In this document: positions 1-64,000 of the stretch, piece by piece | How the letters are laid out: each line of letters opens with the position of its first letter | Position numbering within the stretch: position 1 is the first letter of the stretch | NCBI GenBank assembly: GCA_021604765.1 | Contig: BQJP01000001.1 | Span: 262,226 to 326,225 of the forward strand | Direction of reading: 5' to 3' | Length of the DNA stretch: 64,000 bases | From: Thermodesulfobacteriota bacterium | Lineage (GTDB): Bacteria; Desulfobacterota_D; UBA1144; Nemesobacterales; UBA2774 | Made by a program: the position numbers and the translations under genes | Notes under the pieces: model-generated | Databases searched by the model: none | What the model saw: only the letters and a program-made list of their open reading frames with translations | Told to the model about the DNA's origin: nothing

Positions 1-1540
1 TACTGTTAACTCGATTAAGAACCTGTCGAACTCACTTGAATTTGACGGCGTGCCTTCTATTGAAGAACTGGACGCGGGGCTTGAGGAACTTATTAACGCA
101 GCTGAGCTTGACCCGGATATCATCCAGGACTATCTCGATCTGCGTAATGCAATCCTTGAGGCACAAAGGGCCATACTTGGCTCGATCCAATCAATTATTT
201 CAAGCATCAGCTCGCTTAACAGCATTATTGTCGACGGCGGCGGAAGCGCCTTTGACCTGACCGGTTTCATAAACCAGGGGCTTGGCTCTGTTCAAGGCCT
301 ATTGGGACAGGACGGGCTAAGTGTTGAAGATAGAGAAGAACTCTTGGGACTGGGCACGGGATTTCTTGACCAGTTAATCGCAGAGGAGCAGGCAGCGTTT
401 CAGGCGCAGCTCCAAGCAGCACAAGCCGCGGCTGAGGCGCAGAGAAATGCAATCAGGTCTCAAATAAACGGGCTTGAGGAAGAAAGAGATTTAATCGAGG
501 AAAATTTTGACGCGCGCCTTGAAGCGCTTCAAGAAGAGCTTCGTTTGGCAGAAGAATTCGCTCGATTAACAGAGTCTATTCAGCAAACATTAAACAGCAT
601 TATCCTCGGCCCCGACAGCGTGTTCACAGCGGTTGAGCGGCTTAACATAGTGCAGGGCGACATCGCGTCTTTACAGTCCGAGCTTGCCGCAACAACAGAT
701 CCGTCAAAACAGTTGGAGCTTGCAGCACAGCTTGAGGATTCACTTAGCACGCTGTTTGACCTGGCAGGGGAGGCGTTTGGGGTTAACTCGCCTGAGTTTA
801 CAGCAATTTTCTCACAAGTAACCGGCGGGCTCAATGATCTGATCGACCTTACAGGAAATAGGGAACGTTCTGTAGAAGAGATAAACGCTGAGATCGAATC
901 GCTTAACATCGAGCGTAACCAGCAGTTAGAAGCAATCGACGCTCAGATAGAGAGTCTCAATGACCAACTGTCGTCAATTCAGGCGCAGAATGTAGAGGCA
1001 ACTTTCCAGGCGTCAGACCGAGTTCAAGAATTAGCAGAGTTCTTCCGCAATGAATATATTGCGCTCCTTGAGGAAAGGTTTGCTCAGCTGGGAGAGGTTT
1101 CCGAGACAGGATTTACGGAAGAGTTGGACGCGCTTAATTCTCTTGTACAGCTTGAGGCTGAGCTTGGTGAGAAGATTGACCAGGGACTTCAAATTGAAGA
1201 CTCGATGCTTATTGTGCTTAGAAATATTAATGATGCGCTGGGCGGGGTTCCGAGCTTTATGAACGGCACTGGAGGGTTTCAAGACTTTGGCAATGGAACT
1301 CTTGCGCTTCTCCACGGACGGGAAGCGGTGATTCCCGAGTCAGGGTTTATACCGTTTAGTAATTTCCAAGAAGCTCCCGGTGAGATGAACGTCAATATTA
1401 ATGTGAACGTGGACGGTGGCTCAAGCGGGACTGTTGATACGCTTGCTACCAACATCGAGGACATGCTCGTTAGGAGTATCCGGCAGGGCGGGAAGCTGAG
1501 AAGCGCTGTGCAGGAAGCCGGGGCTAAGAGGTTGAATTAA
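1..1540 (+). CDS. Phage tail tape-measure protein, C-terminal part. The gene runs off the window's left edge; the track start at 50 is an internal GTG.
   Basis: Reading frame is open from position 2. The protein is a long A/E/L/Q-rich coiled coil. It sits immediately upstream of the tail, fiber and lysis genes. Confidence 0.55.
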   Translation, partial: TVNSIKNLSNSLEFDGVPSIEELDAGLEELINAAELDPDIIQDYLDLRNAILEAQRAILGSIQSIISSISSLNSIIVDGGGSAFDLTGFINQGLGSVQGLLGQDGLSVEDREELLGLGTGFLDQLIAEEQAAFQAQLQAAQAAAEAQRNAIRSQINGLEEERDLIEENFDARLEALQEELRLAEEFARLTESIQQTLNSIILGPDSVFTAVERLNIVQGDIASLQSELAATTDPSKQLELAAQLEDSLSTLFDLAGEAFGVNSPEFTAIFSQVTGGLNDLIDLTGNRERSVEEINAEIESLNIERNQQLEAIDAQIESLNDQLSSIQAQNVEATFQASDRVQELAEFFRNEYIALLEERFAQLGEVSETGFTEELDALNSLVQLEAELGEKIDQGLQIEDSMLIVLRNINDALGGVPSFMNGTGGFQDFGNGTLALLHGREAVIPESGFIPFSNFQEAPGEMNVNINVNVDGGSSGTVDTLATNIEDMLVRSIRQGGKLRSAVQEAGAKRLN

Positions 1541-1566
1541 GTGTGTTGACTCGAATAATTTGCGCG

Positions 1567-1590
1567 TCCTTTTGATTGACCAAAAGGACC
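1567..1590 (+). terminator. Perfect 9-bp stem hairpin (GTCCTTTTG-ATTGAC-CAAAAGGAC) after the tape-measure stop; no T-run follows.
   Basis: Inverted repeat read directly from the sequence. Confidence 0.3.
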
Positions 1591-1617
1591 AAAAGTCACC
1601 CTCCAGGACATGAATTA

Positions 1618-1739
1618 CGCTAAAAATAAATTTCATCTCTAAATGATTTAATTCTACCCACATCCCGCAAATCATTTTTAACGTTCTGAAATTTATTTTC
1701 TAAACGCTATTCATGTATTTCGGGGAAATAAAAGCAAAG
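1618..1739 (+). promoter_or_regulatory. Copy A of a repeated ~120-bp intergenic element with nested dyads (AAAATAAATTT..AAATTTATTTT and AAATGATTT..AAATCATTT).
   Basis: Near-identical to 8355..8478. Both copies lie directly upstream of the first gene of a + strand module. Confidence 0.55.
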
Positions 1740-1777
1740 AAATAAACAAAAGAAGGTAGAGGTTAAGGATAAAAACT

Positions 1778-2575
1778 ATGGCGAATAGGAAATTATCAAA
1801 CAGTTTTTTGGGTATATCAGCAGATGCGAATACTACATCTGAGGCGACTAATTTTCCAAAGGAAAATGCAATAAATAGAACCAGTCCTCAGCGGCACTGG
1901 CGAAGTACTGTTACAACAGATACTAGGCTAGTTATTAATCTGGGCGCAGTTCAAACAAATCTGACCTGCTATTTGGATGATGTGAATTTTAGTTCGTTTA
2001 AGTATCAAGAAAGTGCTGACGGATCTAGTGGCTGGTCTGATATAGGAGCAACCAAGACAGTTGAGAAAGACCCTATGCATGGAATATATAGAAGAACGGA
2101 TGATATAACGCTTACTGGCAAGCAGTATCTGGGAATACTCATAGATACTCAGACACCGGTTGATAATGCTGGTTACTTTAGAATAGGCACATTCGCCATT
2201 CCTATGAGCGTTGTTGAATTAGACGCGGAGACTACGGTTGAATACCCATATGATGTAACACTCCCGAGCTCTCACATTGTCGAAAATAGATTTCCGACAG
2301 GGAAAACGGAGAAGATAAAACTAGGCCGATTGCAGCCGATGGTTATTTCCTTTGCACTCAAAACAGGGGTGCATCAAAACATAAAAGGGCAGGCAGTACA
2401 AGAAATCTCCAATCTGCTCAGAGATCCTACCAATACAATTTTCCTCGACTTTAACCTTGGGGAATCCTGGCAAGCGTATCTGGTTAAAAAATCAGGCGAT
2501 TTACGTGCTTCGCTGAGTACGCCTGCCACAGGAACTGCCGATTTCGGCAGCGTTCTATTTGATGTAATTACATAA
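1778..2575 (+). CDS. Phage tail protein, possibly a distal-tail or minor tail component.
   Basis: It follows the tape-measure gene and has an RBS AGGTAGAGG. Identity was assigned from its position in the tail module only. Confidence 0.4.
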   Translation: MANRKLSNSFLGISADANTTSEATNFPKENAINRTSPQRHWRSTVTTDTRLVINLGAVQTNLTCYLDDVNFSSFKYQESADGSSGWSDIGATKTVEKDPMHGIYRRTDDITLTGKQYLGILIDTQTPVDNAGYFRIGTFAIPMSVVELDAETTVEYPYDVTLPSSHIVENRFPTGKTEKIKLGRLQPMVISFALKTGVHQNIKGQAVQEISNLLRDPTNTIFLDFNLGESWQAYLVKKSGDLRASLSTPATGTADFGSVLFDVIT

Positions 2576-2597
2576 CAAATACAGAGAGGTAAATAAT

Positions 2598-3362
2598 ATG
2601 GGATTAAGTACTTATGCCGCCAATAAGGTCTTGGATCATCTATGCGGGACAGCAAATTGGTCAATACCAACAACAGAAATATCATTACACTCGACTGACC
2701 CTGGATTGACAGGAGCCAACGAAGTAAGCGCTGGATGGTATTCCAGGAAACAGCCCGCATCGGGGTGGAATGTAGCAACTACAGCGGGTGTAACAAATAA
2801 TGGCCAGGTTACATGGGATGCTGTAATAGGCTCTGATGTCACAGTGACCCATATTGGCCTTTGGGATACAGAAGGTTCATCTAATTTCTTGTTCAGCATA
2901 GATATTGCGAATAAAACCTTTACAGCGGGTTCCGTCCCCAAAATTTTAGACGGAACAATTTTGATAACTCCTGGTGCTGCATATCATAACGATATAAAAG
3001 CAGCAATTGCAGATCATCTGGTTGGTCGTGCTGCAATGGCATTTGATACTTCCGTGCATCTTGCCTTATATACAGTCTCTCCTACTCAATCAACCAATGG
3101 AACTGAGGCAATTGGCGGCAGTTATGCAAGGCAATCGATAGATTTTGATGCCGCTGCAAGTGGTGCTACTGATAACACAGATGAAGAAAATTTCCCCACA
3201 GCAACAGCAGATCTGGGAACTATTTTAGCCTTTGCTATTAGATCAGAATCATCTGGGACAGCAGGCAATATGCACCTGTTCGGAGCCTTGACCTCAAGCA
3301 TTATCGTTAATAATCAAGATGAATATAAAGCCTTAGTTGGCGCAATCGATTTTACTATATAA
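2598..3362 (+). CDS. Phage tail protein; specific role not assigned.
   Basis: Tightly packed between tail genes and preceded by an RBS GAGAGG. Confidence 0.4.
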   Translation: MGLSTYAANKVLDHLCGTANWSIPTTEISLHSTDPGLTGANEVSAGWYSRKQPASGWNVATTAGVTNNGQVTWDAVIGSDVTVTHIGLWDTEGSSNFLFSIDIANKTFTAGSVPKILDGTILITPGAAYHNDIKAAIADHLVGRAAMAFDTSVHLALYTVSPTQSTNGTEAIGGSYARQSIDFDAAASGATDNTDEENFPTATADLGTILAFAIRSESSGTAGNMHLFGALTSSIIVNNQDEYKALVGAIDFTI

Positions 3363-3368
3363 AAAACT

Positions 3369-6300
3369 ATGCCAAATATAACTGTATTTGCAACGACTGC
3401 TATAGATGATAGTACTGTAGGAACTAAGGCGTGGTCTAATCCTGGCAATGTTACAGCGGATGATGGCAATTGGGGTACTGGAGCTGGACTAGCGATTTTT
3501 GCTACTGATGCTTCTGCTGTAGCTAATTCGCATTATATACGATGTACCCCAGGCAGCCTGGCTGCTATTCCCGCTACAGCAACAATAGAGGGAATAGAGA
3601 TTGAATTAGAACGCGCCGAACAGGCGGATAATAGAAATGTGGTGGATTTTAGTGTTAGGTTATATAAGGCCGGCTCCACTAATGCTTACGTTGGTGATAA
3701 CAAAGCCGATACGTTAACCGAGTGGGCAATCGGTGATGGTACGACAGGTCAGCAGGAAATAGTAACTTACCCTCCATCAGCAGGCTCTACAGATCTTTGG
3801 GGAACTACTTGGACTAGAGATGAAGTAGTTAACGACCTTCAAGTAGGGATATCAGCCACTTCTGATCCTATGTCTGGTTTTGTAGCAGCAGGTTTAGATT
3901 ATGTAAAATTCACTATTTATTATAGTGTTCCAATCGAAGAAATTGCAGCTAATACCAATGTCGATTGGACAGGGTCCGCAACAATTGCAGGTGGGCTTGC
4001 AAAAATAGAAGCTCATGTAAATAGCGATTGGTCTGGTTCTGCTTCTATACTAGCTGAGAAGCACTTAGCTTCGAATGTAGATATAGATTGGTCTGGAAGT
4101 GCTTCAATCACATCCGATTTTAGTTTCAAATGGTCTGTTGAGCATTTAGAAGCAAGCACTTCTCACGGTTTCCCAAGCGTATATGTAGAGGTCGATAACA
4201 CTACTCAGCCTGCTGACGACTTCTCTTCACTTGTAAGCAACGAAGTGGTTTTTGAAAGAAGGTTACTAGAGATGCCGAGGTTGCAAGAGGTGCAGCTTGA
4301 TGAGCGTTCTGGTTTGGCTGGCTTTCAAAGAGTAACTATTCAGGCGGATAACTCAGACGGATTATTAAATGGCTTGGATCTGCAAGACTCATTTGTAAGA
4401 ATGTTTTTTGTAGATGCTGACGGGGTCTCGTATAAAGAATTTAATGGAAAAGTAGTAGATTGGATCCTTTCTCATACAGTTACAATCAATGTCGAAGATT
4501 TAGATGCGCTTGCGTTTACTCAGGAGCTTCCAAAGCGAACGCTTAATGATTTGGTAGAGTCTGAGAAAGAAAGACTTGATACTCCTGGGACCCAAACTGA
4601 GCTTGCAGAGTTTACAAACTCAGTTGTTGCTAATGATCTCGGAAAACCAATTCCAATCATGTTTGGCAGGGCTGTGAAAGTTCCGCTGCTTTATATAAAA
4701 GCAGATGAAACGCTTGTAATGGATGAATCAAAAAGGGAATACGATTATATACTTGGACAAGGGATAGGGTTAAATGGTAATAACTTTGAAGAAGTATTTA
4801 CTGTTTATAGAGATGAAAGGACGTTGGGTGATATAGAGGGACAGGTAAATTTTGGCGCATCCGATCTCAATACTGTAGCATTGGAAGCAGCAGATAATAA
4901 CCCCGACAATTTTTATCAATACTGGTATCTGGAACTATTCGATGATTCAGGATTAACTGATTTAGTAGATACGAAATATGTTACTAGTTCTACGGAGGAC
5001 AGCACAACGCCAACTGTTGAACTGGATAGCAATTTAGACTTATCTGGAAGCTCATCGCCCTATTATTATAGGTTAAGAGAATATCGCTTTTATGATGGTT
5101 CTCAGACGAGTCCTTATCCTGGTTATGCGTTTATAAGGTCTAAAAAACGCTTCGGTACTTCTAGCAGGACTGATGATTTATACGCTGACGTTAATGGGTT
5201 TCAGGATGAAGTAAATAGAGTACGAGCGATTGAAAGTATTTTGTCCAACAGCACTTGGGGGTTAGGCTTAACCGTTGATGCCACAAGTTTTACAACGGCG
5301 GCCGATATATTCTGGAATTCTTCTACTATGATGGGAATAGACCCCTTTACATGTGAAGGGGCAATTCTTAACCAAACTACAGCAACCGATATCTTCCAAA
5401 AATTGTTGTCCTTCAGGGATATGGTCTTGTATAAGGAAAGTGATATAAAAATATCTGTCGATCAGGATAAACCGACACCCGTCTTTAACTTCGGCTTGGG
5501 AGATGAAGCTGGATACAACAATATATTAAACGCAAGTCCTGCAATAACTTACAAACATCCTAATGAAAAAGTTAAGGATTTAAAAGTAAGATACAGAAAG
5601 AATCATAGAGAAAATGATACATACCTTCACGAATTCACAAGGGCATCCAGCACAAATGGTGTAGATGAAAATCTTGATATGCCATTTGTTTACGATCACG
5701 AAACTGCGGATAGGGCGCTTGATTACAAACGTAAGAGATTTGCTGCAGCGGATAGAAATTTGTCATTGGATATTGGGGACGACGGCAAAAAGGCCAAAAG
5801 AGGGGATTTGGTAACCATTGATATTCCAACTTTGGGAATTTCCTCCAATTGGGAAATCATAAGTTCAAGTGTGACTCCGGCGGGATCAAATAATCTTAAT
5901 CTGGCTCCTTTTAGCTCTGCACCCTATTCATATACCTCTTTTACTTCTGATGGCGGCACATTGCCAGTAGATGAGAGCTTTGATATACCACCTGATTATA
6001 CAAATTCGGCGCCATTTCCAGCAACTAGTGTGTCCGTAAGTATGCTTGAAGATGTGGTTGCTTTAACTATCTTCCCTTATGCGAAGATTACCTGGACTCC
6101 ACCTGAAGATAATTATGGCGGAGCGGTGGTAAGCGTGAAACTCCATAGCGAGGGATCCTCTGAATGGCGGGATATAGGAACATTTGATACCACTGCCAGA
6201 ATAGAAAGTTTGATACCGGGTCAACTATACGATTTTAGAATCACTTCTCTAAACATTACTGGCGAACGCAAAGGGTTAGCAGTTTTAGATGATAATTCAG

Positions 6301-7070
6301 GCAATGGTTACTTGGCTGGTGGCGACAGTTCCAGTCCAAACACTCCTACAGGATTAACGGGCTCTAGTAAATTTGGAGAACTTATATGGACTTGGACAAA
6401 TAGTACTTCTAATGATGTTAAATATCATGAAGTTCAGGTTTATAGTGCCTCATCTGGTGGAACACTTTTAGACAGCAAGAAGTATTTCGAAGGGGATATA
6501 CCGCAGCATAAATATACAAGGCAAACAGGCAATTTGACTAGTTCACTGTCAGGTTGGGCTAGAGTCCGAGCTGTAGATTATTCGGGTAATCCAACAGCAG
6601 CTGAAACCGGTTGGACGGTGAGGGTTCAGGCAATAACGGGGGAAGTTGGTAGGGGAGATGCTACCAATAATGATTTTAATTCGCAGGCCAGCGCATTTAA
6701 TAATGGAACCATTACTTTAGATGATGGATTGTTTACAGAAATAATTAGTGTATCAAAGTTTATAAATTCAGGGCAGCAAGTATCAATTAATGTAGGTTTC
6801 AATTATAGATTTACCGCAGATGCAGGCACGCCAAATACAACTCAAGGTAAGATTTTCCAGATTAAAAAAGGTGGTGTATCCCTCGGTCCCAACTATCGCC
6901 TTCCAACACTAAGGCAAGTAGGTGACGATGGTTGGGTGGGGATAACAGTTTTCGATATACCTGGAAATGGAACATTCACTTATTCAGTAGATGTAGAAAG
7001 CACAGACCCCCTTGTCCTTACAACGGCGGCGTCTACCAGGAGGATTGATATAAATGAATTCAGAAGGTAG
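3369..7070 (+). CDS. Phage tail fiber / host-specificity protein with fibronectin type III-like domains and three tandem 23-aa repeats (..DWSGSASI..).
   Basis: The protein is 1233 aa. An FN3-like segment reads WTPPEDNYGG...YDFRITSLNITGE. The tandem repeat lies at about nt 3955-4110. Placement matches lambda J-like genes. Confidence 0.55.
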   Translation: MPNITVFATTAIDDSTVGTKAWSNPGNVTADDGNWGTGAGLAIFATDASAVANSHYIRCTPGSLAAIPATATIEGIEIELERAEQADNRNVVDFSVRLYKAGSTNAYVGDNKADTLTEWAIGDGTTGQQEIVTYPPSAGSTDLWGTTWTRDEVVNDLQVGISATSDPMSGFVAAGLDYVKFTIYYSVPIEEIAANTNVDWTGSATIAGGLAKIEAHVNSDWSGSASILAEKHLASNVDIDWSGSASITSDFSFKWSVEHLEASTSHGFPSVYVEVDNTTQPADDFSSLVSNEVVFERRLLEMPRLQEVQLDERSGLAGFQRVTIQADNSDGLLNGLDLQDSFVRMFFVDADGVSYKEFNGKVVDWILSHTVTINVEDLDALAFTQELPKRTLNDLVESEKERLDTPGTQTELAEFTNSVVANDLGKPIPIMFGRAVKVPLLYIKADETLVMDESKREYDYILGQGIGLNGNNFEEVFTVYRDERTLGDIEGQVNFGASDLNTVALEAADNNPDNFYQYWYLELFDDSGLTDLVDTKYVTSSTEDSTTPTVELDSNLDLSGSSSPYYYRLREYRFYDGSQTSPYPGYAFIRSKKRFGTSSRTDDLYADVNGFQDEVNRVRAIESILSNSTWGLGLTVDATSFTTAADIFWNSSTMMGIDPFTCEGAILNQTTATDIFQKLLSFRDMVLYKESDIKISVDQDKPTPVFNFGLGDEAGYNNILNASPAITYKHPNEKVKDLKVRYRKNHRENDTYLHEFTRASSTNGVDENLDMPFVYDHETADRALDYKRKRFAAADRNLSLDIGDDGKKAKRGDLVTIDIPTLGISSNWEIISSSVTPAGSNNLNLAPFSSAPYSYTSFTSDGGTLPVDESFDIPPDYTNSAPFPATSVSVSMLEDVVALTIFPYAKITWTPPEDNYGGAVVSVKLHSEGSSEWRDIGTFDTTARIESLIPGQLYDFRITSLNITGERKGLAVLDDNSGNGYLAGGDSSSPNTPTGLTGSSKFGELIWTWTNSTSNDVKYHEVQVYSASSGGTLLDSKKYFEGDIPQHKYTRQTGNLTSSLSGWARVRAVDYSGNPTAAETGWTVRVQAITGEVGRGDATNNDFNSQASAFNNGTITLDDGLFTEIISVSKFINSGQQVSINVGFNYRFTADAGTPNTTQGKIFQIKKGGVSLGPNYRLPTLRQVGDDGWVGITVFDIPGNGTFTYSVDVESTDPLVLTTAASTRRIDINEFRR

Positions 7071-7404
7071 AAAAACAATATTTGTCTGCATAGTAAACAA
7101 AGATACAGGAGAAATTTATAGCAACTGCGCAAAGTGTTGTGTTGTGTCTATGGATAACGAAATAAACGTTATAGACTACCCCTGCCCTAAAGATCATACC
7201 GTTATAGAAATAACACAAGAAGAATTTCAACAAATGCATGAAACAATAACTAAAAACGGAGACCAGATTCATGCTCATAGAATTGAATTATCCAAAAGCA
7301 AAAGGCAGGTAAAGAACAGGGACAAAGAAGAATATACGGTTAACGAACATGGTATTAGTTATCAGAACTTAAGACCAGTAAAAGCAACAAAAGAGAATAG
7401 ATAA
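7054..7404 (+). CDS. AT-rich hypothetical protein, a candidate moron between the tail fiber and the lysis genes.
   Basis: Local GC is clearly below the flanks. It overlaps the fiber stop codon and has its own downstream terminator. Confidence 0.35.
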   Translation: MNSEGRKTIFVCIVNKDTGEIYSNCAKCCVVSMDNEINVIDYPCPKDHTVIEITQEEFQQMHETITKNGDQIHAHRIELSKSKRQVKNRDKEEYTVNEHGISYQNLRPVKATKENR

Positions 7405-7410
7405 AAAAAT

Positions 7411-7480
7411 AGGGCGGCGGCGCACATATAAGCAGGATAGACATCCTCCTTACCTCCTTTACACGCGCCGGCGCCCTTTT
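7411..7480 (+). terminator. GC-rich inverted repeat (GGGCGGCGGCGC ... GCGCCGGCGCCC) followed by TTTTAT.
   Basis: Read directly from the sequence. The loop is unusually long, about 40 nt. Confidence 0.4.
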
Positions 7481-7488
7481 ATAAAATT

Positions 7489-8082
7489 ATGAATTTAGCA
7501 TGCCTGCAAAAATTTTCAAGTGATTTTGTTGTTAGTCTCATGCCCGAGGCAAACAAGGTCTATATAAAGCAGTATTGGCCCGTAGTCTATATGGCGCTGG
7601 ACGAATTAGGGCTCGATTATGAAGAGATGCTGCTTATGGCGCTTGGCACAATTGCGGCTGAGACCGGAAATTTCAATATCGCACTTAGAGAGTACGTGTC
7701 GCAGTATAACACCTCTGCAAATGGCAGGATGATGAACCATTACTTTGACCTCTACGATTACAGGCATGATCTGGGTAATATGGGAACTCCCGATGGTGAG
7801 AGGTACCGAGGCGGTGGGGCGATTCAGCTCACAGGTAGATACAACTTTCGAGAAGTCGGTAGGAAATTAAAGATCCCGCTTGAGGATAATCCTGATCTTA
7901 TAGAGAATCCGATAGTTTCAGCCAGGGCATTGGCGACATTTCTGCACAGCAAGGAAAATGATATAAGAGAAGCATTAGGCAGGGGTGATTTAAGAAAGGC
8001 AAGAAGGCTTGTTAACGGTGGCTCGCATGGGCTTGACCGTTTCGAGGGCACTTTCAGGAGGGGGGAGAGATTGATTGCATAG
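7489..8082 (+). CDS. Endolysin, GH19 / COG3179 lysozyme-chitinase-like.
   Basis: The motif GGGAIQLTGRYNF resembles the GH19 catalytic segment GRGPIQL..NYNY. It lies in the phage late region ahead of the holin and spanin genes. Confidence 0.55.
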   Translation: MNLACLQKFSSDFVVSLMPEANKVYIKQYWPVVYMALDELGLDYEEMLLMALGTIAAETGNFNIALREYVSQYNTSANGRMMNHYFDLYDYRHDLGNMGTPDGERYRGGGAIQLTGRYNFREVGRKLKIPLEDNPDLIENPIVSARALATFLHSKENDIREALGRGDLRKARRLVNGGSHGLDRFEGTFRRGERLIA

Positions 8083-8284
8083 GATAACAAATACCAAAGT
8101 AATAAATAACCAGTACAACAAGACTGTTTACACGGCTATTGCGGGAGCGGGTCTGACTATAATATTTGTCGCGCTTAAGGATTATGGGGTTGATGTATCG
8201 ACCGAGCTTCAAGGCGCGATAACCACTTTTACTATGATGCTGACTACTCTTTTCGTTAAGAATAGAAACACGGCTTCTGCTTGA
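8075..8284 (+). CDS. Holin-like small membrane protein with a TTG start overlapping the endolysin 3' end.
   Basis: 69 aa with a single TM helix (VYTAIAGAGLTIIFVAL). Position within the lysis cassette. Confidence 0.3.
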   Translation: MHRITNTKVINNQYNKTVYTAIAGAGLTIIFVALKDYGVDVSTELQGAITTFTMMLTTLFVKNRNTASA

Positions 8285-8354
8285 TTCTATAGGACTATGT
8301 AACTACTTTTCCTGGATGAAAAGTAGCAAAAATCACTGACATAACTCAAATTTA

Positions 8355-8478
8355 GCTAAAAATAAATTTTCTCACTAAAATGATTTAATTCCACCACAAC
8401 CCTAAATCATTTTTTAACGCTCAACAATTTATTTTCTTAACGCTATTTGAGCAAATGTCAGAAAAAAATAAAAGCAAA
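8355..8478 (+). promoter_or_regulatory. Copy B of the repeated nested-dyad intergenic element.
   Basis: About 85% identical to 1618..1739. It lies upstream of the gene starting at 8525. Confidence 0.55.
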
Positions 8479-8524
8479 TCAAAATTAAATGTGAGCGGGT
8501 TGTATCTGCCCGCAAGGGGGAGTT

Positions 8525-8851
8525 ATGTGGAAGGAACTATTTAGAATAGCGCCTGAGCTGATACCGATAATCATTCAGACTGTGATGGATCTGGAGCAGG
8601 TGGTTACAGGCATAAAGAGGGGTGAGATAAGAAAGTCGCGCGTGATGAATATTATCTCAAACATTTTAGATACAAAGGACTATTTTCTAAAACAAGATTC
8701 CGACGGGCAGATGGAGATACTAAATCTTGTCTCTATGTTTGTCGATGTGATTGTCTCGACATTTAACTACACTGGGCTTTTTGCTTCTAGTGAGAAATTA
8801 GATTTTACACCGATTCCGGTTGAACAGGGGGCTAGCAATGAGGGCAACTAA
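8525..8851 (+). CDS. Hypothetical phage protein.
   Basis: ORF with an RBS GGGGGAG, within the phage late region. Confidence 0.4.
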   Translation: MWKELFRIAPELIPIIIQTVMDLEQVVTGIKRGEIRKSRVMNIISNILDTKDYFLKQDSDGQMEILNLVSMFVDVIVSTFNYTGLFASSEKLDFTPIPVEQGASNEGN

Positions 8852-9302
8852 ACTTCTATTCATAATAAGCTTGTTAATAATGGCATCCTGTGTTGGGAAG
8901 GATCTCACTCCGGCGACTGAGGTCGTATATCAGGGCGAGTTGATAGGGAATGAAGATTTTACTTATGCTTCTGCTGCTAAGGTCGTGGAAAAATGTCTCG
9001 AAGTTAAATCCTGCATGGAACTTGGTCAAGAAGATTATCCGTTGCCTAAGATTAGAGGCATGCGCGGGGGGAATGCTGTAGAGTGTGGATCTAATGATGA
9101 TGGTACGCCTAAGCTTAAACTCGGCTGTTACACGACAGATGGTTATATAACAGTTCCACAAGGCGCAGATCTCGAAATAATCTCACACGAATGCGTGCAT
9201 CATTGGTTGTACAAAAGCACAGGAGACGCAGATCCGCTTCATAGCTCAAATTATTTCCTCTCATGCTCAGGTGGACTGAGTTTGACTGAGGATTCCGAAT
9301 AA
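8838..9302 (+). CDS. Lipoprotein carrying an HExxH motif (HECVH). Start revised from the track's TTG at 8820 to the ATG at 8838.
   Basis: Signal peptide with lipobox LIMASC. An HExxH zinc-peptidase-like motif is present. RBS GGGGG. Confidence 0.35.
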   Translation: MRATKLLFIISLLIMASCVGKDLTPATEVVYQGELIGNEDFTYASAAKVVEKCLEVKSCMELGQEDYPLPKIRGMRGGNAVECGSNDDGTPKLKLGCYTTDGYITVPQGADLEIISHECVHHWLYKSTGDADPLHSSNYFLSCSGGLSLTEDSE

Positions 9303-9303
9303 T

Positions 9304-9555
9304 ATGGTCTCTATTCTTACAACTATTTTCGGCTGGATTCTGGCCAAGGTGTTTGGATTGGTAAAGCAGAATCAGACAGAGAAGAAGTATGTTGAATCAG
9401 TGAAAGAGAATTTTGAGCTTCGGGCACAAAATGCGGGTCTTTGGAAACGAAAAGAAGTTGAGAAAAAAGAAGAAAATATAAAAGAGGAGTGGGAGAAAGG
9501 GGATGAGGAACAAAAATACGAAATACTTAAGCGTGATTTTTCTGATCTTGATTAG
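9304..9555 (+). CDS. i-spanin (Rz-like): N-terminal TM helix followed by a charged coiled coil.
   Basis: 83 aa. The TM segment is ILTTIFGWILAKVFGLV, followed by a K/E-rich helical region. The o-spanin gene starts inside its 3' end. Confidence 0.5.
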   Translation: MVSILTTIFGWILAKVFGLVKQNQTEKKYVESVKENFELRAQNAGLWKRKEVEKKEENIKEEWEKGDEEQKYEILKRDFSDLD

Positions 9556-9790
9556 CTTTACATCATGCGCACCAAGGATTATAACACCCAGGGTTGATTA
9601 TCAACCCTACGAAGAGCTTAAAGAGAGCCAGCCTAACTGCGGAGGAGAGCTCTCCGCCCTTACAAGCGCTGAGGTTAAATCTGACCAGCTTATATTAGAC
9701 ACTTTATTTTGTTACAGAACCGTCTGGAAATATTGGGAAAATGAGTATCTAATTTTAGACACTCAGCTTGGCACTATAAATCAAAATTAA
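9503..9790 (+). CDS. o-spanin (Rz1-like) outer-membrane lipoprotein, overlapped architecture.
   Basis: Signal peptide plus lipobox-like FTSC, with a Pro-containing mature region. It starts 53 nt inside the i-spanin gene in a different frame. Confidence 0.45.
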   Translation: MRNKNTKYLSVIFLILISFTSCAPRIITPRVDYQPYEELKESQPNCGGELSALTSAEVKSDQLILDTLFCYRTVWKYWENEYLILDTQLGTINQN

Positions 9791-9803
9791 CATAGGAAGT
9801 CTA

Positions 9804-10184
9804 ATGGATGGCAAATTAGTAGAACTTGGGGTAGGGCTAATAGCGGCAATTCTAGTAATCCGAGAAGTGCTTGGCTTCCTGGACAAGAAGAAATTTCACA
9901 ATGGAGATTCACACGATCACGGAGCGGTAATGAATGAGCATGTAAATGATGTAAGGTTTGCTGTATCAAAGGTAAAAGAAAAAGTGGACGATCTGCACGA
10001 CTGGCACAATAAGCGCGATGAGGACGGAGTGTTTAACTGGTATGTAAGGCGCTCACTTGAAGAAGTGATTAAAGACCTTGGTCAGAAAATAGAGATGCAG
10101 GTTGGCGTACAGACAAAAATTCTCCAGCACATGCAGAAAATGGAAGAGCTCTACAGAAAGAAATTAGATAGAGATGAGGAGTAA
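9804..10184 (+). CDS. Phage membrane protein with an N-terminal TM helix and a charged helical region; last gene of the phage block.
   Basis: The TM segment is LVELGVGLIAAILVI. It is the last + strand gene before the truncated host gene. Confidence 0.35.
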   Translation: MDGKLVELGVGLIAAILVIREVLGFLDKKKFHNGDSHDHGAVMNEHVNDVRFAVSKVKEKVDDLHDWHNKRDEDGVFNWYVRRSLEEVIKDLGQKIEMQVGVQTKILQHMQKMEELYRKKLDRDEE

Positions 10185-10191
10185 AACCAAC

Positions 10192-11400
10192 TTAATTCTG
10201 AACTATTACAATATTGCCTTCTGTATCCACATAACCCAGATCGCCCGTTATAAACCATCCATGCTGTAGTTTCTCTGAAGTAGTATTCTTGTTATTCCAA
10301 TATCCGGGAGTCACCATCTGACCCGCTACACATATCTCTCCAACTTCGCCCACCGAAACATTTCTACCATCTGCACCTATAATCCTTATATTTACTCCCG
10401 GCAAAGCTTTTCCAATTGAGCTTGTTCCCCCGCTGTTGAGCTCTCTATTTATAGTGAGCCAAATTGCCTCTGTCATGCCGTAGCCAAGTTGTATTATCAG
10501 GCCGGAATGATCATAAAACTTTTTTTGGAGTTCTGTAGAGATCGATTTCCCTCCGGTATAGATTCCTCTTAAAGTGGCGAATGTGTCTTTCTCCGTCATT
10601 CCTGAGTCGAGTATTTTCTCATAAACTCCGATGTGTGTAATCATCAGTGTAGGGCGTTCGTTTACAAGAGCGGGGATGGTATCCTCAACTCTATACCCCT
10701 CGTGCACAAAAATTGTCGCGCCATAGTTTAGCCCTGTGAATGTCTCAAGAAATCCGCTTATATTTATCTGTGGGTCAAGGACGAGTATCCTGTCATTTTC
10801 AGTAACATTTTCTAAAGCCGCTGAAGTGGATTCAAATATTCCAGTCATTGACGAGTAAGTGTGTGTGATTCCGTTAAACCCTCCATTTGCAGAAGGGGTG
10901 TAGAAAACCACAGCAGGATCATTCTCACTCACTTGCGTTTCATTGTATTCCCCAGCAGGTCCAAGCAGTGAGTAGAAATTATTGTAACCCTCTCTTGGTA
11001 CAACTCCGTTTACATATACAGTCTGTACTGAAGTTTTTTTGAGATCTATTTCTTCAAGCAAGCTAAGCTTGTCGAGTTCTATAATGAGACACTTTGCCCC
11101 TGATTCAATCAGAATATTTCTGAGCTCTCCCGCACCCAGTCTTCTACTTAAGGGCATTGCCACAGCTCCGGATTTAAAACAGGCCAGATAAGTAACCATA
11201 AGGTCAAACCCGTTAGGCATCATAAACGCAATGGGCTCACCCTTTAGTTCCATGGCGGTAAACCAAGTGGACATATGGCGTGACATAAGCTCGAGGTCTC
11301 CGTAAGTAAAAGACTCTTCTTTAAACTTAAGCGCAATGGTGTCCAGGTTTCTCTCTAATGTGAAATCTCTAATGTTTTCTATTCTGTTTGAGTCGCTCAT
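10192..11400 (-). pseudogene. AMP-dependent synthetase/ligase (adenylate-forming) truncated after the TGD motif, with a degenerate P-loop.
   Basis: Motifs GYGMTE, GEICV.G..V..GYW and WFITGDLG are present. The ORF stops about 20 aa later. The C-terminal subdomain of roughly 100 aa is missing. The stop sits 8 bp from the phage block. Confidence 0.45.
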
Positions 11401-11450
11401 AAGGACGTAATCTTAACAGGGAATCCACTCTATTCAAAGGTGGTTTGGTT

Positions 11451-11873
11451 CTATGGAAGGATAATGTCGCAAGTGAAATCAAAGGGACCTGAACCGTTTA
11501 GGTTTGCAAATCCGATAAATGAATTACCTGGTAGAATTTCCGATGTGGAAAGTATTGCCTCTCCAACAACTTCTCCTGTATCAGATAAAAGATCACAGTC
11601 GAGATTAGTGCAGCGGTCTATTCTGCTACAGTCCTCGCCGTTAATTATTGAAAAGTCTATCGGTGGCAAAGGGCCTCCCATCTGCTGAGTGAACTCACAT
11701 TCAAACGAGTTGCATACTGCTTTTATTGCATCATTTGGACATCCAGCAAAGGCAAGCATGAAGTTATTTACGTTTGTAATCTCAGTACATTGATTGTTGC
11801 CCCCGCTGTCACAAGCTGTGAGGCTAAGAAGAAAGAATATCGGAATGATTAAAACTAAGAGCTTGTTCTTCAT
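11451..11873 (-). CDS. Cys-rich lipoprotein, hypothetical.
   Basis: Signal peptide with lipobox LTAC. Confidence 0.4.
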   Translation of the reverse strand: MKNKLLVLIIPIFFLLSLTACDSGGNNQCTEITNVNNFMLAFAGCPNDAIKAVCNSFECEFTQQMGGPLPPIDFSIINGEDCSRIDRCTNLDCDLLSDTGEVVGEAILSTSEILPGNSFIGFANLNGSGPFDFTCDIILP

Positions 11874-11956
11874 AATGCAATTGTCTCTGATTTTTTAGGT
11901 GGTTTCTACAAAAATTTAATTATAATAATAAATTCACAATAGAGCGCTTGGCGGTA

Positions 11957-12340
11957 TTACCACTCCTCACCAATCCATTTGATCGCTTCTTCAAGCTCGT
12001 CGTTGTGAAATACTTTTACATCCCCGGGGACTGACATTGTCTCGATTGCAAAGCCGAATATTTTCCCCGCCTGCTGGATCCAATTCACATCAGTCACAAT
12101 TGCGATCTTCTCCCAGTCTGTAATATGAGCAAGCCCGACTTTGGCATCATCCCACATAGCGCCTGCTTCAAATCTCTCAAACTCTTCCCCCAGATGATAA
12201 AGGAGACGAACCTTTTCGTGGAGCTTAAGTTTGTCTTCCACAGTGGGTATCAAAACCGTTTCGTAGTCTTCTGCGGTTACATTGCCCTTGGCAGTAAATC
12301 CCACAGCATTGTCTGGTAATCCTTCGATTGGTTCTAACAT
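11957..12340 (-). CDS. SpoIIAA/STAS-like small protein (DUF3478-like).
   Basis: The call rests on size and remembered family similarity only. Confidence 0.3.
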   Translation of the reverse strand: MLEPIEGLPDNAVGFTAKGNVTAEDYETVLIPTVEDKLKLHEKVRLLYHLGEEFERFEAGAMWDDAKVGLAHITDWEKIAIVTDVNWIQQAGKIFGFAIETMSVPGDVKVFHNDELEEAIKWIGEEW

Positions 12341-12408
12341 TGCTCCTCCCTCCAGTAAGTTCTAGATATATATTACATTATAAATTCCCACGAGTAGAAA
12401 TGTTTTTG

Positions 12409-14343
12409 CTAAGGGCGTTTAATTCCAAGTGTTTTAATGCGTGATCTGAGTGTCGAAGGGTTCATTCCAAGCAATTCTGCTGCACCGTTTTTACCGTAAA
12501 TACGCCATTTTGTCGATTCAAGTGCGTTTAATAAATTGTCCTGCTCGAGCTTCTTGAAGTCGTTCTCGGTAATAACACCGCGCTCATTGCTGTCCAGTAA
12601 GTTCTCTTCAAGACTTGAGAAGTTCCCGTTTGTTTCGGGCAACGTATTGTCGAGCATTAACTCAGAGCCTGGTGATGTAATAAGTGATCTCTCGATTACA
12701 TTATGAAGCTCTCTTATATTCCCAGGCCAGCTGTAACTTTTTAAACGCTCTGTAATATCAGGCGACAGCGGCCCCAATCTTCTGCCAAATCTTTTTGCGC
12801 ACTTCTCAACAAATGCAGATGCTAGTAGAGGGATATCATCTGGGCGATCCTTGAGAGGTGGAACATTGATCGGAAAGACATTTAGTCTGTAAAAAAGGTC
12901 TTCACGAAACTTGCCTTCTCTTACCATCTCGTTTAAATCACGATTAGTAGCGCAAATTGCCCGCACATCAACTTTAACAGTTATAGAGCTTCCAACAGGG
13001 TCAAATTCTCCTTCCTGAAGTACTCGGAGTAATTTAGACTGCAAATCAAGCGGGAGTTCTCCAATCTCATCCAGAAATATTGTGCCCCCATCCGCTAAAC
13101 TAAAACGCCCTTCGCGTTTAGAGGTGGCTCCGGTGAACGCTCCTTTTTCGTGCCCAAAGAATTCACTCTCCATTAAAGCAGGTGATATAGCAGCGCAGTT
13201 AACTTTTATTAAAGGCTTATCACTTCTTTTGCTCCGGTTGTGAATAGCCCTTGCTACAAGCTCCTTCCCTGTTCCTGTATCTCCCGTGACTAAAACAGTC
13301 GCGTGAGTTTGGGCTACCTGGTTTATCTCATTTAATACTTTCTTTATTGCTCTGCTATTGCCTATTATTTCATTGTAATCTGATAACTCTTTTATCTCTT
13401 GCTGTAAATATTTAGTCTCATCGATCAGCGTGTTGATCTTCCTCTCTGCTTCAATCCTCTCGTTTACATTTCTTAGTATTACTGTGTAGAAGATCTCTCC
13501 CTCTATTTCAAAGCCTGAGAGAGTGGCTTCTGTTAAGAGTACATGGCGGTTTGCTGTGATAATTTGAAGCCCCCCAGTTATCCAAAGGTTTCTCTTCTCC
13601 TGAGGCAATAAATATAATTCCTTTAGAAGTTCAGCTATTTTGATCTGGCTCTCTTTTCCCAGGAATTCATAAAAGTCTTGGTCTTGAATTTCTGTTTTGG
13701 ATAGCCCAAACAGCTCTTCACCGGCAGGATTTACCATCTTTACTTGTGCTCTGACGTTAAGCTCGATAATCGCATCCATGGTCGAGCCAACAAGCTGAGA
13801 TAACTTCTGTTCACGCTCTCTCACCTGCGATTCAGCACGCAGTCTCTGCAGCTCAGCCGCAGCGCGCGCAGCGAATATATTAAAAACCCCGATTAGCTTT
13901 GGGTCCTCAGGGATAGCTTTTGTATCGAGTACTGCAATATAGCCGAGCGCTCTACCGTCTAAGTCTTTAAGCGGAACACCCATATAACTCACTGCGTTTA
14001 GCTCTTTTAAAGTCGGATTATCAGGAAAAAAATCTATGATATTTTCAGGGTAGTGGACAAATTTATCATCTATAATAACTTCCTCACACACCGTGCCTGC
14101 AATGTCATACTCATAATCCTCAATCCACTTTCCACCCATAAGGAACGCAAGTCCGCGGAGCTTTCGCGTTTCTGATATATACTCTGTAATCCACGCCCCA
14201 TCTGTTCCTAAGGCCAGGCTCAAATTTTCCACTAGTGAGCGGAAGAATTCTTCACCCGTATGTGTAACTGTGCCCTCAACGATGTTTCTTAAGACCGCAT
14301 CCTCATCGAAGATGCGGTCGGATTTGTTTTCTTGGTCTGTCAT
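12409..14343 (-). CDS. Sigma-54-dependent transcriptional activator (bEBP) with GAF, PAS, AAA+ and Fis-type HTH domains.
   Basis: Walker A GDTGTGKE, the GAFTGA motif, and a C-terminal [24 protein letters not shown]. Confidence 0.9.
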
Positions 14344-14412
14344 CAGAATTAATTCCTTATCACCATTCTATCATAGCGAGCTAAACATAACAGTTGTTTT
14401 AAATCGCTTTGG

Positions 14413-14985
14413 TTATTTCTGCTCAATATTAACTTCCACGTTTGTACCGTTTCTGGCGACATCTAAAATTGGCGAAAAAGTTGTAAGCTGTTTTAATTTT
14501 TCAATATCGTCAGTGTCGGATTTTATCTTAAAGTTGATCCGAATATTCTCATAACCTTTTCTGACTTCATCGTTTATTCCTAGCAGCCCTCTAAAATCTA
14601 CATCCCCCTCAATCTCAGACTCGAGCTCTTCAATCTTTATTCCCTGCACGGCTGCGTGATAGACAAGTGTAGTGGTAATGCAAGAGGCTAGGGCATTTAA
14701 GAAATGCTCGGGTGGACTTGCGCCTCTGTCCTTACCGGCAAACACCGGGTGCACATCTGAGTTTAACTCAAACGGCTCTTCGTGGGTATTCTCCTGGCTC
14801 GCTCCAAAACATGATGAAATGGTTGAGTGATTGTGCCCGCCGTCTACCCACTTGTTTGAAAGTTTAAACTTAAAATTGGCAAGCTCCTCATTCTCACAGA
14901 ATGCGTTTACTGCGTTTACAACGTGGTCCACATCCACTCCGTTTAATGTGTTTACCGTCTCTGAAGTATTCTTTTGATCTGACAT
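14413..14985 (-). CDS. OsmC/Ohr family peroxiredoxin-like protein.
   Basis: PEHFLNALASCITTT matches the OsmC signature PEELLLAALASC. It is co-oriented with and immediately upstream of the bEBP gene. Confidence 0.65.
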   Translation of the reverse strand: MSDQKNTSETVNTLNGVDVDHVVNAVNAFCENEELANFKFKLSNKWVDGGHNHSTISSCFGASQENTHEEPFELNSDVHPVFAGKDRGASPPEHFLNALASCITTTLVYHAAVQGIKIEELESEIEGDVDFRGLLGINDEVRKGYENIRINFKIKSDTDDIEKLKQLTTFSPILDVARNGTNVEVNIEQK

Positions 14986-15027
14986 GATTACTACCTCCTA
15001 AGTAGATTTGATTTACTTATACTTTAG

Positions 15028-15044
15028 TGCATCAACCATGCCAA
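15028..15044 (-). promoter_or_regulatory. Candidate sigma-54 -24/-12 promoter (TGGCAT-N6-ATGCA, GG-N10-GC spacing) driving the osmC-bEBP operon.
   Basis: The minus strand reads TTGGCATGGTTGATGCA. This lies about 40 nt upstream of the osmC ATG. Confidence 0.5.
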
Positions 15045-15111
15045 CACACATGTGTGTGTGAATATGTAGTCGCTACAGTGGGTTAGGAGTTGTCTCTCAA
15101 GTTGTTTTAGT

Positions 15112-15166
15112 TGTGAGATTTCACGAACTGTGAGATTTCACGGTAAATATCAGCGAAATATCACGG
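15112..15166. promoter_or_regulatory. Tandem direct repeats (TGTGAGATTTCACG x2 plus ATATCAGCG / ATATCACGG): candidate upstream activator sites.
   Basis: The repeats are exact at 17-bp spacing. They sit about 95-150 bp upstream of the candidate sigma-54 promoter. Confidence 0.4.
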
Positions 15167-15236
15167 TTTTCTGAAGCCAACGTTTAACTTTCCTGCGCTG
15201 GGATTAGCTTAGATTTGTGAATAGTAAAGCGAAGAA

Positions 15237-15277
15237 GAAAAGGGGGCCTTAACTGCATGCACCAAGCCCCCTTTCTT
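15237..15277. terminator. Hairpin terminator of the GGGGGC/GCCCCC type flanked by an A-run and a T-run.
   Basis: Downstream of the 15305..16153 gene. Confidence 0.45.
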
Positions 15278-15304
15278 GTTGTTATTTTGGTTCTTACTTA
15301 ATTT

Positions 15305-16153
15305 CTATTGTTCGCAGCGTCTAAGTGATTCACCAAGGCAAATATCGTTCCCTCTGCCGCCGTTTATATAATCATTACCATCTTCACCGTCGATATCATC
15401 GTCTCCCCATCCTCCCCAGGCTCTGTCGTCACCAAATCCTAAATCAGCGATATCATGGCCAAATCCTGCAAATACTCTGTCATTTCCAGCGCCTGAATCT
15501 ATGCAGTCGTGTCCGGGAAATGCAAAGATCACATCATTTCCAGGTGTCCCGCATATAATGTCGTCCCTAAAGGTGCCGTAGATATAGGTCTTGCCTCTAT
15601 ATGTAAAACCCTCTGTAATTGCGTTGGAATCTGTACAATCGCATATTTCACAAGCGTCTCCAATGCCGTCCATATCGCCATCTTCCTGTCCGGGATTTGG
15701 ATCATCAATGCAGTTGTCATTAGCATCTGCCACACCGTCCATGTCTGTATCCATAATCGTTTCCTCAACACACATCCCGGTATCTATATCACATATCGGA
15801 AATGAAGGGTCCATGCAGTCTGTGTCACTAACGCAAGTATCAGGAGGGCCTTCACACACGCCAGTAGGGCCGCAGAACGGTTTGCTTGGGTCTGTACAGT
15901 CAGAATCTGTGGTACATGTATCTGCTGCAATGCATTGTACACTTTCAAAACAAGCTGTCTGACTAAGAGTTATATCGCATTCTTCGTCCGCATTACAATT
16001 CAGCACCGAACAAACAATTTCGGCGGAAGGACAGATGATGCCAATGTTTCCTAATTCAATTGCAATCAGACCATATTCAATTGCCGTTGCCCCATGCGAC
16101 TTAGGCGCCATCAAACCTAAAGCTAAAATAAGAGCTAAAATAAATTTTAACAT
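15305..16153 (-). CDS. Secreted Cys-rich calcium-binding protein with thrombospondin type-3-like Asp-rich repeats and RTX-like GGxGxD repeats.
   Basis: Signal peptide present. Repeats DTDMDGVADANDNC, DGDMDGIGDAC and GGRGNDICLG are visible. Confidence 0.45.
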   Translation of the reverse strand: MLKFILALILALGLMAPKSHGATAIEYGLIAIELGNIGIICPSAEIVCSVLNCNADEECDITLSQTACFESVQCIAADTCTTDSDCTDPSKPFCGPTGVCEGPPDTCVSDTDCMDPSFPICDIDTGMCVEETIMDTDMDGVADANDNCIDDPNPGQEDGDMDGIGDACEICDCTDSNAITEGFTYRGKTYIYGTFRDDIICGTPGNDVIFAFPGHDCIDSGAGNDRVFAGFGHDIADLGFGDDRAWGGWGDDDIDGEDGNDYINGGRGNDICLGESLRRCEQ

Positions 16154-16435
16154 TCTACAACCTCCTTAGAATATTTAGATGCGACTAATCTAATACCCCA
16201 AAAGGAGACGCTCCTTAAAGTAATTTTGCCATAGCTATCTTCAAGGAATCTTTCTGTTCCGCCCCATACACCGTTCTATATTGAACCCTCCGCCCAGGGA
16301 TCCTCCATAATCATTGGAAAATTCAATTTGTTCAAAATCAATTGAGGTACCTACCGCATCTAGTTTCATTATTTGCATATATAGACAAATAAGTCAAGGA
16401 TTATTTTGATCAAACGTATGTTCGGCAGGAAGGCC

Positions 16436-16480
16436 TACAAAAAAAGGAGCTAATACAGCTTATGTACTAGCTCCCTTTGG
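16436..16480. terminator. GGAGC / GCTCC hairpin terminator flanked by an A-run and a T-run.
   Basis: Downstream of 16511..17398. Confidence 0.45.
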
Positions 16481-16510
16481 TAAATTCTTAATTGAAATAT
16501 TTTTTAGATT

Positions 16511-17398
16511 TTAAGCAGCAACTTGCCTTCTTCTCATAACCATAAATCCAACTACTCCAAGAACACCAGCCATTGCAATCAAACCCCATTCAGATAGGGT
16601 TGGAACTGGTGAAGGTCCGCACGTGTCGAGCCACGCTAGACCGTCAATTTGTTCACCGTCAGCATTATTGGGGCCTATCAGCGTAGATGCGCCTGTATTT
16701 ACATTTAAGCTATACAATTCAATGCTGTTGTTTGCATAGAGAATTTCGTTTCGCTCGTCGTATGCTAAGCCCATGTTGTTTCCGGGTTCTGAGACGCCTG
16801 TGGCGCCAACTAAGCTTGTGTCCCCGGTGGTGGTGGAAATCGTATATAAATTTCCTTCTACATTCAGACCATACAAAATCTCATTTGCATCGTCATATGC
16901 TAATCCGGCGAACTCAAGACCTGAACCTACACCTATTGTCTGAGTATTCCCATTAGGGAACTGCACTGTGAGTATGCTTTCGTTATCTTCATCAGTGGAA
17001 TATAAAATGTTTTCTCCACAGTCGTCAGATGCCAGCCCCCACCAGTTGCTCGATCCGTTCTGATCGCCCAGAAATGTAATAACACCATTTGTTGCTATGG
17101 AACCTATGGTAAATTCATCCGGTATAGGGCTTCCAGGATAATCTTCGAGATCAACGCCGTAAAGAGTTCCCTCTATGTAAGATAGCCCTACTATGCTCGT
17201 CTCTCCATCGGTTGTTACAAATGGTGTTGCCTGGCCGGTGTTGGGACTAATAGTGTACAATACGCCGACATCTGCACTTGAGAGTCCGATCAACCCTTGA
17301 GGGAATCCCTGGGCATTTACTGCGCCTGCTGTTAAGAATAGAGCCAGCATTAACACTAAATTAATTCTGGCAAATAGATATACCAATCTGTTTTGCAT
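16511..17398 (-). CDS. Secreted repeat protein (beta-propeller-like) carrying a C-terminal IPTL-CTERM sorting domain.
   Basis: Signal peptide present. The C-terminus is VPTLSEWGLIAMAGVLGVVGFMVMRRRQVAA. RBS GGAGGA. Confidence 0.6.
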   Translation of the reverse strand: MQNRLVYLFARINLVLMLALFLTAGAVNAQGFPQGLIGLSSADVGVLYTISPNTGQATPFVTTDGETSIVGLSYIEGTLYGVDLEDYPGSPIPDEFTIGSIATNGVITFLGDQNGSSNWWGLASDDCGENILYSTDEDNESILTVQFPNGNTQTIGVGSGLEFAGLAYDDANEILYGLNVEGNLYTISTTTGDTSLVGATGVSEPGNNMGLAYDERNEILYANNSIELYSLNVNTGASTLIGPNNADGEQIDGLAWLDTCGPSPVPTLSEWGLIAMAGVLGVVGFMVMRRRQVAA

Positions 17399-17438
17399 AT
17401 CATCCTCCGAGATATTTGGTTTTCTTTTCTGTTTTTAT

Positions 17439-18143
17439 TTAAGCAGCAACTTGCCTTCTTCTAACAACCATAAATCCAACTATTCCAAGAACACCAGCCA
17501 TTGCGATCAAACCCCATTCAGATAGGGTAGGGACTTCTGTAGGTGCAATTTCAGCCATATAAACAATTCTTTCATAAGACATGGCGTCGGGACCACTATT
17601 TAAGTCACCTTCATTATTTCCAATACTTCCACACCTGTATCCGCCAACATCTCCCTGCAAGTGCCAGCACAACCTTTCGTTGTTTGCACCACTGGAATCA
17701 ACATCGCAATTGTTTTTTTCAACACTGTCTCCAGCTCTTACAAATCCCCATGCAGCTCCCTCTTCATCTCCCATGAGACCGTCATTATTAAAATACCAGC
17801 CCACACCGTTGGCTATGTGGGTAAAATCGTTGTTGTCATTACCCGTATTGAAAGTAACGTCACTTCTTTCACCCTGTGCGAGGAGCATAATTGTCTGACT
17901 TCCAACTGGTTTGCAGGCTAGCATCAATCGCTCTCCTGGGCAATTGGCGAGCACTTCATCAGCATTCATGAATATATTATAAGTGTCGCGGTAGCATTCA
18001 ACCCAACCGCCATTGTTTACTGTTGCTATTGGAACATTTGTCTGTGGCCCAAATGGCAGATACTGAGCTTTAGCTTCAACACTATAAAAAGATGGAATAA
18101 AAACAAGGGATAAAACTATAAAGAAATATCTAAAATTTGTCAT
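17439..18143 (-). CDS. Secreted protein with an IPTL-CTERM tail. Start revised to the ATG at 18143.
   Basis: The C-terminus is VPTLSEWGLIAMAGVLGIVGFMVVRRRQVAA. The signal peptide begins at MTNFRYFFIVLSL. RBS GGAGGA. Confidence 0.55.
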   Translation of the reverse strand: MTNFRYFFIVLSLVFIPSFYSVEAKAQYLPFGPQTNVPIATVNNGGWVECYRDTYNIFMNADEVLANCPGERLMLACKPVGSQTIMLLAQGERSDVTFNTGNDNNDFTHIANGVGWYFNNDGLMGDEEGAAWGFVRAGDSVEKNNCDVDSSGANNERLCWHLQGDVGGYRCGSIGNNEGDLNSGPDAMSYERIVYMAEIAPTEVPTLSEWGLIAMAGVLGIVGFMVVRRRQVAA

Positions 18144-18332
18144 TTTATCATCCTCCATAGACGTATGCCAATTTATATAGATAGTAGTTGATATAACAAT
18201 TTGAGTCAAGGACTAAGTCGGTATTGTTAAGGTAAATCTTTAACTGTCTCACTTGTAGTTATGTAGAGACTACTTTGGAAATTGGGTCAAGAATCATTAT
18301 TATTTAAAAATATATAATGAATCAGGGAGGGA

Positions 18333-19148
18333 TTGCACATGGAGCTCAAAGACTTTTCAGGATACAAGATAATAGACCTTGAGTTTGTACGTACGGTAGG
18401 GATGCCGGGATATGTTACTCACAAGCCTGTATTTGGCTTTGAGATTACTCATCCTCACTCGGATACTGATGCAAATGTTCAAGGAGTACGCACAAGCGCA
18501 TGGGGCAGCATTATTGCTAATGAACACTCAGGCACTCATGTAGACGCGTTTTGTCATCAGGCGGAGAGTGGAATTATGTACGGCGGCGTTGAAATAACTT
18601 CTGAAACTGAGACTAGGGCCGGATTTACCGTACACGGCGCTGAGAATCTGCCCATATTTTTTAATAAGGGGATTCTTCTTGATGTGCCTCCTCTAAAAGG
18701 TTTGGAGTCAATTGAGCCCGGGTATCAGGTAACAGCAGAGGATCTTCTTGAGTGCTGTCGAAAGCAGGATGTTGAGATAACTGAGGGTTGTGTGGTGCTA
18801 GTCAACCTTGGCAACGCCCGATTCTGGAACGATACAGAGCGCTATCTCAATTGCGCAGGGATGAGCGCCGAAGCCTCACAACTGCTAGCTGATAAAAAAG
18901 TTAAAGCCGTCGGTGCCGATAATTTTGCCTGGGACGAGATGGGTCACTTTGAAGAAGAGATGCACTGCAATGGTCCAGGGCATGTGATTCTAATTGTCCG
19001 AAACGGCATAAATATCTTTGAAAATCTCAATCTAACTGAGCTTGCTGCTTCTGGCGCGCACGAATTTATCTTCGTTGCAGCCCCCATAAGAATCAAAGGC
19101 GCCACTGGCGGATCAGTGAGACCATTTGCTTTGATTACCGAGAAATAA
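18333..19148 (+). CDS. Putative cyclase / kynurenine formamidase family protein.
   Basis: The HSGTHVDAFCH motif (HxGTHxDxxxH) is present. Confidence 0.65.
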   Translation: MHMELKDFSGYKIIDLEFVRTVGMPGYVTHKPVFGFEITHPHSDTDANVQGVRTSAWGSIIANEHSGTHVDAFCHQAESGIMYGGVEITSETETRAGFTVHGAENLPIFFNKGILLDVPPLKGLESIEPGYQVTAEDLLECCRKQDVEITEGCVVLVNLGNARFWNDTERYLNCAGMSAEASQLLADKKVKAVGADNFAWDEMGHFEEEMHCNGPGHVILIVRNGINIFENLNLTELAASGAHEFIFVAAPIRIKGATGGSVRPFALITEK

Positions 19149-19170
19149 GATCAGTAATAAGCGGGAATAA

Positions 19171-19626
19171 CTACACTTTCTCTCTAGTTATTGTGCTAAA
19201 GGCAAATTCAATTGTTTCAATTACCATCTCGTTACTTTTTGCTTTGAATGGCGCTGCTTCAAATTTAATCGGCCAGGCATTGGACAATTTCCACCTCATT
19301 GCTGGTTCATGTTCTTGGTTAAGAAGGGTTACGGTTATATCAGTGGTCTTAATAGGTTCGGATAAATCGTTGAGGAATACATTATTAATCCATTCAATTA
19401 TCTTTGGATCGCTTATTATGCCTCTCTTTAGCACAAGGTTGGAGTGTTTAGTTGATATGGGCAGTTTATGAGCATAACTGTTCTCGCCTCCCTCCCGATA
19501 TTCTACAACATCACTTTCACTGTTGAGACCAGTGACCTCTTGAAAGCTGGAGTTGTTGTTTTGAACTCCGTCAAGTCCAAATTCAGCCTTAAAATAAAAC
19601 GCTGCTGGGGGATAATTGTTCGCCAT
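19171..19626 (-). CDS. Contractile tail tube protein homolog (T4 gp19 / eCIS Afp1-Pvc1 type, PF06841-like), orphan.
   Basis: FQEVTGLNSESDVVEYREGGEN..HKLPISTKHSNLVLKRGI..IIEWI matches the remembered tube-protein signature. 151 aa. RBS AAGGGAG. Confidence 0.55.
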   Translation of the reverse strand: MANNYPPAAFYFKAEFGLDGVQNNNSSFQEVTGLNSESDVVEYREGGENSYAHKLPISTKHSNLVLKRGIISDPKIIEWINNVFLNDLSEPIKTTDITVTLLNQEHEPAMRWKLSNAWPIKFEAAPFKAKSNEMVIETIEFAFSTITREKV

Positions 19627-19656
19627 CTATGGACTCCCTTAATACTTTACTACTAT

Positions 19657-19712
19657 AAACAAAAAAGGGAGCCGGCACTATATGTACCAAGCTCCCTTTA
19701 AGTTTTTTAATT
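19657..19712. terminator. GGGAGC-N18-GCTCCC hairpin terminator flanked by A and T runs.
   Basis: Between the IPTL gene and the tube gene. Confidence 0.45.
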
Positions 19713-19729
19713 TTAAAAATTGTCTGAGT

Positions 19730-20104
19730 TTAAGCAGTAGCTCTCTTTCTTCTCATAACCATAAATCCAACTACTCCAAGAACTGCCGCCATGGCAATAA
19801 GACCCCATTCAGAAAGTGTTGGGACTTGACTTGTGAATGCACCACACTGACCTGTTCTTACATCGCAAAATTGATCGTCGAATATGCCAATAAAATCAGC
19901 ATCTCCAGGGATTGCGCATAATACACCCTGGGGTAAGTTACTGCAAGCTAATTCCCCTTCAAGTTCCCACTGGCAACATGCTTGCGAACCGTCTGGTGGT
20001 ATTGGAATGCCTGCATCGGCATCTTTAGGAATAGATATAGATAAAAAACCCGCGATTAGAAAAGCAGCAATAAATGTGGTGATTATAATTTTATTCGCCA
20101 TCTT
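19730..20104 (-). CDS. Small Cys-containing secreted protein with an IPTL-CTERM tail. Start revised to 20104.
   Basis: The C-terminus is VPTLSEWGLIAMAAVLGVVGFMVMRRKRATA. RBS GGAGGA. Confidence 0.55.
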   Translation of the reverse strand, partial: KMANKIIITTFIAAFLIAGFLSISIPKDADAGIPIPPDGSQACCQWELEGELACSNLPQGVLCAIPGDADFIGIFDDQFCDVRTGQCGAFTSQVPTLSEWGLIAMAAVLGVVGFMVMRRKRATA

Positions 20105-20286
20105 GAATCCTCCATTACATAGAATACAAATCATATTATCATATAGACATATGACAAACAACCAGTTCTTTTACTCTATAACTACTTAATAGTAATTCTC
20201 AACATTAAGCAGGCGGAGAAACTATTTTATAAACTACCGAGTTTCCGCTGTAAAACGCTTATGGTATCTGCCTGCTTTATTTTGTA

Positions 20287-21720
20287 TTAACCAACTTTTT
20301 CGACATCTGGAAGTGTCCAGGTTTTATCGAATAGAGCCTTCTCAGGACCATAAAGACGGAAGATCAAAAAGAAGTCCTCGCCAGTTGGAAGCCAATTTGA
20401 TTCCATGCCCTCTGGTGCTTTTGGCCCGAAATATATATCAATTGTCCCATCCTCATTCTGCTTTAGATCTGCTTCCTGAGTAGAACCGATTCCGACCTTG
20501 CTTGCGTTATTAATGAAACCCTTGGTCTTCATGCTATAAACGATTGCTGACCAAAATTGGGCTGCAGGCACATCTTTTGGAACCTTAAGACGATAGAGAG
20601 AAGATCCGTCAAACATTTCTCCTGATTTATCGCGGAGACCCATTAGATAGAAACTCCCTTTACCTAAACGTTTTGGCAAGAATGTAGCCCAGAAGTACAT
20701 CCCTCCTGCCCGCTTGTCCAACAGCAACTCATCTTTTGTTACCATCGGAAACCCTGCTTCAGCTTGTGCTTTAGGGAAATTGGGTGCTTGCCATTTCACA
20801 TCTGACCACCAATTTACAAGTGCTTTGTCAGGTGTGGTGAAGTACTCTTGCATCAAGTCATAACCAAGAGTAAGCGATTGCTCTAAAGCTTTTGTGGTTT
20901 CTTCATTCGGATTAAACTCTGCGCCTTTTTGAATTCCAATAGTTGGGAGCATTCCCATCATTACTAGATCTTTTTCCTGAACGGGTTCTTCGTTAACAAC
21001 AGTGGCTAAGTCCTCAAAGAAGCTCATATCATATTGCGGTAGGGTGTTCCACGTTTTGGGAAATGCATTTATGTAGCGCGTCGGCTCAGGATTCTCCGCC
21101 TCTGATAATGGATAGGCCTTGAGTTTTTTGGCATATGTTACAGCCTCTTCCAGTGTGCCTCCGTTAACTGCTACTGGGCGAAGCCCAACATACAAATTGA
21201 ACGTTTTGGGCCTTTGAACTATATACCCTTCAGGCACCTCTCCCTCATAACCTGGAGGTAAAAACAGATATTTACCACCCTTGCCCTTATCATCCCCTTC
21301 AGGTCCAACATCAGTCACAGGCAATTGCCAGGCATCAATGACGCTTCCAAAATAGATAACCTTTTCTGACGCCGGTGGGACATCTAGTATTACAGGGCCA
21401 TCCTTGGTATTTAACACCGACATTACATATGGGACGTTATTATTCGGAGTTAGAAATCCGTGCCGCGAAACCATGGGCTCTGAGAAATAAATGATATCGT
21501 TGAATGTAAAACCTAGCTGGGTTTCTGCGCTCTTCCGTAAATCCATCATGCTTACAGCTGGCATGCCCCAGATAACAGCCTGTGTGCCGCGCTGGACCGC
21601 TTGTTTATATTCAAGCGATTCCTCCGTTCCGTTCTGTGCCCCAGCTTGTCCTGTCACTGCTATCAGCATTATTGTAAAAACGAAAAGGATAAAACTCTTC
21701 TGTGTGAACTGTTTTAACAT
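20287..21720 (-). CDS. Secreted DUF1254/DUF1214-like protein.
   Basis: Signal peptide present. The call rests on size and a C-terminal FWS..VYS region remembered from the family. Confidence 0.35.
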   Translation of the reverse strand: MLKQFTQKSFILFVFTIMLIAVTGQAGAQNGTEESLEYKQAVQRGTQAVIWGMPAVSMMDLRKSAETQLGFTFNDIIYFSEPMVSRHGFLTPNNNVPYVMSVLNTKDGPVILDVPPASEKVIYFGSVIDAWQLPVTDVGPEGDDKGKGGKYLFLPPGYEGEVPEGYIVQRPKTFNLYVGLRPVAVNGGTLEEAVTYAKKLKAYPLSEAENPEPTRYINAFPKTWNTLPQYDMSFFEDLATVVNEEPVQEKDLVMMGMLPTIGIQKGAEFNPNEETTKALEQSLTLGYDLMQEYFTTPDKALVNWWSDVKWQAPNFPKAQAEAGFPMVTKDELLLDKRAGGMYFWATFLPKRLGKGSFYLMGLRDKSGEMFDGSSLYRLKVPKDVPAAQFWSAIVYSMKTKGFINNASKVGIGSTQEADLKQNEDGTIDIYFGPKAPEGMESNWLPTGEDFFLIFRLYGPEKALFDKTWTLPDVEKVG

Positions 21721-21792
21721 GTTACCGCCTCCTTGTTTAAATTGTCTAATTTATTTTTGACTACTTATCTGCTTGCACAACATTTTCAATAA

Positions 21793-22749
21793 TTACGCAG
21801 GTGGAGAAACAATCTTATACACTACTGAGTTTCCGCTGTAAAACGGCTGATAATAACCTCCTGCAAAGAGAAAATATGTTTGTCCGCCAACATCAGTTTT
21901 TTGAGCGCCATCAGGCAGGTTATTTACCATAGCGCCTACAGGAGGTTCAACCACTTTATAACCATTCGAGGTCTGTTGATAAAATGCTCCTCCGCAGTCG
22001 CGGTACTGACCACTTACTCCGCTCACTGATGTACAGCTTGGGGGAAGCTCAGTTACAACTGCACCTTGTGGAGGTGGAATAACTACATACTCATTTTCCT
22101 TCTGAGCATAGTAAACCCCGTCAGAATAATAGAAGGTATCGCCTTCAACAATCACGGTAGAAGAGTTTTGTGGAATTGACGCAATTGCAGCTCCAATTAC
22201 AAGCCCGCTCGCAAATGCCCATCCTGAGTAATATCCTCCCCAGGAGTTCCAGTATCCGCCGTAGTATCTGCCGTTATATTTGTTTCCGTAGTACTTGTTA
22301 TTCACGTCGATATTAACATTGTTGTTATTGAAATTACCGGAATTATTTATGTTGTTGTTACCACGGTCCGGTCTGTTGCCCTGTCCAGGGTTGTTAGGTC
22401 TATTGCCAGCATTGTTGCCATTTCCCGGTCTGTTAACATTTCCACTTCCCGGCCTACTGTTCCCAGGATTGTTTGGTCTGGTTGCGGGTCTTGTTTGAGG
22501 TCTTGACTGAATGTTCCTCTGTCCCCCGCCATAGTTCTGTCGACTTGAAGAGTGACCTGAATACTTAACACTCCCTCTGCCGCCGTTTCCAAAACCGCCT
22601 CCGCCTCCGCGGTGCATGCTATGACCGCCTCCTCTACCACCACCGCCTCTTCCCCCTCGGGAGTAAGCGTCAAGAGTAGCCATGAGCATCAAAGTTAATA
22701 ATAGAAAAGCAGTTAATGCGCTCTGTAATTTTATTTTATTTTTCTTCAT
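21793..22749 (-). CDS. Secreted low-complexity protein rich in Gly, Arg and Asn with a Tyr/Pro-rich C-terminal domain.
   Basis: Signal peptide present. Runs of RGGGGRGGG and NRPGNGNN. Its start overlaps the upstream gene's end. Confidence 0.4.
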   Translation of the reverse strand: MKKNKIKLQSALTAFLLLTLMLMATLDAYSRGGRGGGGRGGGHSMHRGGGGGFGNGGRGSVKYSGHSSSRQNYGGGQRNIQSRPQTRPATRPNNPGNSRPGSGNVNRPGNGNNAGNRPNNPGQGNRPDRGNNNINNSGNFNNNNVNIDVNNKYYGNKYNGRYYGGYWNSWGGYYSGWAFASGLVIGAAIASIPQNSSTVIVEGDTFYYSDGVYYAQKENEYVVIPPPQGAVVTELPPSCTSVSGVSGQYRDCGGAFYQQTSNGYKVVEPPVGAMVNNLPDGAQKTDVGGQTYFLFAGGYYQPFYSGNSVVYKIVSPPA

Positions 22750-23560
22750 CTTTGTTTGCTCCTTCTTCTTTCTTGAAGTTTATAAAATCAATCTTTACCG
22801 CATCCTTTGGAATGTTGGGTTTAAACGTAGACTTGGTTATCTCAGGTTTAAGATTCCAGTTGGAAAATGTTGCCTGGTACTGAGGCACTCCCTCAATCTG
22901 AGTGTAGTTTATGACAAGCTTACAGGGAAGCGCTGGATCATCATTTGAAACCCATATCTGCCAGTCAACATACTCAGCCGTGAATGCAAGGTGTGTGCAT
23001 TCTTGTCCTCCAACATTGCTGTCGCCCACAACAAATCCTCCAAGAGTTGTTTCCATAACAGATTCGTATGGGTTGGAGCTGATAATGTCTGCAAGCGGTA
23101 GCGAGAAGTTGTAATTGTCTATAAGAAAGTCCATCGTGGCATCAATGTTGTCAGGTGTTTCAAGCTGTCCGTAAAAATCCTTGTTTTCAATATAGAGTGT
23201 GAGACTTTTAGTGCTGTACCAAACCTCTCTTGTGCTAGAGTCGCCAACGTATTTGGCGTAAACCTGGTTGGGGCGTTTAACAACAGCTGTTAAAGTGCCG
23301 CCCATTTGAATGGGTTGTCCAGAGGCATATGTGATATCGTTTGTAATTTCTGTGTCGAATGAGAATTCTTTTAGAGCACTAAGAGTGTTTGACATCTCCT
23401 TCAGCACTTCCAGCGCCTCTGGTTCAATTGTCGCTTGAGTGGTTTCTTCTGTTTGTGTTTCTACCTCTTCCTCTTCTTGAGCCTGCGCTGTTAGAGACGT
23501 GATCAAGGCTGCGCATAGAAAGAGTAATGAAATGATGAGTATATTTCGAGTTCCTACCAT
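22736..23560 (-). CDS. Periplasmic DUF2092 / LolA-like protein.
   Basis: Signal peptide and a Glu-rich linker. The family call comes from memory. It is in an operon with the downstream Gly-rich gene. Confidence 0.35.
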   Translation of the reverse strand: MVGTRNILIISLLFLCAALITSLTAQAQEEEEVETQTEETTQATIEPEALEVLKEMSNTLSALKEFSFDTEITNDITYASGQPIQMGGTLTAVVKRPNQVYAKYVGDSSTREVWYSTKSLTLYIENKDFYGQLETPDNIDATMDFLIDNYNFSLPLADIISSNPYESVMETTLGGFVVGDSNVGGQECTHLAFTAEYVDWQIWVSNDDPALPCKLVINYTQIEGVPQYQATFSNWNLKPEITKSTFKPNIPKDAVKIDFINFKKEEGANKDEEK

Positions 23561-23729
23561 TTTAACCTCCAGTTAAATTGTTATGATCTATTGTAAATGA
23601 TATATATAGAAAATACACGGCCAATATTGTAATGATTAAAAATTGATTGATTCATCAAATTGTTGTGTTAATCTTGGAGTGAATTCTATATTAACATTGC
23701 TTATTAATAAGCAAAAAGGAGGCGGTAAG

Positions 23730-24410
23730 ATGTTGAAGAAGCTAACTATAGCTACAGCTTTATTTGTTTTATTAGCACTACCTGGAATGGCAGTGGATAC
23801 ACCCGAGGTAGAAGCGCCAGCGGCACCTGAAGCAGAAGCACCACTAACTCCGGATACACCAGGGGTTGATACACCTTCAATGCCTGACGTAGAAGTTCCA
23901 GAAGTGAAAATGCCTGAGATGCCAAAAGTAGAGGCTCCTAAAATGCCAAAGGCTGATACACCGGATGCACCAGCAGTAGACGCGCCTGACGCGCCAAGCA
24001 TGGATGCACCAGATGCAGAGATGCCTGATACACCTAAAGCTGACATGCCCGACACACCTGGAGCAGAAGTACCAGATGCACCTGACGCACCGGAAGCGCC
24101 GCTAACTCCGGATACCCCAGACGTTGATACGCCTTCAATGCCTGATGTAGAAGTTCCTGAAGTGAAAGCGCCTGAGATGCCTAAGGTCGAGGCCCCTGAA
24201 ATGCCAGAAGTAAAGGCTCCAGAGATGCCTGAGGTAAAAGCGCCTGAAATGCCAAAGGCCGATGTGCCGGATGCACCAGCAGTTGATGCTCCTGACGCGC
24301 CATCAGTGGATGCACCTGACGCTCCGGAAGCTCCACTTGCCCCGGATACCCCAGACGTTGATACTCCAGAAATGCCTGATGTAGAAGCGCCAGAAGCACC
24401 AAAAAATTAA
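23730..24410 (+). CDS. Secreted Pro/Ala/Asp/Glu-rich repeat protein. Start revised to the ATG at 23730.
   Basis: Signal peptide MLKKLTIATALFVLLALPGMA. A unit of about 85 aa is duplicated and contains PDAPxVDAPDAPS and PEVKAPEMPKVEAPEMP motifs. RBS GGAGG. Confidence 0.5.
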   Translation: MLKKLTIATALFVLLALPGMAVDTPEVEAPAAPEAEAPLTPDTPGVDTPSMPDVEVPEVKMPEMPKVEAPKMPKADTPDAPAVDAPDAPSMDAPDAEMPDTPKADMPDTPGAEVPDAPDAPEAPLTPDTPDVDTPSMPDVEVPEVKAPEMPKVEAPEMPEVKAPEMPEVKAPEMPKADVPDAPAVDAPDAPSVDAPDAPEAPLAPDTPDVDTPEMPDVEAPEAPKN

Positions 24411-24464
24411 AAGAAATAACTGCGGTACTTGAAGTTGGAGTACTTAGTTATAAAAATACGAACA

Positions 24465-24510
24465 AAATGGGAGTTGGCACAAATTGTGTCTCAGCTCCCT
24501 TTTTTTATAT
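24465..24510. terminator. GGGAG-N-GCTCCC hairpin followed by a T-run.
   Basis: Downstream of 23730..24410. Confidence 0.45.
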
Positions 24511-24549
24511 ATACTAAAGGGTATTCAATATCTATAAGGAGTTAACACA

Positions 24550-25296
24550 ATTTCAAAACCGTCTCTAAATATTTTTGTCCATTCTCATTTTTGCGAGAAA
24601 GCCCGCTGGACATTAAATCACTTTGACATAGATTTTGATACTTCTTATATCGCCCCCGGTCTTCATGTAGTTTTTGCGAAAAAATTGAAATTGCCCTGTA
24701 CAACCCTGCCAATACTAATTGTAGATGGTGAAGCCATACAAGGTTCAGCCAATATTATTGACTGGGCTGAGAATCAGTCCGATGACCCTGAAAAATCGCT
24801 GATTCCCTCAACAGATTTAGATAAATGCCTTGAAGTGGAAAAGCACCTTGATGAAGTAGCAGGCGTTCACGCGCGTAGGTTCTACTATTCAGAGGCTCTC
24901 ATGGATTCCCCTGCAGAAGTTCGCCAGATATTTGCAAGGGACTTAACCTTTTTTAACAAAATGGCTCTTCGAGGTTCCTGGAGCATGGTGCGAAAGCTTA
25001 TGATACAGGAGATGGACCTGGGCAAGGAACAAAGAGAGGATTCAAAAAAGATAATAGAGCGAGAGCTTGAGTGGCTTGATGATATGCTCTCGGACGGACG
25101 GGAATTCTTGATTGGGGGTAAATTCTCACGCGCTGATCTCACTGCAGCGAGCTTGCTTGCCGTAATAGCCAAGCCAAAAAAACATCCCGTCTATAATGAT
25201 ATCCCTCTGCCTCCTAAAATGAAAGCTGATATGGAAACCTGGCAGGAACGCCCGGCTATCAAATGGGTGAACCGAATTTATAGCCAATACCGCTAA
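24550..25296 (+). CDS. Glutathione S-transferase-like protein; proposed ATT (AUU) start behind a strong RBS. The track ORF 24685..25296 starts at an internal TTG.
   Basis: The in-frame upstream peptide ISKPSLNIFVHSHFCEKARWTLNHFDIDFDTSYI looks like a GST N-terminal thioredoxin fold. AAGGAG lies 8 nt before ATT. A stop at 24535 leaves no upstream ATG. Confidence 0.45.
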   Translation: MSKPSLNIFVHSHFCEKARWTLNHFDIDFDTSYIAPGLHVVFAKKLKLPCTTLPILIVDGEAIQGSANIIDWAENQSDDPEKSLIPSTDLDKCLEVEKHLDEVAGVHARRFYYSEALMDSPAEVRQIFARDLTFFNKMALRGSWSMVRKLMIQEMDLGKEQREDSKKIIERELEWLDDMLSDGREFLIGGKFSRADLTAASLLAVIAKPKKHPVYNDIPLPPKMKADMETWQERPAIKWVNRIYSQYR

Positions 25297-25506
25297 AGCG
25301 CCAAGCTCCCTTTATATATTGTAAAGGCATATCTCATATTTCCTATGTAAATTATATTGTATTCTTTCATATTATTAGTGATGAATGTTTGCTTCTCATG
25401 GTATTCAAAACAAACCAAACTTGTTTTTATCTTATATTTTGTAGTAGAATAAATTCTACAGTTTTTAGAATATTGTAAAGGATGATTCTTATGGAGGGAA
25501 TTTTCA

Positions 25507-27228
25507 ATGACAAATATTTTGCGTGTTTTCATGTCCGCAGTTCTTATCTTTACTGTTTTAATCTCGTTTGAATTACATGCTCAAGACCAAAGCCCTAAAC
25601 AGCTTGATATAATCTGGCACGAAGGTTCGCTTGGCAATCTGCTAAGTGATCTCGGCGAACAGTACACAAAAGAAACAGGGGTTTTCGTAAATGTAGACCT
25701 GGTTTCCTGGGATAAGTGGCATGACGCTATAGCGGTAGATTTCATTTCAGAATCAGGGAAATATGATCTGGTAGTTTTCGATAGTCAGTCTATGAGTGAG
25801 TTTGCATCTGAGTTTGATATAGTACAGCTGAATTCATATCTTGAAAAAAGTAAGGCTTTAAAAATTACAGATTACGACACCGAATCAATTAATAAATACA
25901 GTGAATATCCTGAGGGATCATCTGATTACTATGCACTGCCGCTTAATCAGGACACTATGGGTCTTGTATATAGGAAAGACCTATTTGAAGATGCTTCCGA
26001 AAAAGAGAACTTCAAGAATAAGTACGGCTACGATCTTGCCGCACCTCAAACTTATGACCAATTAAAAGACATTGCAGAGTTCTTCACAAGGCCAGATGAC
26101 AATTTATACGGAATAGCGCTATTCGGAAGCAGCGATTATGACGCGGTCACCTCTGCATTTAATAATGTGCTCTGGTCTTTTGGCGGAGAACTTTGGGACG
26201 CAAAGACTAACACTGCAGAGGGTGTGATAAATTCCGAGAACGCGGTGACAGCTCTTGAGTTCTATAAGTCACTATTTGCATTTGCGCCTCCCGGTGCAAC
26301 CTTCTGGTACTACAATGAATTAAACGATGCTATAAAAAACGGCAAGGTCGCGATGGGCATAAACTGGTATTACTTTTTTAACAGCTACTTAGATCCGAAA
26401 GACAATGATGTGTCAGACAAAATTGCATTTGCTGTGCTCCCAGGTCATAAGGGAGCAGATGGAAAGCTAAATCAGTATAACTCAGTCGGCGGTCAAGGGA
26501 TAAGCATTTCAAAGTTTTCAGATAACAAGGACGGGGCATGGGCTTTTCTTGAGTGGCTCATGAGTGAGAAGGTGCAGTGGCAGTGGGTAAATGGCGGCGG
26601 CCAGACCGGCAGAACCGATATTCTTAGTTCCTCAAAATATAAAGAGTCAACTCCTTTTAATGCTATATTCCCAGTTTCAATGAGCCGCGTTAAGGATTAC
26701 TGGCACCTAGTAGAATATCCAAGACTTTTAGCTGTATATCAGGAAAATACCCATAAAGCTGTAACTGGTGAAATAACTCCTAAAGAAGCGCTTGATATTA
26801 CAGCTAAAGCGCAGCAGAAAATACTTGATCAGACTAGACAGCATGGCTATATAAATGTCAAAGATGTAGCATCAAATCTTCCTCCTGGAGAAGATGGGCT
26901 TGTAACTGATAACAGAATTGTAGAACGTAAGGACTCCGGAGCAAGGGTGTTTAGGGTAAATAAAGAAGTCCCGAAACATTATCATATAAAATCTGATGTC
27001 TATCTTTATGTTATATCGGGTGAAGCAAGTTTTCTCCTTAGCGACAATGAGCAAAAAATAGTCAAGGAAGGGGATTTTATATTCTTCAAAAAGGGGACTG
27101 TTCACGGAGTGGACAAAATTATCAAGAAACCTTTCAGCGCGCTAGCCATTGATGTTCCGGCGCGCGATCCAAGTGATGTAGTATTCATTGAGGATAAAGG
27201 TGATCAGCTTATTGAGACACCGCAATAA
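25507..27228 (+). CDS. ABC-type extracellular solute-binding protein (family 1, sugar-type) fused to a C-terminal cupin domain; orphan with no permease or ATPase nearby.
   Basis: A signal peptide and an SBP-length core of about 460 aa are present. The C-terminal region of about 110 aa reads KHYHIKSDVYLYVISGEA...GTVHGV, a cupin-like segment. Confidence 0.5.
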   Translation: MTNILRVFMSAVLIFTVLISFELHAQDQSPKQLDIIWHEGSLGNLLSDLGEQYTKETGVFVNVDLVSWDKWHDAIAVDFISESGKYDLVVFDSQSMSEFASEFDIVQLNSYLEKSKALKITDYDTESINKYSEYPEGSSDYYALPLNQDTMGLVYRKDLFEDASEKENFKNKYGYDLAAPQTYDQLKDIAEFFTRPDDNLYGIALFGSSDYDAVTSAFNNVLWSFGGELWDAKTNTAEGVINSENAVTALEFYKSLFAFAPPGATFWYYNELNDAIKNGKVAMGINWYYFFNSYLDPKDNDVSDKIAFAVLPGHKGADGKLNQYNSVGGQGISISKFSDNKDGAWAFLEWLMSEKVQWQWVNGGGQTGRTDILSSSKYKESTPFNAIFPVSMSRVKDYWHLVEYPRLLAVYQENTHKAVTGEITPKEALDITAKAQQKILDQTRQHGYINVKDVASNLPPGEDGLVTDNRIVERKDSGARVFRVNKEVPKHYHIKSDVYLYVISGEASFLLSDNEQKIVKEGDFIFFKKGTVHGVDKIIKKPFSALAIDVPARDPSDVVFIEDKGDQLIETPQ

Positions 27229-27250
27229 ATTTCATTGGAGGAGTAAACAT

Positions 27251-28390
27251 ATGAGATTTCTAAATATTTTAATTTTAACTGCCCTATTATTTACACTAGC
27301 CTGTGCATCTAAAGATAAATATGAACCCCCGACAGTCAGAATGGTTCAACCGCAGCAGCCGGAAATTGTTGCAGAATTTCAGCAGCGTCCCGGAAATCCC
27401 GCAGTCACACCTGACGGAAGAATGATTGTTAGCATGCAGCCAATTGACTCTCCGGAAATTAAAGTTGTAGAAGTCCTTTCCGATGGCACAACAAGACCAT
27501 TCCCGAATGAGAAGTGGGCAACAGCAGTGGACGAAGATGGTATAGGCATGCAGGCTGTTATTGGTGTAGTTGCCGATACAAACGGCATGGTCTGGATGCT
27601 GGATATGGGCGGCGATGGACAGGCTCCTAAACTTGTAGGTTGGGATACAAATACTGACACTCTTTACAAGACGATTGTGTTCCCAGAATCAGTTTCAAAA
27701 CCAAACTCTTTCCATCAGGACGTAGCAATTGATACAGAGCGGAACATGGCATACGTCGCTGACATGACAAGAGGCGATCTTTTAGGAGACAGCTCTCCAG
27801 CAATTTTAGTGATCGATATAGAAACTGAAGAAGTCCGCAGAGTGCTTGAAGGTAACCCCAACTTCGCGCCAGGTACTGACCCTGTTGTTATTAACGGAAA
27901 TACTTTTGCAACAAAAACAGATGAGGGAGTAATCCCTATATTCTTAGGGCTCAACCCAATTACGATTGACCCGGAGAATGAGTGGGTTTATTTTGGCTCT
28001 ATTAACGGCACGGGGCTTTTCAGAATTCAGGCTTCTGCACTGGCAGATTCAAGTCTTTCAGACGAACAGCTCTCGGCAATGATTGAGCCCTATGGAGAAA
28101 AGAGAAGTAGTGACGGTATCAGTGTTGACAGCAGCGGAAATGTTTACATTACCGACATACAGAATAATGCCATTGGTGTTGCAAACCCTGAGGGATATCA
28201 AATCCTGGTTCAGGACAATGAGCTCTTATTATGGCCAGACGGTCTTGCCTTTGGACCAAACGGGTGGCTTTATGCAACTGTAAATCAGCTTAACTTGCAC
28301 CCGGCCCTAAACAGTGGTGTTGATGCGGGACAGCCACCTTACTATTTGGTACGTGTTAGACCTCTCTCGCCGGGACAGGTAGGCCGTTAA
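27251..28390 (+). CDS. Lipoprotein with an SMP-30/NHL-like beta-propeller. Start revised to 27251.
   Basis: Lipobox TLAC. Motifs such as SVDSSGNVYITDIQNNAIGV. Confidence 0.35.
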   Translation: MRFLNILILTALLFTLACASKDKYEPPTVRMVQPQQPEIVAEFQQRPGNPAVTPDGRMIVSMQPIDSPEIKVVEVLSDGTTRPFPNEKWATAVDEDGIGMQAVIGVVADTNGMVWMLDMGGDGQAPKLVGWDTNTDTLYKTIVFPESVSKPNSFHQDVAIDTERNMAYVADMTRGDLLGDSSPAILVIDIETEEVRRVLEGNPNFAPGTDPVVINGNTFATKTDEGVIPIFLGLNPITIDPENEWVYFGSINGTGLFRIQASALADSSLSDEQLSAMIEPYGEKRSSDGISVDSSGNVYITDIQNNAIGVANPEGYQILVQDNELLLWPDGLAFGPNGWLYATVNQLNLHPALNSGVDAGQPPYYLVRVRPLSPGQVGR

Positions 28391-28402
28391 TTTTGAGCCA
28401 AT

Positions 28403-29563
28403 TTAATTGAAAATTTTTCTTCTCAACAACCTTCTAATTAATATGAATGCAGGAATGAACAAAAGAAGAGGGGCATAACTACTTGCCGCTCCAGGGCCGA
28501 CTATAGCGCATGAGCTTGAGCCACCACTTGAGTTATTCGGGTCGGGGTTAAAGTTGTCGACATAGATTATTATGTCAAAAGGTTCTGCTCCAAGAGCGCC
28601 CTGGTTCGAATTGCCAAAATCACTTATCACGGAGTTATTACCGGTACTTAGATTAACCCTGTATATCTCCCCCGAACTGTTTGTCCCGCCTGACTCATCT
28701 ACAACAAGAGCATTTTGTGGGTTCTCAAGCACTATTCCCTCTAAGTTATCTCCAAAATTGCTTATTATTTCCCTGTCTCCAGTGTCAGTGTCTACACTGA
28801 ATACAGCATTCAAACCAAAATCAGTAACTAGAGCTGTTCCAGGGTTTCCGATTGCCACGTGTCTTTGATCACTGCCCAAGGGGCCTTGAGAAGGGCTGCC
28901 AAAATCACTAAGCAGGGTTCTCCCACCAGAGCTAATGTCAACACTAAATAGGGCTCCGCGTGAGTTGGTGCCTGCTTCCGGATCAATCACAAGTGCAGTG
29001 TTGGAATTCAAAACTGCTACTCCAAATGGGTCAAATCCCGTTGGGCCTTGTGTGGAATTTCCAAAGTCGCTTACTAAATTCCTGAAACCTGAATTTACAT
29101 TCACACTACTTAAAGCACCGAGTGAGTTTGTGCCTCCGTCTCTTGTTACGACAAGCGCAGTAATAGAATCCTGCATAGCTATGCTTGAGGGATCACTAGT
29201 TAGAAACCCCTCTGTATTGTCGCCAAAATCACTAATGATTGTCCTTGTTCCGTCAGTTAAATTCACACCCAGCATCAAGCCCATTCCATCTGTTCCTGCC
29301 CCCATTTCAAGTACCAGAACGTTTTCGGTATCCCTCTGTGCAAGTCCTACAATTGCAAAACTTGTAGGTCCTTGGGACGGGTTTCCGAAATCGCTTATTA
29401 TAGTTCTCTGCCCGGTGCTCGGGTCCACACTAAAGAGGGCGGCGCTCGCATCTGCTCCGGCTCCAAGTGCTGTAACGAGGGCATCTCCCGAATTGGGCTG
29501 TGCCTGAGCAACGGTGCCTGCGAAAATTAATGTTATAGCTATTGCCGAAATTATTAATCTCAT
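28403..29563 (-). CDS. Secreted repeat protein of about 50 aa x 6 units (ISDFGNxSQGP motif) with a C-terminal TM plus basic tail.
   Basis: Signal peptide. Six DFG(N/D)xxQG repeats. The C-terminus is PLLLFIPAFILIRRLLRRKIFN. Confidence 0.5.
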   Translation of the reverse strand: MRLIISAIAITLIFAGTVAQAQPNSGDALVTALGAGADASAALFSVDPSTGQRTIISDFGNPSQGPTSFAIVGLAQRDTENVLVLEMGAGTDGMGLMLGVNLTDGTRTIISDFGDNTEGFLTSDPSSIAMQDSITALVVTRDGGTNSLGALSSVNVNSGFRNLVSDFGNSTQGPTGFDPFGVAVLNSNTALVIDPEAGTNSRGALFSVDISSGGRTLLSDFGSPSQGPLGSDQRHVAIGNPGTALVTDFGLNAVFSVDTDTGDREIISNFGDNLEGIVLENPQNALVVDESGGTNSSGEIYRVNLSTGNNSVISDFGNSNQGALGAEPFDIIIYVDNFNPDPNNSSGGSSSCAIVGPGAASSYAPLLLFIPAFILIRRLLRRKIFN

Positions 29564-29717
29564 AAACGTTTTCCTCCAACTCCTAGATGCTAAAAAAAAT
29601 TTTTTAGATAAGTGTTTTGTCCACTTTCTAATATTATAACTAAAGTTAAGAATTTAGTTGTAAACAGTGAAGCTCTCTTTTATTCTTGAACCTATTACAT
29701 CTATTTGGAGGGGATTA

Positions 29718-30212
29718 ATGAAAAGTTACCTTGCGGTATTTGCATTGTTTGTAGTTCTAAGTCTAGTTCTAGTTCCTGCATCTAAATCAACCGATATTAC
29801 AGATGAGTGTGTCATAGTTGAAGGGCTAGTATTCTGTGGCTCCAAGGATTGCAGAACCACTTCAAAAGGAGAGGTTGCCTGCGGTGGCAGATCGAAAGAC
29901 TGCCGCACTACTTCAGCTGGCAACGTCGCATGCGGTGGTTTATCTAAAGACTGTCGTACAACATCCGCCGGTAATGTAGCCTGTGGCGGATTATCCAAAG
30001 ACTGCAGAACAACCTCCGCTGGTAATGTCGCGTGCGGTGGATTGTCTAAAGACTGTCGTACAACTTCAAAAGGTAACGTAGCTTGCGGTGGATTATCTAA
30101 AGAATGCCGTACTACTTCCAAGGGGAATGTAGCCTGCGGAGGGATGGCTAAAGAATGTAGAACAACATCACAGGGTAATGTAGCCTGCGGTGGTCAGTGG
30201 AACTCGAACTGA
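29718..30212 (+). CDS. Secreted Cys-rich protein built from seven tandem 17-aa repeats (SKDCRTTSAGNVACGGL). Start revised to 29718.
   Basis: Signal peptide present. The 51-bp tandem DNA repeats are read directly from the sequence. Confidence 0.55.
   Translation: MKSYLAVFALFVVLSLVLVPASKSTDITDECVIVEGLVFCGSKDCRTTSKGEVACGGRSKDCRTTSAGNVACGGLSKDCRTTSAGNVACGGLSKDCRTTSAGNVACGGLSKDCRTTSKGNVACGGLSKECRTTSKGNVACGGMAKECRTTSQGNVACGGQWNSN
29841..30197 (+). repeat. Seven tandem 51-bp in-frame coding repeats.
   Basis: The units are nearly identical at peptide level but diverged at synonymous sites. Confidence 0.8.
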
Positions 30213-30312
30213 TCTATCACTTGTTATAACAACTCCGTAATTCACCTATACATTTTTTTTCTAGTTGTATAAAATATTCCAACTTGAGAATTTAAGGAGG
30301 ACGTAGATAGCT

Positions 30313-30972
30313 ATGGATAATAACGATTTCGAGAAATATATGGAGAAGTTTGAGTCCCTTGTGCCCGAGCTTCACAATCCATGGACTGAATACAAAGAAG
30401 AGGTTTTTAAAGAAGGATTAATTTCTGTTAAAGACAAGAGGCTTATCGCAGTTTCCTGTGCCCAAATTACCGGATGCGATCATTGTATTGAAGAGCAGAC
30501 AAAGCACGCAAAGGCGGAAGGTGCAACTGATGAAGAACTGGCTGAGTCAGTTTACATCGCAATTCGTCTGGCTATGGGCCAGCCATATGCGTTTAGCAGC
30601 ATTGCGCTTGAGAACTATGATTTGATGAAAGCTAAAGAGAGCGTTTTCAAGGGTTACTTCATTAGCAAGAATATCACACCTCAAATTCAAGATTTTCATG
30701 CAGTTAGCGGAGAGAAGCATAAGAAATTTTCAGCTTTTCATGAGATTGTTTATGAAGACGGCCATCTTTCCAAAAAACTTAAAAAAGGTCTTATGGGTCT
30801 TGCCACAGCTATCTTGGCAAAATGCCCGTGGTGCATTAGAAGCTGCGTGCGTGATGGTCTTACAGAGGGTGTAGTAAAGGAAGAAATAGTAGAGGCTATC
30901 AATATTGCCATGGTGATGAACGGATGCGCTGCAGTTTCACATGCCGCAGCTACGATGAAAGCAGCCGAATAG
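30313..30972 (+). CDS. Carboxymuconolactone decarboxylase / AhpD-like protein with two tandem domains.
   Basis: CAQITGCDHCIEEQ..H and CPWCIRSC match AhpD-core Cxx(x)C..H motifs. Confidence 0.55.
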   Translation: MDNNDFEKYMEKFESLVPELHNPWTEYKEEVFKEGLISVKDKRLIAVSCAQITGCDHCIEEQTKHAKAEGATDEELAESVYIAIRLAMGQPYAFSSIALENYDLMKAKESVFKGYFISKNITPQIQDFHAVSGEKHKKFSAFHEIVYEDGHLSKKLKKGLMGLATAILAKCPWCIRSCVRDGLTEGVVKEEIVEAINIAMVMNGCAAVSHAAATMKAAE

Positions 30973-30974
30973 GG

Positions 30975-31556
30975 TCAGTTTGTAGATGGATTGCAGATCT
31001 GACAGCTTTTAGTGTCATATTCAGTGTCCATAACTATCCCATTTTTATGCTGTGAAATACATGCGCAATCCACAAACATATCTTTTATCATCTCACGCCC
31101 ACGCTGTACGCGGGATTTCAGGCCTGAGTATGAAAGGTTCATCTGGTCTGCTATATCTTTTTGTTTAAGACCTTTTATGTCAGATAGTTCAAGTGGTACT
31201 TTATATTTATCAGGGAGTCTGTTCATAAAAACTTGGAGACACCCGGAGACGCAGGCTGAGTAGATGTCATCCGATGTTTCATCGATTGATGACTCTGTTC
31301 TTTCTTCATCAAACTCTGATGTCTCGAGTCTGTTTTTCCTATAGTAATCCGTAAGTGAGTTGCGCACTATCTGGTAAATCCAGGGGGCAAGCTTCTTTTC
31401 ATCCTTTAAATCACGAAGCTTGTTGTGGATTTTGATAAAGATTTCCTGGAGCAGATCATCGGCATCGTCTTTCTGCTGAACTTTCTTTAGAAGATAACCC
31501 CTTATCTGCGAAGAGAATTCATTCCATACATCATCTACATTGTGCTTATTTTTCAT
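30975..31556 (-). CDS. ECF sigma-70 factor with a C-terminal Cys-rich extension (CorE-like).
   Basis: Region 2 (LLQEIFIKIHNKLRDL...WIYQIVRN) and region 4 (KDIADQMNLSYSGLKSRVQRGR) are recognisable. The tail reads VDCAC...CQIC. Confidence 0.7.
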   Translation of the reverse strand: MKNKHNVDDVWNEFSSQIRGYLLKKVQQKDDADDLLQEIFIKIHNKLRDLKDEKKLAPWIYQIVRNSLTDYYRKNRLETSEFDEERTESSIDETSDDIYSACVSGCLQVFMNRLPDKYKVPLELSDIKGLKQKDIADQMNLSYSGLKSRVQRGREMIKDMFVDCACISQHKNGIVMDTEYDTKSCQICNPSTN

Positions 31557-31650
31557 TTTAAAATCTTTCCTAAAAGATTAGGGCACACACTATATATTAA
31601 TCACTATATATATAATGTGCACCCATATCCATTCAATTTATCTTTTGTGA

Positions 31651-31755
31651 TTAACCGCAGCAGCATTTACAGCCTTCAGTCTCTTCGCCGCATCTGCATG
31701 GGTTGCACTCACAGTTGGTGCAATCACATTTTGGGCTCTTTTCTTTCTCGCTCAT
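31651..31755 (-). CDS. Unannotated 34-aa metallothionein-like peptide with 9 Cys.
   Basis: MSEKEKSPKCDCTNCECNPCRCGEETEGCKCCCG. GGAGGT lies 8 nt upstream of the ATG. It sits immediately upstream of the ECF sigma gene on the same strand. Confidence 0.5.
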   Translation of the reverse strand: MSEKEKSPKCDCTNCECNPCRCGEETEGCKCCCG

Positions 31756-31920
31756 GTTTAATACCTCCAAAGTTTAGTTAAGCATTTTCTGCTCTCACCT
31801 ATAAAGACGAAGCAGGGCCAAAAAAGACGCAAAATTATATTTGTTCTGATCAGCAAATTTTCTTCGTTACTAAAGTGCTATATGCTACCATTTTGTTAAT
31901 TATAGACACTGATCAATCCG

Positions 31921-32280
31921 GTGGGAGGAATTATGTATACGTTAGAACAATTAAAAATGTTTAATGATATGCCGTTTTTGGTATTTGTGAAGGACGAAGA
32001 TCTCAAATACGTTTATGGAAACAAGCAGTTTCTGGACCTTGTGGGTTATGGTTCACTCGATGAGCTTGTGTGCAAGAGCGACCACGAGATGATCTGGAGT
32101 GGTTATGCAGACACGCTTAACGAAAATGACAGAGCCGCTTTAAACAGCAATGAACCGGTTAATACTGATGAAAGCTCAGACATACCGGGTAAGGGTAGAG
32201 TCGGGGCAAGGGTATGCAAGTTTCCTACAATAGTAGACGGGAAGAAATGTCTGATGGGTGTTGCTATCTTTCACGATTAA
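31921..32280 (+). CDS. Small PAS-like domain protein; paralog of 45039..45410.
   Basis: Shares the MPFLVFVKDEDLKYVYGN motif and a C-terminal CxxG(V/F)A motif with its paralog. Confidence 0.35.
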   Translation: MGGIMYTLEQLKMFNDMPFLVFVKDEDLKYVYGNKQFLDLVGYGSLDELVCKSDHEMIWSGYADTLNENDRAALNSNEPVNTDESSDIPGKGRVGARVCKFPTIVDGKKCLMGVAIFHD

Positions 32281-32323
32281 TTAGGGTGTCTTCTTTCTCC
32301 AGAGCAAAAAGCAAAAATATGAA

Positions 32324-33310
32324 TCAATTTGTCGTATGGTTGACGGGCGTGTGGCCTGAGCGTGCTTTCTTGGCTTTTCTTATAAGCTGAGGGTTGGGAA
32401 TAACAACTGTTATATCCGAGACTAAAGTCCATTCCGGGCCGAATGTATCCTGTTTAACTATAGAGTACTGTGCCTCAAAACCAATTAGGACGGGAACCTT
32501 GTGTATCTTGAATAATTTACTGACGCCTGCCCCAACAGGAACATTCCACTTATCTCCATCATTAGCTTTAAAGTCAGCTTTAATCGTAGGCCTGGTCCTG
32601 ATGTTCCAGCCATTACTAAAATGGCGAGCGATAAGATATTGAATCTCCATCTGATTGGTGTCCTCTCTATTATCATCACCCGCAAAAGACCACCAGATCT
32701 GTGGTGTGGCTCCTATGGTCCATCCTTTGGGGACATAAAATATAGTCGCAGCAGGCCCCACTTGCCATTTGCCCTGTCCTGTTACATTTTTTGTAGCAGT
32801 AGGGAGTATAAAAGTAGGTCCTAGCCCAATTTCTATATCTTTGAAAATCTCACGACCTAATACCGTTGCGAGAATAGTATCACCCATCCCGGTTCTGTGT
32901 TCGACAGTTAGACCTCTTATTAAAGATTCTTCAAATTTCGGCTGTGTATCTACAAAAGGTATTTGGGGCTGTAATAACAAGACCCAATTCCCCAGGGATA
33001 TAGGCAGTCTGGGCCTGAATGTAAGGGTGTTTGTCCATACTTTTTTGCCGATATCACCCGTGTTGTAAATAGTGTCATTTTCAAAATCCAGCCTCCAGAT
33101 CTTCGCAAGCGGATTGATAATCTGGGATGAAAGCTCTTGCAGACTCATTGAACTTGCAGTCTGGTTTTGTGCGTCTGAGCTTTGGCTATCGTCTGAGTCT
33201 TGCGCTGAAGTTGATGCAATCGGGGAAAATATAAGGAAGGATATAATCCAAACAAGTACTGAGCTATGAATTTTTATGTTCACTACCCAATCATATAAAA
33301 AATAACTCAT
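32324..33310 (-). CDS. Putative outer-membrane beta-barrel protein.
   Basis: Signal-like N-terminus followed by amphipathic alternating segments. Confidence 0.25.
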   Translation of the reverse strand: MSYFLYDWVVNIKIHSSVLVWIISFLIFSPIASTSAQDSDDSQSSDAQNQTASSMSLQELSSQIINPLAKIWRLDFENDTIYNTGDIGKKVWTNTLTFRPRLPISLGNWVLLLQPQIPFVDTQPKFEESLIRGLTVEHRTGMGDTILATVLGREIFKDIEIGLGPTFILPTATKNVTGQGKWQVGPAATIFYVPKGWTIGATPQIWWSFAGDDNREDTNQMEIQYLIARHFSNGWNIRTRPTIKADFKANDGDKWNVPVGAGVSKLFKIHKVPVLIGFEAQYSIVKQDTFGPEWTLVSDITVVIPNPQLIRKAKKARSGHTPVNHTTN

Positions 33311-33395
33311 GATTGCAATTATTTGTTTCAGCTTGCTCTATTGCTCAACAAATTGTATATATTTTGCAGAAACGGCATAAAAGGACTAAATTCAA

Positions 33396-33746
33396 ATGAT
33401 AAAATATATTGCATCTTTAACTCTTGTATTACTATTCTTTACGCTTATATCTTTCTCCGAAGAAAATTTAACTACATCTGGTTCAGAAGTCGATGTAGAA
33501 CTCGGAGCTCTTAGAGGCGAGATAGATAATATCAACAAGGATATACTTACGCTGCTTAACAAGCGGGCCGAGGTTGTTCTTGAGATTGGAAAGTTAAAAC
33601 AAGAAAATTCTATGGAAATATATGACCCCGCTCGAGAGAAAGAAATAGAAAAGAAATTGGTAGAACTTAATACCGGGCCGATGCCAAATGAGTCAGTAAT
33701 AAAAATTTTCAGAGAGATTATCTCTGCCTGCCGCGCACTACAATAG
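33396..33746 (+). CDS. Chorismate mutase (AroQ class) with an N-terminal signal peptide, probably periplasmic.
   Basis: LRGEIDNINKDILTLLNKRAEVVLEIGKLK...DPAREKEI...IFREIISACRAL matches the AroQ pattern. Confidence 0.65.
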   Translation: MIKYIASLTLVLLFFTLISFSEENLTTSGSEVDVELGALRGEIDNINKDILTLLNKRAEVVLEIGKLKQENSMEIYDPAREKEIEKKLVELNTGPMPNESVIKIFREIISACRALQ

Positions 33747-33752
33747 ATAAAA

Positions 33753-33971
33753 TTGACCTCTATGCTATATTCTCATCCCATGGCTAAAAAATCTCAAGAG
33801 CCCCAGATCACTCTGTTTAACATGCATATATGCCGAAAGTGCAAAGGTGAGCTGCTTGAGTCTAAGGTAAATGCACTTGAAGGCTGGAAGTTCTGCCCGA
33901 CTTGCAACAAGCACTATGACATAAAAAACAGCAAATTTGTGACTACAAAATTTAATAAATATTTGTTGTGA
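33753..33971 (+). CDS. Small zinc-ribbon protein.
   Basis: CRKC...CPTC motif. Confidence 0.3.
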   Translation: MTSMLYSHPMAKKSQEPQITLFNMHICRKCKGELLESKVNALEGWKFCPTCNKHYDIKNSKFVTTKFNKYLL

Positions 33972-34154
33972 AATAAAAAAAGAATAGCAACTAAATTCTC
34001 TTGTCCTATTATCTTACACATTTCTTCCTATAATTATAGTTTTTGTTACTTCCGTCCTGCCTAACACCCCTAAAACATTGTAATATTTCTAATGGCACAA
34101 AGATTGAAAATAATAAACTTAGTGATCTAATATATTCAACTTGGAGGCCTAGTT

Positions 34155-34544
34155 ATGACTGATGCAATTCATCCAAACATCGCACTTCTTCAGAAATTCG
34201 ACATTCGAAATCTGGATGCTTGTGCTGATATAGTTGCAGACAATTTTGTGTGGCACTTTTTTAATCCAAAGCTGCCCGTACTGCAGGGAGACTATAATGG
34301 TCTTGAAGAGCTTAAAGGCTTTTTTGCAAAGCTAGATGAAATGACCAACCATAGTTTTAATGTGACTCCAGTTGAGGCACGTGCTGTTGGGGATGAACTT
34401 GTTGTAGTACAAACCTGTAACCGCATAGCGATAGGAGGTAGTACAATAGAATTTGATGTCGTTGTTGTCTGGCGGTTTGTTGATGGGAAAATTGCTGAGG
34501 CATGGGACATTCCATCTGTTTTTCAGGTACGGAATGTTGAATAA
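34155..34544 (+). CDS. SnoaL/NTF2-like small protein.
   Basis: Size and a C-terminal VVWRFVDGKIAE pattern. Confidence 0.45.
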   Translation: MTDAIHPNIALLQKFDIRNLDACADIVADNFVWHFFNPKLPVLQGDYNGLEELKGFFAKLDEMTNHSFNVTPVEARAVGDELVVVQTCNRIAIGGSTIEFDVVVVWRFVDGKIAEAWDIPSVFQVRNVE

Positions 34545-34601
34545 GTGCCATATCCAACTTTGATGTATTCTGCTTTAAGAAGGATATAATGGAGTAATTC
34601 G

Positions 34602-35561
34602 ATGAAAACTTTAGTATTTGGTGCAGGCCCAATTGGTAGTGTCTACACACATCTTCTGAGTCAAGCGGGTAAGGACGTGACTATACTGGCAAGAGGGCAG
34701 AGGTACGATTTTATTAAGGCCAATGGTCTTGTTCTGGTTGATGAAGTGAGTGGAAGCAAGAGCGTTTCGAAGGTTCAGATCGTTAATCAACTGACGTCGG
34801 ATTGTAAGTACGACCTCGTAATTGTGCTGGTTAGAAAGAATAAGCTCTGCCTTGTGATTGAAACTCTTAGATCAAATGAAAATATCAAGAACATTTTGTT
34901 CATGGGCAACAACGCGCTTGGATTTGAGAACTACCTTAAGCACTTGCCCAGAGAGAAGGTCCTGTTTGGATTCCCTGGTGCAGGAGGCGGGATCAGTGAG
35001 CAGATAGTTCATTATGCTGACAGGGAAAAAGAAGGAAGTAAGCGGATAGGAATAACTATTGGTGAGGTTGATGGGGAGACAAAGGAGAGAACTATAAACG
35101 TTAAAAAGCTCTTTGAAACCAGTGGAATTCCCGTTGACCTTGTCGAAGATATTGACTGGTGGCTAAAATACCATATTGCATTGGTCCTGCCGTTGGGAAA
35201 TGCGCTATACAAACATAATTGTGACAGTATTGCGCTTTCTAAAGACAAAAAGACTCTTAGGATGATGGTAAGAGCTGCAAAAGAAGGGGGTAGGGTCTTG
35301 GAAGCTTTGGGATATACGAAGCGTTACCCATGGCGTTTCAATTTGTTTTACTGGTTGCCTGAAATACTAAATGTTATGGCAGTGCAAAAACTATTGGAAA
35401 GCAAATTTGCAGAAGTTGCATTTGCCATGCATGCCAGTGCGGCAGGGGATGAGATGAGCGAGCTCTCAGAGGAATTCCAGAGTCTAGTAGATAAGACAAC
35501 TGTGAAAACACCTAACATAGATGCTCTCAAAAGATATATTAACGGAGAGGGGAAAGCATAA
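34602..35561 (+). CDS. 2-dehydropantoate 2-reductase (ApbA/PanE family).
   Basis: N-terminal MKTLVFGAGPIGSVY...DVTILAR Rossmann motif. Confidence 0.6.
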   Translation: MKTLVFGAGPIGSVYTHLLSQAGKDVTILARGQRYDFIKANGLVLVDEVSGSKSVSKVQIVNQLTSDCKYDLVIVLVRKNKLCLVIETLRSNENIKNILFMGNNALGFENYLKHLPREKVLFGFPGAGGGISEQIVHYADREKEGSKRIGITIGEVDGETKERTINVKKLFETSGIPVDLVEDIDWWLKYHIALVLPLGNALYKHNCDSIALSKDKKTLRMMVRAAKEGGRVLEALGYTKRYPWRFNLFYWLPEILNVMAVQKLLESKFAEVAFAMHASAAGDEMSELSEEFQSLVDKTTVKTPNIDALKRYINGEGKA

Positions 35562-35635
35562 ATAAGAAAGATAATGACTCAAACATGGACTATAATAAAA
35601 TTAGTGATCAAATTTTTTAACTTGGAGGTCTGTTT

Positions 35636-36202
35636 ATGACTGGTCAATTAAACTGGTTTTGCGGTGGAATTGCCCTGGGATTGGTATTTGTTCTTGCGGT
35701 TTGGTTTGTTAAGCCGATAGGAGTTTCGACCCAGTTTGTCATATTTGATGGTATCGTCTGGAGTAAAATATCCCCGGGCCTGATAGTGGAAGATCCTGAT
35801 TCAAAGTCGGGATACACGAGTACAAATCCTTATCTGGATAAAAGCGGAGGTAAATATGCAAAGAATATTGCCAATCCGTTTAATTACAGTTTTATTTTTG
35901 TGATCTGCATTATATTGGGAGCTTTTATTTCAGCATTAACAAAAGGACCTAAAGCCTCAGTAGAAGACCGAATTGCGCCAGCAGTTTGGCGTAACAGGTT
36001 TGGCGGTGATCCGTCAAAACGATATCTTGCCGCATTTTTGGGTGGAGCATTAGTGCTTTTTGGAGCAAGATTAGCAGGAGGCTGCACGAGTGGGCATATG
36101 ATGAGTGGTATGATGCAGACATCTGTAAGCGGATATCTTTTTGCTGTAGCTGCCTTTGCCGTGGCAGTACCCACCGCAATTATTTTATATGGAAGAAAAT
36201 AA
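35636..36202 (+). CDS. YeeE/YedE family sulfur-compound transporter, half-size subunit.
   Basis: GARLAGGCTSG motif within a multi-TM protein. Confidence 0.55.
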   Translation: MTGQLNWFCGGIALGLVFVLAVWFVKPIGVSTQFVIFDGIVWSKISPGLIVEDPDSKSGYTSTNPYLDKSGGKYAKNIANPFNYSFIFVICIILGAFISALTKGPKASVEDRIAPAVWRNRFGGDPSKRYLAAFLGGALVLFGARLAGGCTSGHMMSGMMQTSVSGYLFAVAAFAVAVPTAIILYGRK

Positions 36203-36214
36203 GGAGAAAGCAAA

Positions 36215-36772
36215 ATGCAGATAATACTCGCAATAATTATAGGAACTTTATTCGGATTTGTGCTTCACAGGGTTGGAGCCTCAAACCCGCAGAGGATAAT
36301 AGATATGTTAAGGTTGAAAGACTTTCATTTGATGAAAGCTATTCTCTTTGGAATAGCTGTGGCAAGCTCTATACTTTTTGTAGGTATGAGCTTTGGAATT
36401 ATAGAATCATCTCACCTTTCAGTTAAGGCTAGCTATTGGGGAGTAATAATAGGTGGGCTAATTCTTGGACTTGGCTGGGCGATAGGTGCATATTGTCCCG
36501 GCACAGGAGTGGCAGCTCTTGGGGATGGGCGGAAGGATGCTATCTTCTTTGTTCTAGGTGGATTTGTTGGAGCACTAATATATATGCTTGTATTTTCGAG
36601 CGTAAAAAGTTCAGGTTTGCTCGAAAGCATTCTCGGCGGAAAATCTACTCTCGCACTTACGCAGTCATCATATCCTGCTTTAATACATACTATGCCGGGC
36701 ATAGCAGTTGCACTTGTAATTGCAATTATTTTCGGGCTTATTGCTTGGTTACTACCAAAAAGCGCCAGCTAA
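36215..36772 (+). CDS. YeeE/YedE family transporter, second half.
   Basis: GAYCPGTG motif. Adjacent to and co-oriented with the first half. Confidence 0.55.
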   Translation: MQIILAIIIGTLFGFVLHRVGASNPQRIIDMLRLKDFHLMKAILFGIAVASSILFVGMSFGIIESSHLSVKASYWGVIIGGLILGLGWAIGAYCPGTGVAALGDGRKDAIFFVLGGFVGALIYMLVFSSVKSSGLLESILGGKSTLALTQSSYPALIHTMPGIAVALVIAIIFGLIAWLLPKSAS

Positions 36773-36803
36773 TATTTAAACTAAATTTGACCAAAGGAAC
36801 AAA

Positions 36804-37295
36804 ATGAATCCAGTTCATTTACATCTTATGTTGAACCACATTCCTCTAGTTGGGGTTGGGTTTGTAATATTATTATTTGTTCTTGCTATATTCTTGAGAA
36901 GTAATCAGCTAATCAATATCTCTTTAATCTTTACAATTTTAGTAGCCCTATGGGCTATTCCTGCTCATCAAACTGGTGAATCTGCGGAAGAGTATGTCAA
37001 AAATTTGCCCGGTTACTCAGATCAATTAGTCCAAGATCATGATATAGCAGCTGATATATCTTTTATTGTCATTGAAATAGTGGGTGTTCTTGCACTGATA
37101 AGCTTGGGTGCACGAAGGTTTTATAAAAAAATTGCCCAGACACTAACGATACTAACACTCGTTGGGCTTATTCTAGGTGGAGTGTTATTAGCCAGGGCCG
37201 CAAATTTAGGTGGCAAGATCCATCATCCTGAATTGCGTCAAGATAATAGTGCTGTAAATTCACCTTCATACAATTCTGAAAATAGGCATGATTAG
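36804..37295 (+). CDS. Membrane protein with about four TM helices, hypothetical.
   Basis: Hydrophobic helices; RBS GGAACAAAATG. Confidence 0.35.
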   Translation: MNPVHLHLMLNHIPLVGVGFVILLFVLAIFLRSNQLINISLIFTILVALWAIPAHQTGESAEEYVKNLPGYSDQLVQDHDIAADISFIVIEIVGVLALISLGARRFYKKIAQTLTILTLVGLILGGVLLARAANLGGKIHHPELRQDNSAVNSPSYNSENRHD

Positions 37296-37320
37296 ATGTA
37301 TAACAAGATTCTAAAGAAAT

Positions 37321-37368
37321 AAAAAAAAGGAGCCAGTACTAATTGTACCAAGCTCCCTTTTGTAAGTT
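37321..37368. terminator. GGAGCC...GCTCCC hairpin flanked by an A-run and a T-run.
   Basis: Downstream of 37392..37739. Confidence 0.45.
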
Positions 37369-37391
37369 TTAAATTGTGACGTTTCTATGTT

Positions 37392-37739
37392 CTAGGTAGT
37401 TACTTTCTTTCTTCTCATTACTATAAATCCGACTATTCCTAAAACTCCAGCCATAGCAATTAATCCCCATTCTGAAAGAGTAGGTACATTGCTGATTTCA
37501 GAGTTTCCAAGACTAAATCCAGGACAGTTGCCTGTGTCAGTATTACAACTCTCGTTAATGTGAAATTGTATGCTTGTAGGATCTGCTATACAAACTTCTT
37601 GAGCTAAGTTTTGACAAGAACCAATAAACTGACAGCAACCTTCAAATGGAACAGGTTGTGTAAATGCTTTTTCATTCATAGCCATAAACAAAAAGCTGAA
37701 TACTAATAATGAAAGTGTGAAAGTTGATATAGTCCTCAT
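37392..37739 (-). CDS. Small Cys-rich secreted protein with an IPTL-CTERM tail.
   Basis: The C-terminus is VPTLSEWGLIAMAGVLGIVGFIVMRRKKVTT. Confidence 0.55.
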   Translation of the reverse strand: MRTISTFTLSLLVFSFLFMAMNEKAFTQPVPFEGCCQFIGSCQNLAQEVCIADPTSIQFHINESCNTDTGNCPGFSLGNSEISNVPTLSEWGLIAMAGVLGIVGFIVMRRKKVTT

Positions 37740-37782
37740 CCTAAATCTTCCGAGATTGCTTTCCGATTTGTTTTTATCTGTA

Positions 37783-38790
37783 TCAGTTTTCTTCAGGTGT
37801 ACTCCATTGCATATTGGAAAAGTTAAGTGTCAAAGATGACGCATTTGTCAGATCCTCTATCGTAGAGAGTGCAGCTGGCTGTCTGCGGATTATCTCACCA
37901 GTACTTGTATTTGATTCAAACCACAAAAGCACTTCTTGTGTGGGTGTCATAGTATTTGATTGTCCACTATTTAACGGAATATCTTCAAAGTAGATTGATG
38001 TAATTGCTTGTGAGGATCCTACTAAAGTGAGCTGTTGAGCCAACGCTGCATATATGAGTTCTTCTGAATTGTTGACGAATCCTATTGAGTCAGGATTGTT
38101 TCCTGCCACAGGTTTTTCCAATATTTCATTCTTACCTAAAACTACGTCCTGACCCAGTGCAATATTTACTACATTGGTCTCAATATCAACTTCTGTTGTT
38201 TCCATCTCCCCTAGGTCTTCAGCTCCAAACACTTGGAACACTGGAGACCATTGGAATTCCATTAGTTGAGTGAGATTTTGTGTCGAGACGGATCGCCAGA
38301 TCACATTAAATGCTCCATTTACTTTTATCGCGATGTTCAGGTTTAACGACTTACTCATAACATATTCTAGGTCCTCAGGCAGTATCATTATTGAGATTGT
38401 TTTCACATCGTTGTTAGAGTTGATGGTCGAGCTTGCGTCAACTACGGTCTGCTGATACGGGACAAGCCCTCCGTGGGAAGGGCATTCTGCTCCCTGTTCT
38501 GCAGCATTAGCTTCTGCTCTCATAAAACGCTGTTCAAAATTCTCATGACAGTGCGCAATATCATCATCTGAGACATCTACCATATTGCGGTTCGCGTTCC
38601 TCTCTGCTCTAAGTAAACAGTTCACGTATTTGCCAGATGCCTTTAGCTTGCTGTTGTAGCACTGTGTGACTGCTCTGGCATCAGGCAGCATTCTTTGAGC
38701 ACTTGCGTTTGTAGAATAAAGCAGATTAAACGCTATTGCTGATAAGAAGAGTAAAACAGCGCAATACAAAAAAGTTTTGTTGTTCATCAT
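37783..38790 (-). CDS. Secreted hypothetical protein. Start revised to the MMNNK ATG at 38790.
   Basis: Signal peptide; RBS GAGGGGG. Confidence 0.4.
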   Translation of the reverse strand: MMNNKTFLYCAVLLFLSAIAFNLLYSTNASAQRMLPDARAVTQCYNSKLKASGKYVNCLLRAERNANRNMVDVSDDDIAHCHENFEQRFMRAEANAAEQGAECPSHGGLVPYQQTVVDASSTINSNNDVKTISIMILPEDLEYVMSKSLNLNIAIKVNGAFNVIWRSVSTQNLTQLMEFQWSPVFQVFGAEDLGEMETTEVDIETNVVNIALGQDVVLGKNEILEKPVAGNNPDSIGFVNNSEELIYAALAQQLTLVGSSQAITSIYFEDIPLNSGQSNTMTPTQEVLLWFESNTSTGEIIRRQPAALSTIEDLTNASSLTLNFSNMQWSTPEEN

Positions 38791-38896
38791 ATCCCCCTCT
38801 ATAAATATATTCATAAAAACTATAACCAAAATTTGTCTGTTTTGTGAAATGGGTTGTGCTCTATTCCAAAGAGTTCTTAAATGATGCCAGTGAGAT

Positions 38897-39958
38897 TTAG
38901 AGAATAAACGATCCTACTAAAATTATTACGAATAGAATAATAAAAGCCCCTCTGCACCAATAGTCCAATGTTTTAGCCTCTTTTTCTTTATCCCGGCCTA
39001 CAAGCCTGGCAACTATAGAGGTCTCTACCAGAACCGCAAACACCAAGAACATCGATCCGAACAAAAAGTAATCCATGTGGGTCAGATAGGATATCTTGGG
39101 CAGCAAGTTCCCCAGCAGAAAACGATAGGCTATTAATGTGAGTATTGCCGTAATTGCGATGCTGAATTTGGGTCCGATATGTGAAGGGTCAATAAATAGT
39201 ACGATTAAAGATATAAACACTATCATAATAAGTGGAACGAGGACTTTAATGAAATAAAACCCAACCAGCCTCTCTGCCTCAAACTGGAATACAACACCTG
39301 GCAAAGGGGGCAGTTTTGGTCCGACAATCATGGGCTCCGTAAATGTGTCCCAGCCTGTTATATCCCAATCTGTAACTGTCAGCACCTCGCTCATACCTGA
39401 TTTTTCTTCATTAATGCTGAATTTGATGTGTTGAGCATCTTTTCCTACAGTTACTATTTTGATCTGGAGAAAATGCTTATCAGTTGGGAAATCTTCAAGA
39501 TTCATTGGATACGACATGGTACCCCAGTAACGCTGCACGTAAGATACTGTGCCGTCGGGAAGAACTTGCACCTGGTCGGGAAATGTCTCAAAAAGTTTTT
39601 GCTGATTTAATATCTGTAAGTACGGAGTCCATATGTCCTCTGTTTTCATGATTCGAATATGGTCAATATCTGCTGCAAGACGAGGGTCTTTCCACTCTGC
39701 AATAAGTGCAAAGTTGGCGACAAATGATTGTTGCGCTCCATCTATGCCGTCAATGTCAATTACTATGATGCCGACCTTAATGGGTAGAGCGGTGTCTTGA
39801 TTCCCAGGGCGTACTTCTGCCAAATATTGCTCTTGTAGTTCTTCCTGTGCGTAAGGAGTATCTGCTGCTGAGATCATTAAAAGAAATAAGCAGCATAAAC
39901 TTAATAATATCTTTGAATAATTTTTATAAATTTTCATATTCAATAAACTCTCTGGCAA
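38897..39958 (-). CDS. Prokaryotic pentameric ligand-gated ion channel (Cys-loop receptor family homolog).
   Basis: AEWKDPRL (the W.D..L motif) and IWTPYLQILNQ (the iW.Pd..l.N motif) are present, plus C-terminal TM helices. Paralog of 47410..48447. Confidence 0.65.
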   Translation of the reverse strand: MPESLLNMKIYKNYSKILLSLCCLFLLMISAADTPYAQEELQEQYLAEVRPGNQDTALPIKVGIIVIDIDGIDGAQQSFVANFALIAEWKDPRLAADIDHIRIMKTEDIWTPYLQILNQQKLFETFPDQVQVLPDGTVSYVQRYWGTMSYPMNLEDFPTDKHFLQIKIVTVGKDAQHIKFSINEEKSGMSEVLTVTDWDITGWDTFTEPMIVGPKLPPLPGVVFQFEAERLVGFYFIKVLVPLIMIVFISLIVLFIDPSHIGPKFSIAITAILTLIAYRFLLGNLLPKISYLTHMDYFLFGSMFLVFAVLVETSIVARLVGRDKEKEAKTLDYWCRGAFIILFVIILVGSFIL

Positions 39959-40230
39959 AAACTAATGGACCCATCCTTCTATGACATTATGGTTATATAT
40001 ATTCTCGAGATTTGATTTATCTGTCAATATAACCATCCGTCATATATTAAGCTTAGGACATTATAACGGGTCTGTTTATAATTGGGAATTGATCTAAGAA
40101 ATATAAATTATGGCTTCTATTCTGTCTAAGTTGTGAGTTGGGTTAATTCAAATTCTCATAAGACGCGTTTGATCTATGTATTTGAGTTTCAGAAACGCTA
40201 TTAAGGTTCAAATGTCTCTGTGCAGAGCCA

Positions 40231-40575
40231 CTATTTGGTTAATTTTAGACCAGCTTTCATGTTAGGATGAAAACGACAGAAATATGATTTGTACATATCC
40301 TCTGTGACAACAATCTGCCATTTCCCATTTGCTTCAATAAGCCCTGAGTCCCAGCTCTCATCATTCGCCGTTACAGTATGGGGAACGAAATCATAGTTTA
40401 TCCAAGTGATTGTGTCACCAGGAGCAACTGTTAACTCATTAGGAGTAAAAACAAGATTTCGTATTTCAACTATATGTTCCTTAGGTTCTTCAGCTATTAC
40501 ATGAGTCACGGCACTCAATATAAAAACTGCAGCCACTATTGTGGCCACAGTCTTTGGAATTTTTAAGATACTCAT
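40231..40575 (-). CDS. Cupredoxin (type-1 blue copper protein, plastocyanin/pseudoazurin-like).
   Basis: Signal peptide. Copper-ligand pattern H...YFCRFHPNMKAG (C..H...M). Confidence 0.55.
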   Translation of the reverse strand: MSILKIPKTVATIVAAVFILSAVTHVIAEEPKEHIVEIRNLVFTPNELTVAPGDTITWINYDFVPHTVTANDESWDSGLIEANGKWQIVVTEDMYKSYFCRFHPNMKAGLKLTK

Positions 40576-41132
40576 TATGAACCTTTGTTAACAGCATCAA
40601 CCATTTTCTGGGCATGCTGCTCGTGACTCTTAAAGATTATAATTGCTTGCCCAAAGAGCTCTTTCATTTGAGCATTCTCAATGTTTGGAATAAACACGCC
40701 TTCTACCAAACTATTTACCGCTTGATGGTAGGCAAGCTCATTAGCTGCGTAGCGTTTATCAAATTCCGGTCCACTCAATGCGCTCATCTCTTCAACAAGC
40801 TGATCAGCCTGCTGGTTTAGCTGTTGACTCAGGAAGTTGTCCTGTGGCTGAGCACCAAGCTCTTTAAGAAGAGCTAATGCCTGCTCATTTACGCCAGTGT
40901 GGTCTCTGACCATTGTTTCAGCGAACTCAATAACGACTGGGTTCTTAGATTTAGCTAGAGCCAAATGCGCATAGCGGATATCAATGTTGTCTGCTGTGTA
41001 GGCGACATGTGCAATTTCCAGATCGTTAAGGTCTGCCGGAGATGGAGCTTTGTCCGCTCTCACCGGTAATGATAGGACTGTGAAAAACATAGCTACTGCA
41101 AATAATGCTAAAACTGATTTTAACTTACTCAT
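40575..41132 (-). CDS. DUF4142-like periplasmic protein; its stop overlaps the cupredoxin start (ATGA).
   Basis: Signal peptide. Remembered DUF4142 pattern FAETMVRDHTGVN. Confidence 0.45.
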   Translation of the reverse strand: MSKLKSVLALFAVAMFFTVLSLPVRADKAPSPADLNDLEIAHVAYTADNIDIRYAHLALAKSKNPVVIEFAETMVRDHTGVNEQALALLKELGAQPQDNFLSQQLNQQADQLVEEMSALSGPEFDKRYAANELAYHQAVNSLVEGVFIPNIENAQMKELFGQAIIIFKSHEQHAQKMVDAVNKGS

Positions 41133-41640
41133 AATGATAATACCTCCTTTGGGTCATTCTTTGTTGTTTTAGATATGCACTCAACGAAATAGATTCAATT
41201 GAATGCTGCATTGAAAATATGCTATTCGTTTTTAAAGTTGCATTCATGATTTATATAATTGCAACATCCATGCCATAGATAGGGCAAATTGCCGATATCA
41301 ATGCAACTAGCTGATATGACATGATTTAATCTGGGCTTTGACATGAGTTTGTACTAATTTATTCGTATCGAACTTACGATATAACGCGAAGTTGCGGTAT
41401 ATGGCAATATTTGGGCTGTGTAATAGAATTGTTTTTGATTTGCTCATAATAACTCCTCAAGCTGGTTGATTTTTGTGATGCATCCTAAAGCAAAAATTGG
41501 CATCGTTATATGTATAGAGTAGGAAACAATGAATTGGTTAAAGATTAAGAAGTTAGTTGCAGATTAAAAAAGAATGTAACCTTTAGCGGATTAAAGACTC
41601 TATATCTATATATAGTATGGTGTAAGCGAGTTCAGTCTAT

Positions 41641-42321
41641 ATGAATATTAATATAGAAATAGATAATGATACGATAGCTGATGAAGAAGTCGTAAGGCGA
41701 GTACTTGCTGGGGAAGTTGCATTGTTTGAAATAATAATGCGGCGCTATAATCAGCGTCTCTATCGGGTTACTCGAGGCATTTTAAGAGATGCAGTTGAAG
41801 CGGAAGACGTAATGCAGAATGCTTATGTAAACGCATACACTCACCTAAATCAGTTTGCCGGACTTGCAAAATTTTCAACGTGGTTGACCAGGATTGCAGT
41901 AAACGAGGCGTTGACTCATATTCGTAACCGTAAGCGGTTTGTTAATATAGATTCGACATATAATGTAGAAGAAGAAACAATGAACATCTTGTCACCAAAA
42001 ACACCTGACCCTGAAGAACAAGTGATTGCCAAAGAGTTAAATGTAGTATTGGAAGCTGCTGTTGACTCTCTTCCTGAGGCTTTCCGTTCAGTGTTCCTTC
42101 TGAGAAAGATGGAGGGAATGAGCACTGCTGAAACTGCAGAATGTCTGGATATAAGCGAACAAAATGTAAAAATTCGTCTTCACCGGGCTCGGGTCTTATT
42201 GAGGGAAGAGATAAGCGCAAGTATTAACCTTGCAGCTCCAGACGCATTTCAGTTTGGAGGTAAGCGTTGTGACCGTGTAGTTGTGAGTGTGCTTAAAAGA
42301 ATTAATTCTGGATTATTGTGA
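41641..42321 (+). CDS. ECF sigma-70 factor.
   Basis: Region 2 (DVMQNAYVNAY...FSTWLTRIAVNEAL) and region 4 (MSTAETAECLDISEQNVKIRLHRAR) are recognisable. Confidence 0.75.
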   Translation: MNINIEIDNDTIADEEVVRRVLAGEVALFEIIMRRYNQRLYRVTRGILRDAVEAEDVMQNAYVNAYTHLNQFAGLAKFSTWLTRIAVNEALTHIRNRKRFVNIDSTYNVEEETMNILSPKTPDPEEQVIAKELNVVLEAAVDSLPEAFRSVFLLRKMEGMSTAETAECLDISEQNVKIRLHRARVLLREEISASINLAAPDAFQFGGKRCDRVVVSVLKRINSGLL

Positions 42322-42363
42322 ACAAAAAAGGGGAGGGCACTATTAGCACCCGTCCCCGGTTGA

Positions 42364-42954
42364 TTATTCTGGTTCTGTTACTGATACTGCAACTGCTTCT
42401 GTAAAGCGGGCGTGTACAATGTCTCCCACTTTAATATTTTCCAGGTTTCCTATACTTGGGTCTACCTTAACTGCAGCCACAGTAGCGTCGGGGCCTTTTA
42501 ATTTTACCTTTCTGTTTTCTTTGTCGATTGCGTCTACTGTTGCGATTATCTCAACAACATCTATAGCAACCATGCCAGGTCTTTCACCTTTTTCTGCGGT
42601 GTGCATTATCTGATTTACAGATTCTCCGGGTTTATCACCGGGTGATCCTAGAAACAGAGCAACCGACTCGAAATACTCTACAGTTACGATGTCGCCTAGT
42701 GCTATCTGGTCAAAGTTCTTTACCTCCGGGTCAACTTCAATAGTCTGTACATTTCCTGCATCATCAGCAAGAATAATGATTCGTTCGTTTGCATTTATAG
42801 CCTGAACTGTTGCCTGCATCACGACAACATCGACGATCTTAACACCTTTTGGTCCCTTCTCAACTTCAACCATCTCCGCTTCCTGCGCATAGACGCATAT
42901 GGAAAAAAAAACGAGCATTAAGACGAATACTGATAAAGCAAGTAATTTCTTCAT
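42364..42954 (-). CDS. Secreted protein made of an internally duplicated domain of about 65 aa.
   Basis: Signal peptide. Two homologous halves (VKIVDVVVMQATVQAI.. and MVAIDVVEIIATVDAI..). Confidence 0.4.
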   Translation of the reverse strand: MKKLLALSVFVLMLVFFSICVYAQEAEMVEVEKGPKGVKIVDVVVMQATVQAINANERIIILADDAGNVQTIEVDPEVKNFDQIALGDIVTVEYFESVALFLGSPGDKPGESVNQIMHTAEKGERPGMVAIDVVEIIATVDAIDKENRKVKLKGPDATVAAVKVDPSIGNLENIKVGDIVHARFTEAVAVSVTEPE

Positions 42955-43125
42955 TGCTTCCCTCCTTACAGAAAAACTAAAAATTTGCTAAAACGATACC
43001 ATCATCACTAACAACATAGCAAATGATTCTAAATAGTTTTGGTTAAGATTTGATTAAAAAAGGGAACAGACACTGAAATAGCATCTACTCCCTTAGTAAG
43101 TTTTCATTTGATATGTTTAAATATC

Positions 43126-44076
43126 TTAAGCTATAACTTCCCTTCTTCTCATAACCATAAATCCAACTATGCCCAAAATACTTGCCATGGCTATTAGTCC
43201 CCATTCAGATAGTGTAGGGATTTCGCTTGGGTCCGGCGTAAAGGCAATCGCGTCCATGCCCAGCTCTGTCGGACCTATAACCGTCACTACGCCAGTGTTA
43301 ATGTCTAATGTCCCTATGAAGTTTTGTCTGGGAACCATAATTGTCCCGCCGCCACTTGTAATAGATAGATACAACACCCCTGTGGACTGGTCAAAATCCA
43401 TAGCGTTTGCCCTAGGAAGATCGTCGTCTGTAAGAGTTGGGTATGTGGGGTTTGATATGACATTGACATCCCCTGTGAGCTGATTAACCGTGTATAGAAC
43501 ATTAGTGCCCGGAGTATTGAAGTCCCCCACTAAATAATAGAGAGTATCCGTTGGAGAAAATGCCGCGGCATTACCACCCCCCGGCACTTGATTAATAATT
43601 GCTATCAGGGTGCTCAGACCCGTTTGGGTATTAATAGTAGTTAACCAGTTTTGAACCAAGCCCATGGTCTCGGTGCAGGGGCCCACAGGATCAAAGTTGA
43701 AACCAGTGGCAAAAAGTGTGTTATCACTGTTACGAAAAGACATGTCTGTCCAAGCTTCGCAATTATCGGTTGGTCCTATTTCTGTTCCCGCGCCTGAAAT
43801 AGTATTGATCTCGACAAGCACCGTAATGTCGGATCCGTCAGCCCTTTCACATATGGCAAACAAACGCCCTTGTGCATTAAAATCCATACTGCCGCAGCGC
43901 TCAAAACCAATTGGCCCCACAGCATTAGCAGCTCCAGTCTGTGTATTAATTATATGTAATGTGCTTAAGCCATCCCGCCCGATATGTGATATACCGTAAA
44001 GTGTCTGAGCCTGTACAGTGACACCCATCAAAACTAATGCAACTAAAGAAATAAAAGCATATTTAACCATTTTCAT
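43126..44076 (-). CDS. Secreted beta-propeller-like protein with an IPTL-CTERM tail. Start revised to 44076.
   Basis: The C-terminus is IPTLSEWGLIAMASILGIVGFMVMRRREVIA. RBS AAGGAG. Confidence 0.55.
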   Translation of the reverse strand: MKMVKYAFISLVALVLMGVTVQAQTLYGISHIGRDGLSTLHIINTQTGAANAVGPIGFERCGSMDFNAQGRLFAICERADGSDITVLVEINTISGAGTEIGPTDNCEAWTDMSFRNSDNTLFATGFNFDPVGPCTETMGLVQNWLTTINTQTGLSTLIAIINQVPGGGNAAAFSPTDTLYYLVGDFNTPGTNVLYTVNQLTGDVNVISNPTYPTLTDDDLPRANAMDFDQSTGVLYLSITSGGGTIMVPRQNFIGTLDINTGVVTVIGPTELGMDAIAFTPDPSEIPTLSEWGLIAMASILGIVGFMVMRRREVIA

Positions 44077-44289
44077 CTTACATACTCCTTTAACTTTCAT
44101 ATGTACACATTAGCTAATATAATTTAATCACAGTTAAAAATTTAAATCAAGAATTTATTGACCGGATGTCTGTATTTACCGCTATATTCTTCCAGTAAAG
44201 AAGGGGTAAAAATGCGTGGTTTTGTGATCCAATCGTAAGTGTAATGTGCTCTTGTTTAATAAGTGTAATTATTAACTCTGCTGGAATTG

Positions 44290-44330
44290 AAAAAGGGAGC
44301 CGGCGTAACTAGAGCCAGACTCCCTTTCAT
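44290..44330. terminator. GGGAGCC...CTCCC hairpin flanked by an A-run and a T-run.
   Basis: Downstream of 44357..44887. Confidence 0.4.
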
Positions 44331-44356
44331 AATTTTATTTGAAATGTTTTTAGTTT

Positions 44357-44887
44357 TTACGCAGTTACTTTCCTTCTTCTCATAGCCATAAATCCAACTA
44401 TCCCAAGAACTGCAGCCATGGCAATTAGTCCCCACTCAGATAGGGTAGGGACATTGCGTGGTGTAATGCTGTTTTTGAAAGTACAAATACCACTGGTATT
44501 TGGTTCAAGGCAATCCATAAATACACTGGCTTCTTCCTCATTAATTTGTAAAATGAGATTATTCGGATTCCCCTGGGTTATTTCGCAGACTATTTCATCC
44601 AGTTCCCAGCCATCAGGTACTGTTTCCATAAACGTAATTCCGGGCTCTTCAACTATAAAACCGAATACTACTCCACTGCCGTTCGGTATTTCGAAGATAC
44701 CACAACTTTCTCCTCCTTCGAATGTACAAGTAAAATCGAATAGAGTACCATCGTCGGGTATGGCCTCTTTTGTAAATTCTACAAAACAAAAAGGTTGAGC
44801 ATGAGATTTCGTTCCAACCACTAAAGAACCTAAACCAGCTAATATCATAAAAATAATAAGAGTTATTAAACATCGTGTATATTTCAT
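44357..44887 (-). CDS. Secreted Cys-containing protein with an IPTL-CTERM tail. Start revised to 44887.
   Basis: The C-terminus is VPTLSEWGLIAMAAVLGIVGFMAMRRRKVTA. RBS GGAGGAG. Confidence 0.55.
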   Translation of the reverse strand: MKYTRCLITLIIFMILAGLGSLVVGTKSHAQPFCFVEFTKEAIPDDGTLFDFTCTFEGGESCGIFEIPNGSGVVFGFIVEEPGITFMETVPDGWELDEIVCEITQGNPNNLILQINEEEASVFMDCLEPNTSGICTFKNSITPRNVPTLSEWGLIAMAAVLGIVGFMAMRRRKVTA

Positions 44888-45038
44888 TCTTCTCCTCCAA
44901 AGAAGCACCTTGATAAGCGGACACAAAGATAATAAACACTTAATATAGAAACTATTGACACACACTCCCTCGTGAATTTAGTACTTATATATATGGTGAA
45001 AAAAAGACTAACACAGTTTCAGATATAAATTCAATAGG

Positions 45039-45410
45039 CTATAAATGAACATTTGTTTGAAAAGATTTAGGTGTACAAAATGTTAAGGGAATTACAAAAG
45101 AAACTCCGAAAGCGCAGCGTTTGCCTTCAAAATCTCCAACAAATTTACATACACTTAGATCGTCGTCGTTAGGTTTTTGCACTATTTCATGAACGAGTAA
45201 ATGTTTCCCCGTCTCAAGCACTTTTAGATCATCCGCTCTAAGTGTCTCAGCGCTGTCTTTCCAAGGAAGCTCGGCGTCCTTCTTCCCAACTATCTCTTCC
45301 TCCGCCATACCCCTTAGTGCGTCATTAACCCAAAGATATGTTCCTTCCGCATCCTTTACCCAAAAGAAAAAGGGCATTTCGTTAAATACTTCAAGTTCTT
45401 TACTAGTCAT
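45039..45410 (-). CDS. Small PAS-like domain protein; paralog of 31921..32280.
   Basis: Shares the FNEMPFFFWVKDAEGTYLWVND motif with its paralog. Confidence 0.35.
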   Translation of the reverse strand: MTSKELEVFNEMPFFFWVKDAEGTYLWVNDALRGMAEEEIVGKKDAELPWKDSAETLRADDLKVLETGKHLLVHEIVQKPNDDDLSVCKFVGDFEGKRCAFGVSFVIPLTFCTPKSFQTNVHL

Positions 45411-45523
45411 TATCTTTCCTCCGTCTAAGTTTCAGTTTCTACTATAATGAATGATTATTATGATTTTGTTAATGCCTCCGAATTTCTCAAAATCAGGCTA
45501 TAATATTTATAATTACTATTAAG

Positions 45524-45949
45524 GTGAGGGAAATGAGAATAAATTCAAAACTGTTATTAATTCTACCTTTATTATTAGTACTGGCGCTTGCCGCTTGTGA
45601 TAGCAGTACCAATAGCAACGCTCAGGATACTGACACTGACAGCGCGTGCCCGTGCTTTAGCGCCCAGGATATAATGAATGAAGCAATGGGAAAAGACTTC
45701 TTTGGTTGTACTGTTATACCTTCGGGATTCTCAGTTTCACTAGACTTGTCTGAGGGAGAGACTGAGTTTACTATCGCCGTGTCTTGCGAGAGCGGAAGTT
45801 TCAGTTCCTGCCAATGTGTCGATGGTGTTAGCGGCGTTGCAAGCAGCGTTACTGAGGAGCAATACTTTGATTGTACTAATATAGTGGTCGAAGCTATTAC
45901 AACTGAGTTTGAGCAGGAGAGCATGGGTATGTGTCTGATTGCGAACTAG
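45524..45949 (+). CDS. Cys-rich lipoprotein, hypothetical.
   Basis: Lipobox LAAC; RBS GGTGAGGG. Confidence 0.4.
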   Translation: MREMRINSKLLLILPLLLVLALAACDSSTNSNAQDTDTDSACPCFSAQDIMNEAMGKDFFGCTVIPSGFSVSLDLSEGETEFTIAVSCESGSFSSCQCVDGVSGVASSVTEEQYFDCTNIVVEAITTEFEQESMGMCLIAN

Positions 45950-45973
45950 AGAACTAGTATAAGGCGTTGGAAA

Positions 45974-47341
45974 ATGGAATTCAAAGAGATAATGGCAGGT
46001 GTCTGGAGCGATGTTCAAGAACTTATGCCGGAGCACGTGGAGAGGCTCTCATGGACAAAGGATCAGGTAAGGGAGCACCAGACAAAGAAATTCAGAGAAC
46101 TACTCAAAACAGCTAAAGAGAAAACGAAATATTACAGTGAATTACTAGCCGATGTTGATATAGATAATTTCACACTTGAAGATCTGCACATACTCCCACC
46201 AAATGACAAAACGTTTCATATGGACAGATGGGACGATTTTGTGGCAGCTCCTGGCATAACGTATGAGGTTGTTGAAAATCACCTCGAAAAGCTAAGAAAG
46301 GGTGAGATAGATGATCCTTTTTATAATGATGAATATCTATTTGTTTCCACTGGTGGCTCAACAGGCAAAAGGGGTGTGTTTCTCTGGGATATGGAGTTCA
46401 TTTGCCAGATAATCTGCTACACTTACCGCTACATCCTTCATGACGAGATAAAAAACTCCTATGAAGGGCCTTTCAAACTGGCCACGGTTGAGGCCCCCAC
46501 GCTTCTACACGGAAGCCCATATGTATTTCCAAGTAAATTTGTAGCCGACATGGATCTTCTTAGTCTTGCTTCAACCGATCCTATTCCCGAAGTGTGTGAG
46601 AAGTTAAATGAATATCAACCGACTCACCTGATGGCATATGCTTCATCTGTAGGAGAATTAGCTGCTGCTCAACTTAAAGGAATGTTGGACATCCATCCTC
46701 GTTGGGTGTGCACCAATTCTGGCCCTCAGGATGAGGATATTCGGAACCGTACCATTAAGGCATGGGGAGTAAAAGCAAGCAATTCCTGGGGCTGTTGTGA
46801 GATAGGGCAGATGGCTATAGAAACGGAGTTTAGCCCTGGGATGGTTATATGCGCAGACGGTGCGATATTTGAGGTAGTAGATAAAAACAACCAGCCAGTG
46901 GATAATGTAGAAGACGCGGCCAAAGTACTAGCGACTAATTTAACCAACTTCTCTATGCCAATGATTCGCTATGAAGTTGATGATATTGTTGAGATTGGAG
47001 CGCCACTGCCTGAATATCCAGCGTACGGCACCGTTAAGCGGATTCTAGGAAAAGCTACTTTCTGGTTCCAGTATGGAGATATTAAAGTTCATCCGACTTC
47101 TTACAGTGATATATTAGAGGTAGAGAAAGAGGTTGAGGAATTTCAGATTGTCCAGACTGAAGAGGGTGCCCATATAAAGCTTGTCTGCAATGGCGAGCCT
47201 AATATTGCAGAGATGAAAGACACTATCTTAAAAAATCTAAATAAATACGGTTTGCATGATCCAATAATTAACTTCGAAGTAGTAGATTCCCTGCCTCGCC
47301 ACCCCGAAACAGGCAAAATCAAGCGCTTTATCCCACTTTAG
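45974..47341 (+). CDS. Adenylate-forming enzyme of the phenylacetate-CoA ligase / CapK / CoF390-synthetase type (PaaK-like).
   Basis: P-loop-like STGGSTGKRG. Size is about 455 aa. The family call is tentative. Confidence 0.4.
   Translation: MEFKEIMAGVWSDVQELMPEHVERLSWTKDQVREHQTKKFRELLKTAKEKTKYYSELLADVDIDNFTLEDLHILPPNDKTFHMDRWDDFVAAPGITYEVVENHLEKLRKGEIDDPFYNDEYLFVSTGGSTGKRGVFLWDMEFICQIICYTYRYILHDEIKNSYEGPFKLATVEAPTLLHGSPYVFPSKFVADMDLLSLASTDPIPEVCEKLNEYQPTHLMAYASSVGELAAAQLKGMLDIHPRWVCTNSGPQDEDIRNRTIKAWGVKASNSWGCCEIGQMAIETEFSPGMVICADGAIFEVVDKNNQPVDNVEDAAKVLATNLTNFSMPMIRYEVDDIVEIGAPLPEYPAYGTVKRILGKATFWFQYGDIKVHPTSYSDILEVEKEVEEFQIVQTEEGAHIKLVCNGEPNIAEMKDTILKNLNKYGLHDPIINFEVVDSLPRHPETGKIKRFIPL
47285..47338 (+). 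repeat. Left copy of a 54-bp direct repeat, the functional 3' end of the PaaK-like gene.
   Basis: 89% identical to 48506..48559. Confidence 0.7.
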
Positions 47342-47409
47342 ACAACTCATTGTCAGGGGGGGAAGGTTGATTGACATACAAATCTATATTTGTTAGTGTC
47401 TAAATTCTA

Positions 47410-48447
47410 ATGTTTAGAATACTTTTGATCCGAATCTCATTAGCTTTTCTATGCTTTTTCCTATTCTCTCCTATCATCACACATGCGTATGAGCCGAAAC
47501 CCACGAGTGTTATAAAAAGTGGTAATACTGGGGGAAAACCGAAACAGGTTCAAGTTGGAATATACGTGATAAACATTGAAGAGGTGAACAGTGCGAAACA
47601 AAGTTATCAAGCAACAATTGCCTTAGATATGAAATGGAACGACCCCACTCTGATATGCGGTCCGTCGGAAGATAAAGGCATAATCCGTAAGTTTAACCTT
47701 AAAGATATTTGGAACCCGAGCATGATTATAGCCAATCAGGAGCATATTGAAAAACAGTTCACGTATCAAGCCTGGGTAGATTGTTTAGGCAATGTAGAAT
47801 ACACGGAGATTGTGTTCGGCGACTTTTTGACAATTGCAAATATTAAGGAATTTCCATTTGACCAGCGCCCTTTGACAATTGAATTAGTTTCTACGGAATT
47901 CGATACCAGTGAATTGCAATTTGTTAATGACAAATCGATCACTGGGCGTGATTCAGATCTCTCCGTTGCAGACTGGTATATTGATAAAGTACCCGTTGCC
48001 GAGTCGACGGCTTATCATTTCAAACCCGGAAATCGTGAGCTTTCATCGTTTGTTTATACACTCTCAGCTAAACGTAATTCTAGTTTCTTTGTGTGGAAGA
48101 TAATTATCCCGCTTATTCTGATTGTAATAATGTCGTGGGCAGTATTCTGGATTCCCCCGAGTCAGTTAGGGCCTCAAATCGGCTTATCTATGACCTCGAT
48201 GCTCACACTGATTGCTTATCGTTTTGCCATAGGGCATGTCGTACCTGACGTTTCCTACCTTACCCGCTTTGACAAATTTGTATTTGGTTCCACATTGCTG
48301 GTATTTCTGGCTTTTGCAGAGGCCATAGTAAGTGGGTCTCTAAGTTACGAGAATAATGATAAGCTGGCTAAAACAATAGACTTTTATTCACGCTTTATAT
48401 TTCCGGCAATATTCATATGTATATTGATCTATTCGTTGTTTCTATAA
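47410..48447 (+). CDS. Prokaryotic pentameric ligand-gated ion channel; second paralog.
   Basis: KWNDPTL and IWNPSMIIANQ motifs. C-terminal TM helices. A candidate promoter TTGACA-N17-TAGTGT lies upstream. Confidence 0.65.
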   Translation: MFRILLIRISLAFLCFFLFSPIITHAYEPKPTSVIKSGNTGGKPKQVQVGIYVINIEEVNSAKQSYQATIALDMKWNDPTLICGPSEDKGIIRKFNLKDIWNPSMIIANQEHIEKQFTYQAWVDCLGNVEYTEIVFGDFLTIANIKEFPFDQRPLTIELVSTEFDTSELQFVNDKSITGRDSDLSVADWYIDKVPVAESTAYHFKPGNRELSSFVYTLSAKRNSSFFVWKIIIPLILIVIMSWAVFWIPPSQLGPQIGLSMTSMLTLIAYRFAIGHVVPDVSYLTRFDKFVFGSTLLVFLAFAEAIVSGSLSYENNDKLAKTIDFYSRFIFPAIFICILIYSLFL

Positions 48448-48505
48448 TCCAGCTCAGCTCTGAAATGATAATTTTCTAGTACCGGAGGCGATACAAAAAG
48501 TCGCA

Positions 48506-48559
48506 GATTCTCTGCCTCCTCACCCCGAAACAGGGAAAATAAAACGCTTTATCCCACTT
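48506..48559 (+). repeat. Right copy of the 54-bp direct repeat, a decayed remnant of the PaaK-like 3' end.
   Basis: It encodes ..SLPPHPETGKIKRFIPL, compared with the gene end SLPRHPETGKIKRFIPL. Confidence 0.7.
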
Positions 48560-48608
48560 AATAAATAAATTTAAGTATCATATCTAACCTATTGTTAATT
48601 AAGTAGAA

Positions 48609-49115
48609 TTAATATAGCCAACTTCTGTATTCAGAGTTGTTATCCTTCATTTCTTCATAGAGCCAGACCATGCGGTCGAGGAACCATGTTTTTCCAAGAA
48701 AAACGAGCACAATTCCAAAGATGGTAGGCCAAATTGCGAGCACAATCAACCCATAGACGCATATGATAGCTCCGATTGAAGATACAGCTGTGAGAAAGTT
48801 GATAATCTTATAATGATGGCTGGGAACTGGGATATTTTTTCTATTTAGCCAAACCCTCTCACCAAGCACTGCTTTAGAAGTCCAGCTCTGTGTAGTTTTA
48901 GGCTTCTTAAAAATCCTCGGGTTTATATAGACCCAGACTAAGGCAGCTGCAACGGGCAAAACAGCCCACCATCCTATCCACACGCGGCACCATACAGCTA
49001 ATGCCAGAAGGGGCATTGTAGAATAACGCGTCCAGACGCTCCAGGGGTTGGCATGGCGTGCCCATACCTCATCTGTCATCTTAAAAAATTTAGCTATCGA
49101 TTTCTCAAGCGTCAT
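48609..49115 (-). CDS. Hypothetical membrane protein with 4-5 TM helices.
   Basis: Hydrophobic helices. Confidence 0.35.
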   Translation of the reverse strand: MTLEKSIAKFFKMTDEVWARHANPWSVWTRYSTMPLLALAVWCRVWIGWWAVLPVAAALVWVYINPRIFKKPKTTQSWTSKAVLGERVWLNRKNIPVPSHHYKIINFLTAVSSIGAIICVYGLIVLAIWPTIFGIVLVFLGKTWFLDRMVWLYEEMKDNNSEYRSWLY

Positions 49116-49258
49116 GGAACTTTATAATATCATAATAGCGCCTGTCATTTCGACTGAAGCGAGAAATCTCATTTCATTAAGAGTAAATTTGTTTCTGGTA
49201 AAATGGGCGATTGTGAGCTACACTTATTTTTATATCTAAAAAGCAGGAGGCGTTAATC

Positions 49259-49411
49259 ATGAAAAGATTATTATTCACATTAGCAATTGCATTAGGACTA
49301 GCATTCGGAAGCTTTGCAATCACGTCTTCTGACGTGCAGGCTTGCAATGGTAAAGATAAAGGCGCTACAACTGAAGATACCACTGGTAGTTCAGAAGGTA
49401 CTGAGTCCTAA
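49259..49411 (+). CDS. Small secreted peptide of 50 aa (signal peptide plus a Thr/Glu-rich tail); not in the ORF track.
   Basis: AGGAGG lies 8 nt upstream of the ATG. A terminator follows. Confidence 0.3.
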   Translation: MKRLLFTLAIALGLAFGSFAITSSDVQACNGKDKGATTEDTTGSSEGTES

Positions 49412-49446
49412 TAACGCTTTACTTCATAATTTAGAAGAGAGGCAAT

Positions 49447-49492
49447 AAAAAGCTCTGACCTAGTTAGAAATGACTGAGTCAGGGCTTTTTTT
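49447..49492. terminator. Bidirectional intrinsic terminator (GCTCTGAC..GTCAGGGC with A and T runs).
   Basis: Sits between convergent genes. Confidence 0.55.
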
Positions 49493-49494
49493 TA

Positions 49495-49890
49495 TTAGTT
49501 ATTAAGATAGGCTTTTTCTAAAGCGGCTGTATCTTCAAACATTTTATATGAGATTATCTGTCCGTCCTTAACTTTACATACAAGTGACCATTCACATTCA
49601 AACATCCTGTCAGTTTTCTTAACCCTATGTTTCATAAGGCCAATCGCGAAAATATAATCATCTTTTTCCACAATATCATAGATTTCATATGCTTCGGTAT
49701 CGAAAAGCTCGCCTAGGATTCGGATAAAATCCCTGACGCCGTCTTTTCCGTAGAAGTTCCCGTATATAGGCACTGTGTCAGGTCCGGGCGCAGAGAATAC
49801 TGCGTCTTCGTGGACTGATTCAAGAGCTTTCTCTAAATCGCCTTCTTCTAATCCCATAAAGAATTTCTGTACTGCATTTAATTCGCTCAT
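49495..49890 (-). CDS. NTF2/SnoaL-like small protein.
   Basis: Size and secondary-structure pattern. Confidence 0.4.
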   Translation of the reverse strand: MSELNAVQKFFMGLEEGDLEKALESVHEDAVFSAPGPDTVPIYGNFYGKDGVRDFIRILGELFDTEAYEIYDIVEKDDYIFAIGLMKHRVKKTDRMFECEWSLVCKVKDGQIISYKMFEDTAALEKAYLNN

Positions 49891-49911
49891 TTTTTTCTTC
49901 CTATCGAAACC

Positions 49912-50310
49912 TTAAACTTCAATTTTATAAACACTGTCAGGTTTTATTTTAAATATGACCCTTACATCCCCCGGCTGATGATAGGGGTATTCATCAAGCC
50001 CTAAATATTTTTTGGCGAGTTTGTCTGTATGCTCCTTAGCGCCGTCATGAGTTTCTTCAACAACCTTTCCTCTTATCATTGCTTGCCTGTATGGATTTTC
50101 AGAATCAACAATCGCAAGAGCAACTCTCTTATCTTTTCTGAAATTGTCTGTTTTGACGCGGCCCTCTGCAGTGTTGACAAGAATATTCTCGCCATCTGAA
50201 TCAACCCACATCACGCTTACCTGTGGGGAGCCGTCTTTCATTAAAGTGGCAACCGAAGCAAAACTCTTACTTCCCGTGATAAGATTTTCTACAAATTCGT
50301 CTAAAGCCAT
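49912..50310 (-). CDS. Pyridoxamine 5'-phosphate oxidase-like (PPOX class, FMN/F420 split-barrel) protein.
   Basis: The pattern ..VATLMKDGSPQVSVMWVDSDGENILVNT..R..KTDNFRKDKRVAL. Confidence 0.55.
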   Translation of the reverse strand: MALDEFVENLITGSKSFASVATLMKDGSPQVSVMWVDSDGENILVNTAEGRVKTDNFRKDKRVALAIVDSENPYRQAMIRGKVVEETHDGAKEHTDKLAKKYLGLDEYPYHQPGDVRVIFKIKPDSVYKIEV

Positions 50311-50488
50311 TTTGCTGCCTCCTTTTAGTAGATAGAATTCGCTCTCATAAAATTACTAAGAAGTTGCATTTTAAGTCTAGCTTAAGGGTAGGGGATAATA
50401 AAGGAAATTAACTTGAATTTAATATTTTATGAGAAAAAAGGGACAAACCGCCTGGTATGCCCCTTTGTCATTTTGTTATTTGAAAAAC

Positions 50489-51568
50489 TTATATCTCTAA
50501 TTTAGCCTGACGACGTCTTAAGAAAACAACTGCGACACCAAGTAACATTACTACAGTAGCAATGAGCCCATACTCCGAAAGTGTTGGAACTTCCGCAACA
50601 AGCTGTTCACCCCTAACTACCAGGGCGGCAAATTGATTCGTCTCATCAGCTATGAATCCAATAACATCAATATCACCGTTGAACTGGTCTATTGTTACAA
50701 GGAAATTACCGTTTTCTATGCCGTTGGTAGTTGCTTCAGGTCCTATCCCATTACCTAAATGAGCTAGGACAGCGAAGAAGTCACCTATGCCATCAAAGTC
50801 TTTGGACCCTATAATATTATCCCCTATAATAAATTCGGGTGGGTATATGAGATTGTCTATGAATGTAGCGTTTCCGGTGGTTTGGTTTAGGATGTTGATT
50901 GCTCCGGGGGTGTTTCGATTGTCTGTGCACTGAAAAAGGGTGTCCATACCGTTAAAACCAATTGCGCTCCATGTATCGTCAGATCCTGTCGGCCCGAGAA
51001 CTGTCAAATTACCGGTTTGGGTATTAATAATGGCCAGTGAGTTTGCGGATACTGTATTGGTAGTGTTCTCAGCTTCCAATGCGTTACCCTCACCATTTAA
51101 ATGAGCGAAGAGAGTACCGTCGGATCTGAATGAAATATCAGAGACAAAATCTCCTCGTCCTAATTCCAGTGATCCTATTTCAGTCGCTTGTCCAGTATTT
51201 GGGTCTAATATTAACAAATATGAGTTGAATAACCCATTTCGTGTAAGCAGTATTGGATCTACGCCGTTTTCTTCGATTTTCTCACATACCGCGAAAAATT
51301 CTCCTGTATCAGGATGTATGTCCAGACCCGTACATCTGGTATAACCGTTTATAGTTCCTATTTCAGTTGGGGTGCCTGTATTAAGATTAATCGAATACAA
51401 TACTGAATCTAAAAATGGTGATAACCGTGGTTCGACTACTTCTTCTGGCGGCAGTTCCTTTATTTGAGATTCAGTGCCAATACCATATATTTTCAGCTGT
51501 GCCATTGCCGGTAATGCCGATACAACAAATAAAGTTAAGACTAAAAATAATCTTACTAAACTTTTCAT
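50489..51568 (-). CDS. Secreted beta-propeller-like protein with a variant IPTL-CTERM tail. Start revised to 51568.
   Basis: The C-terminus is VPTLSEYGLIATVVMLLGVAVVFLRRRQAKLEI. RBS GGAGGG. Confidence 0.5.
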   Translation of the reverse strand: MKSLVRLFLVLTLFVVSALPAMAQLKIYGIGTESQIKELPPEEVVEPRLSPFLDSVLYSINLNTGTPTEIGTINGYTRCTGLDIHPDTGEFFAVCEKIEENGVDPILLTRNGLFNSYLLILDPNTGQATEIGSLELGRGDFVSDISFRSDGTLFAHLNGEGNALEAENTTNTVSANSLAIINTQTGNLTVLGPTGSDDTWSAIGFNGMDTLFQCTDNRNTPGAINILNQTTGNATFIDNLIYPPEFIIGDNIIGSKDFDGIGDFFAVLAHLGNGIGPEATTNGIENGNFLVTIDQFNGDIDVIGFIADETNQFAALVVRGEQLVAEVPTLSEYGLIATVVMLLGVAVVFLRRRQAKLEI

Positions 51569-51835
51569 ATATCCCTCCAAAAAAATGTTGTTTAATTTTA
51601 CAAACGTTTGTTTTTTGTGTTTCTAAAGATTGTTTTAATTTCGATTCAGTTAGAAGGGTTGAGACTAAAGACTAACGTTGCAAGGTTACTACTCTTTATC
51701 TCTGACCGCCATCTTCTTATCTAAGTTCGATATTATCATATCGAAAATGAGAATGCAATAAATATGTATATGTCTATATTGCAATATGCATCTTGGGAAT
51801 TGATTTGTTCTTGAACGGCCTAACAAGGGATTTGT

Positions 51836-52600
51836 TTACGAGGCATTCCAGCCGCCATCTACAGGAAGCAAGTGACCTGTAATAAATTCTGAGTTGTCAT
51901 CGCACAGAAATAATATTGAATGAGCGACTTCTTTCGCTGTTGCAATTCTGCCTAGTGGGTGGAGGCTCTTCATAAACTCAATAGCATCGTCCCTGTCTTC
52001 TGCTCTTTCAAGATAACCCTCTGTTACAAGAGGGGTCTCAACAAATCCAGGGCAGACAGCGTTCACTCTTATATGATTGGGCGCGTATTCAATAGCCATA
52101 CATCTTGTAAGCTGGGCAACAGCTCCTTTAGATGCGGCATAAGCAGCTACTCCTGAAAACCCCTTGAGTCCTATTACTGAAGAGCTATTTACAATTGCTC
52201 CGCTCCTTTGCTCCATCATGTGCGGGAGTACGTATTTGGACATCAGCCACATGCCCCTCACATTTACATTGAAAGTCTTATCCCACTCCAGGCTTGATAT
52301 TTCATGAGTAGCGCCGGGAAGAAGTATCCCCGCGTTGTTGATTAGAATGTCTATGTGTCCATATTTTTCCACTACATATTCTACTATTGCTTTACAGCAG
52401 TCTTCATCTGATATGTCATTAACAAGATAGTCTATTTCGGGGCCTAGTTTTCTGGATTCTTTTTGCACTTGCCTGAGCTTATCAACTCTTCTTCCGATTA
52501 TGACTACGTTTGCGCCTTCCTCGGTAAATAGTAGCGCTGTTTCTCTGCCTATCCCTGTTCCGCCGCCGGTTACAACTACAGTTTTATCCTTAAATCTCAT
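51836..52600 (-). CDS. SDR family short-chain dehydrogenase/reductase.
   Basis: Cofactor motif TGGGTGIG, the NNAG motif, and the catalytic YAASK. Confidence 0.85.
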   Translation of the reverse strand: MRFKDKTVVVTGGGTGIGRETALLFTEEGANVVIIGRRVDKLRQVQKESRKLGPEIDYLVNDISDEDCCKAIVEYVVEKYGHIDILINNAGILLPGATHEISSLEWDKTFNVNVRGMWLMSKYVLPHMMEQRSGAIVNSSSVIGLKGFSGVAAYAASKGAVAQLTRCMAIEYAPNHIRVNAVCPGFVETPLVTEGYLERAEDRDDAIEFMKSLHPLGRIATAKEVAHSILFLCDDNSEFITGHLLPVDGGWNAS

Positions 52601-52880
52601 TGAGCTGGATCTCCATTTGGATATGTGAATATATCAAATTCTTGAATTTGTGCTTACCTTAAATCCTATAATATACAGTTTATTTGAGAACTACAATTAA
52701 CTATTCCTCCAATAAATTTTGCTTCAAATTTCTGACAGCAAAATTTTTGACATATACTAGATATATAGATGCTAGTAATATTGTAAAGGTTTCATAAGTT
52801 CTTATCGTTGGCTTTTTAAAAACAATGCTTCTATAAAATAGATTATATCTAGTTTCTATAAAGAAGAGATAGAGGAATAT

Positions 52881-53261
52881 TTATTTATTCTTGCGTGTCC
52901 ATGTGCCATCAAGTACTTTGACTCGCTCCTGACATGTGTCGGAAATTGATGAAAAAGTTAAATTCTTTTTGGTAACTGTGTATGAATAAGTTCCGGGATT
53001 GAAACAAGTATCGTCTTCAAAGGTAATATTATCCTTTGAAAGGCTGTATCTGCCATTAGTATCAGTATGGTCCTTAGATGAGGATTTAAATATGAAGAGC
53101 GAGCTATCTTTTAACTCAAGAGTTCCTAATTCCTCACCCTCGGTTTGGGTTGAATATTTAATCCAAGTCCCATCGGGTTCTGTTGGGTGCTGTTCTTTGC
53201 ATCCGAGAGTTAGCAGAAGTCCCAGTACCAAAACACAGTGAAGCGCTTTTTGTGAAATCAT
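52881..53261 (-). CDS. Lipoprotein, hypothetical.
   Basis: Lipobox LTLGC. Confidence 0.4.
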   Translation of the reverse strand: MISQKALHCVLVLGLLLTLGCKEQHPTEPDGTWIKYSTQTEGEELGTLELKDSSLFIFKSSSKDHTDTNGRYSLSKDNITFEDDTCFNPGTYSYTVTKKNLTFSSISDTCQERVKVLDGTWTRKNK

Positions 53262-53420
53262 TAGAACATTCTAAGCCATTAGCCTGTATTCCTCAAGTTT
53301 TAAAATTTGGTGCGCATTCTGAAAGCCAATCAATTGTCCAGAAGTCATAGTTTGCATTCTGAGCAGATCTGAGAGTAAAGAACCAAAGCCCTCTGTTTCT
53401 TTAAAAGCAAAGTTGTTCTT

Positions 53421-54344
53421 TTAAGCTGATAGTTTTTTCCTTCTGATGACTAGTAAGCCTGCAATTCCCAATATTGCCGCAAGGGTTATGAGTCCCCATT
53501 GTGAAATGGTCGGTATTGGATTGGGCAAAGGAGGGGCAAAAGGTCCCGGGTTGGCAGAACAGGAAAACCCATCGATTGATGCTGTAAGCCCCTCAGGCAG
53601 CGTCTTGCCGATTGATGTTGCCTCTCCAGTTTGAGTGTTTAGTTGGTAGAAGATTCCCTCACCTGTTCTGTCAGAACCATAAACATTTCCACGTGCATCA
53701 GCGTACATAGAGCCAAAAACTCCATTTGCCTCAAGTCCGGTAAGCCCTCTTTCTTCAAATGTGCCGGTTTCGATATCTATAGCTATTAGGGTTTGAGCAG
53801 GTACCTGAGATGCTCCAATATTTTGAGTGACTGCATAGAACAATCCATCTACAGGATTGTATGCAATATCTGATATACCAAAATTTGATCCAGCTATATT
53901 TATGGAGTTTACAACTTCTACTGTGTCAACATCTATAGCATGTATAATATTAAATACATTACTAGTGCCTCCAGCATTTACATATAATAAGTCGTCCCCG
54001 CCAAAATCTCCGACAGGATAAAGAGGCACGCTTGAAAGGCCTGCTATCGTTCCAAGCTCTTCAACACTACCGTTTGCAGATACTCGTACTAGTTGTAAAT
54101 CATCTCTTGTAAATGTCACACCGTAAGCGAAATTGTCTTTTTGTCTATATCCAGTCGCATTGATACGTCTTCCTGCATTGTTTGGTTCTATTTCAAATAT
54201 ATTTCTCTCTATATCATATTTGAGCAGTTGTCCTTCAGAGCTAAAGACTTGATAAAAAAGTCTGCTGCATTCAAAGGGCCGTTGTCCAAAAGCGTTTGTA
54301 GATAGAGTTGCAAAAATGGCAAAGAGTATGATTTTTAATAACAT
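53421..54344 (-). CDS. Secreted beta-propeller-like protein with an IPTL-CTERM-like tail.
   Basis: The C-terminus is IPTISQWGLITLAAILGIAGLLVIRRKKLSA. RBS GGAGGGG. Confidence 0.5.
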   Translation of the reverse strand: MLLKIILFAIFATLSTNAFGQRPFECSRLFYQVFSSEGQLLKYDIERNIFEIEPNNAGRRINATGYRQKDNFAYGVTFTRDDLQLVRVSANGSVEELGTIAGLSSVPLYPVGDFGGDDLLYVNAGGTSNVFNIIHAIDVDTVEVVNSINIAGSNFGISDIAYNPVDGLFYAVTQNIGASQVPAQTLIAIDIETGTFEERGLTGLEANGVFGSMYADARGNVYGSDRTGEGIFYQLNTQTGEATSIGKTLPEGLTASIDGFSCSANPGPFAPPLPNPIPTISQWGLITLAAILGIAGLLVIRRKKLSA

Positions 54345-54476
54345 CTTCCCCTCCTAAAATTAAAATAAATAGTTTGTACTTTTAGATGCTGGAAAGTTGA
54401 TGTCGTTTCACTATTTAAAGAAATGATTGTTTGTTTTATGTTTGCTAATAATAGATGCATTATGAAAAAAAGAAAA

Positions 54477-54941
54477 TTATGGAATTCCATTAAGCGCCAG
54501 GTTTTTGTTTTTATACCTCTCATCAAGTGTAACTTCTTCTCCGAACCACTCAAGTGGTTCAAAGTTCGAGCTTTGTTCTTCTGTGTCAAATTCCACCTCT
54601 GCAACCACTAGTCCAGCTAAATCGCCAGAGTAAATATCAAGTTCTATCAGAAATTCTTCATAATCTATATCGTATCTGACTTTTAAGACCCGTCTGCCCT
54701 CGGTCTCTGGCCAATGCTCCAAGAATTCAGCTTCAGTGATTTCTTTCTCCACTTCTTTTCTGACAAGACCAGTGCCCGATTTTACAGTGTGATAACAGCG
54801 CTCGCCTTTTTTGCGCACTCTGATCTCAACATCGTTATCGGTGATCATAAGATAGCCCTGAATGATTTCACTATGGGGGTAGCGGTCAAGCTCTGAAGGG
54901 AGATTCTTTACTAAAAACTTTCTTTCAATTTCATGTGCCAT
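54477..54941 (-). CDS. CYTH domain protein (triphosphate tunnel metalloenzyme).
   Basis: N-terminal EIERKF motif. Confidence 0.7.
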   Translation of the reverse strand: MAHEIERKFLVKNLPSELDRYPHSEIIQGYLMITDNDVEIRVRKKGERCYHTVKSGTGLVRKEVEKEITEAEFLEHWPETEGRRVLKVRYDIDYEEFLIELDIYSGDLAGLVVAEVEFDTEEQSSNFEPLEWFGEEVTLDERYKNKNLALNGIP

Positions 54942-54951
54942 AGAGTGGTGG

Positions 54952-55692
54952 TTATAAAACTGATTTTATTTCTTTCCAGAGGTCCTTATATGCCTGGGTT
55001 GAGTCGGAATGAGGGCTTGTCACTGGTAAAGGTTCCCGGTGTATGCCCATCTTCTCAACATCAGAGCGGTAGGGGATTTTAGATTCGAAGATATTCTTTC
55101 CTTCTTCCACAATTTTATTCATAGTTTCCTGATGGAGCGTTTTTCTGGTTTCAACCATTGAGAAGAAGGTGTATATCTTCTTAGAGTCTATGTCATTTTT
55201 CTTAAAGAACTTAATCAATTTCTCATAAGTTAGCTCGGACAATGTTGTTGGAATTAGTGGGACGATAATAATGTCAGCGGCATTGAAAACATTCTCTGAG
55301 ATAAGAGATATTCCAGGGGGGCAGTCCATAAATAGATAGTCGTAGTCGTCTTCGAGTTCCTTGAATATTTGCTTAAGTCTTTTCTTTGAATTCTTAAGCG
55401 CATCAAGAGCAAGGTCCAGATTCCGATAAGATAGCTTAGAGGGGAGCAGGTCAAGATTGGGAAAATCGGTGCCTTTGATATTCTTGTCTATATGCTTTCC
55501 ACCCTTAATGAACTTATTGGTGTTGAAGTTCTTAGAAGCGCGGATTCGGAAATAATATGTTGATGCTCCCTGAGGATCCAAATCGCAGAGTAGGGCGTTA
55601 AAACCATCTTGTGCAGCTAAATAAGATAAATTGACTGAGGCTGCTGTTTTCCCAACACCGCCCTTCATGCTGTATATTGCTATTTTTTTCAT
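54952..55692 (-). CDS. ParA/MinD-family ATPase.
   Basis: Deviant Walker A KGGVGKT. Its ATGA overlaps the CHAD gene. Confidence 0.75.
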   Translation of the reverse strand: MKKIAIYSMKGGVGKTAASVNLSYLAAQDGFNALLCDLDPQGASTYYFRIRASKNFNTNKFIKGGKHIDKNIKGTDFPNLDLLPSKLSYRNLDLALDALKNSKKRLKQIFKELEDDYDYLFMDCPPGISLISENVFNAADIIIVPLIPTTLSELTYEKLIKFFKKNDIDSKKIYTFFSMVETRKTLHQETMNKIVEEGKNIFESKIPYRSDVEKMGIHREPLPVTSPHSDSTQAYKDLWKEIKSVL

Positions 55693-57260
55693 ATCGACTT
55701 TATATATCCTTTGCTAAATAGACTCTTGAAAAGAGATGTTGTTTCCTTATCGCTGAACTCATTAAAATTCTCTTTAAATTTCTTCCTTACTCCCATCTGT
55801 TGTTGATAAAGTACTGAAATGAGACCACCTGCGGCAGCAAGGGTCTTTTGTTTGGATTGATCATACCCTATGTCGGTCTGGCTGAGAAACTTTTTAAGAC
55901 TCTCTTGTTGTATACAGAGGTCGTTAAAGTCCCCGAGATTGTCCTGAAGTATTTTTAGGTGTTTGATGATGACTTTCATGTTATCCTCAGGGAAAAGTGA
56001 GGAGAAGAATTCCAAAAGATATCTAAGCTTCTTGCCTTCTATCCTCAGGTTGTGAACCTCTTCGTCAGGGGTATTGCTGTCTATCTTTCTCCCAAGTTTT
56101 ATAACCTTAGAATATTTCTTCCAGATATGTTCTTTAGCAAGCTCAATTATTGCCCTATCACAATTTGGAGCAAGTCCTGGATTGCTGACTTTCTTTCTTA
56201 AAAAATCATCCCATGATTTTATAATTTCTTTATATGTTTGTGATTTAAGGAAATCTGCACAATCTTTCTTAGTTTTTTCTCTCTGCTTAGATAAAGATCG
56301 AAAAATTGGATCAAGTCCGACTCTTAGATCTGCGGGGATCATTTTTTTGTACAAGTCTTCACTTAAGAGGTAAACATCTAAATCTCTAAGTTCATTTGTA
56401 GCTTTTCCGATTATGGAAAACTCTTCTTTGAATTTGTCCGTATCTTCGGGTGAAAAGATAGCCTTTATCTGACTCAGCGCAGAGCGTGTTCTCCTTACTG
56501 CGACTCTAAAATCGTGCAGAAATTCAGTGTCTATGTCCTCTATAATGCCAAATTCATTTACCTGCATCGTTTCAAGTAAGTTGTGGAAAATAAGCTTTGC
56601 CGCATCTTGAGCTTTCATCTCCGGCATTAAATGCACATTGATTTTAGATGAGTAATTAAGTGGGTATTTCCCACTAAACGATCCTGCAGCTGAAATGAGA
56701 TCTCCATCGGAGTTTATAAGTCCAATTGTACCTAAATATTTCTTGAAACTGGTTGCCTGGTCTTCATATCCCCTTACCGTTTTAATCTGCACCACAACAG
56801 CAGGTTTTGAGTGAGAGCTATCTAACATTTTCAGGTCTTTGATGTACACAAAGAGCACAGTTTTCTTGTCTTCGTTTAATAACCTAAGCGTAGCTATGGA
56901 GCGTTGTATATTGGCTAGCGAAAGAAGGGCTCTAATATCTGTTAAGGGCTTAATCTTTTTTCTTAGATCACACTTGGGAAAGTCCCACCAGAACTTTAGA
57001 CTTATATTGTCAGTGTCCTCAAATGTAGCCAAGGGGTGGCCCTGCGTGAGGTCTTTTAGGTAATATGAGTTTCCTTCTTTTACCAGAGCAAGGTTTGCGC
57101 TGTGAAGGCGTCTGTCAAATGTATCAAAGAATTCTTCTTTTTTCTTCTGCGGGGGGTTGAGTACAAAATTGTAATCCGTTGCGAGTTTGCGCAGCAGATC
57201 TGCACGGTCCATTGTATCCGGAAGGCTGTAATATTCACTGTTGTCCGAATGTGCTGTCAT
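55689..57260 (-). CDS. CHAD domain protein, possibly with an N-terminal CYTH-like region.
   Basis: HDFRVAVRRTRSAL matches the CHAD consensus. Size 523 aa. Confidence 0.55.
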   Translation of the reverse strand: MTAHSDNSEYYSLPDTMDRADLLRKLATDYNFVLNPPQKKKEEFFDTFDRRLHSANLALVKEGNSYYLKDLTQGHPLATFEDTDNISLKFWWDFPKCDLRKKIKPLTDIRALLSLANIQRSIATLRLLNEDKKTVLFVYIKDLKMLDSSHSKPAVVVQIKTVRGYEDQATSFKKYLGTIGLINSDGDLISAAGSFSGKYPLNYSSKINVHLMPEMKAQDAAKLIFHNLLETMQVNEFGIIEDIDTEFLHDFRVAVRRTRSALSQIKAIFSPEDTDKFKEEFSIIGKATNELRDLDVYLLSEDLYKKMIPADLRVGLDPIFRSLSKQREKTKKDCADFLKSQTYKEIIKSWDDFLRKKVSNPGLAPNCDRAIIELAKEHIWKKYSKVIKLGRKIDSNTPDEEVHNLRIEGKKLRYLLEFFSSLFPEDNMKVIIKHLKILQDNLGDFNDLCIQQESLKKFLSQTDIGYDQSKQKTLAAAGGLISVLYQQQMGVRKKFKENFNEFSDKETTSLFKSLFSKGYIKSI

Positions 57261-57318
57261 TTATTTAATATATGCGAAATATTTCTGTATAAAAGGGGCT
57301 AAATATTTCCAAGCCTTC

Positions 57319-58212
57319 TTAAGCTTCGAGCTTTAACCTTTTTTGCTTTTCGTAAAGCACATGAATTATGCCGTCTGAAAGCCCGATGCTGGGTACATAA
57401 AGCTGTTTAATGTCTGCCCACTTGAGCGCTTTTAGAAAAATCTTGGTCGCAGGCACAATCACATCCGCACGGTCGGGGCGAAGGTTGAGTTTTGATATCC
57501 TGTCCTCATAGCTGTATGAATTCACAAGGTCAGATACTTGCTTGATGCCTTTATATGATAAAAATTCTCCATCATCTTTGTGTGACATTTTTAATACCTT
57601 ATTGATATTTCCTCCAGTTCCAATGCCTTTGATGGAAGGATAATCAGAAGTGCTATTCTTAATCCAGGTTCTCATTTCCTGCCATTCCGACTTGGGAACC
57701 TGCTCTGTGAGCAGACGCACCGTGCCTAGTTTGAAAGAGTGAGAGTCTACAATGACGGAGTCTGAAATGAGCGTAAGCTCTGTACTTCCTCCTCCGACAT
57801 CTATATACAGATAGTTCCCTTTATCATCGAGAGCTTCGGCAACGTGGGTTGAGTATATAATCTCTGCCTCTCTGTGGCCGTCTATAACTTCAAGTTCAAT
57901 TCCAGATTCCTTCTCTATTGCGTTGACAATTTCATGTGCATTATCAGCCTCTCTCATGGCGGCTGTGGCTATAGCCATATAATCAAGGGGTGAATAAGAT
58001 TCTATGAGATATTTGAAAGCCATCATTGCTTTTATAAGGCTATCGGCTTTTTCATCTGAAATTCTTCTCTTCACAAACGCGTCGTCCCCAAGCCTGATGG
58101 GGACTCTAAAGAGCGAGTCTTTTTTGAAGAAAATTTCCCCTTTGTTTTCGAAGACCTGTGTGAAGAGGAGCCTTATGGCATTTGATCCGACATCTATGGC
58201 AGCGAATTTCAC
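57319..58212 (-). CDS. Ppx/GppA family phosphatase (exopolyphosphatase / guanosine pentaphosphatase).
   Basis: N-terminal AAIDVGSNAIRLL motif. Confidence 0.7.
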   Translation of the reverse strand: MKFAAIDVGSNAIRLLFTQVFENKGEIFFKKDSLFRVPIRLGDDAFVKRRISDEKADSLIKAMMAFKYLIESYSPLDYMAIATAAMREADNAHEIVNAIEKESGIELEVIDGHREAEIIYSTHVAEALDDKGNYLYIDVGGGSTELTLISDSVIVDSHSFKLGTVRLLTEQVPKSEWQEMRTWIKNSTSDYPSIKGIGTGGNINKVLKMSHKDDGEFLSYKGIKQVSDLVNSYSYEDRISKLNLRPDRADVIVPATKIFLKALKWADIKQLYVPSIGLSDGIIHVLYEKQKRLKLEA

Positions 58213-58262
58213 TTATTTGTCCAGTTTTTTAAAGCAGTAGTATAGAAAATTTAAAACGTTTT

Positions 58263-58571
58263 TTATTCTACCTTACTCAAGTAAAAAAACACCATCATAC
58301 GGGTGAATTTCTCATCGCAGAGCATAAGGTTTTCATTTAAAAGGCTGTTTTTTATCACACTAAGCGCTTCGTCTTTACTTACGGCGCTAACTTCGTCTTT
58401 ATTCTTAACCAGCTGAAGTTCATCCTCTGTGGAAAATAGCGAACGGATTTTCATTCCCGCAAGCTGAAACTGTTCATCTGAACCATCTCCCTCAAGAGAC
58501 CATTCCATATTTTCTTTCATCCAAATCTCAATCCTTAGGGTTTGTAGCGGTTCAGTGTGTTTAAGATTCAT
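58263..58571 (-). CDS. Hypothetical protein.
   Basis: ORF only. Confidence 0.3.
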   Translation of the reverse strand: MNLKHTEPLQTLRIEIWMKENMEWSLEGDGSDEQFQLAGMKIRSLFSTEDELQLVKNKDEVSAVSKDEALSVIKNSLLNENLMLCDEKFTRMMVFFYLSKVE

Positions 58572-58573
58572 AA

Positions 58574-59896
58574 CTATTTATTATACTCGCTACTATTAAT
58601 ATAATTGTCTAAAAAATTGTTTATTGAAAGCGCCATTACCTCATGTCCCGCTTCAGTCCAGTGCATATCGTATTTGTAATAGAGGGGATCTTTGCCTTGA
58701 TAAGACCTGAAATCAGGAAAAGTGTTTAAAAAAGGAAGATCGTTTTGCTGTGTAAATTTTTCAAGTTCAATAACCGTTCTATCGGAGATTTCATGGGATT
58801 TCGGAACAAACTCATATCGCCCTGGCACCCACTCCCAATTATTCACCTGATGTCCCCAAGGGTAGGTGGTAATAATATACTCGCACCCCTTGGTTTCGCA
58901 GAGCTTTTTTATTTCCATCATACTTTGCTTGACCAAACCAAATAATTCGTTGAATTCCTGATCATCATATATTTTAAGTGTGTGCTCTAGGAGCTTTGTT
59001 GATGGACGAGCAACTAGGTTTTCAAGATTCATCAACTCGCTCGCGTATGATTCGTAGTAAATATACTGGTGAATTATTGAAACCGTTAGCATGTTCGAGT
59101 ATATCCAGCCCCTTAATCTCTTGAAGACAGGATCCTTTGTTTCTTTCTCAATGCCGTTCACAGCAATTATGTTTCCATCTTCATCAAACGATCCAGATTT
59201 TCTGTATACGTATTCCTGAACTAGATCTGACATATCAAAATTAAGTATTACGAGGTCGGGGTTGATCAAATCTATTTTTTCTTTTAGCTGCAGGTATTGA
59301 AGTACGGGTGAGTAGCTATCTATACCGCAGTTGATAACTTCGTATCTGCCGCCATTTTTGTTAAGCATGTTTTCAAGCAATGCTGAGAAGGTTTCGTTAT
59401 CATTGACACCTTTTCCCATGGTAAATGAATCTCCTAACATTAATATCCTCTCTGTCGAATCTGCCTTCGCCTCAGATATCTGCTCGCCCCTACACCCAAT
59501 GTTATTAGCCATAATATTGGTATCGTAAGCGAGCATATGTGTTACTTGTGAAGTCGTATTTGGAATTAATTCGTGATGAACTCTTGCGTCTCTTCTGATG
59601 CTGGGAGATATTTTTTTGAGTACTGTTTGTCCTGCAATATAGTCTGTAATTACAAATCCCGCTATAAATATAAAATAAGATACCCAGAGTTTTTGAATTA
59701 ATTTTTTCTTTCCACTATACAAGCCGGTTAGAGAGTAGATGCAAAATCCCAGGTTCAAAACTAAGAATGATATAGCAGCGATACTCGCAATGGTCGGAAT
59801 GTTTGTTCTCTTAGTAGTGAATAAGAATATAAATGCAATTAGGAGAAAAAATGAGATAACCAGGTCTAACGATATTACTGCTCTTAATATTCTCAT
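58574..59896 (-). CDS. Membrane-anchored SGNH/GDSL hydrolase.
   Basis: N-terminal TM helices. LMLGDSFTMG (the GDS block) and a DMHW region. Confidence 0.5.
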   Translation of the reverse strand: MRILRAVISLDLVISFFLLIAFIFLFTTKRTNIPTIASIAAISFLVLNLGFCIYSLTGLYSGKKKLIQKLWVSYFIFIAGFVITDYIAGQTVLKKISPSIRRDARVHHELIPNTTSQVTHMLAYDTNIMANNIGCRGEQISEAKADSTERILMLGDSFTMGKGVNDNETFSALLENMLNKNGGRYEVINCGIDSYSPVLQYLQLKEKIDLINPDLVILNFDMSDLVQEYVYRKSGSFDEDGNIIAVNGIEKETKDPVFKRLRGWIYSNMLTVSIIHQYIYYESYASELMNLENLVARPSTKLLEHTLKIYDDQEFNELFGLVKQSMMEIKKLCETKGCEYIITTYPWGHQVNNWEWVPGRYEFVPKSHEISDRTVIELEKFTQQNDLPFLNTFPDFRSYQGKDPLYYKYDMHWTEAGHEVMALSINNFLDNYINSSEYNK

Positions 59897-59903
59897 AGTT
59901 TTT

Positions 59904-61103
59904 TTATTTAGGGTTTTCTTCTATTAGTCTTTCTGTAATTATTTTGTCAGCTACTGTTTGAGCTAAGAGCGCAGCGCCTTCTTTAGTATAGTGCACATCA
60001 TCTCTGAAATATTCCATGTTTCTGGGGAGTGCCTTCTCAGAATCAACTATCACTACATTTTTACTCTGGGCTATTTGAACAGCACTGATATTAAATGCCT
60101 CCATTGCAGTTCTTAAGGAAGTGGCTGAAGGGTATGTATACTTTAAGAATCCAATGTTTTCTTTACAGTATGAGTTTCCAAATGTGAGCGCCATCCTTTC
60201 TTCTTTGTTCATAGTGCCTTTATATAGAAAAGGTTGAGTCATAACTACCGGCAATACACCATCAGCTTTTAGATACTGTATTAGTGTTCCCAGGTTGCGC
60301 TCATATTCCGCTCTAGATTTAAATTTTTCTACCGGAAGCTCAACTTCATTCTTTTTAACTGCTGAGAGCCAAATGTTGGTAAAAGGTGAGAGTATCCATT
60401 TTTCAAATGTGATGGGTTTTGCACCGTTGATTGATGGTCCGTAAAAATGAGACCAATGTCTATTATATTTGCCAACTGTAAAATTCTCATCTTCACAAGA
60501 GCGCATAATATCATTTACACCATGCATGATGATTGCTATGTCTGGTTTCCATTCTCTCATATTAGTGGTGTAATTAATGAGTGAATGTTTGGTTGTGTAC
60601 CACATCATGCCGGCATTAAATAGTTCGATGTTTTTATCTGGGTATTCCTCTCTAAGAATCTTCAAAAGCACTGTTGGATATTTTTGCTTATATGGTAGTC
60701 CACCGTTCTGTGTAGTTGATCCACCGAGTGTGAGAATACGAATAGTGTTTTCGGATTTCTCAAACTTAGCCGAATTTACTTTTGGCGGGGGCATTTGAAG
60801 AAATGGGTCAAAAGGATGAAGTCTAGTGTTGTAATAAATCATGGAGCAGATTGCATAAATAATTATCAGCATTCCAAGGGCAGGTATGACTGACAGCATC
60901 ACATTCTTTGATCCGAATCTGCTAGATAAATATCTAAGTCCTTGCGGGATCAAAAACCCAAGGGCTAAGATAATTAATAGAGCGATATGTTCAATAGAGT
61001 AGGGACCTAAGGTGGGATTAGAAGATCTATGAAATAAAAATCCTGCGAATACAAAAAAGTATGCGAGGTAGAAAATTGTTTTGATTACAACCGTGATTTT
61101 CAT
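59904..61103 (-). CDS. Membrane-anchored SGNH-like hydrolase; second, tandem copy.
   Basis: N-terminal TM helices. LTLGGSTT and DDVHYT motifs. Confidence 0.45.
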   Translation of the reverse strand: MKITVVIKTIFYLAYFFVFAGFLFHRSSNPTLGPYSIEHIALLIILALGFLIPQGLRYLSSRFGSKNVMLSVIPALGMLIIIYAICSMIYYNTRLHPFDPFLQMPPPKVNSAKFEKSENTIRILTLGGSTTQNGGLPYKQKYPTVLLKILREEYPDKNIELFNAGMMWYTTKHSLINYTTNMREWKPDIAIIMHGVNDIMRSCEDENFTVGKYNRHWSHFYGPSINGAKPITFEKWILSPFTNIWLSAVKKNEVELPVEKFKSRAEYERNLGTLIQYLKADGVLPVVMTQPFLYKGTMNKEERMALTFGNSYCKENIGFLKYTYPSATSLRTAMEAFNISAVQIAQSKNVVIVDSEKALPRNMEYFRDDVHYTKEGAALLAQTVADKIITERLIEENPK

Positions 61104-61121
61104 TCAAGCCCTAATTAATTG

Positions 61122-61469
61122 TTATTCTTTTTCCTGAAGGACAAATGCTATCGTCTGAACTTGTATTTTGTCATCTTCGTCAAACACGAATGTGTCAGAT
61201 GCAAAAGGCACTACATAACCATCTGAATCCGCATGCCATACCAGATAGGCGATATTCTCCTCAATCACTTTGTCATGTAGATGAAAATTGCATCCCGGCG
61301 GCAGCACTTCAGTAACCAAATTAGTAAAAAAGTCTTTAATTTGATCAAGTCCTCTGATTACAGTGTTAGGGATTATTATTACAGATTCCTCAGTATAATC
61401 CTCAAGTATTGCTTCGACATCTCCTTCCCCAAATGAATATAAATGGTGATCGAGAGTAATTTCAGACAT
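61122..61469 (-). CDS. NTF2-like hypothetical protein. Start revised to 61469.
   Basis: GGAGGA lies 8 nt upstream of the MSEITLDHH ATG. Confidence 0.35.
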   Translation of the reverse strand: MSEITLDHHLYSFGEGDVEAILEDYTEESVIIIPNTVIRGLDQIKDFFTNLVTEVLPPGCNFHLHDKVIEENIAYLVWHADSDGYVVPFASDTFVFDEDDKIQVQTIAFVLQEKE

Positions 61470-61556
61470 AATAATATCCTCCAATAATTTTATATCTACA
61501 ATATAACTTAGTAACAAAATATAGGGAATAACGATTGGTTAAAACTTAAGAAAAAA

Positions 61557-61898
61557 TTAGTCTTGTGGTTGCTCATTGGTTTCATTCGGAAGAGAGACGT
61601 TGTTTCCCTTTATGAACTTCTGGCCTTCTTTGCTTTCAATAACTACCATTAGAGATTTGTTGCACCTGGGGCATATGCGCCCTGGCTTTCTTGAATCCAA
61701 GAAATTTAAAAAACCAACAATAATACTAGCAATAGCTAAAATGTGAATGATGATTCCAGTTCCGCTAAGGTGGTCTATGTTTATGGCAATAAGCGCTATG
61801 CCCAAAGATATCTGAGCTATGGCAACGTATAAATTCCCTGAGAATAACCCATGCCTGCCATTACCAATAAGAAGGCATCCTCTACATATTTGTTTCAT
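61557..61898 (-). CDS. Membrane protein with a C-terminal zinc-ribbon (CPRCNKSL), hypothetical.
   Basis: TM helices plus a CxxC pair. Confidence 0.3.
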   Translation of the reverse strand: MKQICRGCLLIGNGRHGLFSGNLYVAIAQISLGIALIAINIDHLSGTGIIIHILAIASIIVGFLNFLDSRKPGRICPRCNKSLMVVIESKEGQKFIKGNNVSLPNETNEQPQD

Positions 61899-61961
61899 GA
61901 GGCGTTATTATAAAGTACTCAGAAAATAAATCGAGTTAGAGAATTAAATAAGTTTATGCAG

Positions 61962-62669
61962 TTAAATAGGCAGCATTCTGTTTTTTGAGGTGTTAAATAT
62001 CCACATCATCTCATTGCCGCCCCGCTGAATCTCATAGGGTACTTTTTTGATTTTCACCGTATAACCATCTCTTTCGAGTTCTTTTATAAGAGGTTCTATA
62101 TAAGGAGAGCGTCTCAGCATCAGATCGAGAAGTGGAAAAATTCGGACTCCTTCTGCAATACGCAGCATTTCATATACAGCGGCTTTATGGAAGTTGTAGT
62201 CATAGTGATCAGAGTATAGAAATAGCAAATGAGAACACAAAGCGATATCAAATGTCTTGTCTTGAAATTGTAGAGCTGGTAGTTCTCCTGTCAGATAACG
62301 CCCCTCTTTTTTCCCTAGCTCAAAGTCTGAGGTGAAACGGTTAAGCGCCTCTATTCGATGGTTCCTTAAATCATCAGGGGACATATGATATGTCCACGTC
62401 CAGTCACCGGGAGTGTTCCTAACCTGCTCAATGATATTGTCGAAAACCTTGTCGAACTTGCGGGATATGTCTTTTGCAGTGAAAAAGTAAATAGGGTCTA
62501 CAGAAACAACTGTTTTACCCATCTCCTTCATCTCGGCATTAAAACTGGCGGGGCCGTCACCCACGCCAATTATTCTTTTGTCTAAGTCGCTTTTTGAGAG
62601 GTTAAACATGAGTCTGTACTCATCAAAAGACCTTCCAAGAGGGACAACGTTCTTTAACTTCAGTGCCAT
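61962..62669 (-). CDS. Class I SAM-dependent methyltransferase-like protein.
   Basis: Glycine-rich motif IIGVGDGPASF followed by an acidic-loop pattern. Confidence 0.45.
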   Translation of the reverse strand: MALKLKNVVPLGRSFDEYRLMFNLSKSDLDKRIIGVGDGPASFNAEMKEMGKTVVSVDPIYFFTAKDISRKFDKVFDNIIEQVRNTPGDWTWTYHMSPDDLRNHRIEALNRFTSDFELGKKEGRYLTGELPALQFQDKTFDIALCSHLLFLYSDHYDYNFHKAAVYEMLRIAEGVRIFPLLDLMLRRSPYIEPLIKELERDGYTVKIKKVPYEIQRGGNEMMWIFNTSKNRMLPI

Positions 62670-62752
62670 GGGGTAATAATTAAACCCCGAGGTGGAAAAA
62701 AATCAATATTTGCGCAATAGGGAAGGGGTCTTTCATTAAAACTGTAACTTCA

Positions 62753-63964
62753 TTATCTGCCAAAAATCTCACGCGCTATGACCATCTTATGAATCTCGTT
62801 TGAGCCCTCATATATCTCGCCCACTTTTGAGTCGCGGTAAATCTCCTCCACTTTATAGGTGGATTTGTCGTGCCCAAGCTCTACCATAAGCCCGTAGCCC
62901 CCGAATATTTGCACAGCGTCTCTTGCCATATCAACGGAGATTTTAGAGCCGTAAAATTTTGCCCCGGATGATTCCAGGATTGGAAACTGGTTGCCTGAGT
63001 CTATTTGAAGGCCACTCTTTATATATAAGTTTCTTGCATTCTCAATCTCAATTGCGCGCTCTGCCATTAAAAACTGCCAATGCTGGAACTGGCTTATCGT
63101 TTTGCCAAACGCCTTTCTCTCATTCATGAAAGATACGCTTTCATCAAATGCCGACTGAGCCATTCCGACTCCTCCTGCACCTATCCCAGTTCGTCCATAC
63201 ATAAGCGCTCTTAGGCATACCTTAAGCCCGTCACCTACTTCGCCTATAAGGTTTTCTTTGGGTACGCGCACCTTATCAAAATAGATGTCGTATGTAAGCT
63301 CACCTCTATTGCCGAGCTTCTTGTCTGGTTCGCTTGTTCTGACTCCTTTTGATTTCATGTCAATCACGAACATGCAGGACTTGCCGTTTAAATCTACAAG
63401 AGTTGTTGTGTAGTCTGCTATGCCCGCGTTTGTGATATAGCGTTTTTGTCCCGAGACAATATATCCGCCTCTGGCTTTGGTTGCCTTGGTTATGAGAGAC
63501 GATGACCTTACGTCTGAGCCCGACTGAGGCTCCGTCATTGCGAACGCGCCTATAGCCTCACACTCTATAAGCGGTTTTAGGTAATTTCGTTTTATATAGT
63601 TGGACCCTTGAGCAAGGCTCATACCCGCGAGTAGAAAGTGGGCGTTTACAGAGCCTGAAAAACTTGCGCTTATATAAGCCATCTCTTCTGCAAGAGTGGC
63701 CGCTGCGCATGCTGGATATTTAAGTCCCATGCCCCCGTCTTTCTTCTTGTGTGGAACTTTGAAGAATCCTTTTTTAGCCATGGATTTGAAAAGCTCCATC
63801 GGGAAGTTTTCGTTACTTTCCCTTCGCTGTCCAAGCTCATAAGCTATTGGGAACAGCTCTTTCTCTGCAAACGATCTAAATTTCTTTCTTAGTTTTAGAG
63901 TTTCCTCGGGTACATAATCATTCTTATATAGCTTCTCGCTCATTCTCTGTGGCAGTTGTCTCAT
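62753..63964 (-). CDS. Acyl-CoA dehydrogenase.
   Basis: C-terminal signature IYEGSNEIHKMVIAREIFG; length 403 aa. Confidence 0.85.
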   Translation of the reverse strand: MRQLPQRMSEKLYKNDYVPEETLKLRKKFRSFAEKELFPIAYELGQRRESNENFPMELFKSMAKKGFFKVPHKKKDGGMGLKYPACAAATLAEEMAYISASFSGSVNAHFLLAGMSLAQGSNYIKRNYLKPLIECEAIGAFAMTEPQSGSDVRSSSLITKATKARGGYIVSGQKRYITNAGIADYTTTLVDLNGKSCMFVIDMKSKGVRTSEPDKKLGNRGELTYDIYFDKVRVPKENLIGEVGDGLKVCLRALMYGRTGIGAGGVGMAQSAFDESVSFMNERKAFGKTISQFQHWQFLMAERAIEIENARNLYIKSGLQIDSGNQFPILESSGAKFYGSKISVDMARDAVQIFGGYGLMVELGHDKSTYKVEEIYRDSKVGEIYEGSNEIHKMVIAREIFGR

Positions 63965-64000
63965 CTGTTTCTCCCAAAATCAGCTTAGAATTCTAATATA

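Follow-up and report, generated by a model that had tools for sequence, protein, structure and literature searches.

The window, which is the whole 64 kb stretch of DNA analysed here, carries a prophage, and inside it two intergenic spacers hold the look-alike stretches described below as copy A and copy B. The genes beside them are all on the + strand:

50..1540, + strand: tape-measure gene, 3' part (C-terminal ORF), directly upstream of copy A
1778..2575, + strand: g265, conserved 265-aa tail-module gene, downstream of copy A
7489-8082, + strand: GH19-type endolysin, matching PHROG 181 and Glyco_hydro_19, upstream of copy B
8075-8284, + strand: 69-aa holin-like protein with two hydrophobic segments, upstream of copy B
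8525..8851, + strand: g108, 108-aa gene, downstream of copy B

The ORF at 50..1540 was linked by tblastn to a 1365-aa protein of L038 and a 1565-aa protein of L057, and both of these match tape-measure PHROGs. There were 54 homologues of g265 (40-100% identity) in Dadabacteria/Thermodesulfobacteriota MAGs and metagenomes, and homologues of g108 occupy the same position in L035, L037, L057, L058 and L060. The gene context given by an earlier sequence-only reading, with copy A after the tape measure and before a tail gene and copy B after the holin, is correct and agrees with these homologies and with the hydrophobic segments.

The two stretches were found where that reading had placed them, with the inverted repeats it quoted, and they are true copies of a previously undescribed two-hairpin element of about 165 bases. 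The repeat itself was recognised correctly, and its length of about 120 bp was too short: similarity begins about 55 nt further 5' and includes another hairpin, P0. Copy A covers 1564-1728 and copy B 8301-8464. From 5' to 3' the element is composed of the 9-bp hairpin P0, a conserved linker, a five-helix hairpin of about 125 nt and a purine-rich tail:

1566..1589, + strand: copy A hairpin P0, GTCCTTTTG / loop ATTGAC / CAAAAGGAC (sequence, minimum-energy fold)
1590..1598, + strand: copy A linker CAAAAGTCA, unpaired; family consensus GCAAAAAUCA, near-invariant in 21 distinct copies
1599..1725, + strand: copy A long five-helix hairpin (fold, covariance model match of 145 bits, covariation)
1608-1615 with 1709-1716, + strand: copy A helix, ACATGAAT pairing with ATTCATGT (fold)
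1623-1633 with 1689-1699, + strand: copy A helix, AAAATAAATTT pairing with AAATTTATTTT (fold)
1641-1649 with 1669-1677, + strand: copy A helix, AAATGATTT pairing with AAATCATTT (fold)
1650-1668, + strand: copy A C-rich loop of the long hairpin (fold)
1705..1745, + strand: copy A 3' box CGCTATTCATGTATTTCGGGG and purine-rich tail AAATAAAAGCAAAG, a conserved 3' block
8303..8326, + strand: copy B hairpin P0, CTACTTTTC / loop CTGGAT / GAAAAGTAG (sequence, fold)
8327..8335, + strand: copy B linker CAAAAATCA (sequence, alignment)
8336..8461, + strand: copy B long hairpin (fold, covariance model match of 129 bits, compensatory differences from copy A)
8336-8342 with 8455-8461, + strand: copy B helix, CTGACAT pairing with ATGTCAG (fold)
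within the copy B long hairpin, + strand: helix, CTCAAAT pairing with ATTTGAG (fold)
8377-8386 with 8404-8413, + strand: copy B helix, AAAATGATTT pairing with AAATCATTTT (fold)
8387-8403, + strand: copy B long-hairpin loop (fold)
8440..8482, + strand: copy B 3' box and purine-rich tail (sequence, alignment)

Alignment of the two copies, which the earlier reading had proposed, gave 79% mean column identity across about 200 columns, and they share an ungapped 99-nt repeat that is 73% identical (repeat family D7). The P0 stems GTCCTTTTG/CAAAAGGAC of copy A and CTACTTTTC/GAAAAGTAG of copy B differ in a compensatory way, and in the dyad arms of the long hairpin the sequence is likewise changed while complementarity is kept. 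The P0 of copy B is also found, identical, in copies from L044 and L077. In the family the terminal loop is conserved and C-rich (AAUUCnACCnCAnCCCG), and the centre of the 3' box differs among copies within one phage. By eye, the terminal loop pairs with the Shine-Dalgarno region downstream in copy A only, and a role for such pairing was dropped.

A covariance model built from relatives (R1) was used to search the window with all filters off. It recovered copies A and B with E values of about 1e-27 and 1e-24, and no further copy in the 64 kb scored above 17 bits, so the window has exactly two copies, both inside the prophage. No copy was detected in 54 kb of host DNA with the filters off, and the host parts of the fetched related loci had none. 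The earlier statement that the element occurs twice holds within the window and fails beyond it: related phage contigs have three copies inside 8-11 kb of the head module. The element thus recurs between gene modules in a phage family of uncultured Dadabacteria. The related phages L057 and L058 carry it at the same two junctions as the window, and its presence in related prophages, which the earlier reading had made a point of, is confirmed to that extent; it was not found in lineages L038-L043, L050 and L063, where the genes are tightly packed. Across the family the junctions observed were tape measure/g265, holin/g108 and g265/gp80; further copies precede TerS, follow portal and flank the major head protein on both sides, the one in front of it lying between scaffold and major head protein. 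All full-length matches were on the coding strand, with opposite-strand matches reaching at most 24 bits.

No known family covered the element. The window had no match at gathering score in Rfam release 15, and in L077 and the surroundings of both copies Rfam gave nothing, or only matches at chance level (E >= 0.1). Neither the prophage nor the element had a DNA match among GenBank phages, and nothing was found in the literature about Dadabacteria phages or this motif. An exact 18-mer scan of viral contigs returned 33 loci which had only the 18-mer in common, and they were discarded as chance matches.

The five-helix fold was predicted independently in all ten of ten copies. RNAalifold on the raw MAFFT alignment recovered two helices only, and the outer helices were taken from single-sequence folds and then checked by pair counts. 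In the plain MAFFT alignment 85% of cells pair, compared with 37-48% with slid partners, and 16 of 52 pairs show double changes. With 21 distinct copies the values were 88.5% of cells (38-46% in slid controls) and compensatory double changes in 28 of 52 pairs (7-10 in controls); two pairs alternate between U-G and C-G, and none of 500 shuffles reached the observed covariation value. In the P0 helix 97-98% of cells pair, with 3-4 compensatory pairs. The same is visible inside one phage: the three copies of L077 are 66-75% identical, and their stem arms differ and yet remain complementary. The fold of the element is conserved and is backed by covariation.

The sequence-only reading had preferred a shared operator, late promoter or activator site acting as double-stranded DNA, for example bound by a phage regulator. 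The position upstream of gene modules agrees with such a site, as does the low number of G-U pairs. The 3' half of the element has phased A-tracts and TTAACGC-like repeats spaced by about 23 bp, and one relative encodes, in its head module, a 91-aa protein with a sigma-70 region-4 helix-turn-helix, which would also suit this reading. However, there is no conserved sigma-70 promoter with a -35/-10 pair, and promoter-like matches are at chance level (24 found, 21.8 expected from shuffled sequence). The TTAAC motifs are only semi-conserved, the centre of the 3' box varies within one phage, and the distance to the genes is variable. Because the dyad arms differ between copies of one genome while complementarity is retained, a single regulator could not read them as sequence. 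We consider a DNA site decidedly unlikely. The fallback of the same reading, a structured RNA, fits much better with the fold and its covariation, and the element is most likely not a DNA operator but a structure formed in the late mRNA. Neither wobble asymmetry nor folding energy pointed to the plus strand: 24 G-U wobble cells stood against 22 A-C cells, and in 19 of 21 copies the reverse complement was the more stable fold, by about 7.5 kcal/mol.

Several narrower candidates were tried and rejected. A canonical plus-strand intrinsic terminator does not fit with the A-rich or purine-rich sequence after P0 and after the long hairpin, neither of which was flagged by the terminator scan. By eye, a sigma-54 GG-N10-GC promoter fitted only window copy B and L044b, TAAC-N14-GTCGG had the wrong spacing and a variable core for an ECF or sigma-28-like site, the 3' box varied in its central part within one phage and could not be a T7-like promoter, and the core sites of an integron attC were absent. 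Short ORFs from the AUG in AAUGUCGG lack conservation, and in some copies this codon is ACG.

Between the element and the following start codon lie 47 to 369 nt, and with a distance so variable the element does not act on the ribosome-binding site. Its divergence is about that of the neighbouring coding DNA, for example 63-67% and 64-65%, and both junctions are kept in lineages whose g265 DNA is only about 65% identical. Site B of L037 keeps P0 and linker and has no long hairpin. This loss, together with the related lineages that have no element, indicates that the element is dispensable. Presence and copy number vary among close relatives at L046 site C, in the L044 tandem pair and at L037 site B.

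The same spacers also contain P0 units on their own, 3' boxes on their own and another family of small hairpins, and they swell to 1-2 kb. Solo 3' boxes follow small hairpins in L036, L037, L044 and L046. In some copies the terminal loop carries insertions of about 90 nt.

These features bear on the possibility of a selfish or single-stranded-DNA element. It could be a repeat family of mosaic build, comparable to BOX, Correia or REP/BIME, or a hairpin that is recognised as ssDNA and serves in transposition or displaced-strand priming, and it would have spread among permissive phage spacers. The modular family with its swollen spacers, the loop insertions, the variation among close relatives and the entire lineages without the element are all in its favour, and so are pairs that are almost purely Watson-Crick and fold on both strands. 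Pneumococcal BOX, Neisseria Correia and E. coli REP/BIME are similarly modular hairpin repeats in transcribed spacers with variable copy number and module make-up, and Correia elements are RNase III substrates. Unlike the present family, which was found only in phage DNA, they are scattered over host chromosomes, and no target-site duplication was seen for our element. Against such an origin are the lack of any copy in the searched host DNA, the absence of a nearby transposase, and the two junctions held across diverged lineages. The one "empty" site examined, L037 site B, keeps the 5' basal strand without target duplication, which suggests deletion rather than a clean site. The probability of this explanation is low.

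Among phage-specific repeats, the ESAS/SAS repeats of Cluster K mycobacteriophages also contain inverted repeats and lie in intergenic spacers, upstream of many genes. They are 13-17 bp motifs at fixed distance from start codons, while the present element is a 165-nt covarying fold at variable distance.

A close likeness was with the RNase III sites of phage T7 (R0.3 ... R18.5). They are also multiple similar irregular hairpins with helices split by asymmetric internal loops, placed between genes of polycistronic phage transcripts and oriented with transcription. Like sites of the T7 type, the element is predicted to form an irregular hairpin, interrupted by an internal loop and no shorter than about 20 bp, lies between cistrons and is present in several similar copies. 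The element has no sequence relation to the T7 sites, its host phylum is unrelated, and it is about twice as long, with an additional hairpin on the 5' side and conservation of linker and loop. In T7, RNase III cutting leaves a protective 3' hairpin.

Our best reading, which we favour tentatively, is that the element acts in cis as a structured RNA module and, in the manner of the T7 sites, punctuates the polycistronic late mRNA of a temperate tailed Dadabacteria phage. When RNA polymerase passes each inter-module spacer, the long late transcript would fold into P0 and the interrupted helix of about 125 nt, roughly 45 bp. The long helix could then be cut by a host endonuclease of RNase III type, specific for double strands. 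P0 would remain on the upstream message as a protective 3' hairpin, and the downstream message would begin with the conserved 3' box and purine-rich tail. The co-transcribed modules (packaging; head; tail tip and lysis; distal genes) might thus gain different mRNA lifetimes and yields. The plus strand is presumably transcribed through the element; a sigma-70-like site, TTTATA-18-TATAAT, upstream of the hairpin-rich leader of L077 is consistent with transcription running through the elements.

Cutting by RNase III leaves the near-invariant linker, the C-rich terminal loop and the sequence conservation of P0 unexplained. A new class of phage RNA, self-cleaving or factor-recruiting, might also punctuate the transcript and control the output of each late module, with linker, internal loops and C-rich loop forming a specific tertiary or protein-binding core; we consider this unlikely.

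The conserved single-stranded parts also suggest a protein-recruiting antitermination RNA in the style of lambda nut or HK022 put. Here the nascent RNA with its two hairpins would modify the polymerase for read-through to the next module, either by itself or together with a phage or host factor bound to P0, linker or terminal loop. The element does have two hairpins, and the linker GCAAAAAUCA and loop AAUUCnACCnCAnCCCG are conserved beyond the needs of folding; the copies are all co-oriented with the genes, and one lies in the pre-terminase leader, downstream of the promoter-like site. The put and nut elements are likewise cis-acting nascent RNA elements repeated within one phage genome, put with two stem-loops and nut with a hairpin and a conserved single-stranded box. 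Each genome has two of them, placed after early promoters, with a length of about 70 nt for put and about 30 nt for nut, while the present element has about 165 nt, five or more late-region copies and no obvious boxA/boxB consensus. It does not lie just past an early promoter with one copy per operon. The five or more copies along the late operon, rather than one per promoter, make the antitermination proposed by the earlier reading less probable. In addition, the terminator scan showed no conserved terminator after the copies, no lambda boxA/boxB-like motif was noted in the alignments by eye, and the element is missing from some lineages. We therefore leave antitermination a small chance.

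The more stable minus-strand fold mentioned above agrees with a terminator on the opposite strand. On that strand UGAUUUUUGCUUCUUUUC comes immediately after the GC-rich base of the long hairpin, and antisense transcription would be halted there before it entered the late genes. Complementing the invariant linker and P0 arm gives a U-rich tract immediately behind the stem, two small L077 hairpins were flagged as minus-strand terminator-like, and the copies are all in one orientation. However, an AU-rich hairpin of 125 nt is unlike the compact GC-stem terminators of the host (family D6), the P0 fold, conserved loop and internal loops would be left unexplained, and the U-richness may only mirror purine-rich plus-strand spacers. 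This explanation seems very improbable, and RNA punctuation of the late transcript is kept as the preferred reading.

To our knowledge, the host phylum has no cultured members and no described phages. The element is a well-supported candidate for the catalogue of structured nucleic-acid motifs, with a covariance model ready, and it is a DNA marker with which this phage family could be found in metagenomes. If it proves to act in processing or antitermination, it would offer a compact part to tune gene ratios within operons. The usual description of a tailed-phage late operon is a single promoter with tightly packed genes behind it. A 165-nt fold conserved about as well as the neighbouring genes and repeated at module boundaries suggests that this phage family may have an extra level of control during or after transcription.

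Both look-alike stretches that the sequence-only reading had placed at 1618..1739 and 8355..8478 of the window were present as described, but the start given was about 55 nt too far 3', because the similarity begins upstream. Aligned across about 200 columns, the two stretches, copy A and copy B, had a mean column identity of 79%, and a repeat finder returned a 99-nt ungapped pair from them at 73% (family D7). The nested dyads quoted for them are real, with a long hairpin common to the folds of both copies, and the folding energies lay below those of shuffled sequence by 2.2 (A) and 2.6 (B) standard deviations. On the 5' side of the dyads each copy has a 9-bp hairpin, P0, whose stem shows a compensatory difference (GTCCTTTTG/CAAAAGGAC in copy A, CTACTTTTC/GAAAAGTAG in copy B).

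The window opens with the right end of a prophage (~10.2 kb), in which every gene lies on the plus strand, and annotation around both copies agreed with the gene context described earlier:

50-1540, plus strand, end of the tape-measure gene
1564-1728, copy A
1778-2575, plus strand, conserved 265-aa gene (g265)
2598-3362, plus strand, Gp80-domain protein
3369-7070, plus strand, 1233-aa protein
7489-8082, plus strand, GH19-type endolysin
8075-8284, plus strand, 69-aa holin-like protein
8301-8464, copy B
8525 onwards, plus strand, five small genes
10192, start of the host genes

The 265-aa protein assigns the source to a Thermodesulfobacteriota (Dadabacteria) MAG, and 54 relatives of it were found, at 40-100% identity. 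A GC hairpin (GCGGG...CCCGC, 8495-8513) was seen directly 5' of the ribosome-binding site for g108, the 108-aa gene that follows copy B, and in the related locus L037 (7123-7137) a hairpin is kept at the corresponding place with another stem sequence. In the window (10192-12340) and in L037 (8759-10907), the host genes next to the prophage right end are the same (AMP-binding enzyme, 140-aa protein, SpoIIAA-like); in L034 (19974-20336) the neighbour is a SpoIIAA-like gene. Beside this end the divergence is parallel, host proteins being 79-82% and phage proteins 72-90% identical. The shared flank could reflect an attachment site that has been conserved, or an old element passed on by vertical descent.

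The element had been said to occur twice. This holds within the window, where a filter-free search found only these two copies and none in the 54 kb of host DNA, but not for related phages. DNA around homologues of the 265-aa gene was fetched from genomes, metagenomes and viral contigs, and searched by profile and then with R1, a covariance model built from relatives. Many of these relatives carried it, always on the coding strand. Two conserved words from the element, used to scan viral contigs, added head-module contigs of the same phage family. The copies were located as follows:

Tape-measure/g265 junction: L036, L045, L046, L055, L057, L058, L062, L073
Holin/g108 junction: L057, L058
Between g265 and gp80: L046
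Upstream of g265, as a tandem pair: L044
L077: in the leader and directly ahead of TerS, and also downstream of the portal gene
L075: downstream of the portal gene, between the scaffold gene and the major head gene, and downstream of the latter

Copies at so many junctions, head modules included, mean that the element is not a two-copy site but an intercistronic repeat with five or more positions in each phage. In the more distant relative L034 it is absent from the tape-measure/g265 spacer.

Other repeats were also observed. That L034 spacer is filled by a 160-nt tandem repeat (9246-9565, ~2.3 copies, 98% identical), and a 300-nt repeat between the 717/750-aa gene and the tape-measure gene is common to L034 and L035. 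Upstream of the tape-measure region, the related prophage L035 has iteron-like arrays (AAATCCACAAAATGTGGA, resembling DnaA boxes; 1-1125 and 3974-4209), and L057 (42-4143) has three extra tape-measure-like ORFs (407, 351 and 322 aa), with ~0.8-0.9-kb gaps, before its 1565-aa tape-measure gene. In the window, a 34-142-nt repeat in six to seven copies (16473-50592) forms the 3' ends of paralogous minus-strand genes encoding IPTL-CTERM sorting signals, and coding repeats occur at 29841-30197 (five 51-nt tandem units) and 23800-24400 (rich in Pro/Ala). Compact GC-stem hairpins followed by T-runs (AAAAAGGGAGCC...GGCTCCCTTT) in host DNA at 15237, 19662, 37323, 42324 and 44290 look like ordinary intrinsic terminators, unlike the phage hairpins.

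The consensus of 21 distinct copies has these parts, 5' to 3':

P0: CUUCUUUUC, loop of 6 nt, GAAAAGAAG
Linker, near-invariant: GCAAAAAUCA
Long hairpin, ~125 nt: GC-rich basal helix (CCGAC/GUCGG), ~11-bp helix, AAAAUC/GAUUUU helix, variable helix and 10-bp apical helix
Terminal loop, C-rich: AAUUCnACCnCAnCCCG
Internal loops: two, asymmetric, on the 3' side, around UUAAC-GC
3' block, conserved: CGC..UGUAAUGUCGGGRA, then a purine-rich tail

Two copies carry terminal-loop insertions of ~90 nt. The element is AT-rich (28-41% GC), even where genomes have 50-57% GC.

All ten copies first collected gave the same architecture in independent single folds. In a plain MAFFT alignment 85% of cells pair, against 37-48% with partners slid by 1-3 columns, and in 16 of 52 pairs both partners have changed; none of 500 shuffles reached the observed values. 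The alignment of the 21 copies, which was fitted to the covariance model and hence biased towards structure, gave 88.5% against 38-46%, and 28 pairs with double changes against 7-10 (0/500 shuffles). Compensatory changes among homologous phages thus support the fold. The key point is compensation within one genome (CATGAAT/ATTCATG in copy A, CTCAAAT/ATTTGAG in copy B): selection acts on complementarity. In L077, identity among the three copies is only 66-75%, yet each of them folds. Since stems differ yet stay complementary in one genome, a single sequence-reading regulator cannot account for this pattern. Between clades the element is 63-67% and adjacent coding DNA 64-65% identical, and among close relatives 94-96% and 94-95%; divergence at about the coding rate means that the element is under constraint.

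An operator or late promoter had been the earlier interpretation. Sigma-70-type promoter matches in the copies were at chance level with none in common, and the next start codon lies 47-369 nt away, which also rules out direct control of the ribosome-binding site. Together with the within-genome compensation, this makes a DNA promoter or operator improbable. The structured RNA formerly named as fallback is the best fit, given fold and covariation. A 125-nt imperfect palindrome with a 17-nt loop folds spontaneously with ease in RNA and with difficulty in duplex DNA, and all copies lie on the coding, presumably transcribed strand inside an operon, so we favour action as a folded RNA. Other results are less clear-cut. 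Within pairs, G-U and A-C cells are equally rare (24 vs 22), and only two pairs alternate U-G with C-G. In 19 of 21 copies the reverse complement gives a fold better by ~7.5 kcal/mol, a difference that its higher G and U content probably explains, and the element may have a single-stranded DNA or minus-strand role. A minus-strand terminator would be matched with the U-rich tract that the complement of linker and P0 arm places directly after the stem, but we regard it as very unlikely.

As a folded RNA, the element would be punctuation in late polycistronic mRNA: an RNase III-type enzyme would cut the long helix, P0 would shield the new 3' end of the upstream message, and the downstream message would begin with the 3' box and its purine tail. 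Its occurrence between modules, flanking the major head gene on both sides among other places, and the long, nearly perfect interrupted helix with a small hairpin always 5' of it point to this role, and we propose such processing tentatively. In T7 RNase III sites the enzyme cuts a hairpin, and a 3' hairpin protects the upstream message. In the way it would work, the element is closest to these sites or to mosaic repeats of the BOX and Correia kind; it belongs to none of these by sequence or tested defining features. No Rfam family matched it, GenBank phages held no similar DNA, and a literature search found nothing on Dadabacteria phages or this motif.

Processing leaves unexplained the invariant linker, the conserved loop and the conserved sequence of P0, all three suggesting a specific binding partner. 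We therefore take a factor-recruiting or antitermination RNA as the first rival, though an unlikely one. Two proteins could be trans-acting partners: a 91-aa protein inside the head module (L075:7805-8080, minus strand), whose sigma-70 region-4 helix-turn-helix scores 31.7 bits and so passes Pfam's cut-off, and a 218-aa protein with a weak HEPN match below cut-off (L077:997-1653), just upstream of the leader. A sigma-70-like site (TTTATA-18-TATAAT, L077:1708-1737), just upstream of the 1.1-kb hairpin-rich leader before the terminase genes, could serve this phage family as a late promoter.

A selfish or single-stranded-DNA repeat, which we consider similarly doubtful, would fit several features: P0 units and 3' boxes are also found solo, spacers grow to 1-2 kb and also hold a second small-hairpin family ending AAUGAC(A/G)G, copy number differs among close relatives, and whole lineages lack the element. 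The second family has variable compensating stems between conserved GAUU... and ...AAUGAC(A/G)G, with several hairpins to a spacer, and shares its junctions with the main element:

L035: 9790-9911, 16782-16827
L052: 9700-9990
L058: 780-830, 1270-1310
L077: 1800-1832, 2190-2230, 2566-2705

In the phage clusters examined, the 8-mer AATGWCRG was nearly confined to the coding strand.

The finding is real, larger than first reported, conserved and structurally supported: the element is an intercistronic structured repeat of phage operons.

Follow-up and report, generated by a model that had tools for sequence, protein, structure and literature searches.

Eight secreted proteins with IPTL-CTERM tails and a recurrent 3′ end in a Dadabacteria-like genome

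The eight genes and their C-terminal tails

The window, which is the whole 64-kb stretch of DNA analyzed here, came from the MAG DHS20C13, a Dadabacteria-like "Thermodesulfobacteriota bacterium". A six-frame pattern scan of the window for PT[LI]S[EQ][WY]G gave exactly eight matches, all on the minus strand. Each match was located 30–32 residues ahead of the stop codon of one of the eight genes that an earlier note had described as sharing an IPTL-CTERM tail. All eight ORFs encoded [VI]PT[LI]S[EQ][WY]G, a Gly-rich membrane helix and RR[RK], and the tripartite layout was the same throughout (motif, 16–17 hydrophobic residues, RR[RK], 4–6 residues, and stop). The Gly-rich transmembrane helix of the IPTL tails was LIAMAGVLGIVGFMVM. 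The longer tail pattern that the earlier note assigned to every ORF fitted six tails, and the divergent ones belonged to g50489 (GLIATVVMLLGVAVVFLRRRQAKLEI) and g53421 (GLITLAAILGIAGLLVIRRKKLSA).

The bodies in front of these tails fell into four classes. Six-bladed propellers were found in four genes. Gene g16511 (16511..17398) comprised a signal peptide, a DUF4394 propeller-like body (39 bits) and a tail encoded at 16511–16606, which scored 35.4 bits with TIGR04174 and 39.3 bits with PF18203; tailed orthologues were present in the JAJCZS, CAWGRW, and CAVWAZ MAGs. Gene g43126 (43126..44076, tail 43126–43221, TIGR04174 39 bits) encoded a Kelch-like propeller whose AF2 model had a pLDDT of 88.8 and matched Kelch domains in Foldseek (E 1e-9). 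Gene g50489 (50489..51571) was its propeller paralogue (body E 4e-15), with a divergent IPTL-like tail of 33 aa (50489–50590) in which Y replaces W. Gene g53421 (53421..54344) carried a propeller-like DUF6923 repeat (PF21959, 96 bits) and a divergent tail (53421–53516; TIGR04174, 32.2 bits).

Two genes encoded small secreted proteins with six Cys: g19730 (19730..20101, tail 19730–19825, TIGR04174 37.8 bits), with a CC..C..C..C..C arrangement and positional orthologues in CALOCI (locus L075), and its paralogue g37392 (37392..37739, tail 37392–37487, 34.3 bits; E 2e-5 between the two). Gene g44357 (44357..44887, tail 44357–44452, TIGR04174 38.5 bits) had a body of ~140 aa, also with six Cys, and it represented a separate Ig-like class with 15 homologues in related loci; its prealbumin/SpaA-like match was weak (PF24514 SpaA_4, 22.3 bits, below the cut-off of 27.3). 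Gene g17439 (17439..18143, tail 17439–17534) belonged to a conserved Dadabacteria family of unknown fold. The count of four propellers was thus correct, and that of three Cys-rich proteins was reduced to two. The N-terminal domains had also been called unrelated; here they made up four classes, and some bodies are related (e.g., g50489/g43126 and g19730/g37392). In five genes the likely true start was internal to the ORF: Met 18143 in g17439 (ORF to 18209), 20101 in g19730 (to 20161), 44076 in g43126 (to 44100), 44887 in g44357 (to 44965), and 51571 in g50489.

Signal peptides, read by eye from the sequences, were present on all eight proteins; each N-terminus had basic residues, then a hydrophobic segment, and an AxA-like site (e.g., ..AVNAQG, ..VEAKAQ, and ..VQAQT). 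In profile searches, seven of the eight tails scored 32–39 bits with TIGR04174 (IPTL_CTERM; cut-off 20.5), and the same seven scored 31–41 bits with PF18203 (cut-off 20.8); g50489 reached 18.0 and 18.5 bits, respectively. Homologues are already named "IPTL-CTERM sorting domain-containing protein" by NCBI, and the JGI naming agrees. The eight tails therefore belong to the IPTL-CTERM class proposed for them, seven by curated cut-offs and g50489 just under. The class has many members in this genome, with eight tails on four body classes in the window and a further paralogue, DHS20C13_16370, on another contig of the MAG. The tail class is already known, and the finding is correct but largely ordinary.

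Terminators and lineage-wide distribution

Hairpins with a GGGAG[CT] stem and a T-run were found 32–36 nt past the stop codon in five of the eight genes, all on the minus strand. GGGAGC-stem terminators were located at 16439..16475 (an intrinsic terminator beginning 36 nt past the g16511 stop; z −3.6), 19661..19696 (33–34 nt past g19730; z −4.9), and 37321..37357 (35 nt past g37392; z −4.1). The last is bidirectional and also lies 3′ of the convergent gene 36804–37295. A GGGAGT stem followed g43126 after 33–34 nt (43056..43092), and a GGGAGT...GCTCCC terminator followed g44357 after 32–33 nt (44290..44324). The terminator of g50489 had a different, GGGGCA stem on the minus strand; it begins 25 nt past the stop, and its coordinates (50434..50463) were calculated from this offset and the 24-nt hairpin length. 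The terminator scan of the window gave no hairpin after the stops of 17439 and 53421. In 17439 this is because g16511 starts 40 nt downstream, and the two genes are probably co-transcribed.

That most of the genes end in the same GGGAGC-stem terminator was thus borne out, and the association extended across the lineage. In the window, the GGGAG[CT] terminator followed 5/8 IPTL genes vs. 1/67 genes (p = 2e-5), and in related loci it followed 66 of 142 IPTL genes (46%) vs. 15 of 789 other ORFs (2%). The GGGAGC hairpin was also found 3′ of some non-IPTL secreted-protein genes, and it may simply be the strong terminator that highly expressed genes favor.

At least 164 IPTL tails were found in 113 loci from ~25 related MAGs. 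The 3.1-Mb relative OZ244197.1, of which 18 loci were sampled (L001 and 17 from the scan), had at least 28 tails. Every body family of the window had tailed orthologues elsewhere. The expansion is lineage-wide, and neither this window nor this genome stands out for it. In the related MAGs, 127 of 164 tails were exactly 31 aa long and 83% ended in Ala; P2, T3, and W7-G8 were conserved at 98–100%, where the scan pattern preset W7 and G8 but not P2 and T3, and it left the length and the final Ala free as well. Among the other positions left free by the pattern, G17, G20, L16, and R25 were 89–96% conserved and G14 76%. The same genomes contained a second, Cys-containing C-terminal signal.

Nucleotide similarity and exchange of the tails

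The tails of 16511 and 17439 were identical at 87 of 93 nt (94%; ~95% had been estimated over the final 95 nt), and their flanks at 23/60 and 24/60, so that the similarity was confined to the 93 tail nt. The tails of 19730, 43126, and 44357 were 77–84% identical over 93 nt, close to the estimate of 80–85%. Among these five genes, identical codons exceeded the codon-usage expectation in all pairs (p ≤ 0.02), with for example 19/22 observed vs. 6.3 expected. The statement that identity is higher than the peptide requires held for this group, was marginal for 37392, and failed for 50489 and 53421, whose tails had no such excess over the codon-usage expectation.

A replaced tail was seen in the pair of g37392 and its orthologue L004:2278-2625. 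Their bodies used identical codons at 45 of 54 conserved residues, and their tails at only 4 of 16 (Fisher p = 2.7e-5), and the 3′UTRs were unrelated. Mean tail identity was 0.712 within genomes vs. 0.681 between them, and 35% of tails had their nearest neighbor in their own genome vs. 9% expected. Unrelated bodies carried genome-specific tail variants, and tandem CALOCI paralogues had diverged bodies with identical tail peptides. The 3′UTR spacers of unrelated genes matched at up to 0.86, vs. a maximum of 0.78 in shuffled controls. However, tails of related MAGs were 82–94% identical to the window tails, equal to or above the identity within the window, indicating that much of the similarity reflects shared descent and strong constraint, not only local conversion. 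Between the window and its closest relatives, ordinary genes already had identical codons at a fraction of 0.41–0.60; against this baseline, the conversion signal outside 16511/17439 and g37392/L004 is modest.

An alternative cause of the similar tail DNA, requiring no conversion or exchange, would be selection at the level of mRNA or codon choice, whether for RNA structure, for translational pausing at AGA-AGA-AGG or for preferred codons that are AT-rich. Codon use in the tails is indeed biased across the lineage, with AGA at 94% for Arg26 vs. 28% background and GGA at 65% for Gly17 vs. 27%, and tail GC3 was below that of other genes in nearly every genome. Yet the folding of tail RNA was not unusual (z −1.25 to +0.99), and tail GC3 tracked genome GC3 (r = 0.76), showing that the tail sequence drifts with the genome. 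Codon selection also fails to explain the kept body with scrambled synonymous tail sites and 3′UTR in g37392/L004, the homology reaching into the non-coding 3′UTR, and the genome-specific variants. We consider it quite unlikely as the main cause.

The comparisons support copying of tail DNA with its trailing terminator between unrelated genes, which the earlier note had suggested for the tail, through the tail-confined identity of 16511/17439, the replacement in g37392/L004, the closeness of tails within genomes, and the PEP-CTERM tails borne elsewhere by the same propeller body. The tail DNA, a ~33-nt A-rich 3′UTR and the GGGAG[CT]-stem terminator would together form one homologous 3′ module of ~165 nt. 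Its similarity between unrelated genes would have three sources: common ancestry, very strong constraint on the peptide, and occasional events of non-allelic gene conversion or replacement of the 3′ end.

Processing and comparison with known sorting signals

Neither the window, as noted before, nor ~0.9 Mb of related loci contained an exosortase-like ORF or any other candidate for the sorting enzyme; these were 113 loci from ~25 genomes, a coverage so thin that absence carries no information. The processing system had been placed elsewhere or called unknown. The second part proved too strong, since the NCBIfam model "midcut-by-XrtH" (NF033207) matches the tails. This model describes proteins of ~175 aa with an IPTL-like motif mid-protein and at least 45 bits, whereas the tails hit only its positions 24–65 with 19–34 bits. 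The motif was C-terminal in all eight proteins, which rules out midcut-by-XrtH identity for them, and no protein with an internal motif was detected in the window or related loci. NCBIfam also includes a model named "exosortase H, IPTLxxWG-CTERM-specific", and it gives the processing role for IPTL-CTERM to exosortase H (XrtH).

The signal might instead be served by an exosortase from a different subfamily, a protease resembling CPBP/myxosortase enzymes or a rhomboid. Next to generic IPTL-CTERM, the tails stand out as uniform and Gly-zipper-like, the link to XrtH comes from an NCBIfam model name, and the second, Cys-containing signal makes it likely that more than one sorting system is present. 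Against this, the motif fits the IPTLxxWG signature behind the curated models, the tails align with positions 33–65 of the midcut-by-XrtH model at 19–34 bits, and nothing pointed to another enzyme. Such an enzyme is unlikely, but it keeps some weight.

Very unlikely is that the tails are plain inner-membrane anchors that are never cleaved, with no dedicated enzyme in existence. The lack of a sorting enzyme in the window or beside ~160 tail genes of related MAGs would fit this; however, most exosortase substrates are usually encoded away from the exosortase gene (Haft, 2023; bioRxiv 10.1101/2023.06.07.544157). A plain anchor needs hydrophobicity alone, yet the motif residues, spacing, length and final Ala are conserved, a curated model for sorting signals recognizes the tails, and the same bodies bear PEP-CTERM in other lineages.

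The tails resemble IPTL-CTERM (TIGR04174/PF18203) in the IPTLSEWG motif, the transmembrane helix, the C-terminal Arg cluster, and the many copies on unrelated secreted proteins. They differ from the generic form in being far more uniform (typically 31 aa, with a helix of the form GxxxxxGxxGxxG and Ala as the last residue), in their conserved 3′UTR and terminator, and in their host lineage, Dadabacteria (Thermodesulfobacteriota in NCBI). The TIGR04174 model was presumably seeded from Proteobacteria.

The only experimentally localized IPTL-CTERM protein that we found is mela_00855 of Methylomirabilis lanthanidiphila, an S-layer protein with a signal peptide and IPTL-CTERM at residues 285–312 (PMC8671808). 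Its body is unrelated to the window proteins, and tail processing was not shown there either. Descriptions are available of the tripartite layout, of exosortases as a Cys-Arg-His family and of processing by ArtA, as well as of the removal of the C-terminal helix and lipid attachment in the PGF-CTERM/archaeosortase A system (Haft, 2023; bioRxiv 10.1101/2023.06.07.544157). This system, known from the Haloferax volcanii S-layer glycoprotein, is the best-studied of the superfamily and served as the model for the mechanism proposed below, although it is archaeal and has another motif.

PEP-CTERM with exosortase A (XrtA) shares the tripartite design and the use of one enzyme for many substrates, but the window motif is IPTLxxWG. 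PEP-CTERM identity (TIGR02595/PF07589) was rejected; the PEP motif was absent and neither model appeared among the hits of the eight proteins. The only match to a model of that name was NF038120 (PEP_CTERM_QFxxD) in g37392 (E 0.062; 13.2 bits vs. a cut-off of 80). Upstream of the IPTL genes there was neither an EPS locus nor a sigma-54 promoter of the PrsK/PrsR type.

We propose, with a probability of about 70%, that the eight genes encode Sec-exported envelope or surface proteins with a tripartite IPTL-CTERM sorting signal that is processed by an exosortase-family enzyme, their 3′ module being shared by descent, constraint and occasional conversion. This builds on the observed class membership, signal peptides, body folds and lineage-wide distribution. 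Each tail would consist of the [VI]PTLSEWG signature, the Gly-rich helix, a cytoplasmic Arg cluster and four further residues. By analogy with PEP-CTERM/exosortase and PGF-CTERM/archaeosortase, the exported protein would be retained in the inner membrane by its helix; a polytopic enzyme of the exosortase family, with its gene elsewhere, would then cut at the motif and hand the mature protein to a surface anchor.

PEP-CTERM was confined to homologues outside this lineage. In other phyla, proteins homologous to the g43126 propeller carry VPEP/IPEP tails (P0146, P0148, and P0167). This resembles the "choice-of-anchor" families of NCBIfam, in which one body family has an IPTL, PEP-CTERM, RTX or Cys-containing tail depending on lineage; unlike there, exchange is visible here at the DNA level between close relatives, 3′UTR included. 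Judged from these homologues, the anchors are interchangeable, with the propeller body carrying IPTL-CTERM here and PEP-CTERM in other lineages.

Distribution and Composition of the IPTL-CTERM Tails

The window had a G+C content of 41%, and a six-frame scan of it returned exactly eight matches to PT[LIVM]x[EQD][WYF]G, all on the minus strand and 30-32 residues ahead of a stop codon, and these were the eight tailed genes that the earlier note had named from the sequence (g16511, g17439, g19730, g37392, g43126, g44357, g50489, and g53421; handles are window coordinates). A typical signal peptide was found at the N-terminus of each of the eight proteins. In five ORFs, an internal Met was taken as the start (18143, 20101, 44076, 44887, and 51571), since strong Shine-Dalgarno sequences preceded these codons. 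Seven of the eight tails scored 32-39 bits against TIGR04174 (IPTL_CTERM; NCBIfam cut-off 20.5 bits), and g50489 scored 18.0; Pfam PF18203 gave the same outcome. The long consensus proposed earlier described six tails and failed for the divergent members g50489 and g53421. Genes g17439 and g43126 and the gene at 28403-29563 corresponded to DHS20C13_03030, DHS20C13_03340, and DHS20C13_03140, respectively, each with 100% identity. The relatives were labeled Candidatus Dadabacteria in the databases, and many homologs were already named "IPTL-CTERM sorting domain-containing protein" or "exosortase sorting signal-containing protein" (NCBI, JGI). The tail is thus a known sorting signal, correctly identified, in a lineage that uses it heavily.

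The N-terminal bodies, described previously as unrelated, were mostly but not entirely so, because the eight proteins fell into four classes with paralogs inside them. The propeller class comprised the expected four genes: g43126 and g50489 were clear paralogs (E 4e-15), g16511 and g53421 were weakly related to this pair and to one another, and all four touched DUF4394/DUF6923. The AlphaFold model of g43126 was a six-bladed propeller (pLDDT 88.8) that matched Kelch domains in Foldseek (E 1e-9). Among the three supposed small Cys-rich proteins, g19730 and g37392 formed a small 6-Cys class of paralogs (E 2e-5), and the third, g44357, was a separate Ig-like domain of ~140 aa, whose prealbumin/SpaA-like match was sub-threshold. 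The fourth class was g17439, a member of a conserved Dadabacteria family.

The tail expansion is lineage-wide and extends beyond this window. DNA encoding SEWGLIAMA, scanned in one genome per species, occurred in at least 111 stretches, and nearly all among the matches listed came from Dadabacteria/Thermodesulfobacteriota MAGs. Tailed orthologs with 35-65% identity were present in other MAGs for every body family of the window, and the 3.1-Mb chromosome OZ244197.1 carried at least 28 tails in 18 sampled loci. The matched loci, related locus L001, and the window together held at least 164 tails, and 127 of these 164 were exactly 31 residues long. At positions free of the scan pattern, conservation remained high (G14 76%, L16 89%, G17 96%, G20 95%, and the R25-R27 cluster), and the conserved Gly positions formed a helix face GxxxxxGxxGxxG. 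The great uniformity of this Gly-zipper helix suggests recognition of the signal within the membrane. Most tails had exactly four residues after RR[RK], with endings such as -QVAA, -RATA, and -KVTA (in the window, 16511, 17439, 19730, 43126, 44357, and 53421), and the final residue was Ala in 83% of the 127 tails. Such a fixed cytoplasmic C-terminus exceeds the needs of a membrane anchor. We speculate that the Ala-ended terminus might serve as a degradation mark on the cleaved stub.

Terminators and Exchange of the 3' End

Hairpins of the form AAAGGGAG[CT]...[GA]CTCC(C)TTTTTT were located 32-36 nt past the stop codon in five IPTL genes; their folding z-scores lay between -3.2 and -4.9. The GGGAGC-stem terminator, said earlier to follow most of the genes, was therefore present as a GGGAG stem in five of the eight. 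The terminator of g50489 had a different stem, g17439 had none of its own and ran straight into g16511, and no terminator was found for g53421. Strong terminators were rare in the window (12 among 75 genes, one of them the g37392 hairpin read in reverse), and the GGGAG stem lay 3' of 5/8 IPTL genes compared with 1/67 others (p = 2e-5). In the related loci (113 loci from ~25 MAGs), it followed 66/142 IPTL genes and 15/789 other ORFs, most commonly as GGGAGC-TTCG-GCTCCC with a UUCG tetraloop. The spacer was loosely conserved (AATCTAAAAACAyTACAATTTAAA...AAA), and spacers of genes with unrelated bodies matched up to 0.86, whereas none of 2000 shuffled controls exceeded 0.78. As the terminator is tied to IPTL genes and the spacers are alike on unrelated bodies, the tail, 3'UTR, and terminator make up one homologous module. 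The module had no Rfam family, and sigma-54 promoters upstream of the IPTL genes were considered and rejected. A GGGAG-type hairpin also followed a small number of other genes for secreted proteins, and may be no more than the strong terminator that this lineage favors.

The tail DNA identities reported earlier were correct (87/93 nt for 16511/17439; 77-84% among 19730, 43126, and 44357). In these five genes, identical residues were encoded by identical codons at a fraction of ~0.66, compared with ~0.29 predicted from window codon usage. However, CALOCI and JAJCZS, the closest relatives, shared 0.41-0.60 identical codons with the window in ordinary orthologs, and their tails were 82-94% identical to those of the window. 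Shared descent, under strong constraint, therefore accounts for much of the tail similarity. RNA-level selection, rather than exchange, was a weak explanation of the nucleotide similarity: position-specific codon preferences did persist lineage-wide (e.g., Arg26 AGA 94%), but tail GC3 tracked the GC3 of each genome (r = 0.76), and the tail RNAs folded unremarkably (z-scores -1.25 to +0.99), on which conserved RNA structure in the tail-coding region was rejected. The codon preferences are read here, short of proof, as inherited rather than selected.

Several observations supported the gene conversion or modular exchange that had been suggested for the tails. The 16511/17439 identity reached precisely to the two ends of the tail, with 23/60 matches upstream and 24/60 downstream, and exceeded the identity of each tail to that of its own ortholog (0.82 and 0.87). 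Between g37392 and its ortholog at L004:2278-2625, body identity was 75-78% and 45/54 conserved residues kept the same codon, compared with 59% identity and 4/16 identical codons in the tails (Fisher p = 2.7e-5); the two 3'UTRs were unrelated. The whole 3' end was replaced in one lineage of the pair. Tail identity was 0.712 within genomes and 0.681 between genomes, a difference reached in 0/2000 permutations, and the nearest neighbor was in the same genome for 35% of tails compared with 9% expected. Genome-specific variants were carried on unrelated bodies ("LLGIVGFMVVRRRQ" in JAJCZS, "VLGVVGFMVMRRKRATA" in CALOCI, and "VLG[VI]VGFMV[MV]RRRQVAA" in the window), and tandem paralogs in CALOCI had identical tail peptides and diverged bodies. 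At greater depth, PEP-CTERM tails occurred on the same propeller body in other lineages.

What is new, on a modest scale, is that the tail evolves together with its 3'UTR and terminator as a 3' module open to exchange. Here, we tentatively propose, at a probability of roughly 0.3, that gene conversion or 3'-end replacement has repeatedly copied a ~165-nt 3' cassette (tail, ~33-nt 3'UTR, and GGGAGC(UUCG)GCUCCC terminator) onto unrelated Dadabacteria surface-protein genes, and that the dozens of signals in each genome thus stay matched to one sorting enzyme, which might not be the exosortase H (XrtH) assigned from Proteobacteria.

The Predicted Sorting Enzyme

By analogy (Haft 2023), the proteins would be exported by Sec and would then stay in the inner membrane through the C-terminal helix, while the Arg cluster remained on the cytoplasmic side; a Cys-Arg-His enzyme of the exosortase family would cut at the motif and pass the protein on to a surface anchor. 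In the literature searched, the sole localized IPTL-CTERM protein was an S-layer protein (PMC8671808). The window was said earlier to lack a sorting enzyme, and a scan of every multi-TM open frame in it indeed found no exosortase, sortase, rhomboid, or CPBP protease. Neither the multi-TM ORFs of the 113 related loci, in which IPTL-gene neighbors were clustered, nor the contexts of six homologs yielded an enzyme of the exosortase, sortase, or CPBP type; this absence says little, because the related loci sampled only ~0.9 Mb over ~25 genomes. The sole rhomboid in the related loci was at L102, from a Gammaproteobacteria MAG. A plasmid tblastn search gave one match, with no XrtH within 20 kb. The NCBIfam model "midcut-by-XrtH" matched these tails at 19-34 bits, and NCBIfam also includes a model named "exosortase H, IPTLxxWG-CTERM-specific". 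Exosortase H is a candidate partner on these two model names.

A 163-aa protein with 4 TM and no family match (36804-37295, plus strand) adjoined an IPTL gene both here and in a second genome, at L023:2863-3375, and shared a bidirectional terminator with g37392. It was rejected as the enzyme, since it contains no Cys. Membrane glycosyltransferases of the PMT_2 family (ArnT/protein-O-mannosyltransferase-like) recurred beside IPTL genes in several Dadabacteria MAGs (L025:852-2450, L079:959-2437, L080:3598-5082, and L080:6333-7541); a role as glycosylation partner of these surface proteins is possible.

Neighboring Genes and Significance

A ninth secreted repeat protein (28403-29563, minus strand; GloVer/NHL-like propeller) lay within the IPTL span and ended in a Cys-containing tripartite tail, ..SSGGSSSCAIVGPGAASSYAPLLLFIPAFILIRRLLRRKIFN. 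The pattern GGxGC[AST][ILS], 8-14 residues, LLIPxF, RRL.. recurred in other Dadabacteria MAGs (L013:6842-7573, L026:7118-7909, L064:3-1508, and proteins P0247 and P0342), and homologous bodies elsewhere ended in IPTL-CTERM or RTX. The Cys-type tail was sub-threshold for MYXO-CTERM (17.2 vs. 20 bits) and JDVT-CTERM (15.4 vs. 27), and may be an undescribed sorting signal. In the secreted protein at 15305-16153 (minus strand), the central region was Cys/Asp-rich and by eye looked thrombospondin-type-3-like, and the C-terminal half carried RTX calcium-binding repeats. The N-terminus, MLKFILALILALGLMAPKSHG/ATAIEYGLIAI, resembled the Flp-prepilin cleavage motif and echoed the SE[WY]GLIA of IPTL tails, and the gene had its own GGGGGC-stem terminator 33 nt past the stop.

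Two genes encoded prokaryotic pentameric ligand-gated ion channels (38897-39958, minus strand; 47410-48447, plus strand). The second shared 92% protein identity with JAJCZS L007:194-1231, with an identical-codon fraction of 0.84; for its neighbor at 45974-47341, the values fell to 75% and 0.53. The DUF1254/DUF1214 protein encoded at 20287-21720 (minus strand) was 90% identical to its counterpart in OZ244197.1, a distant relative, with an identical-codon fraction of 0.73. This likeness exceeded that of other window-OZ244197 pairs (30-85% identity, codon fractions 0.32-0.44), which suggests recent transfer or unusual constraint. A podophage-like remnant occupied 1-10200 (plus strand), with a Gp80 fiber protein, a 1233-aa protein, a GH19 lysin-like gene, and small TM proteins, and an orphan T4 gp19-type tail-tube gene (19171-19626, minus strand) lay between IPTL genes. 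A Sulf_transp/DUF6691 (YeeE/YedE-like) gene pair (35636-36772, plus strand) was beside the small Cys-rich g37392; such a pair also adjoined the IPTL propeller P0138 in an Acidobacteriota MAG (L116:4738-5729).

The IPTL-tail finding opens no new kind of system. It provides a small but clean case of the concerted evolution of a protein-sorting signal at the DNA level, in which the tail travels with its 3'UTR and terminator and one replacement event is clear. It also shows that IPTL-CTERM is used heavily in the Dadabacteria, which are widespread and uncultured, and yields a catalogue of their likely surface proteins, including propellers, small Cys-rich proteins, and an Ig-like domain.

Follow-up and report, generated by a model that had tools for sequence, protein, structure and literature searches.

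Sigma factors of the ECF238 group, which holds CorE2 and SigZ, come without anti-sigma factors, and their regulation by metals via Cys-rich regions was proposed (PMC7826278 and its preprint supplement). CorE and CorE2 of Myxococcus xanthus (ECF44, now within ECF238) consist of sigma2 and sigma4 only and carry a short Cys-rich C-terminal extension together with linker Cys; for such proteins, an activity depending on Cys-bound metal was proposed or shown (PMC3107203, PMC4937300, PMC7826278), and in CorE and CorE2 themselves both the Cys-rich domain and metal are needed for activity (PMC3107203, PMC4937300). CorE and CorE2 cannot do without the CxC motif located in the linker, between sigma2 and sigma4.2; linker CxC is restricted to ECF44-derived subgroups (PMC7826278 preprint supplement). 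Bacillus subtilis SigZ (ECF238 subgroup 9), which belongs to the TIGR02959 family, also has C-terminal Cys and no anti-sigma factor; its gene is described as monocistronic and not autoregulated, and its function as unknown (PMC4105308; PMC7826278 preprint supplement).

The second group of systems to be considered is metallothioneins (bacterial SmtA/BmtA and MymT, fungal Cu-metallothioneins, and the vertebrate beta-domain), which are of low mass, with approximately 30% Cys arranged in CxC, CxxC, and CC motifs, and without aromatic residues. SmtA (56 aa) and MymT (53 aa) contain His ligands, the fungal Cu-metallothioneins have about 25 aa, and metallothioneins are known also as thiol antioxidants. 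The bacterial metallothioneins known to us are controlled by SmtB/ArsR-type repressors and not by a co-encoded ECF sigma factor.

Here, we consider a window of 64 kb (the whole stretch of DNA that was analysed), in which a very short Cys-rich ORF precedes the gene of a SigZ-like sigma factor. On balance, the sequence data suggest that both genes form a positively autoregulated operon, combining a metal(loid)-sensing sigma factor with a metallothionein-like sink. The features of the locus are as follows:

30313..30972, plus strand: gene of a two-domain CMD/AhpD-like protein (PF02627 twice, E 8.6e-28)
30975..31556, minus strand: gene of an ECF sigma factor of SigZ/ECF238 type, 193 aa (TIGR02959, Pfam)
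31565..31571, minus strand: the sigma gene's ribosome-binding site, AGGAAAG, read from sequence and fold, its first bases paired in the outer helix of the hairpin
31581..31624, minus strand: intercistronic RNA hairpin, 17 bp including 3 G.U, with a 10-nt loop
31651..31755, minus strand: mini-ORF, stop codon included, 34 aa with 10 Cys
31763..31768, minus strand: Shine-Dalgarno sequence GGAGGT of the mini-ORF, 7 nt 5' of ATG
31781..31793, minus strand: 5'-UTR stem-loop AGCA-GAAAA-UGCU, directly past the predicted transcription start
31805..31831, minus strand: ECF-type promoter TGCGTC-N16-CGTCT (-35 TGCGTC at 31831..31826, -10 CGTCT at 31809..31805)

The mini-ORF and its peptide family

The original prediction placed the mini-ORF on the minus strand at 31755..31651, and the reading bears this out, giving MSEKEKSPKCDCTNCECNPCRCGEETEGCKCCCG followed by a stop codon; the peptide contains 10 Cys, not the nine that had been counted. 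The GGAGGT sequence is present at 31768..31763, and the gap of 94 nt between the peptide stop codon and the sigma ATG (31556) agrees with the one described. The mini-ORF, with 30% Cys, is the sole ORF in the 64-kb window to have 10 Cys in fewer than 40 aa; it is the first gene, and the gene of the cysteine-tailed sigma factor is the second.

Related ORFs (27–38 aa, 8–12 Cys) were found in about 44 metagenome and MAG loci, 33–455 nt upstream of SigZ-like sigma genes and on the same strand. The frame is kept in 34 distinct coding sequences elsewhere, and the family is under purifying selection (pooled pN/pS 0.18 for 50 pairs), which acts on residues other than Cys as well as on the precise Cys spacing and the peptide length; the comparison with one relative (L001) gives seven synonymous differences and one non-synonymous. 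Conservation of the frame in homologous loci, named in the original prediction as a check, was found together with that of the Shine-Dalgarno site and the position before the sigma gene, across loci with sigma factors 39–88% identical. GGAGG at the same spacing is kept in nearly all Desulfobacterota/Dadabacteria-type loci. The linkage holds in both directions. The peptide is present in almost every locus with upstream DNA and a sigma factor at least 48% identical, and also in two loci with a sigma factor at 39–41% identity. In the reverse direction, 185,579 species genomes were scanned with a hand-made degenerate DNA pattern that covers the main clade only, with nine residues ahead of the first Cys; of the seven complete main-clade peptide genes obtained, all seven have the sigma gene behind them. 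Frame conservation and the pN/pS value rule out a chance ORF, and, as judged from these comparisons, the mini-ORF is a real, conserved, and unannotated gene. The family is barely present in protein databases and is unnamed in every source: phmmer gave one match among 1.84 billion representatives, a profile search of 5.8 billion protein clusters retrieved five entries, labelled at most as “hypothetical protein,” and no match was obtained in a protein homology search with the query padded to 40 aa or, for the peptide of the mini-ORF, in Pfam and NCBIfam.

Compared with metallothioneins, the 31 distinct peptides are of similarly low mass (27–38 aa, below 10 kDa) and similarly rich in Cys (29.8% overall, 8–12 per peptide); they carry CxC, CxxC, and CC motifs, with C10, C12, C15, and C20 being invariant, and the 1042 residues examined include no F, W, Y, or H. 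The C-x-C-x2-C-x-C-x2-C spacing is also found in the vertebrate beta-domain. The peptide is close in size to the fungal Cu-metallothioneins; it is shorter than SmtA and MymT and, in contrast to them, lacks His. However, there is no sequence homology: none to metallothionein families was detectable with Pfam, NCBIfam, or PDB, where the profile search gave nothing at E<=10. The only such signal is a weak match of 3 of 21 members to PF12749 (E 0.013), and BLASTP against human MT2A gave E 0.32. Thus, the proposed metallothionein stands by its composition, but it does not belong to any described family that it could be matched to. The peptide is probably a metallothionein-like sink for thiol-loving metals or metalloids; Zn/Cd, Cu(I), and As(III) are the candidate ions, and arsenite is indicated by one relative.

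The sigma factor, its promoter, and the convergent neighbor

By its score, the sigma factor of the window falls within SigZ, which is the part of ECF238 derived from ECF24 (TIGR02959, 171.9 bits against the cut-off of 168.65); for PRK09637, its score of 190.6 is under the cut-off of 212. Pfam recognizes Sigma70_r2 (PF04542) and r4_2 (PF08281); as in CorE and CorE2, only sigma2 and sigma4 are present. Like other ECF238 factors, it has no anti-sigma factor nearby: no anti-sigma domain was matched by its neighbors, which comprise the CMD protein, one PAS protein, one Cys-repeat protein, and SpoIIAA-like proteins. The Cys-tailed C-terminus that had been claimed can be read as CAC...CQIC. Five Cys are conserved, at 98–99% in 107 homologues: Cys106 in the linker, Cys164 with Cys165 or Cys166, and Cys185-x-x-Cys188. 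The assignment to the CorE type holds in part. The protein is a Cys-tailed SigZ/ECF238 factor, of the group that holds CorE2, but it lacks the linker CxC of the CorE clade proper (the original ECF44), and no CxC was found in the linker among its relatives. Instead, the linker contains CxxxC (C102-x3-C106), and C102 occurs in only 49% of the relatives, half of which have a single linker Cys. It is also worth noting, as points against a metal circuit, that the sigma factor has CxxxC and not the essential CxC, and that no metal gene is nearby; no metal transporter, metal, or arsenic gene was found near the locus (20–37 kb of the window).

The locus differs from those of CorE and CorE2 in the conserved promoter ahead of the proposed operon and in the Cys-rich peptide as the first gene. 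The TGCGTC-N16-CGTCT sequence, with the 16-nt spacer opening with a T-run, lies 51 nt upstream of the mini-ORF and is the single copy in the 64-kb window, where none is expected by chance. The related loci (279 kb) contain 49 copies of the strict motif, each of them located ahead of a Cys-rich mini-ORF, of arsM, or of the sigma gene. There is one motif per locus, ahead of the peptide in every peptide locus; in L038 and L041, it is found also ahead of the sigma gene. These belong to the more distant relatives: in L038, which has no peptide, the motif precedes a gene of a bona fide arsenite methyltransferase (arsM), and in L040 and L041, it precedes other CC-rich mini-ORFs, located after the sigma gene. 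A second ArsM candidate, near the MAEQE-clade locus L112, was rejected, this methyltransferase being a generic class I enzyme. The 5'-UTR stem-loop is retained when the predicted transcript is folded, in the MFE as well as in the centroid structure, and its stem sequences vary with the pairing held (AGCA/TGCT, GGCC/GGCT, CGGG/CCCG, GCAGGC/GCCTGC; compared by eye, not by a formal test). The published analysis of ECF238 reported no conserved promoter and almost no conserved context, and inferred no autoregulation (PMC7826278 preprint supplement); the reason appears to be that the operon starts with a gene that lacks annotation and hence was not visible.

The obligate pairing in both directions, typical of sigma/anti-sigma pairs, raises the question of whether the peptide serves the sigma factor as a dedicated partner and is not a bulk sink. 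It might be a small metal-dependent anti-sigma factor, co-factor, or metallochaperone, handing metal to the Cys-rich tail of the sigma factor or stripping it from there, possibly by direct contact. Both proteins are Cys-rich, and ECF238 has no known anti-sigma factor. In the AlphaFold model, sigma2 and sigma4 are confident, and the linker and C-terminal tail are of low confidence, with no usable geometry of the Cys site; the predicted disorder is what would be expected of a region needing a ligand or partner. However, the peptides, of 27–38 aa with no hydrophobic residues, have no helices like those of an anti-sigma domain and no HxxxCxxC motif. A sigma factor of this type and the same promoter drive arsM in L038, where the peptide is missing, and CorE and CorE2 act without a partner. 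We therefore regard the partner role as unlikely, although it is the strongest of the alternatives. There is a similarly small chance of an obligate two-protein sensor, in which the peptide of approximately 34 residues serves as the metal donor or acceptor of the sigma factor (a metal-gated anti-sigma or co-factor). If it were true, the operon would be an integral-feedback buffer-sensor circuit, and it would give the first regulon logic for the long-orphan SigZ/ECF238 factors, B. subtilis SigZ included, namely defence against thiophilic metal(loid)s via Cys-rich micro-proteins and ArsM.

The neighbor of the sigma gene has to be considered as well. The encoded protein contains the CxxC motifs CDHC and CPWC and belongs to the AhpD/CMD family; its best NCBIfam match, TIGR04169, reaches 104 bits against the cut-off of 120, so it is not a member of that subfamily. 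The gene had been described as lying downstream, but it is on the plus strand, convergent with the sigma gene with 2 nt between the stop codons, and therefore not downstream in the same transcript. The idea that the peptide and sigma factor respond to thiol or redox stress and not to metals, with sigma Cys being oxidised or alkylated and the peptide acting as a sacrificial thiol buffer with the AhpD-like CxxC protein, draws on the convergent position of this gene beside the sigma gene in 16 related loci. A passage in PMC11273490 likewise describes metallothioneins as thiol antioxidants. On the other hand, the gene is missing in about as many loci, no copy of the ECF promoter precedes it, the characterised ECF238 members are metal-responsive, and with arsM as a target in L038, a metalloid is indicated. 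This explanation is more doubtful than that of a partner. Of the metal/redox module that had been suggested, the frequent neighborhood stands; with its convergent orientation, no ECF promoter, and adjacency in about half of the loci, the AhpD-like gene is a frequent neighbor and not a proven member of the module.

The intercistronic hairpin

The palindrome that was noticed between both genes is present at 31624..31581; however, it behaves as a hairpin of the sense-strand RNA rather than as a DNA operator. It is followed by UAAUCUUUU and then by the sigma gene's ribosome-binding site. The sense RNA folds with -26.6 kcal/mol (z -4.7) and the antisense with -16.6 kcal/mol; across loci, the stem contains 65 G.U pairs against 11 A.C pairs, and compensatory changes were found at three pairs. 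Given the G.U/A.C asymmetry on the sense strand, the idea that the palindrome serves mainly as a DNA operator was rejected, and the hairpin is conserved at the RNA level. No match for it was found in Rfam. With its loop being longer than 8 nt, it was not called as a terminator in the consensus scan, and sigma-70-like matches in this AT-rich region are no commoner than in shuffled sequences, so no internal promoter is claimed.

The hairpin abutting the ribosome-binding site of a gene preceded by a Cys-rich upstream ORF recalls mycobacterial polycysteine leaderless sORF attenuators, in which an unannotated Cys-rich first ORF and an RNA duplex near the next ribosome-binding site are likewise found (bioRxiv 10.1101/834739). 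By this precedent, the mini-ORF would be a cysteine-sensing leader with a functionless peptide: with scarce Cys-tRNA, the ribosome would stall at Cys codons, and the shift of RNA structure would control translation or transcription of the sigma gene. However, the hairpin forms entirely from sequence downstream of the ORF, and it is fixed relative to the sigma start (0–37 nt 5' of ATG), whereas its gap from the peptide stop codon varies between 5 and 263 nt. The fold of the whole transcript shows no alternative pairing with the ORF, and thus no RNA structure that a stalled ribosome could block. Selection acts on the non-Cys residues, Cys spacing, and length, so the peptide sequence itself is selected. 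The mini-ORF also differs from the attenuators in having a leader and a strong Shine-Dalgarno sequence, and patterned Cys rather than a homopolymer tract. What follows is a sigma factor and not a cysteine-metabolism gene, and in L040 and L041, the Cys-rich ORFs come after the sigma gene. We consider the leader function quite improbable. The weakest proposal is a precursor of a ribosomally made modified natural product, or an Fe-S or other cofactor-binding peptide: SCIFF/ranthipeptide-type precursors are short Cys-rich ORFs, which the mini-ORF resembles, but Cys begin at residue 9–11, leaving no leader/core architecture, no conserved radical-SAM, YcaO, lanthionine synthetase, protease, or exporter gene is nearby, only the sigma gene being invariant, and with no maturase nearby, the RiPP precursor was rejected, leaving this class barely credible.

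A proposed sense-and-sequester circuit

The reading we prefer, a metal(loid)-sensing sigma factor with a metallothionein-like sink, is built on the conserved coding frame, the obligate linkage to the sigma gene, the promoter of cognate type, the hairpin, and the Cys set of the sigma factor. The operon is probably a self-contained circuit that senses and sequesters thiol-loving metals or metalloids. In this model, the five conserved Cys of the sigma factor, of which the sigma2–sigma4 linker contributes one and the short C-terminal tail four, would bind a thiophilic metal or metalloid on which its activity depends, by the mechanism demonstrated experimentally for CorE and CorE2. The metallated sigma factor would direct RNA polymerase to TGCGTC-N16-CGTCT, and both genes would be co-transcribed, with the peptide, translated from its strong Shine-Dalgarno sequence, first and the sigma factor second. 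The peptide, acting as a very small metallothionein, might then hold the inducing ion in thiolate clusters, lowering the free ion so that the sigma factor is turned off again (negative feedback by buffering). The hairpin located 5' of the sigma ribosome-binding site may limit how much sigma factor is made compared with the peptide, through leaky termination or processing of the transcript or by partly masking the ribosome site. If it were an efficient terminator, the sigma gene would be cut off from the mini-ORF transcript, and there would be no autoregulation.

If the model is correct, the peptides would constitute a new bacterial metallothionein-like family, the shortest in bacteria and missed by annotation pipelines, and the first such proteins hard-wired to an ECF sigma factor. 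A compact sensor-plus-sink cassette would also be on offer for biosensing or bioremediation. For the sigma factors of ECF238/SigZ type, a conserved target promoter and target genes are now given, by which the function of SigZ-like factors becomes directly testable.

A cysteine-rich gene ahead of the sigma factor

The locus opens with an unannotated gene on the reverse strand, which is followed by an ECF sigma factor gene:

31768..31763, minus strand: Shine-Dalgarno sequence GGAGGT, 7 nt from its end to the mini-ORF ATG
31755..31651, minus strand: mini-ORF of 34 aa with 10 Cys, translation MSEKEKSPKCDCTNCECNPCRCGEETEGCKCCCG
30975..31556, minus strand: ECF sigma factor gene

The original prediction of a Cys-rich frame holds, although its count of nine cysteines must be corrected to the ten of the translation. 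The proposed 94-bp gap was confirmed as 94 nt between the peptide stop codon and the sigma ATG (31556) on the same strand. Using the sigma factor as bait, 80 metagenome loci (designated by L numbers) were fetched and scanned for ORFs, and 47/80 were true relatives. A same-strand ORF of 27–38 aa with 8–12 Cys was found 33–455 nt upstream of the sigma gene in nearly all loci containing upstream DNA and a sigma factor at least 48% identical, as well as in two loci with a sigma factor at 39–41% identity. GGAGG precedes the ATG by 7 nt in nearly all of these ORFs. Conservation of the frame, the key prediction, was strongly borne out, with a pooled pN/pS of 0.18 for 34 distinct coding sequences; synonymous and non-synonymous differences number 7 and 1 between the window and locus L001, and 6 and 0 between L026 and L087. 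In the peptide alignment, four Cys columns are invariant and another four are conserved at 90% or more. The 31 distinct peptides consist of 29.8% Cys and are Glu- and Lys-rich, with no Phe, Trp, Tyr, or His among their 1042 residues.

Hardly any members of the peptide family are present in protein databases. Phmmer gave one match among 1.84 billion representatives and a profile search gave five among 5.8 billion clusters, none of the five named beyond “hypothetical protein” in any source. Profile searches against Pfam, NCBIfam, and PDB gave no match, and the contact of 3/21 members with eukaryotic metallothionein (PF12749) at E 0.013 was not significant. A reverse scan of 185,579 species, one genome each, with a degenerate nucleotide pattern encoding M-x8-C-[DE]-C-x2-C-x-C-x2-C-x-C found eight true members, only in Thermodesulfobacteriota, “Deltaproteobacteria”, Candidatus Dadabacteria, and unclassified MAGs; the sigma gene follows in 7/7 complete copies. 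Unannotated Cys-rich mini-ORFs were also observed where no SigZ-like sigma gene is nearby, in L097 (Spirochaetia MAG, start 209, reverse strand), L110 (Bernardetiaceae MAG, 6958), L107, and L091, an example being MIKPFTESACDCDNCHCETCNCEKGKCGCVDCDCSCRCAK with AGGAGGT. Cys-rich micro-proteins may be widespread outside the sigma-linked family.

The sigma factor and its predicted promoter

The 193-aa sigma factor is named SigZ by NCBI (P0001) and passes the SigZ model TIGR02959 (171.9 bits, cut-off 168.65). The reference classification unites SigZ and CorE2 in group ECF238, whose defining features are linker cysteines and a C-terminal extension of ~20 aa rich in Cys; the group has no anti-sigma factor, and regulation by metals has been proposed for it (PMC7826278; preprint supplement). 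In 107 homologues, C106 of the linker, C164, C165 or C166, C185, and C188 are 98–99% conserved. The linker CxC is essential in CorE and CorE2 (PMC4937300), whereas the window protein carries CxxxC; because CxC is absent, it was assigned to SigZ/ECF238 and not to the CorE clade. AlphaFold predicts sigma2 and sigma4 confidently, with pLDDT <50 for linker residues 78–102 and tail residues 169–180 and only about 50–60 for the remaining tail; in the model, this is consistent with regions needing a ligand.

Aligned upstream regions of related loci share a single sharply conserved motif, TTTTGCGTCTTTTTT-N10-(C)CGTCT, which can be read as an ECF promoter with -35 TGCGTC, a 16-nt spacer, and -10 CGTCT, ending 29–89 nt before the peptide ATG:

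31831..31805, minus strand: predicted ECF promoter, single copy in the window, 0 expected by chance

All 49 strict copies in 279 kb of related loci precede a Cys-rich mini-ORF, the sigma gene, or, in L038, arsM. In the more distant SigZ loci L038, L040, and L041, which have no upstream peptide, the motif lies just 3' of the sigma gene. In L038 (4553..5399) it precedes a genuine arsenite methyltransferase gene (NF008823 at 331.7 bits, cut-off 263), and a second, looser copy lies upstream of sigma; this target hints that some SigZ-type sigma factors answer to As(III). In the Bacteroidota-like L040 (645..1064) and L041 (4541..4917), it stands ahead of a different Cys-rich mini-ORF, MKNVFATLPGDCCCGGCCDGGTTGCC, a 26–28-aa peptide with CC/CCC pairs, and also serves a 54-aa single-helix membrane protein with CCFPGCC...CC; L041 has an additional copy ahead of sigma. 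Such a distribution would be expected of the sigma factor's own cognate promoter. The putative promoter runs counter to the published conclusion that ECF238 lacks both a conserved promoter and autoregulation (preprint supplement), which came from an analysis that could not see an unannotated first gene.

The intercistronic hairpin and neighbouring genes

31624..31581, minus strand: palindrome, folding as a hairpin in the sense RNA

The predicted sense RNA forms an uninterrupted 17-bp helix (-26.6 kcal/mol, z -4.7), whereas the antisense helix is interrupted (-16.6 kcal/mol). A hairpin is found in nearly all related loci, 0–37 nt from the sigma ATG and at a variable 5 to 263 nt from the peptide stop codon; Rfam gave no match to it. 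Anchored pairs from 27 loci comprise 355 Watson-Crick, 65 G.U, and 11 A.C, including one invariant G.U and G-C to A-U exchange at two positions. RNAalifold supports 13 pairs, 3/13 with compensatory changes, and the core CACAUU/AGUGUG is conserved in sequence too. In five loci (L006, L009, L010 with two copies, L026, L086), the AT-rich loop has repeatedly taken in a MITE-like repeat (inverted ends agatttctc...gagaaatct), and the two conserved arms survive, 111–381 nt apart; further copies lie in L004 (1591–1695, 2031–2131) and L098 (5660–5748), none in the window. Downstream of the hairpin the sequence is moderately rich in U, and the first bases of the sigma ribosome site are part of the outer helix. 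We infer that the hairpin holds down sigma output compared with that of the peptide, via leaky termination, processing, or ribosome-site occlusion.

Further genes surround the pair:

30313..30972, plus strand: two-domain CMD/AhpD gene (PF02627 twice)
29667..30212, plus strand: secreted-looking protein of ~8 tandem 17-aa repeats (SKDCRTTSxGNVACGGL, two cysteines per repeat, period of 51 bp in the DNA), unassigned to any family in Pfam or NCBIfam
31921..32280, plus strand: 119-aa protein consisting of a single PAS domain, encoded divergently, 90 nt from the peptide promoter
11957..12340, minus strand: PF11964 SpoIIAA-like (STAS-fold) gene, 19 kb from the locus, a 77% identical homologue

The AhpD-like gene had been placed downstream of sigma in a metal/redox module. 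It lies on the opposite strand, convergent (30972/30975), and is therefore not downstream in the sigma transcript. With 2 nt and no terminator between the stop codons, the two transcripts are expected to overlap, which could allow antisense interference. The gene is convergent beside sigma in 16 related loci and missing from about as many; the peptide–sigma part of the module stands as an invariant pair, and the AhpD-like part is weak. Homologues of the Cys-repeat protein lie beside sigma or CMD genes in four loci (L002, L026, L085, L102), and those of the PAS protein (31–35% identical) upstream of the peptide in seven, in reversed orientation relative to the window. PF11964 genes recur in at least 12 related loci (L004, L016, L019, L024, L026, L028–L033, L087, L098, L109, L112), in many 0.1–3.5 kb 3' of sigma and in L112 as a tandem pair. 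None of these four kinds of neighbour carries the motif. Since only the peptide–sigma pair is invariant, the others were treated as possible lineage synteny. Two adjacent YeeE/YedE-type sulphur-transport half-proteins (PF04143; 35636..36772, plus strand) lie 4 kb away, an adjacency not conserved beside related loci.

A possible sensor-plus-sink operon

In the best-supported model, which we consider reasonably probable, the two genes form a sensor-plus-sink operon that regulates itself. The Cys set of sigma would be metallated by a thiophilic ion, as shown for CorE and CorE2 (PMC3107203, PMC4937300); metallated sigma would then drive transcription of the peptide gene and of its own gene, and the metallothionein-like peptide would buffer the ion and reset sigma. 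It is unlikely that the peptide is instead a direct anti-sigma or chaperone partner of sigma, and somewhat less likely that the locus is a redox-buffer module. The mini-ORF could also be a cysteine-responsive attenuator, for which there is precedent (bioRxiv 10.1101/834739), but its variable distance to the hairpin, the lack of alternative pairing, and selection on the peptide sequence itself disfavour this and make it quite improbable. A RiPP precursor, lacking any conserved maturase, is scarcely credible.

Under the sensor-plus-sink model, known precedents for the ion are Cu, sensed by CorE, and Cd and Zn, sensed by CorE2; a hint of As(III) comes from the arsM gene that the motif precedes in L038 and from relatives of the CMD domain that are associated with arsenic. 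The locus would combine two known kinds of component, a metallothionein and a CorE/SigZ-type sigma factor.
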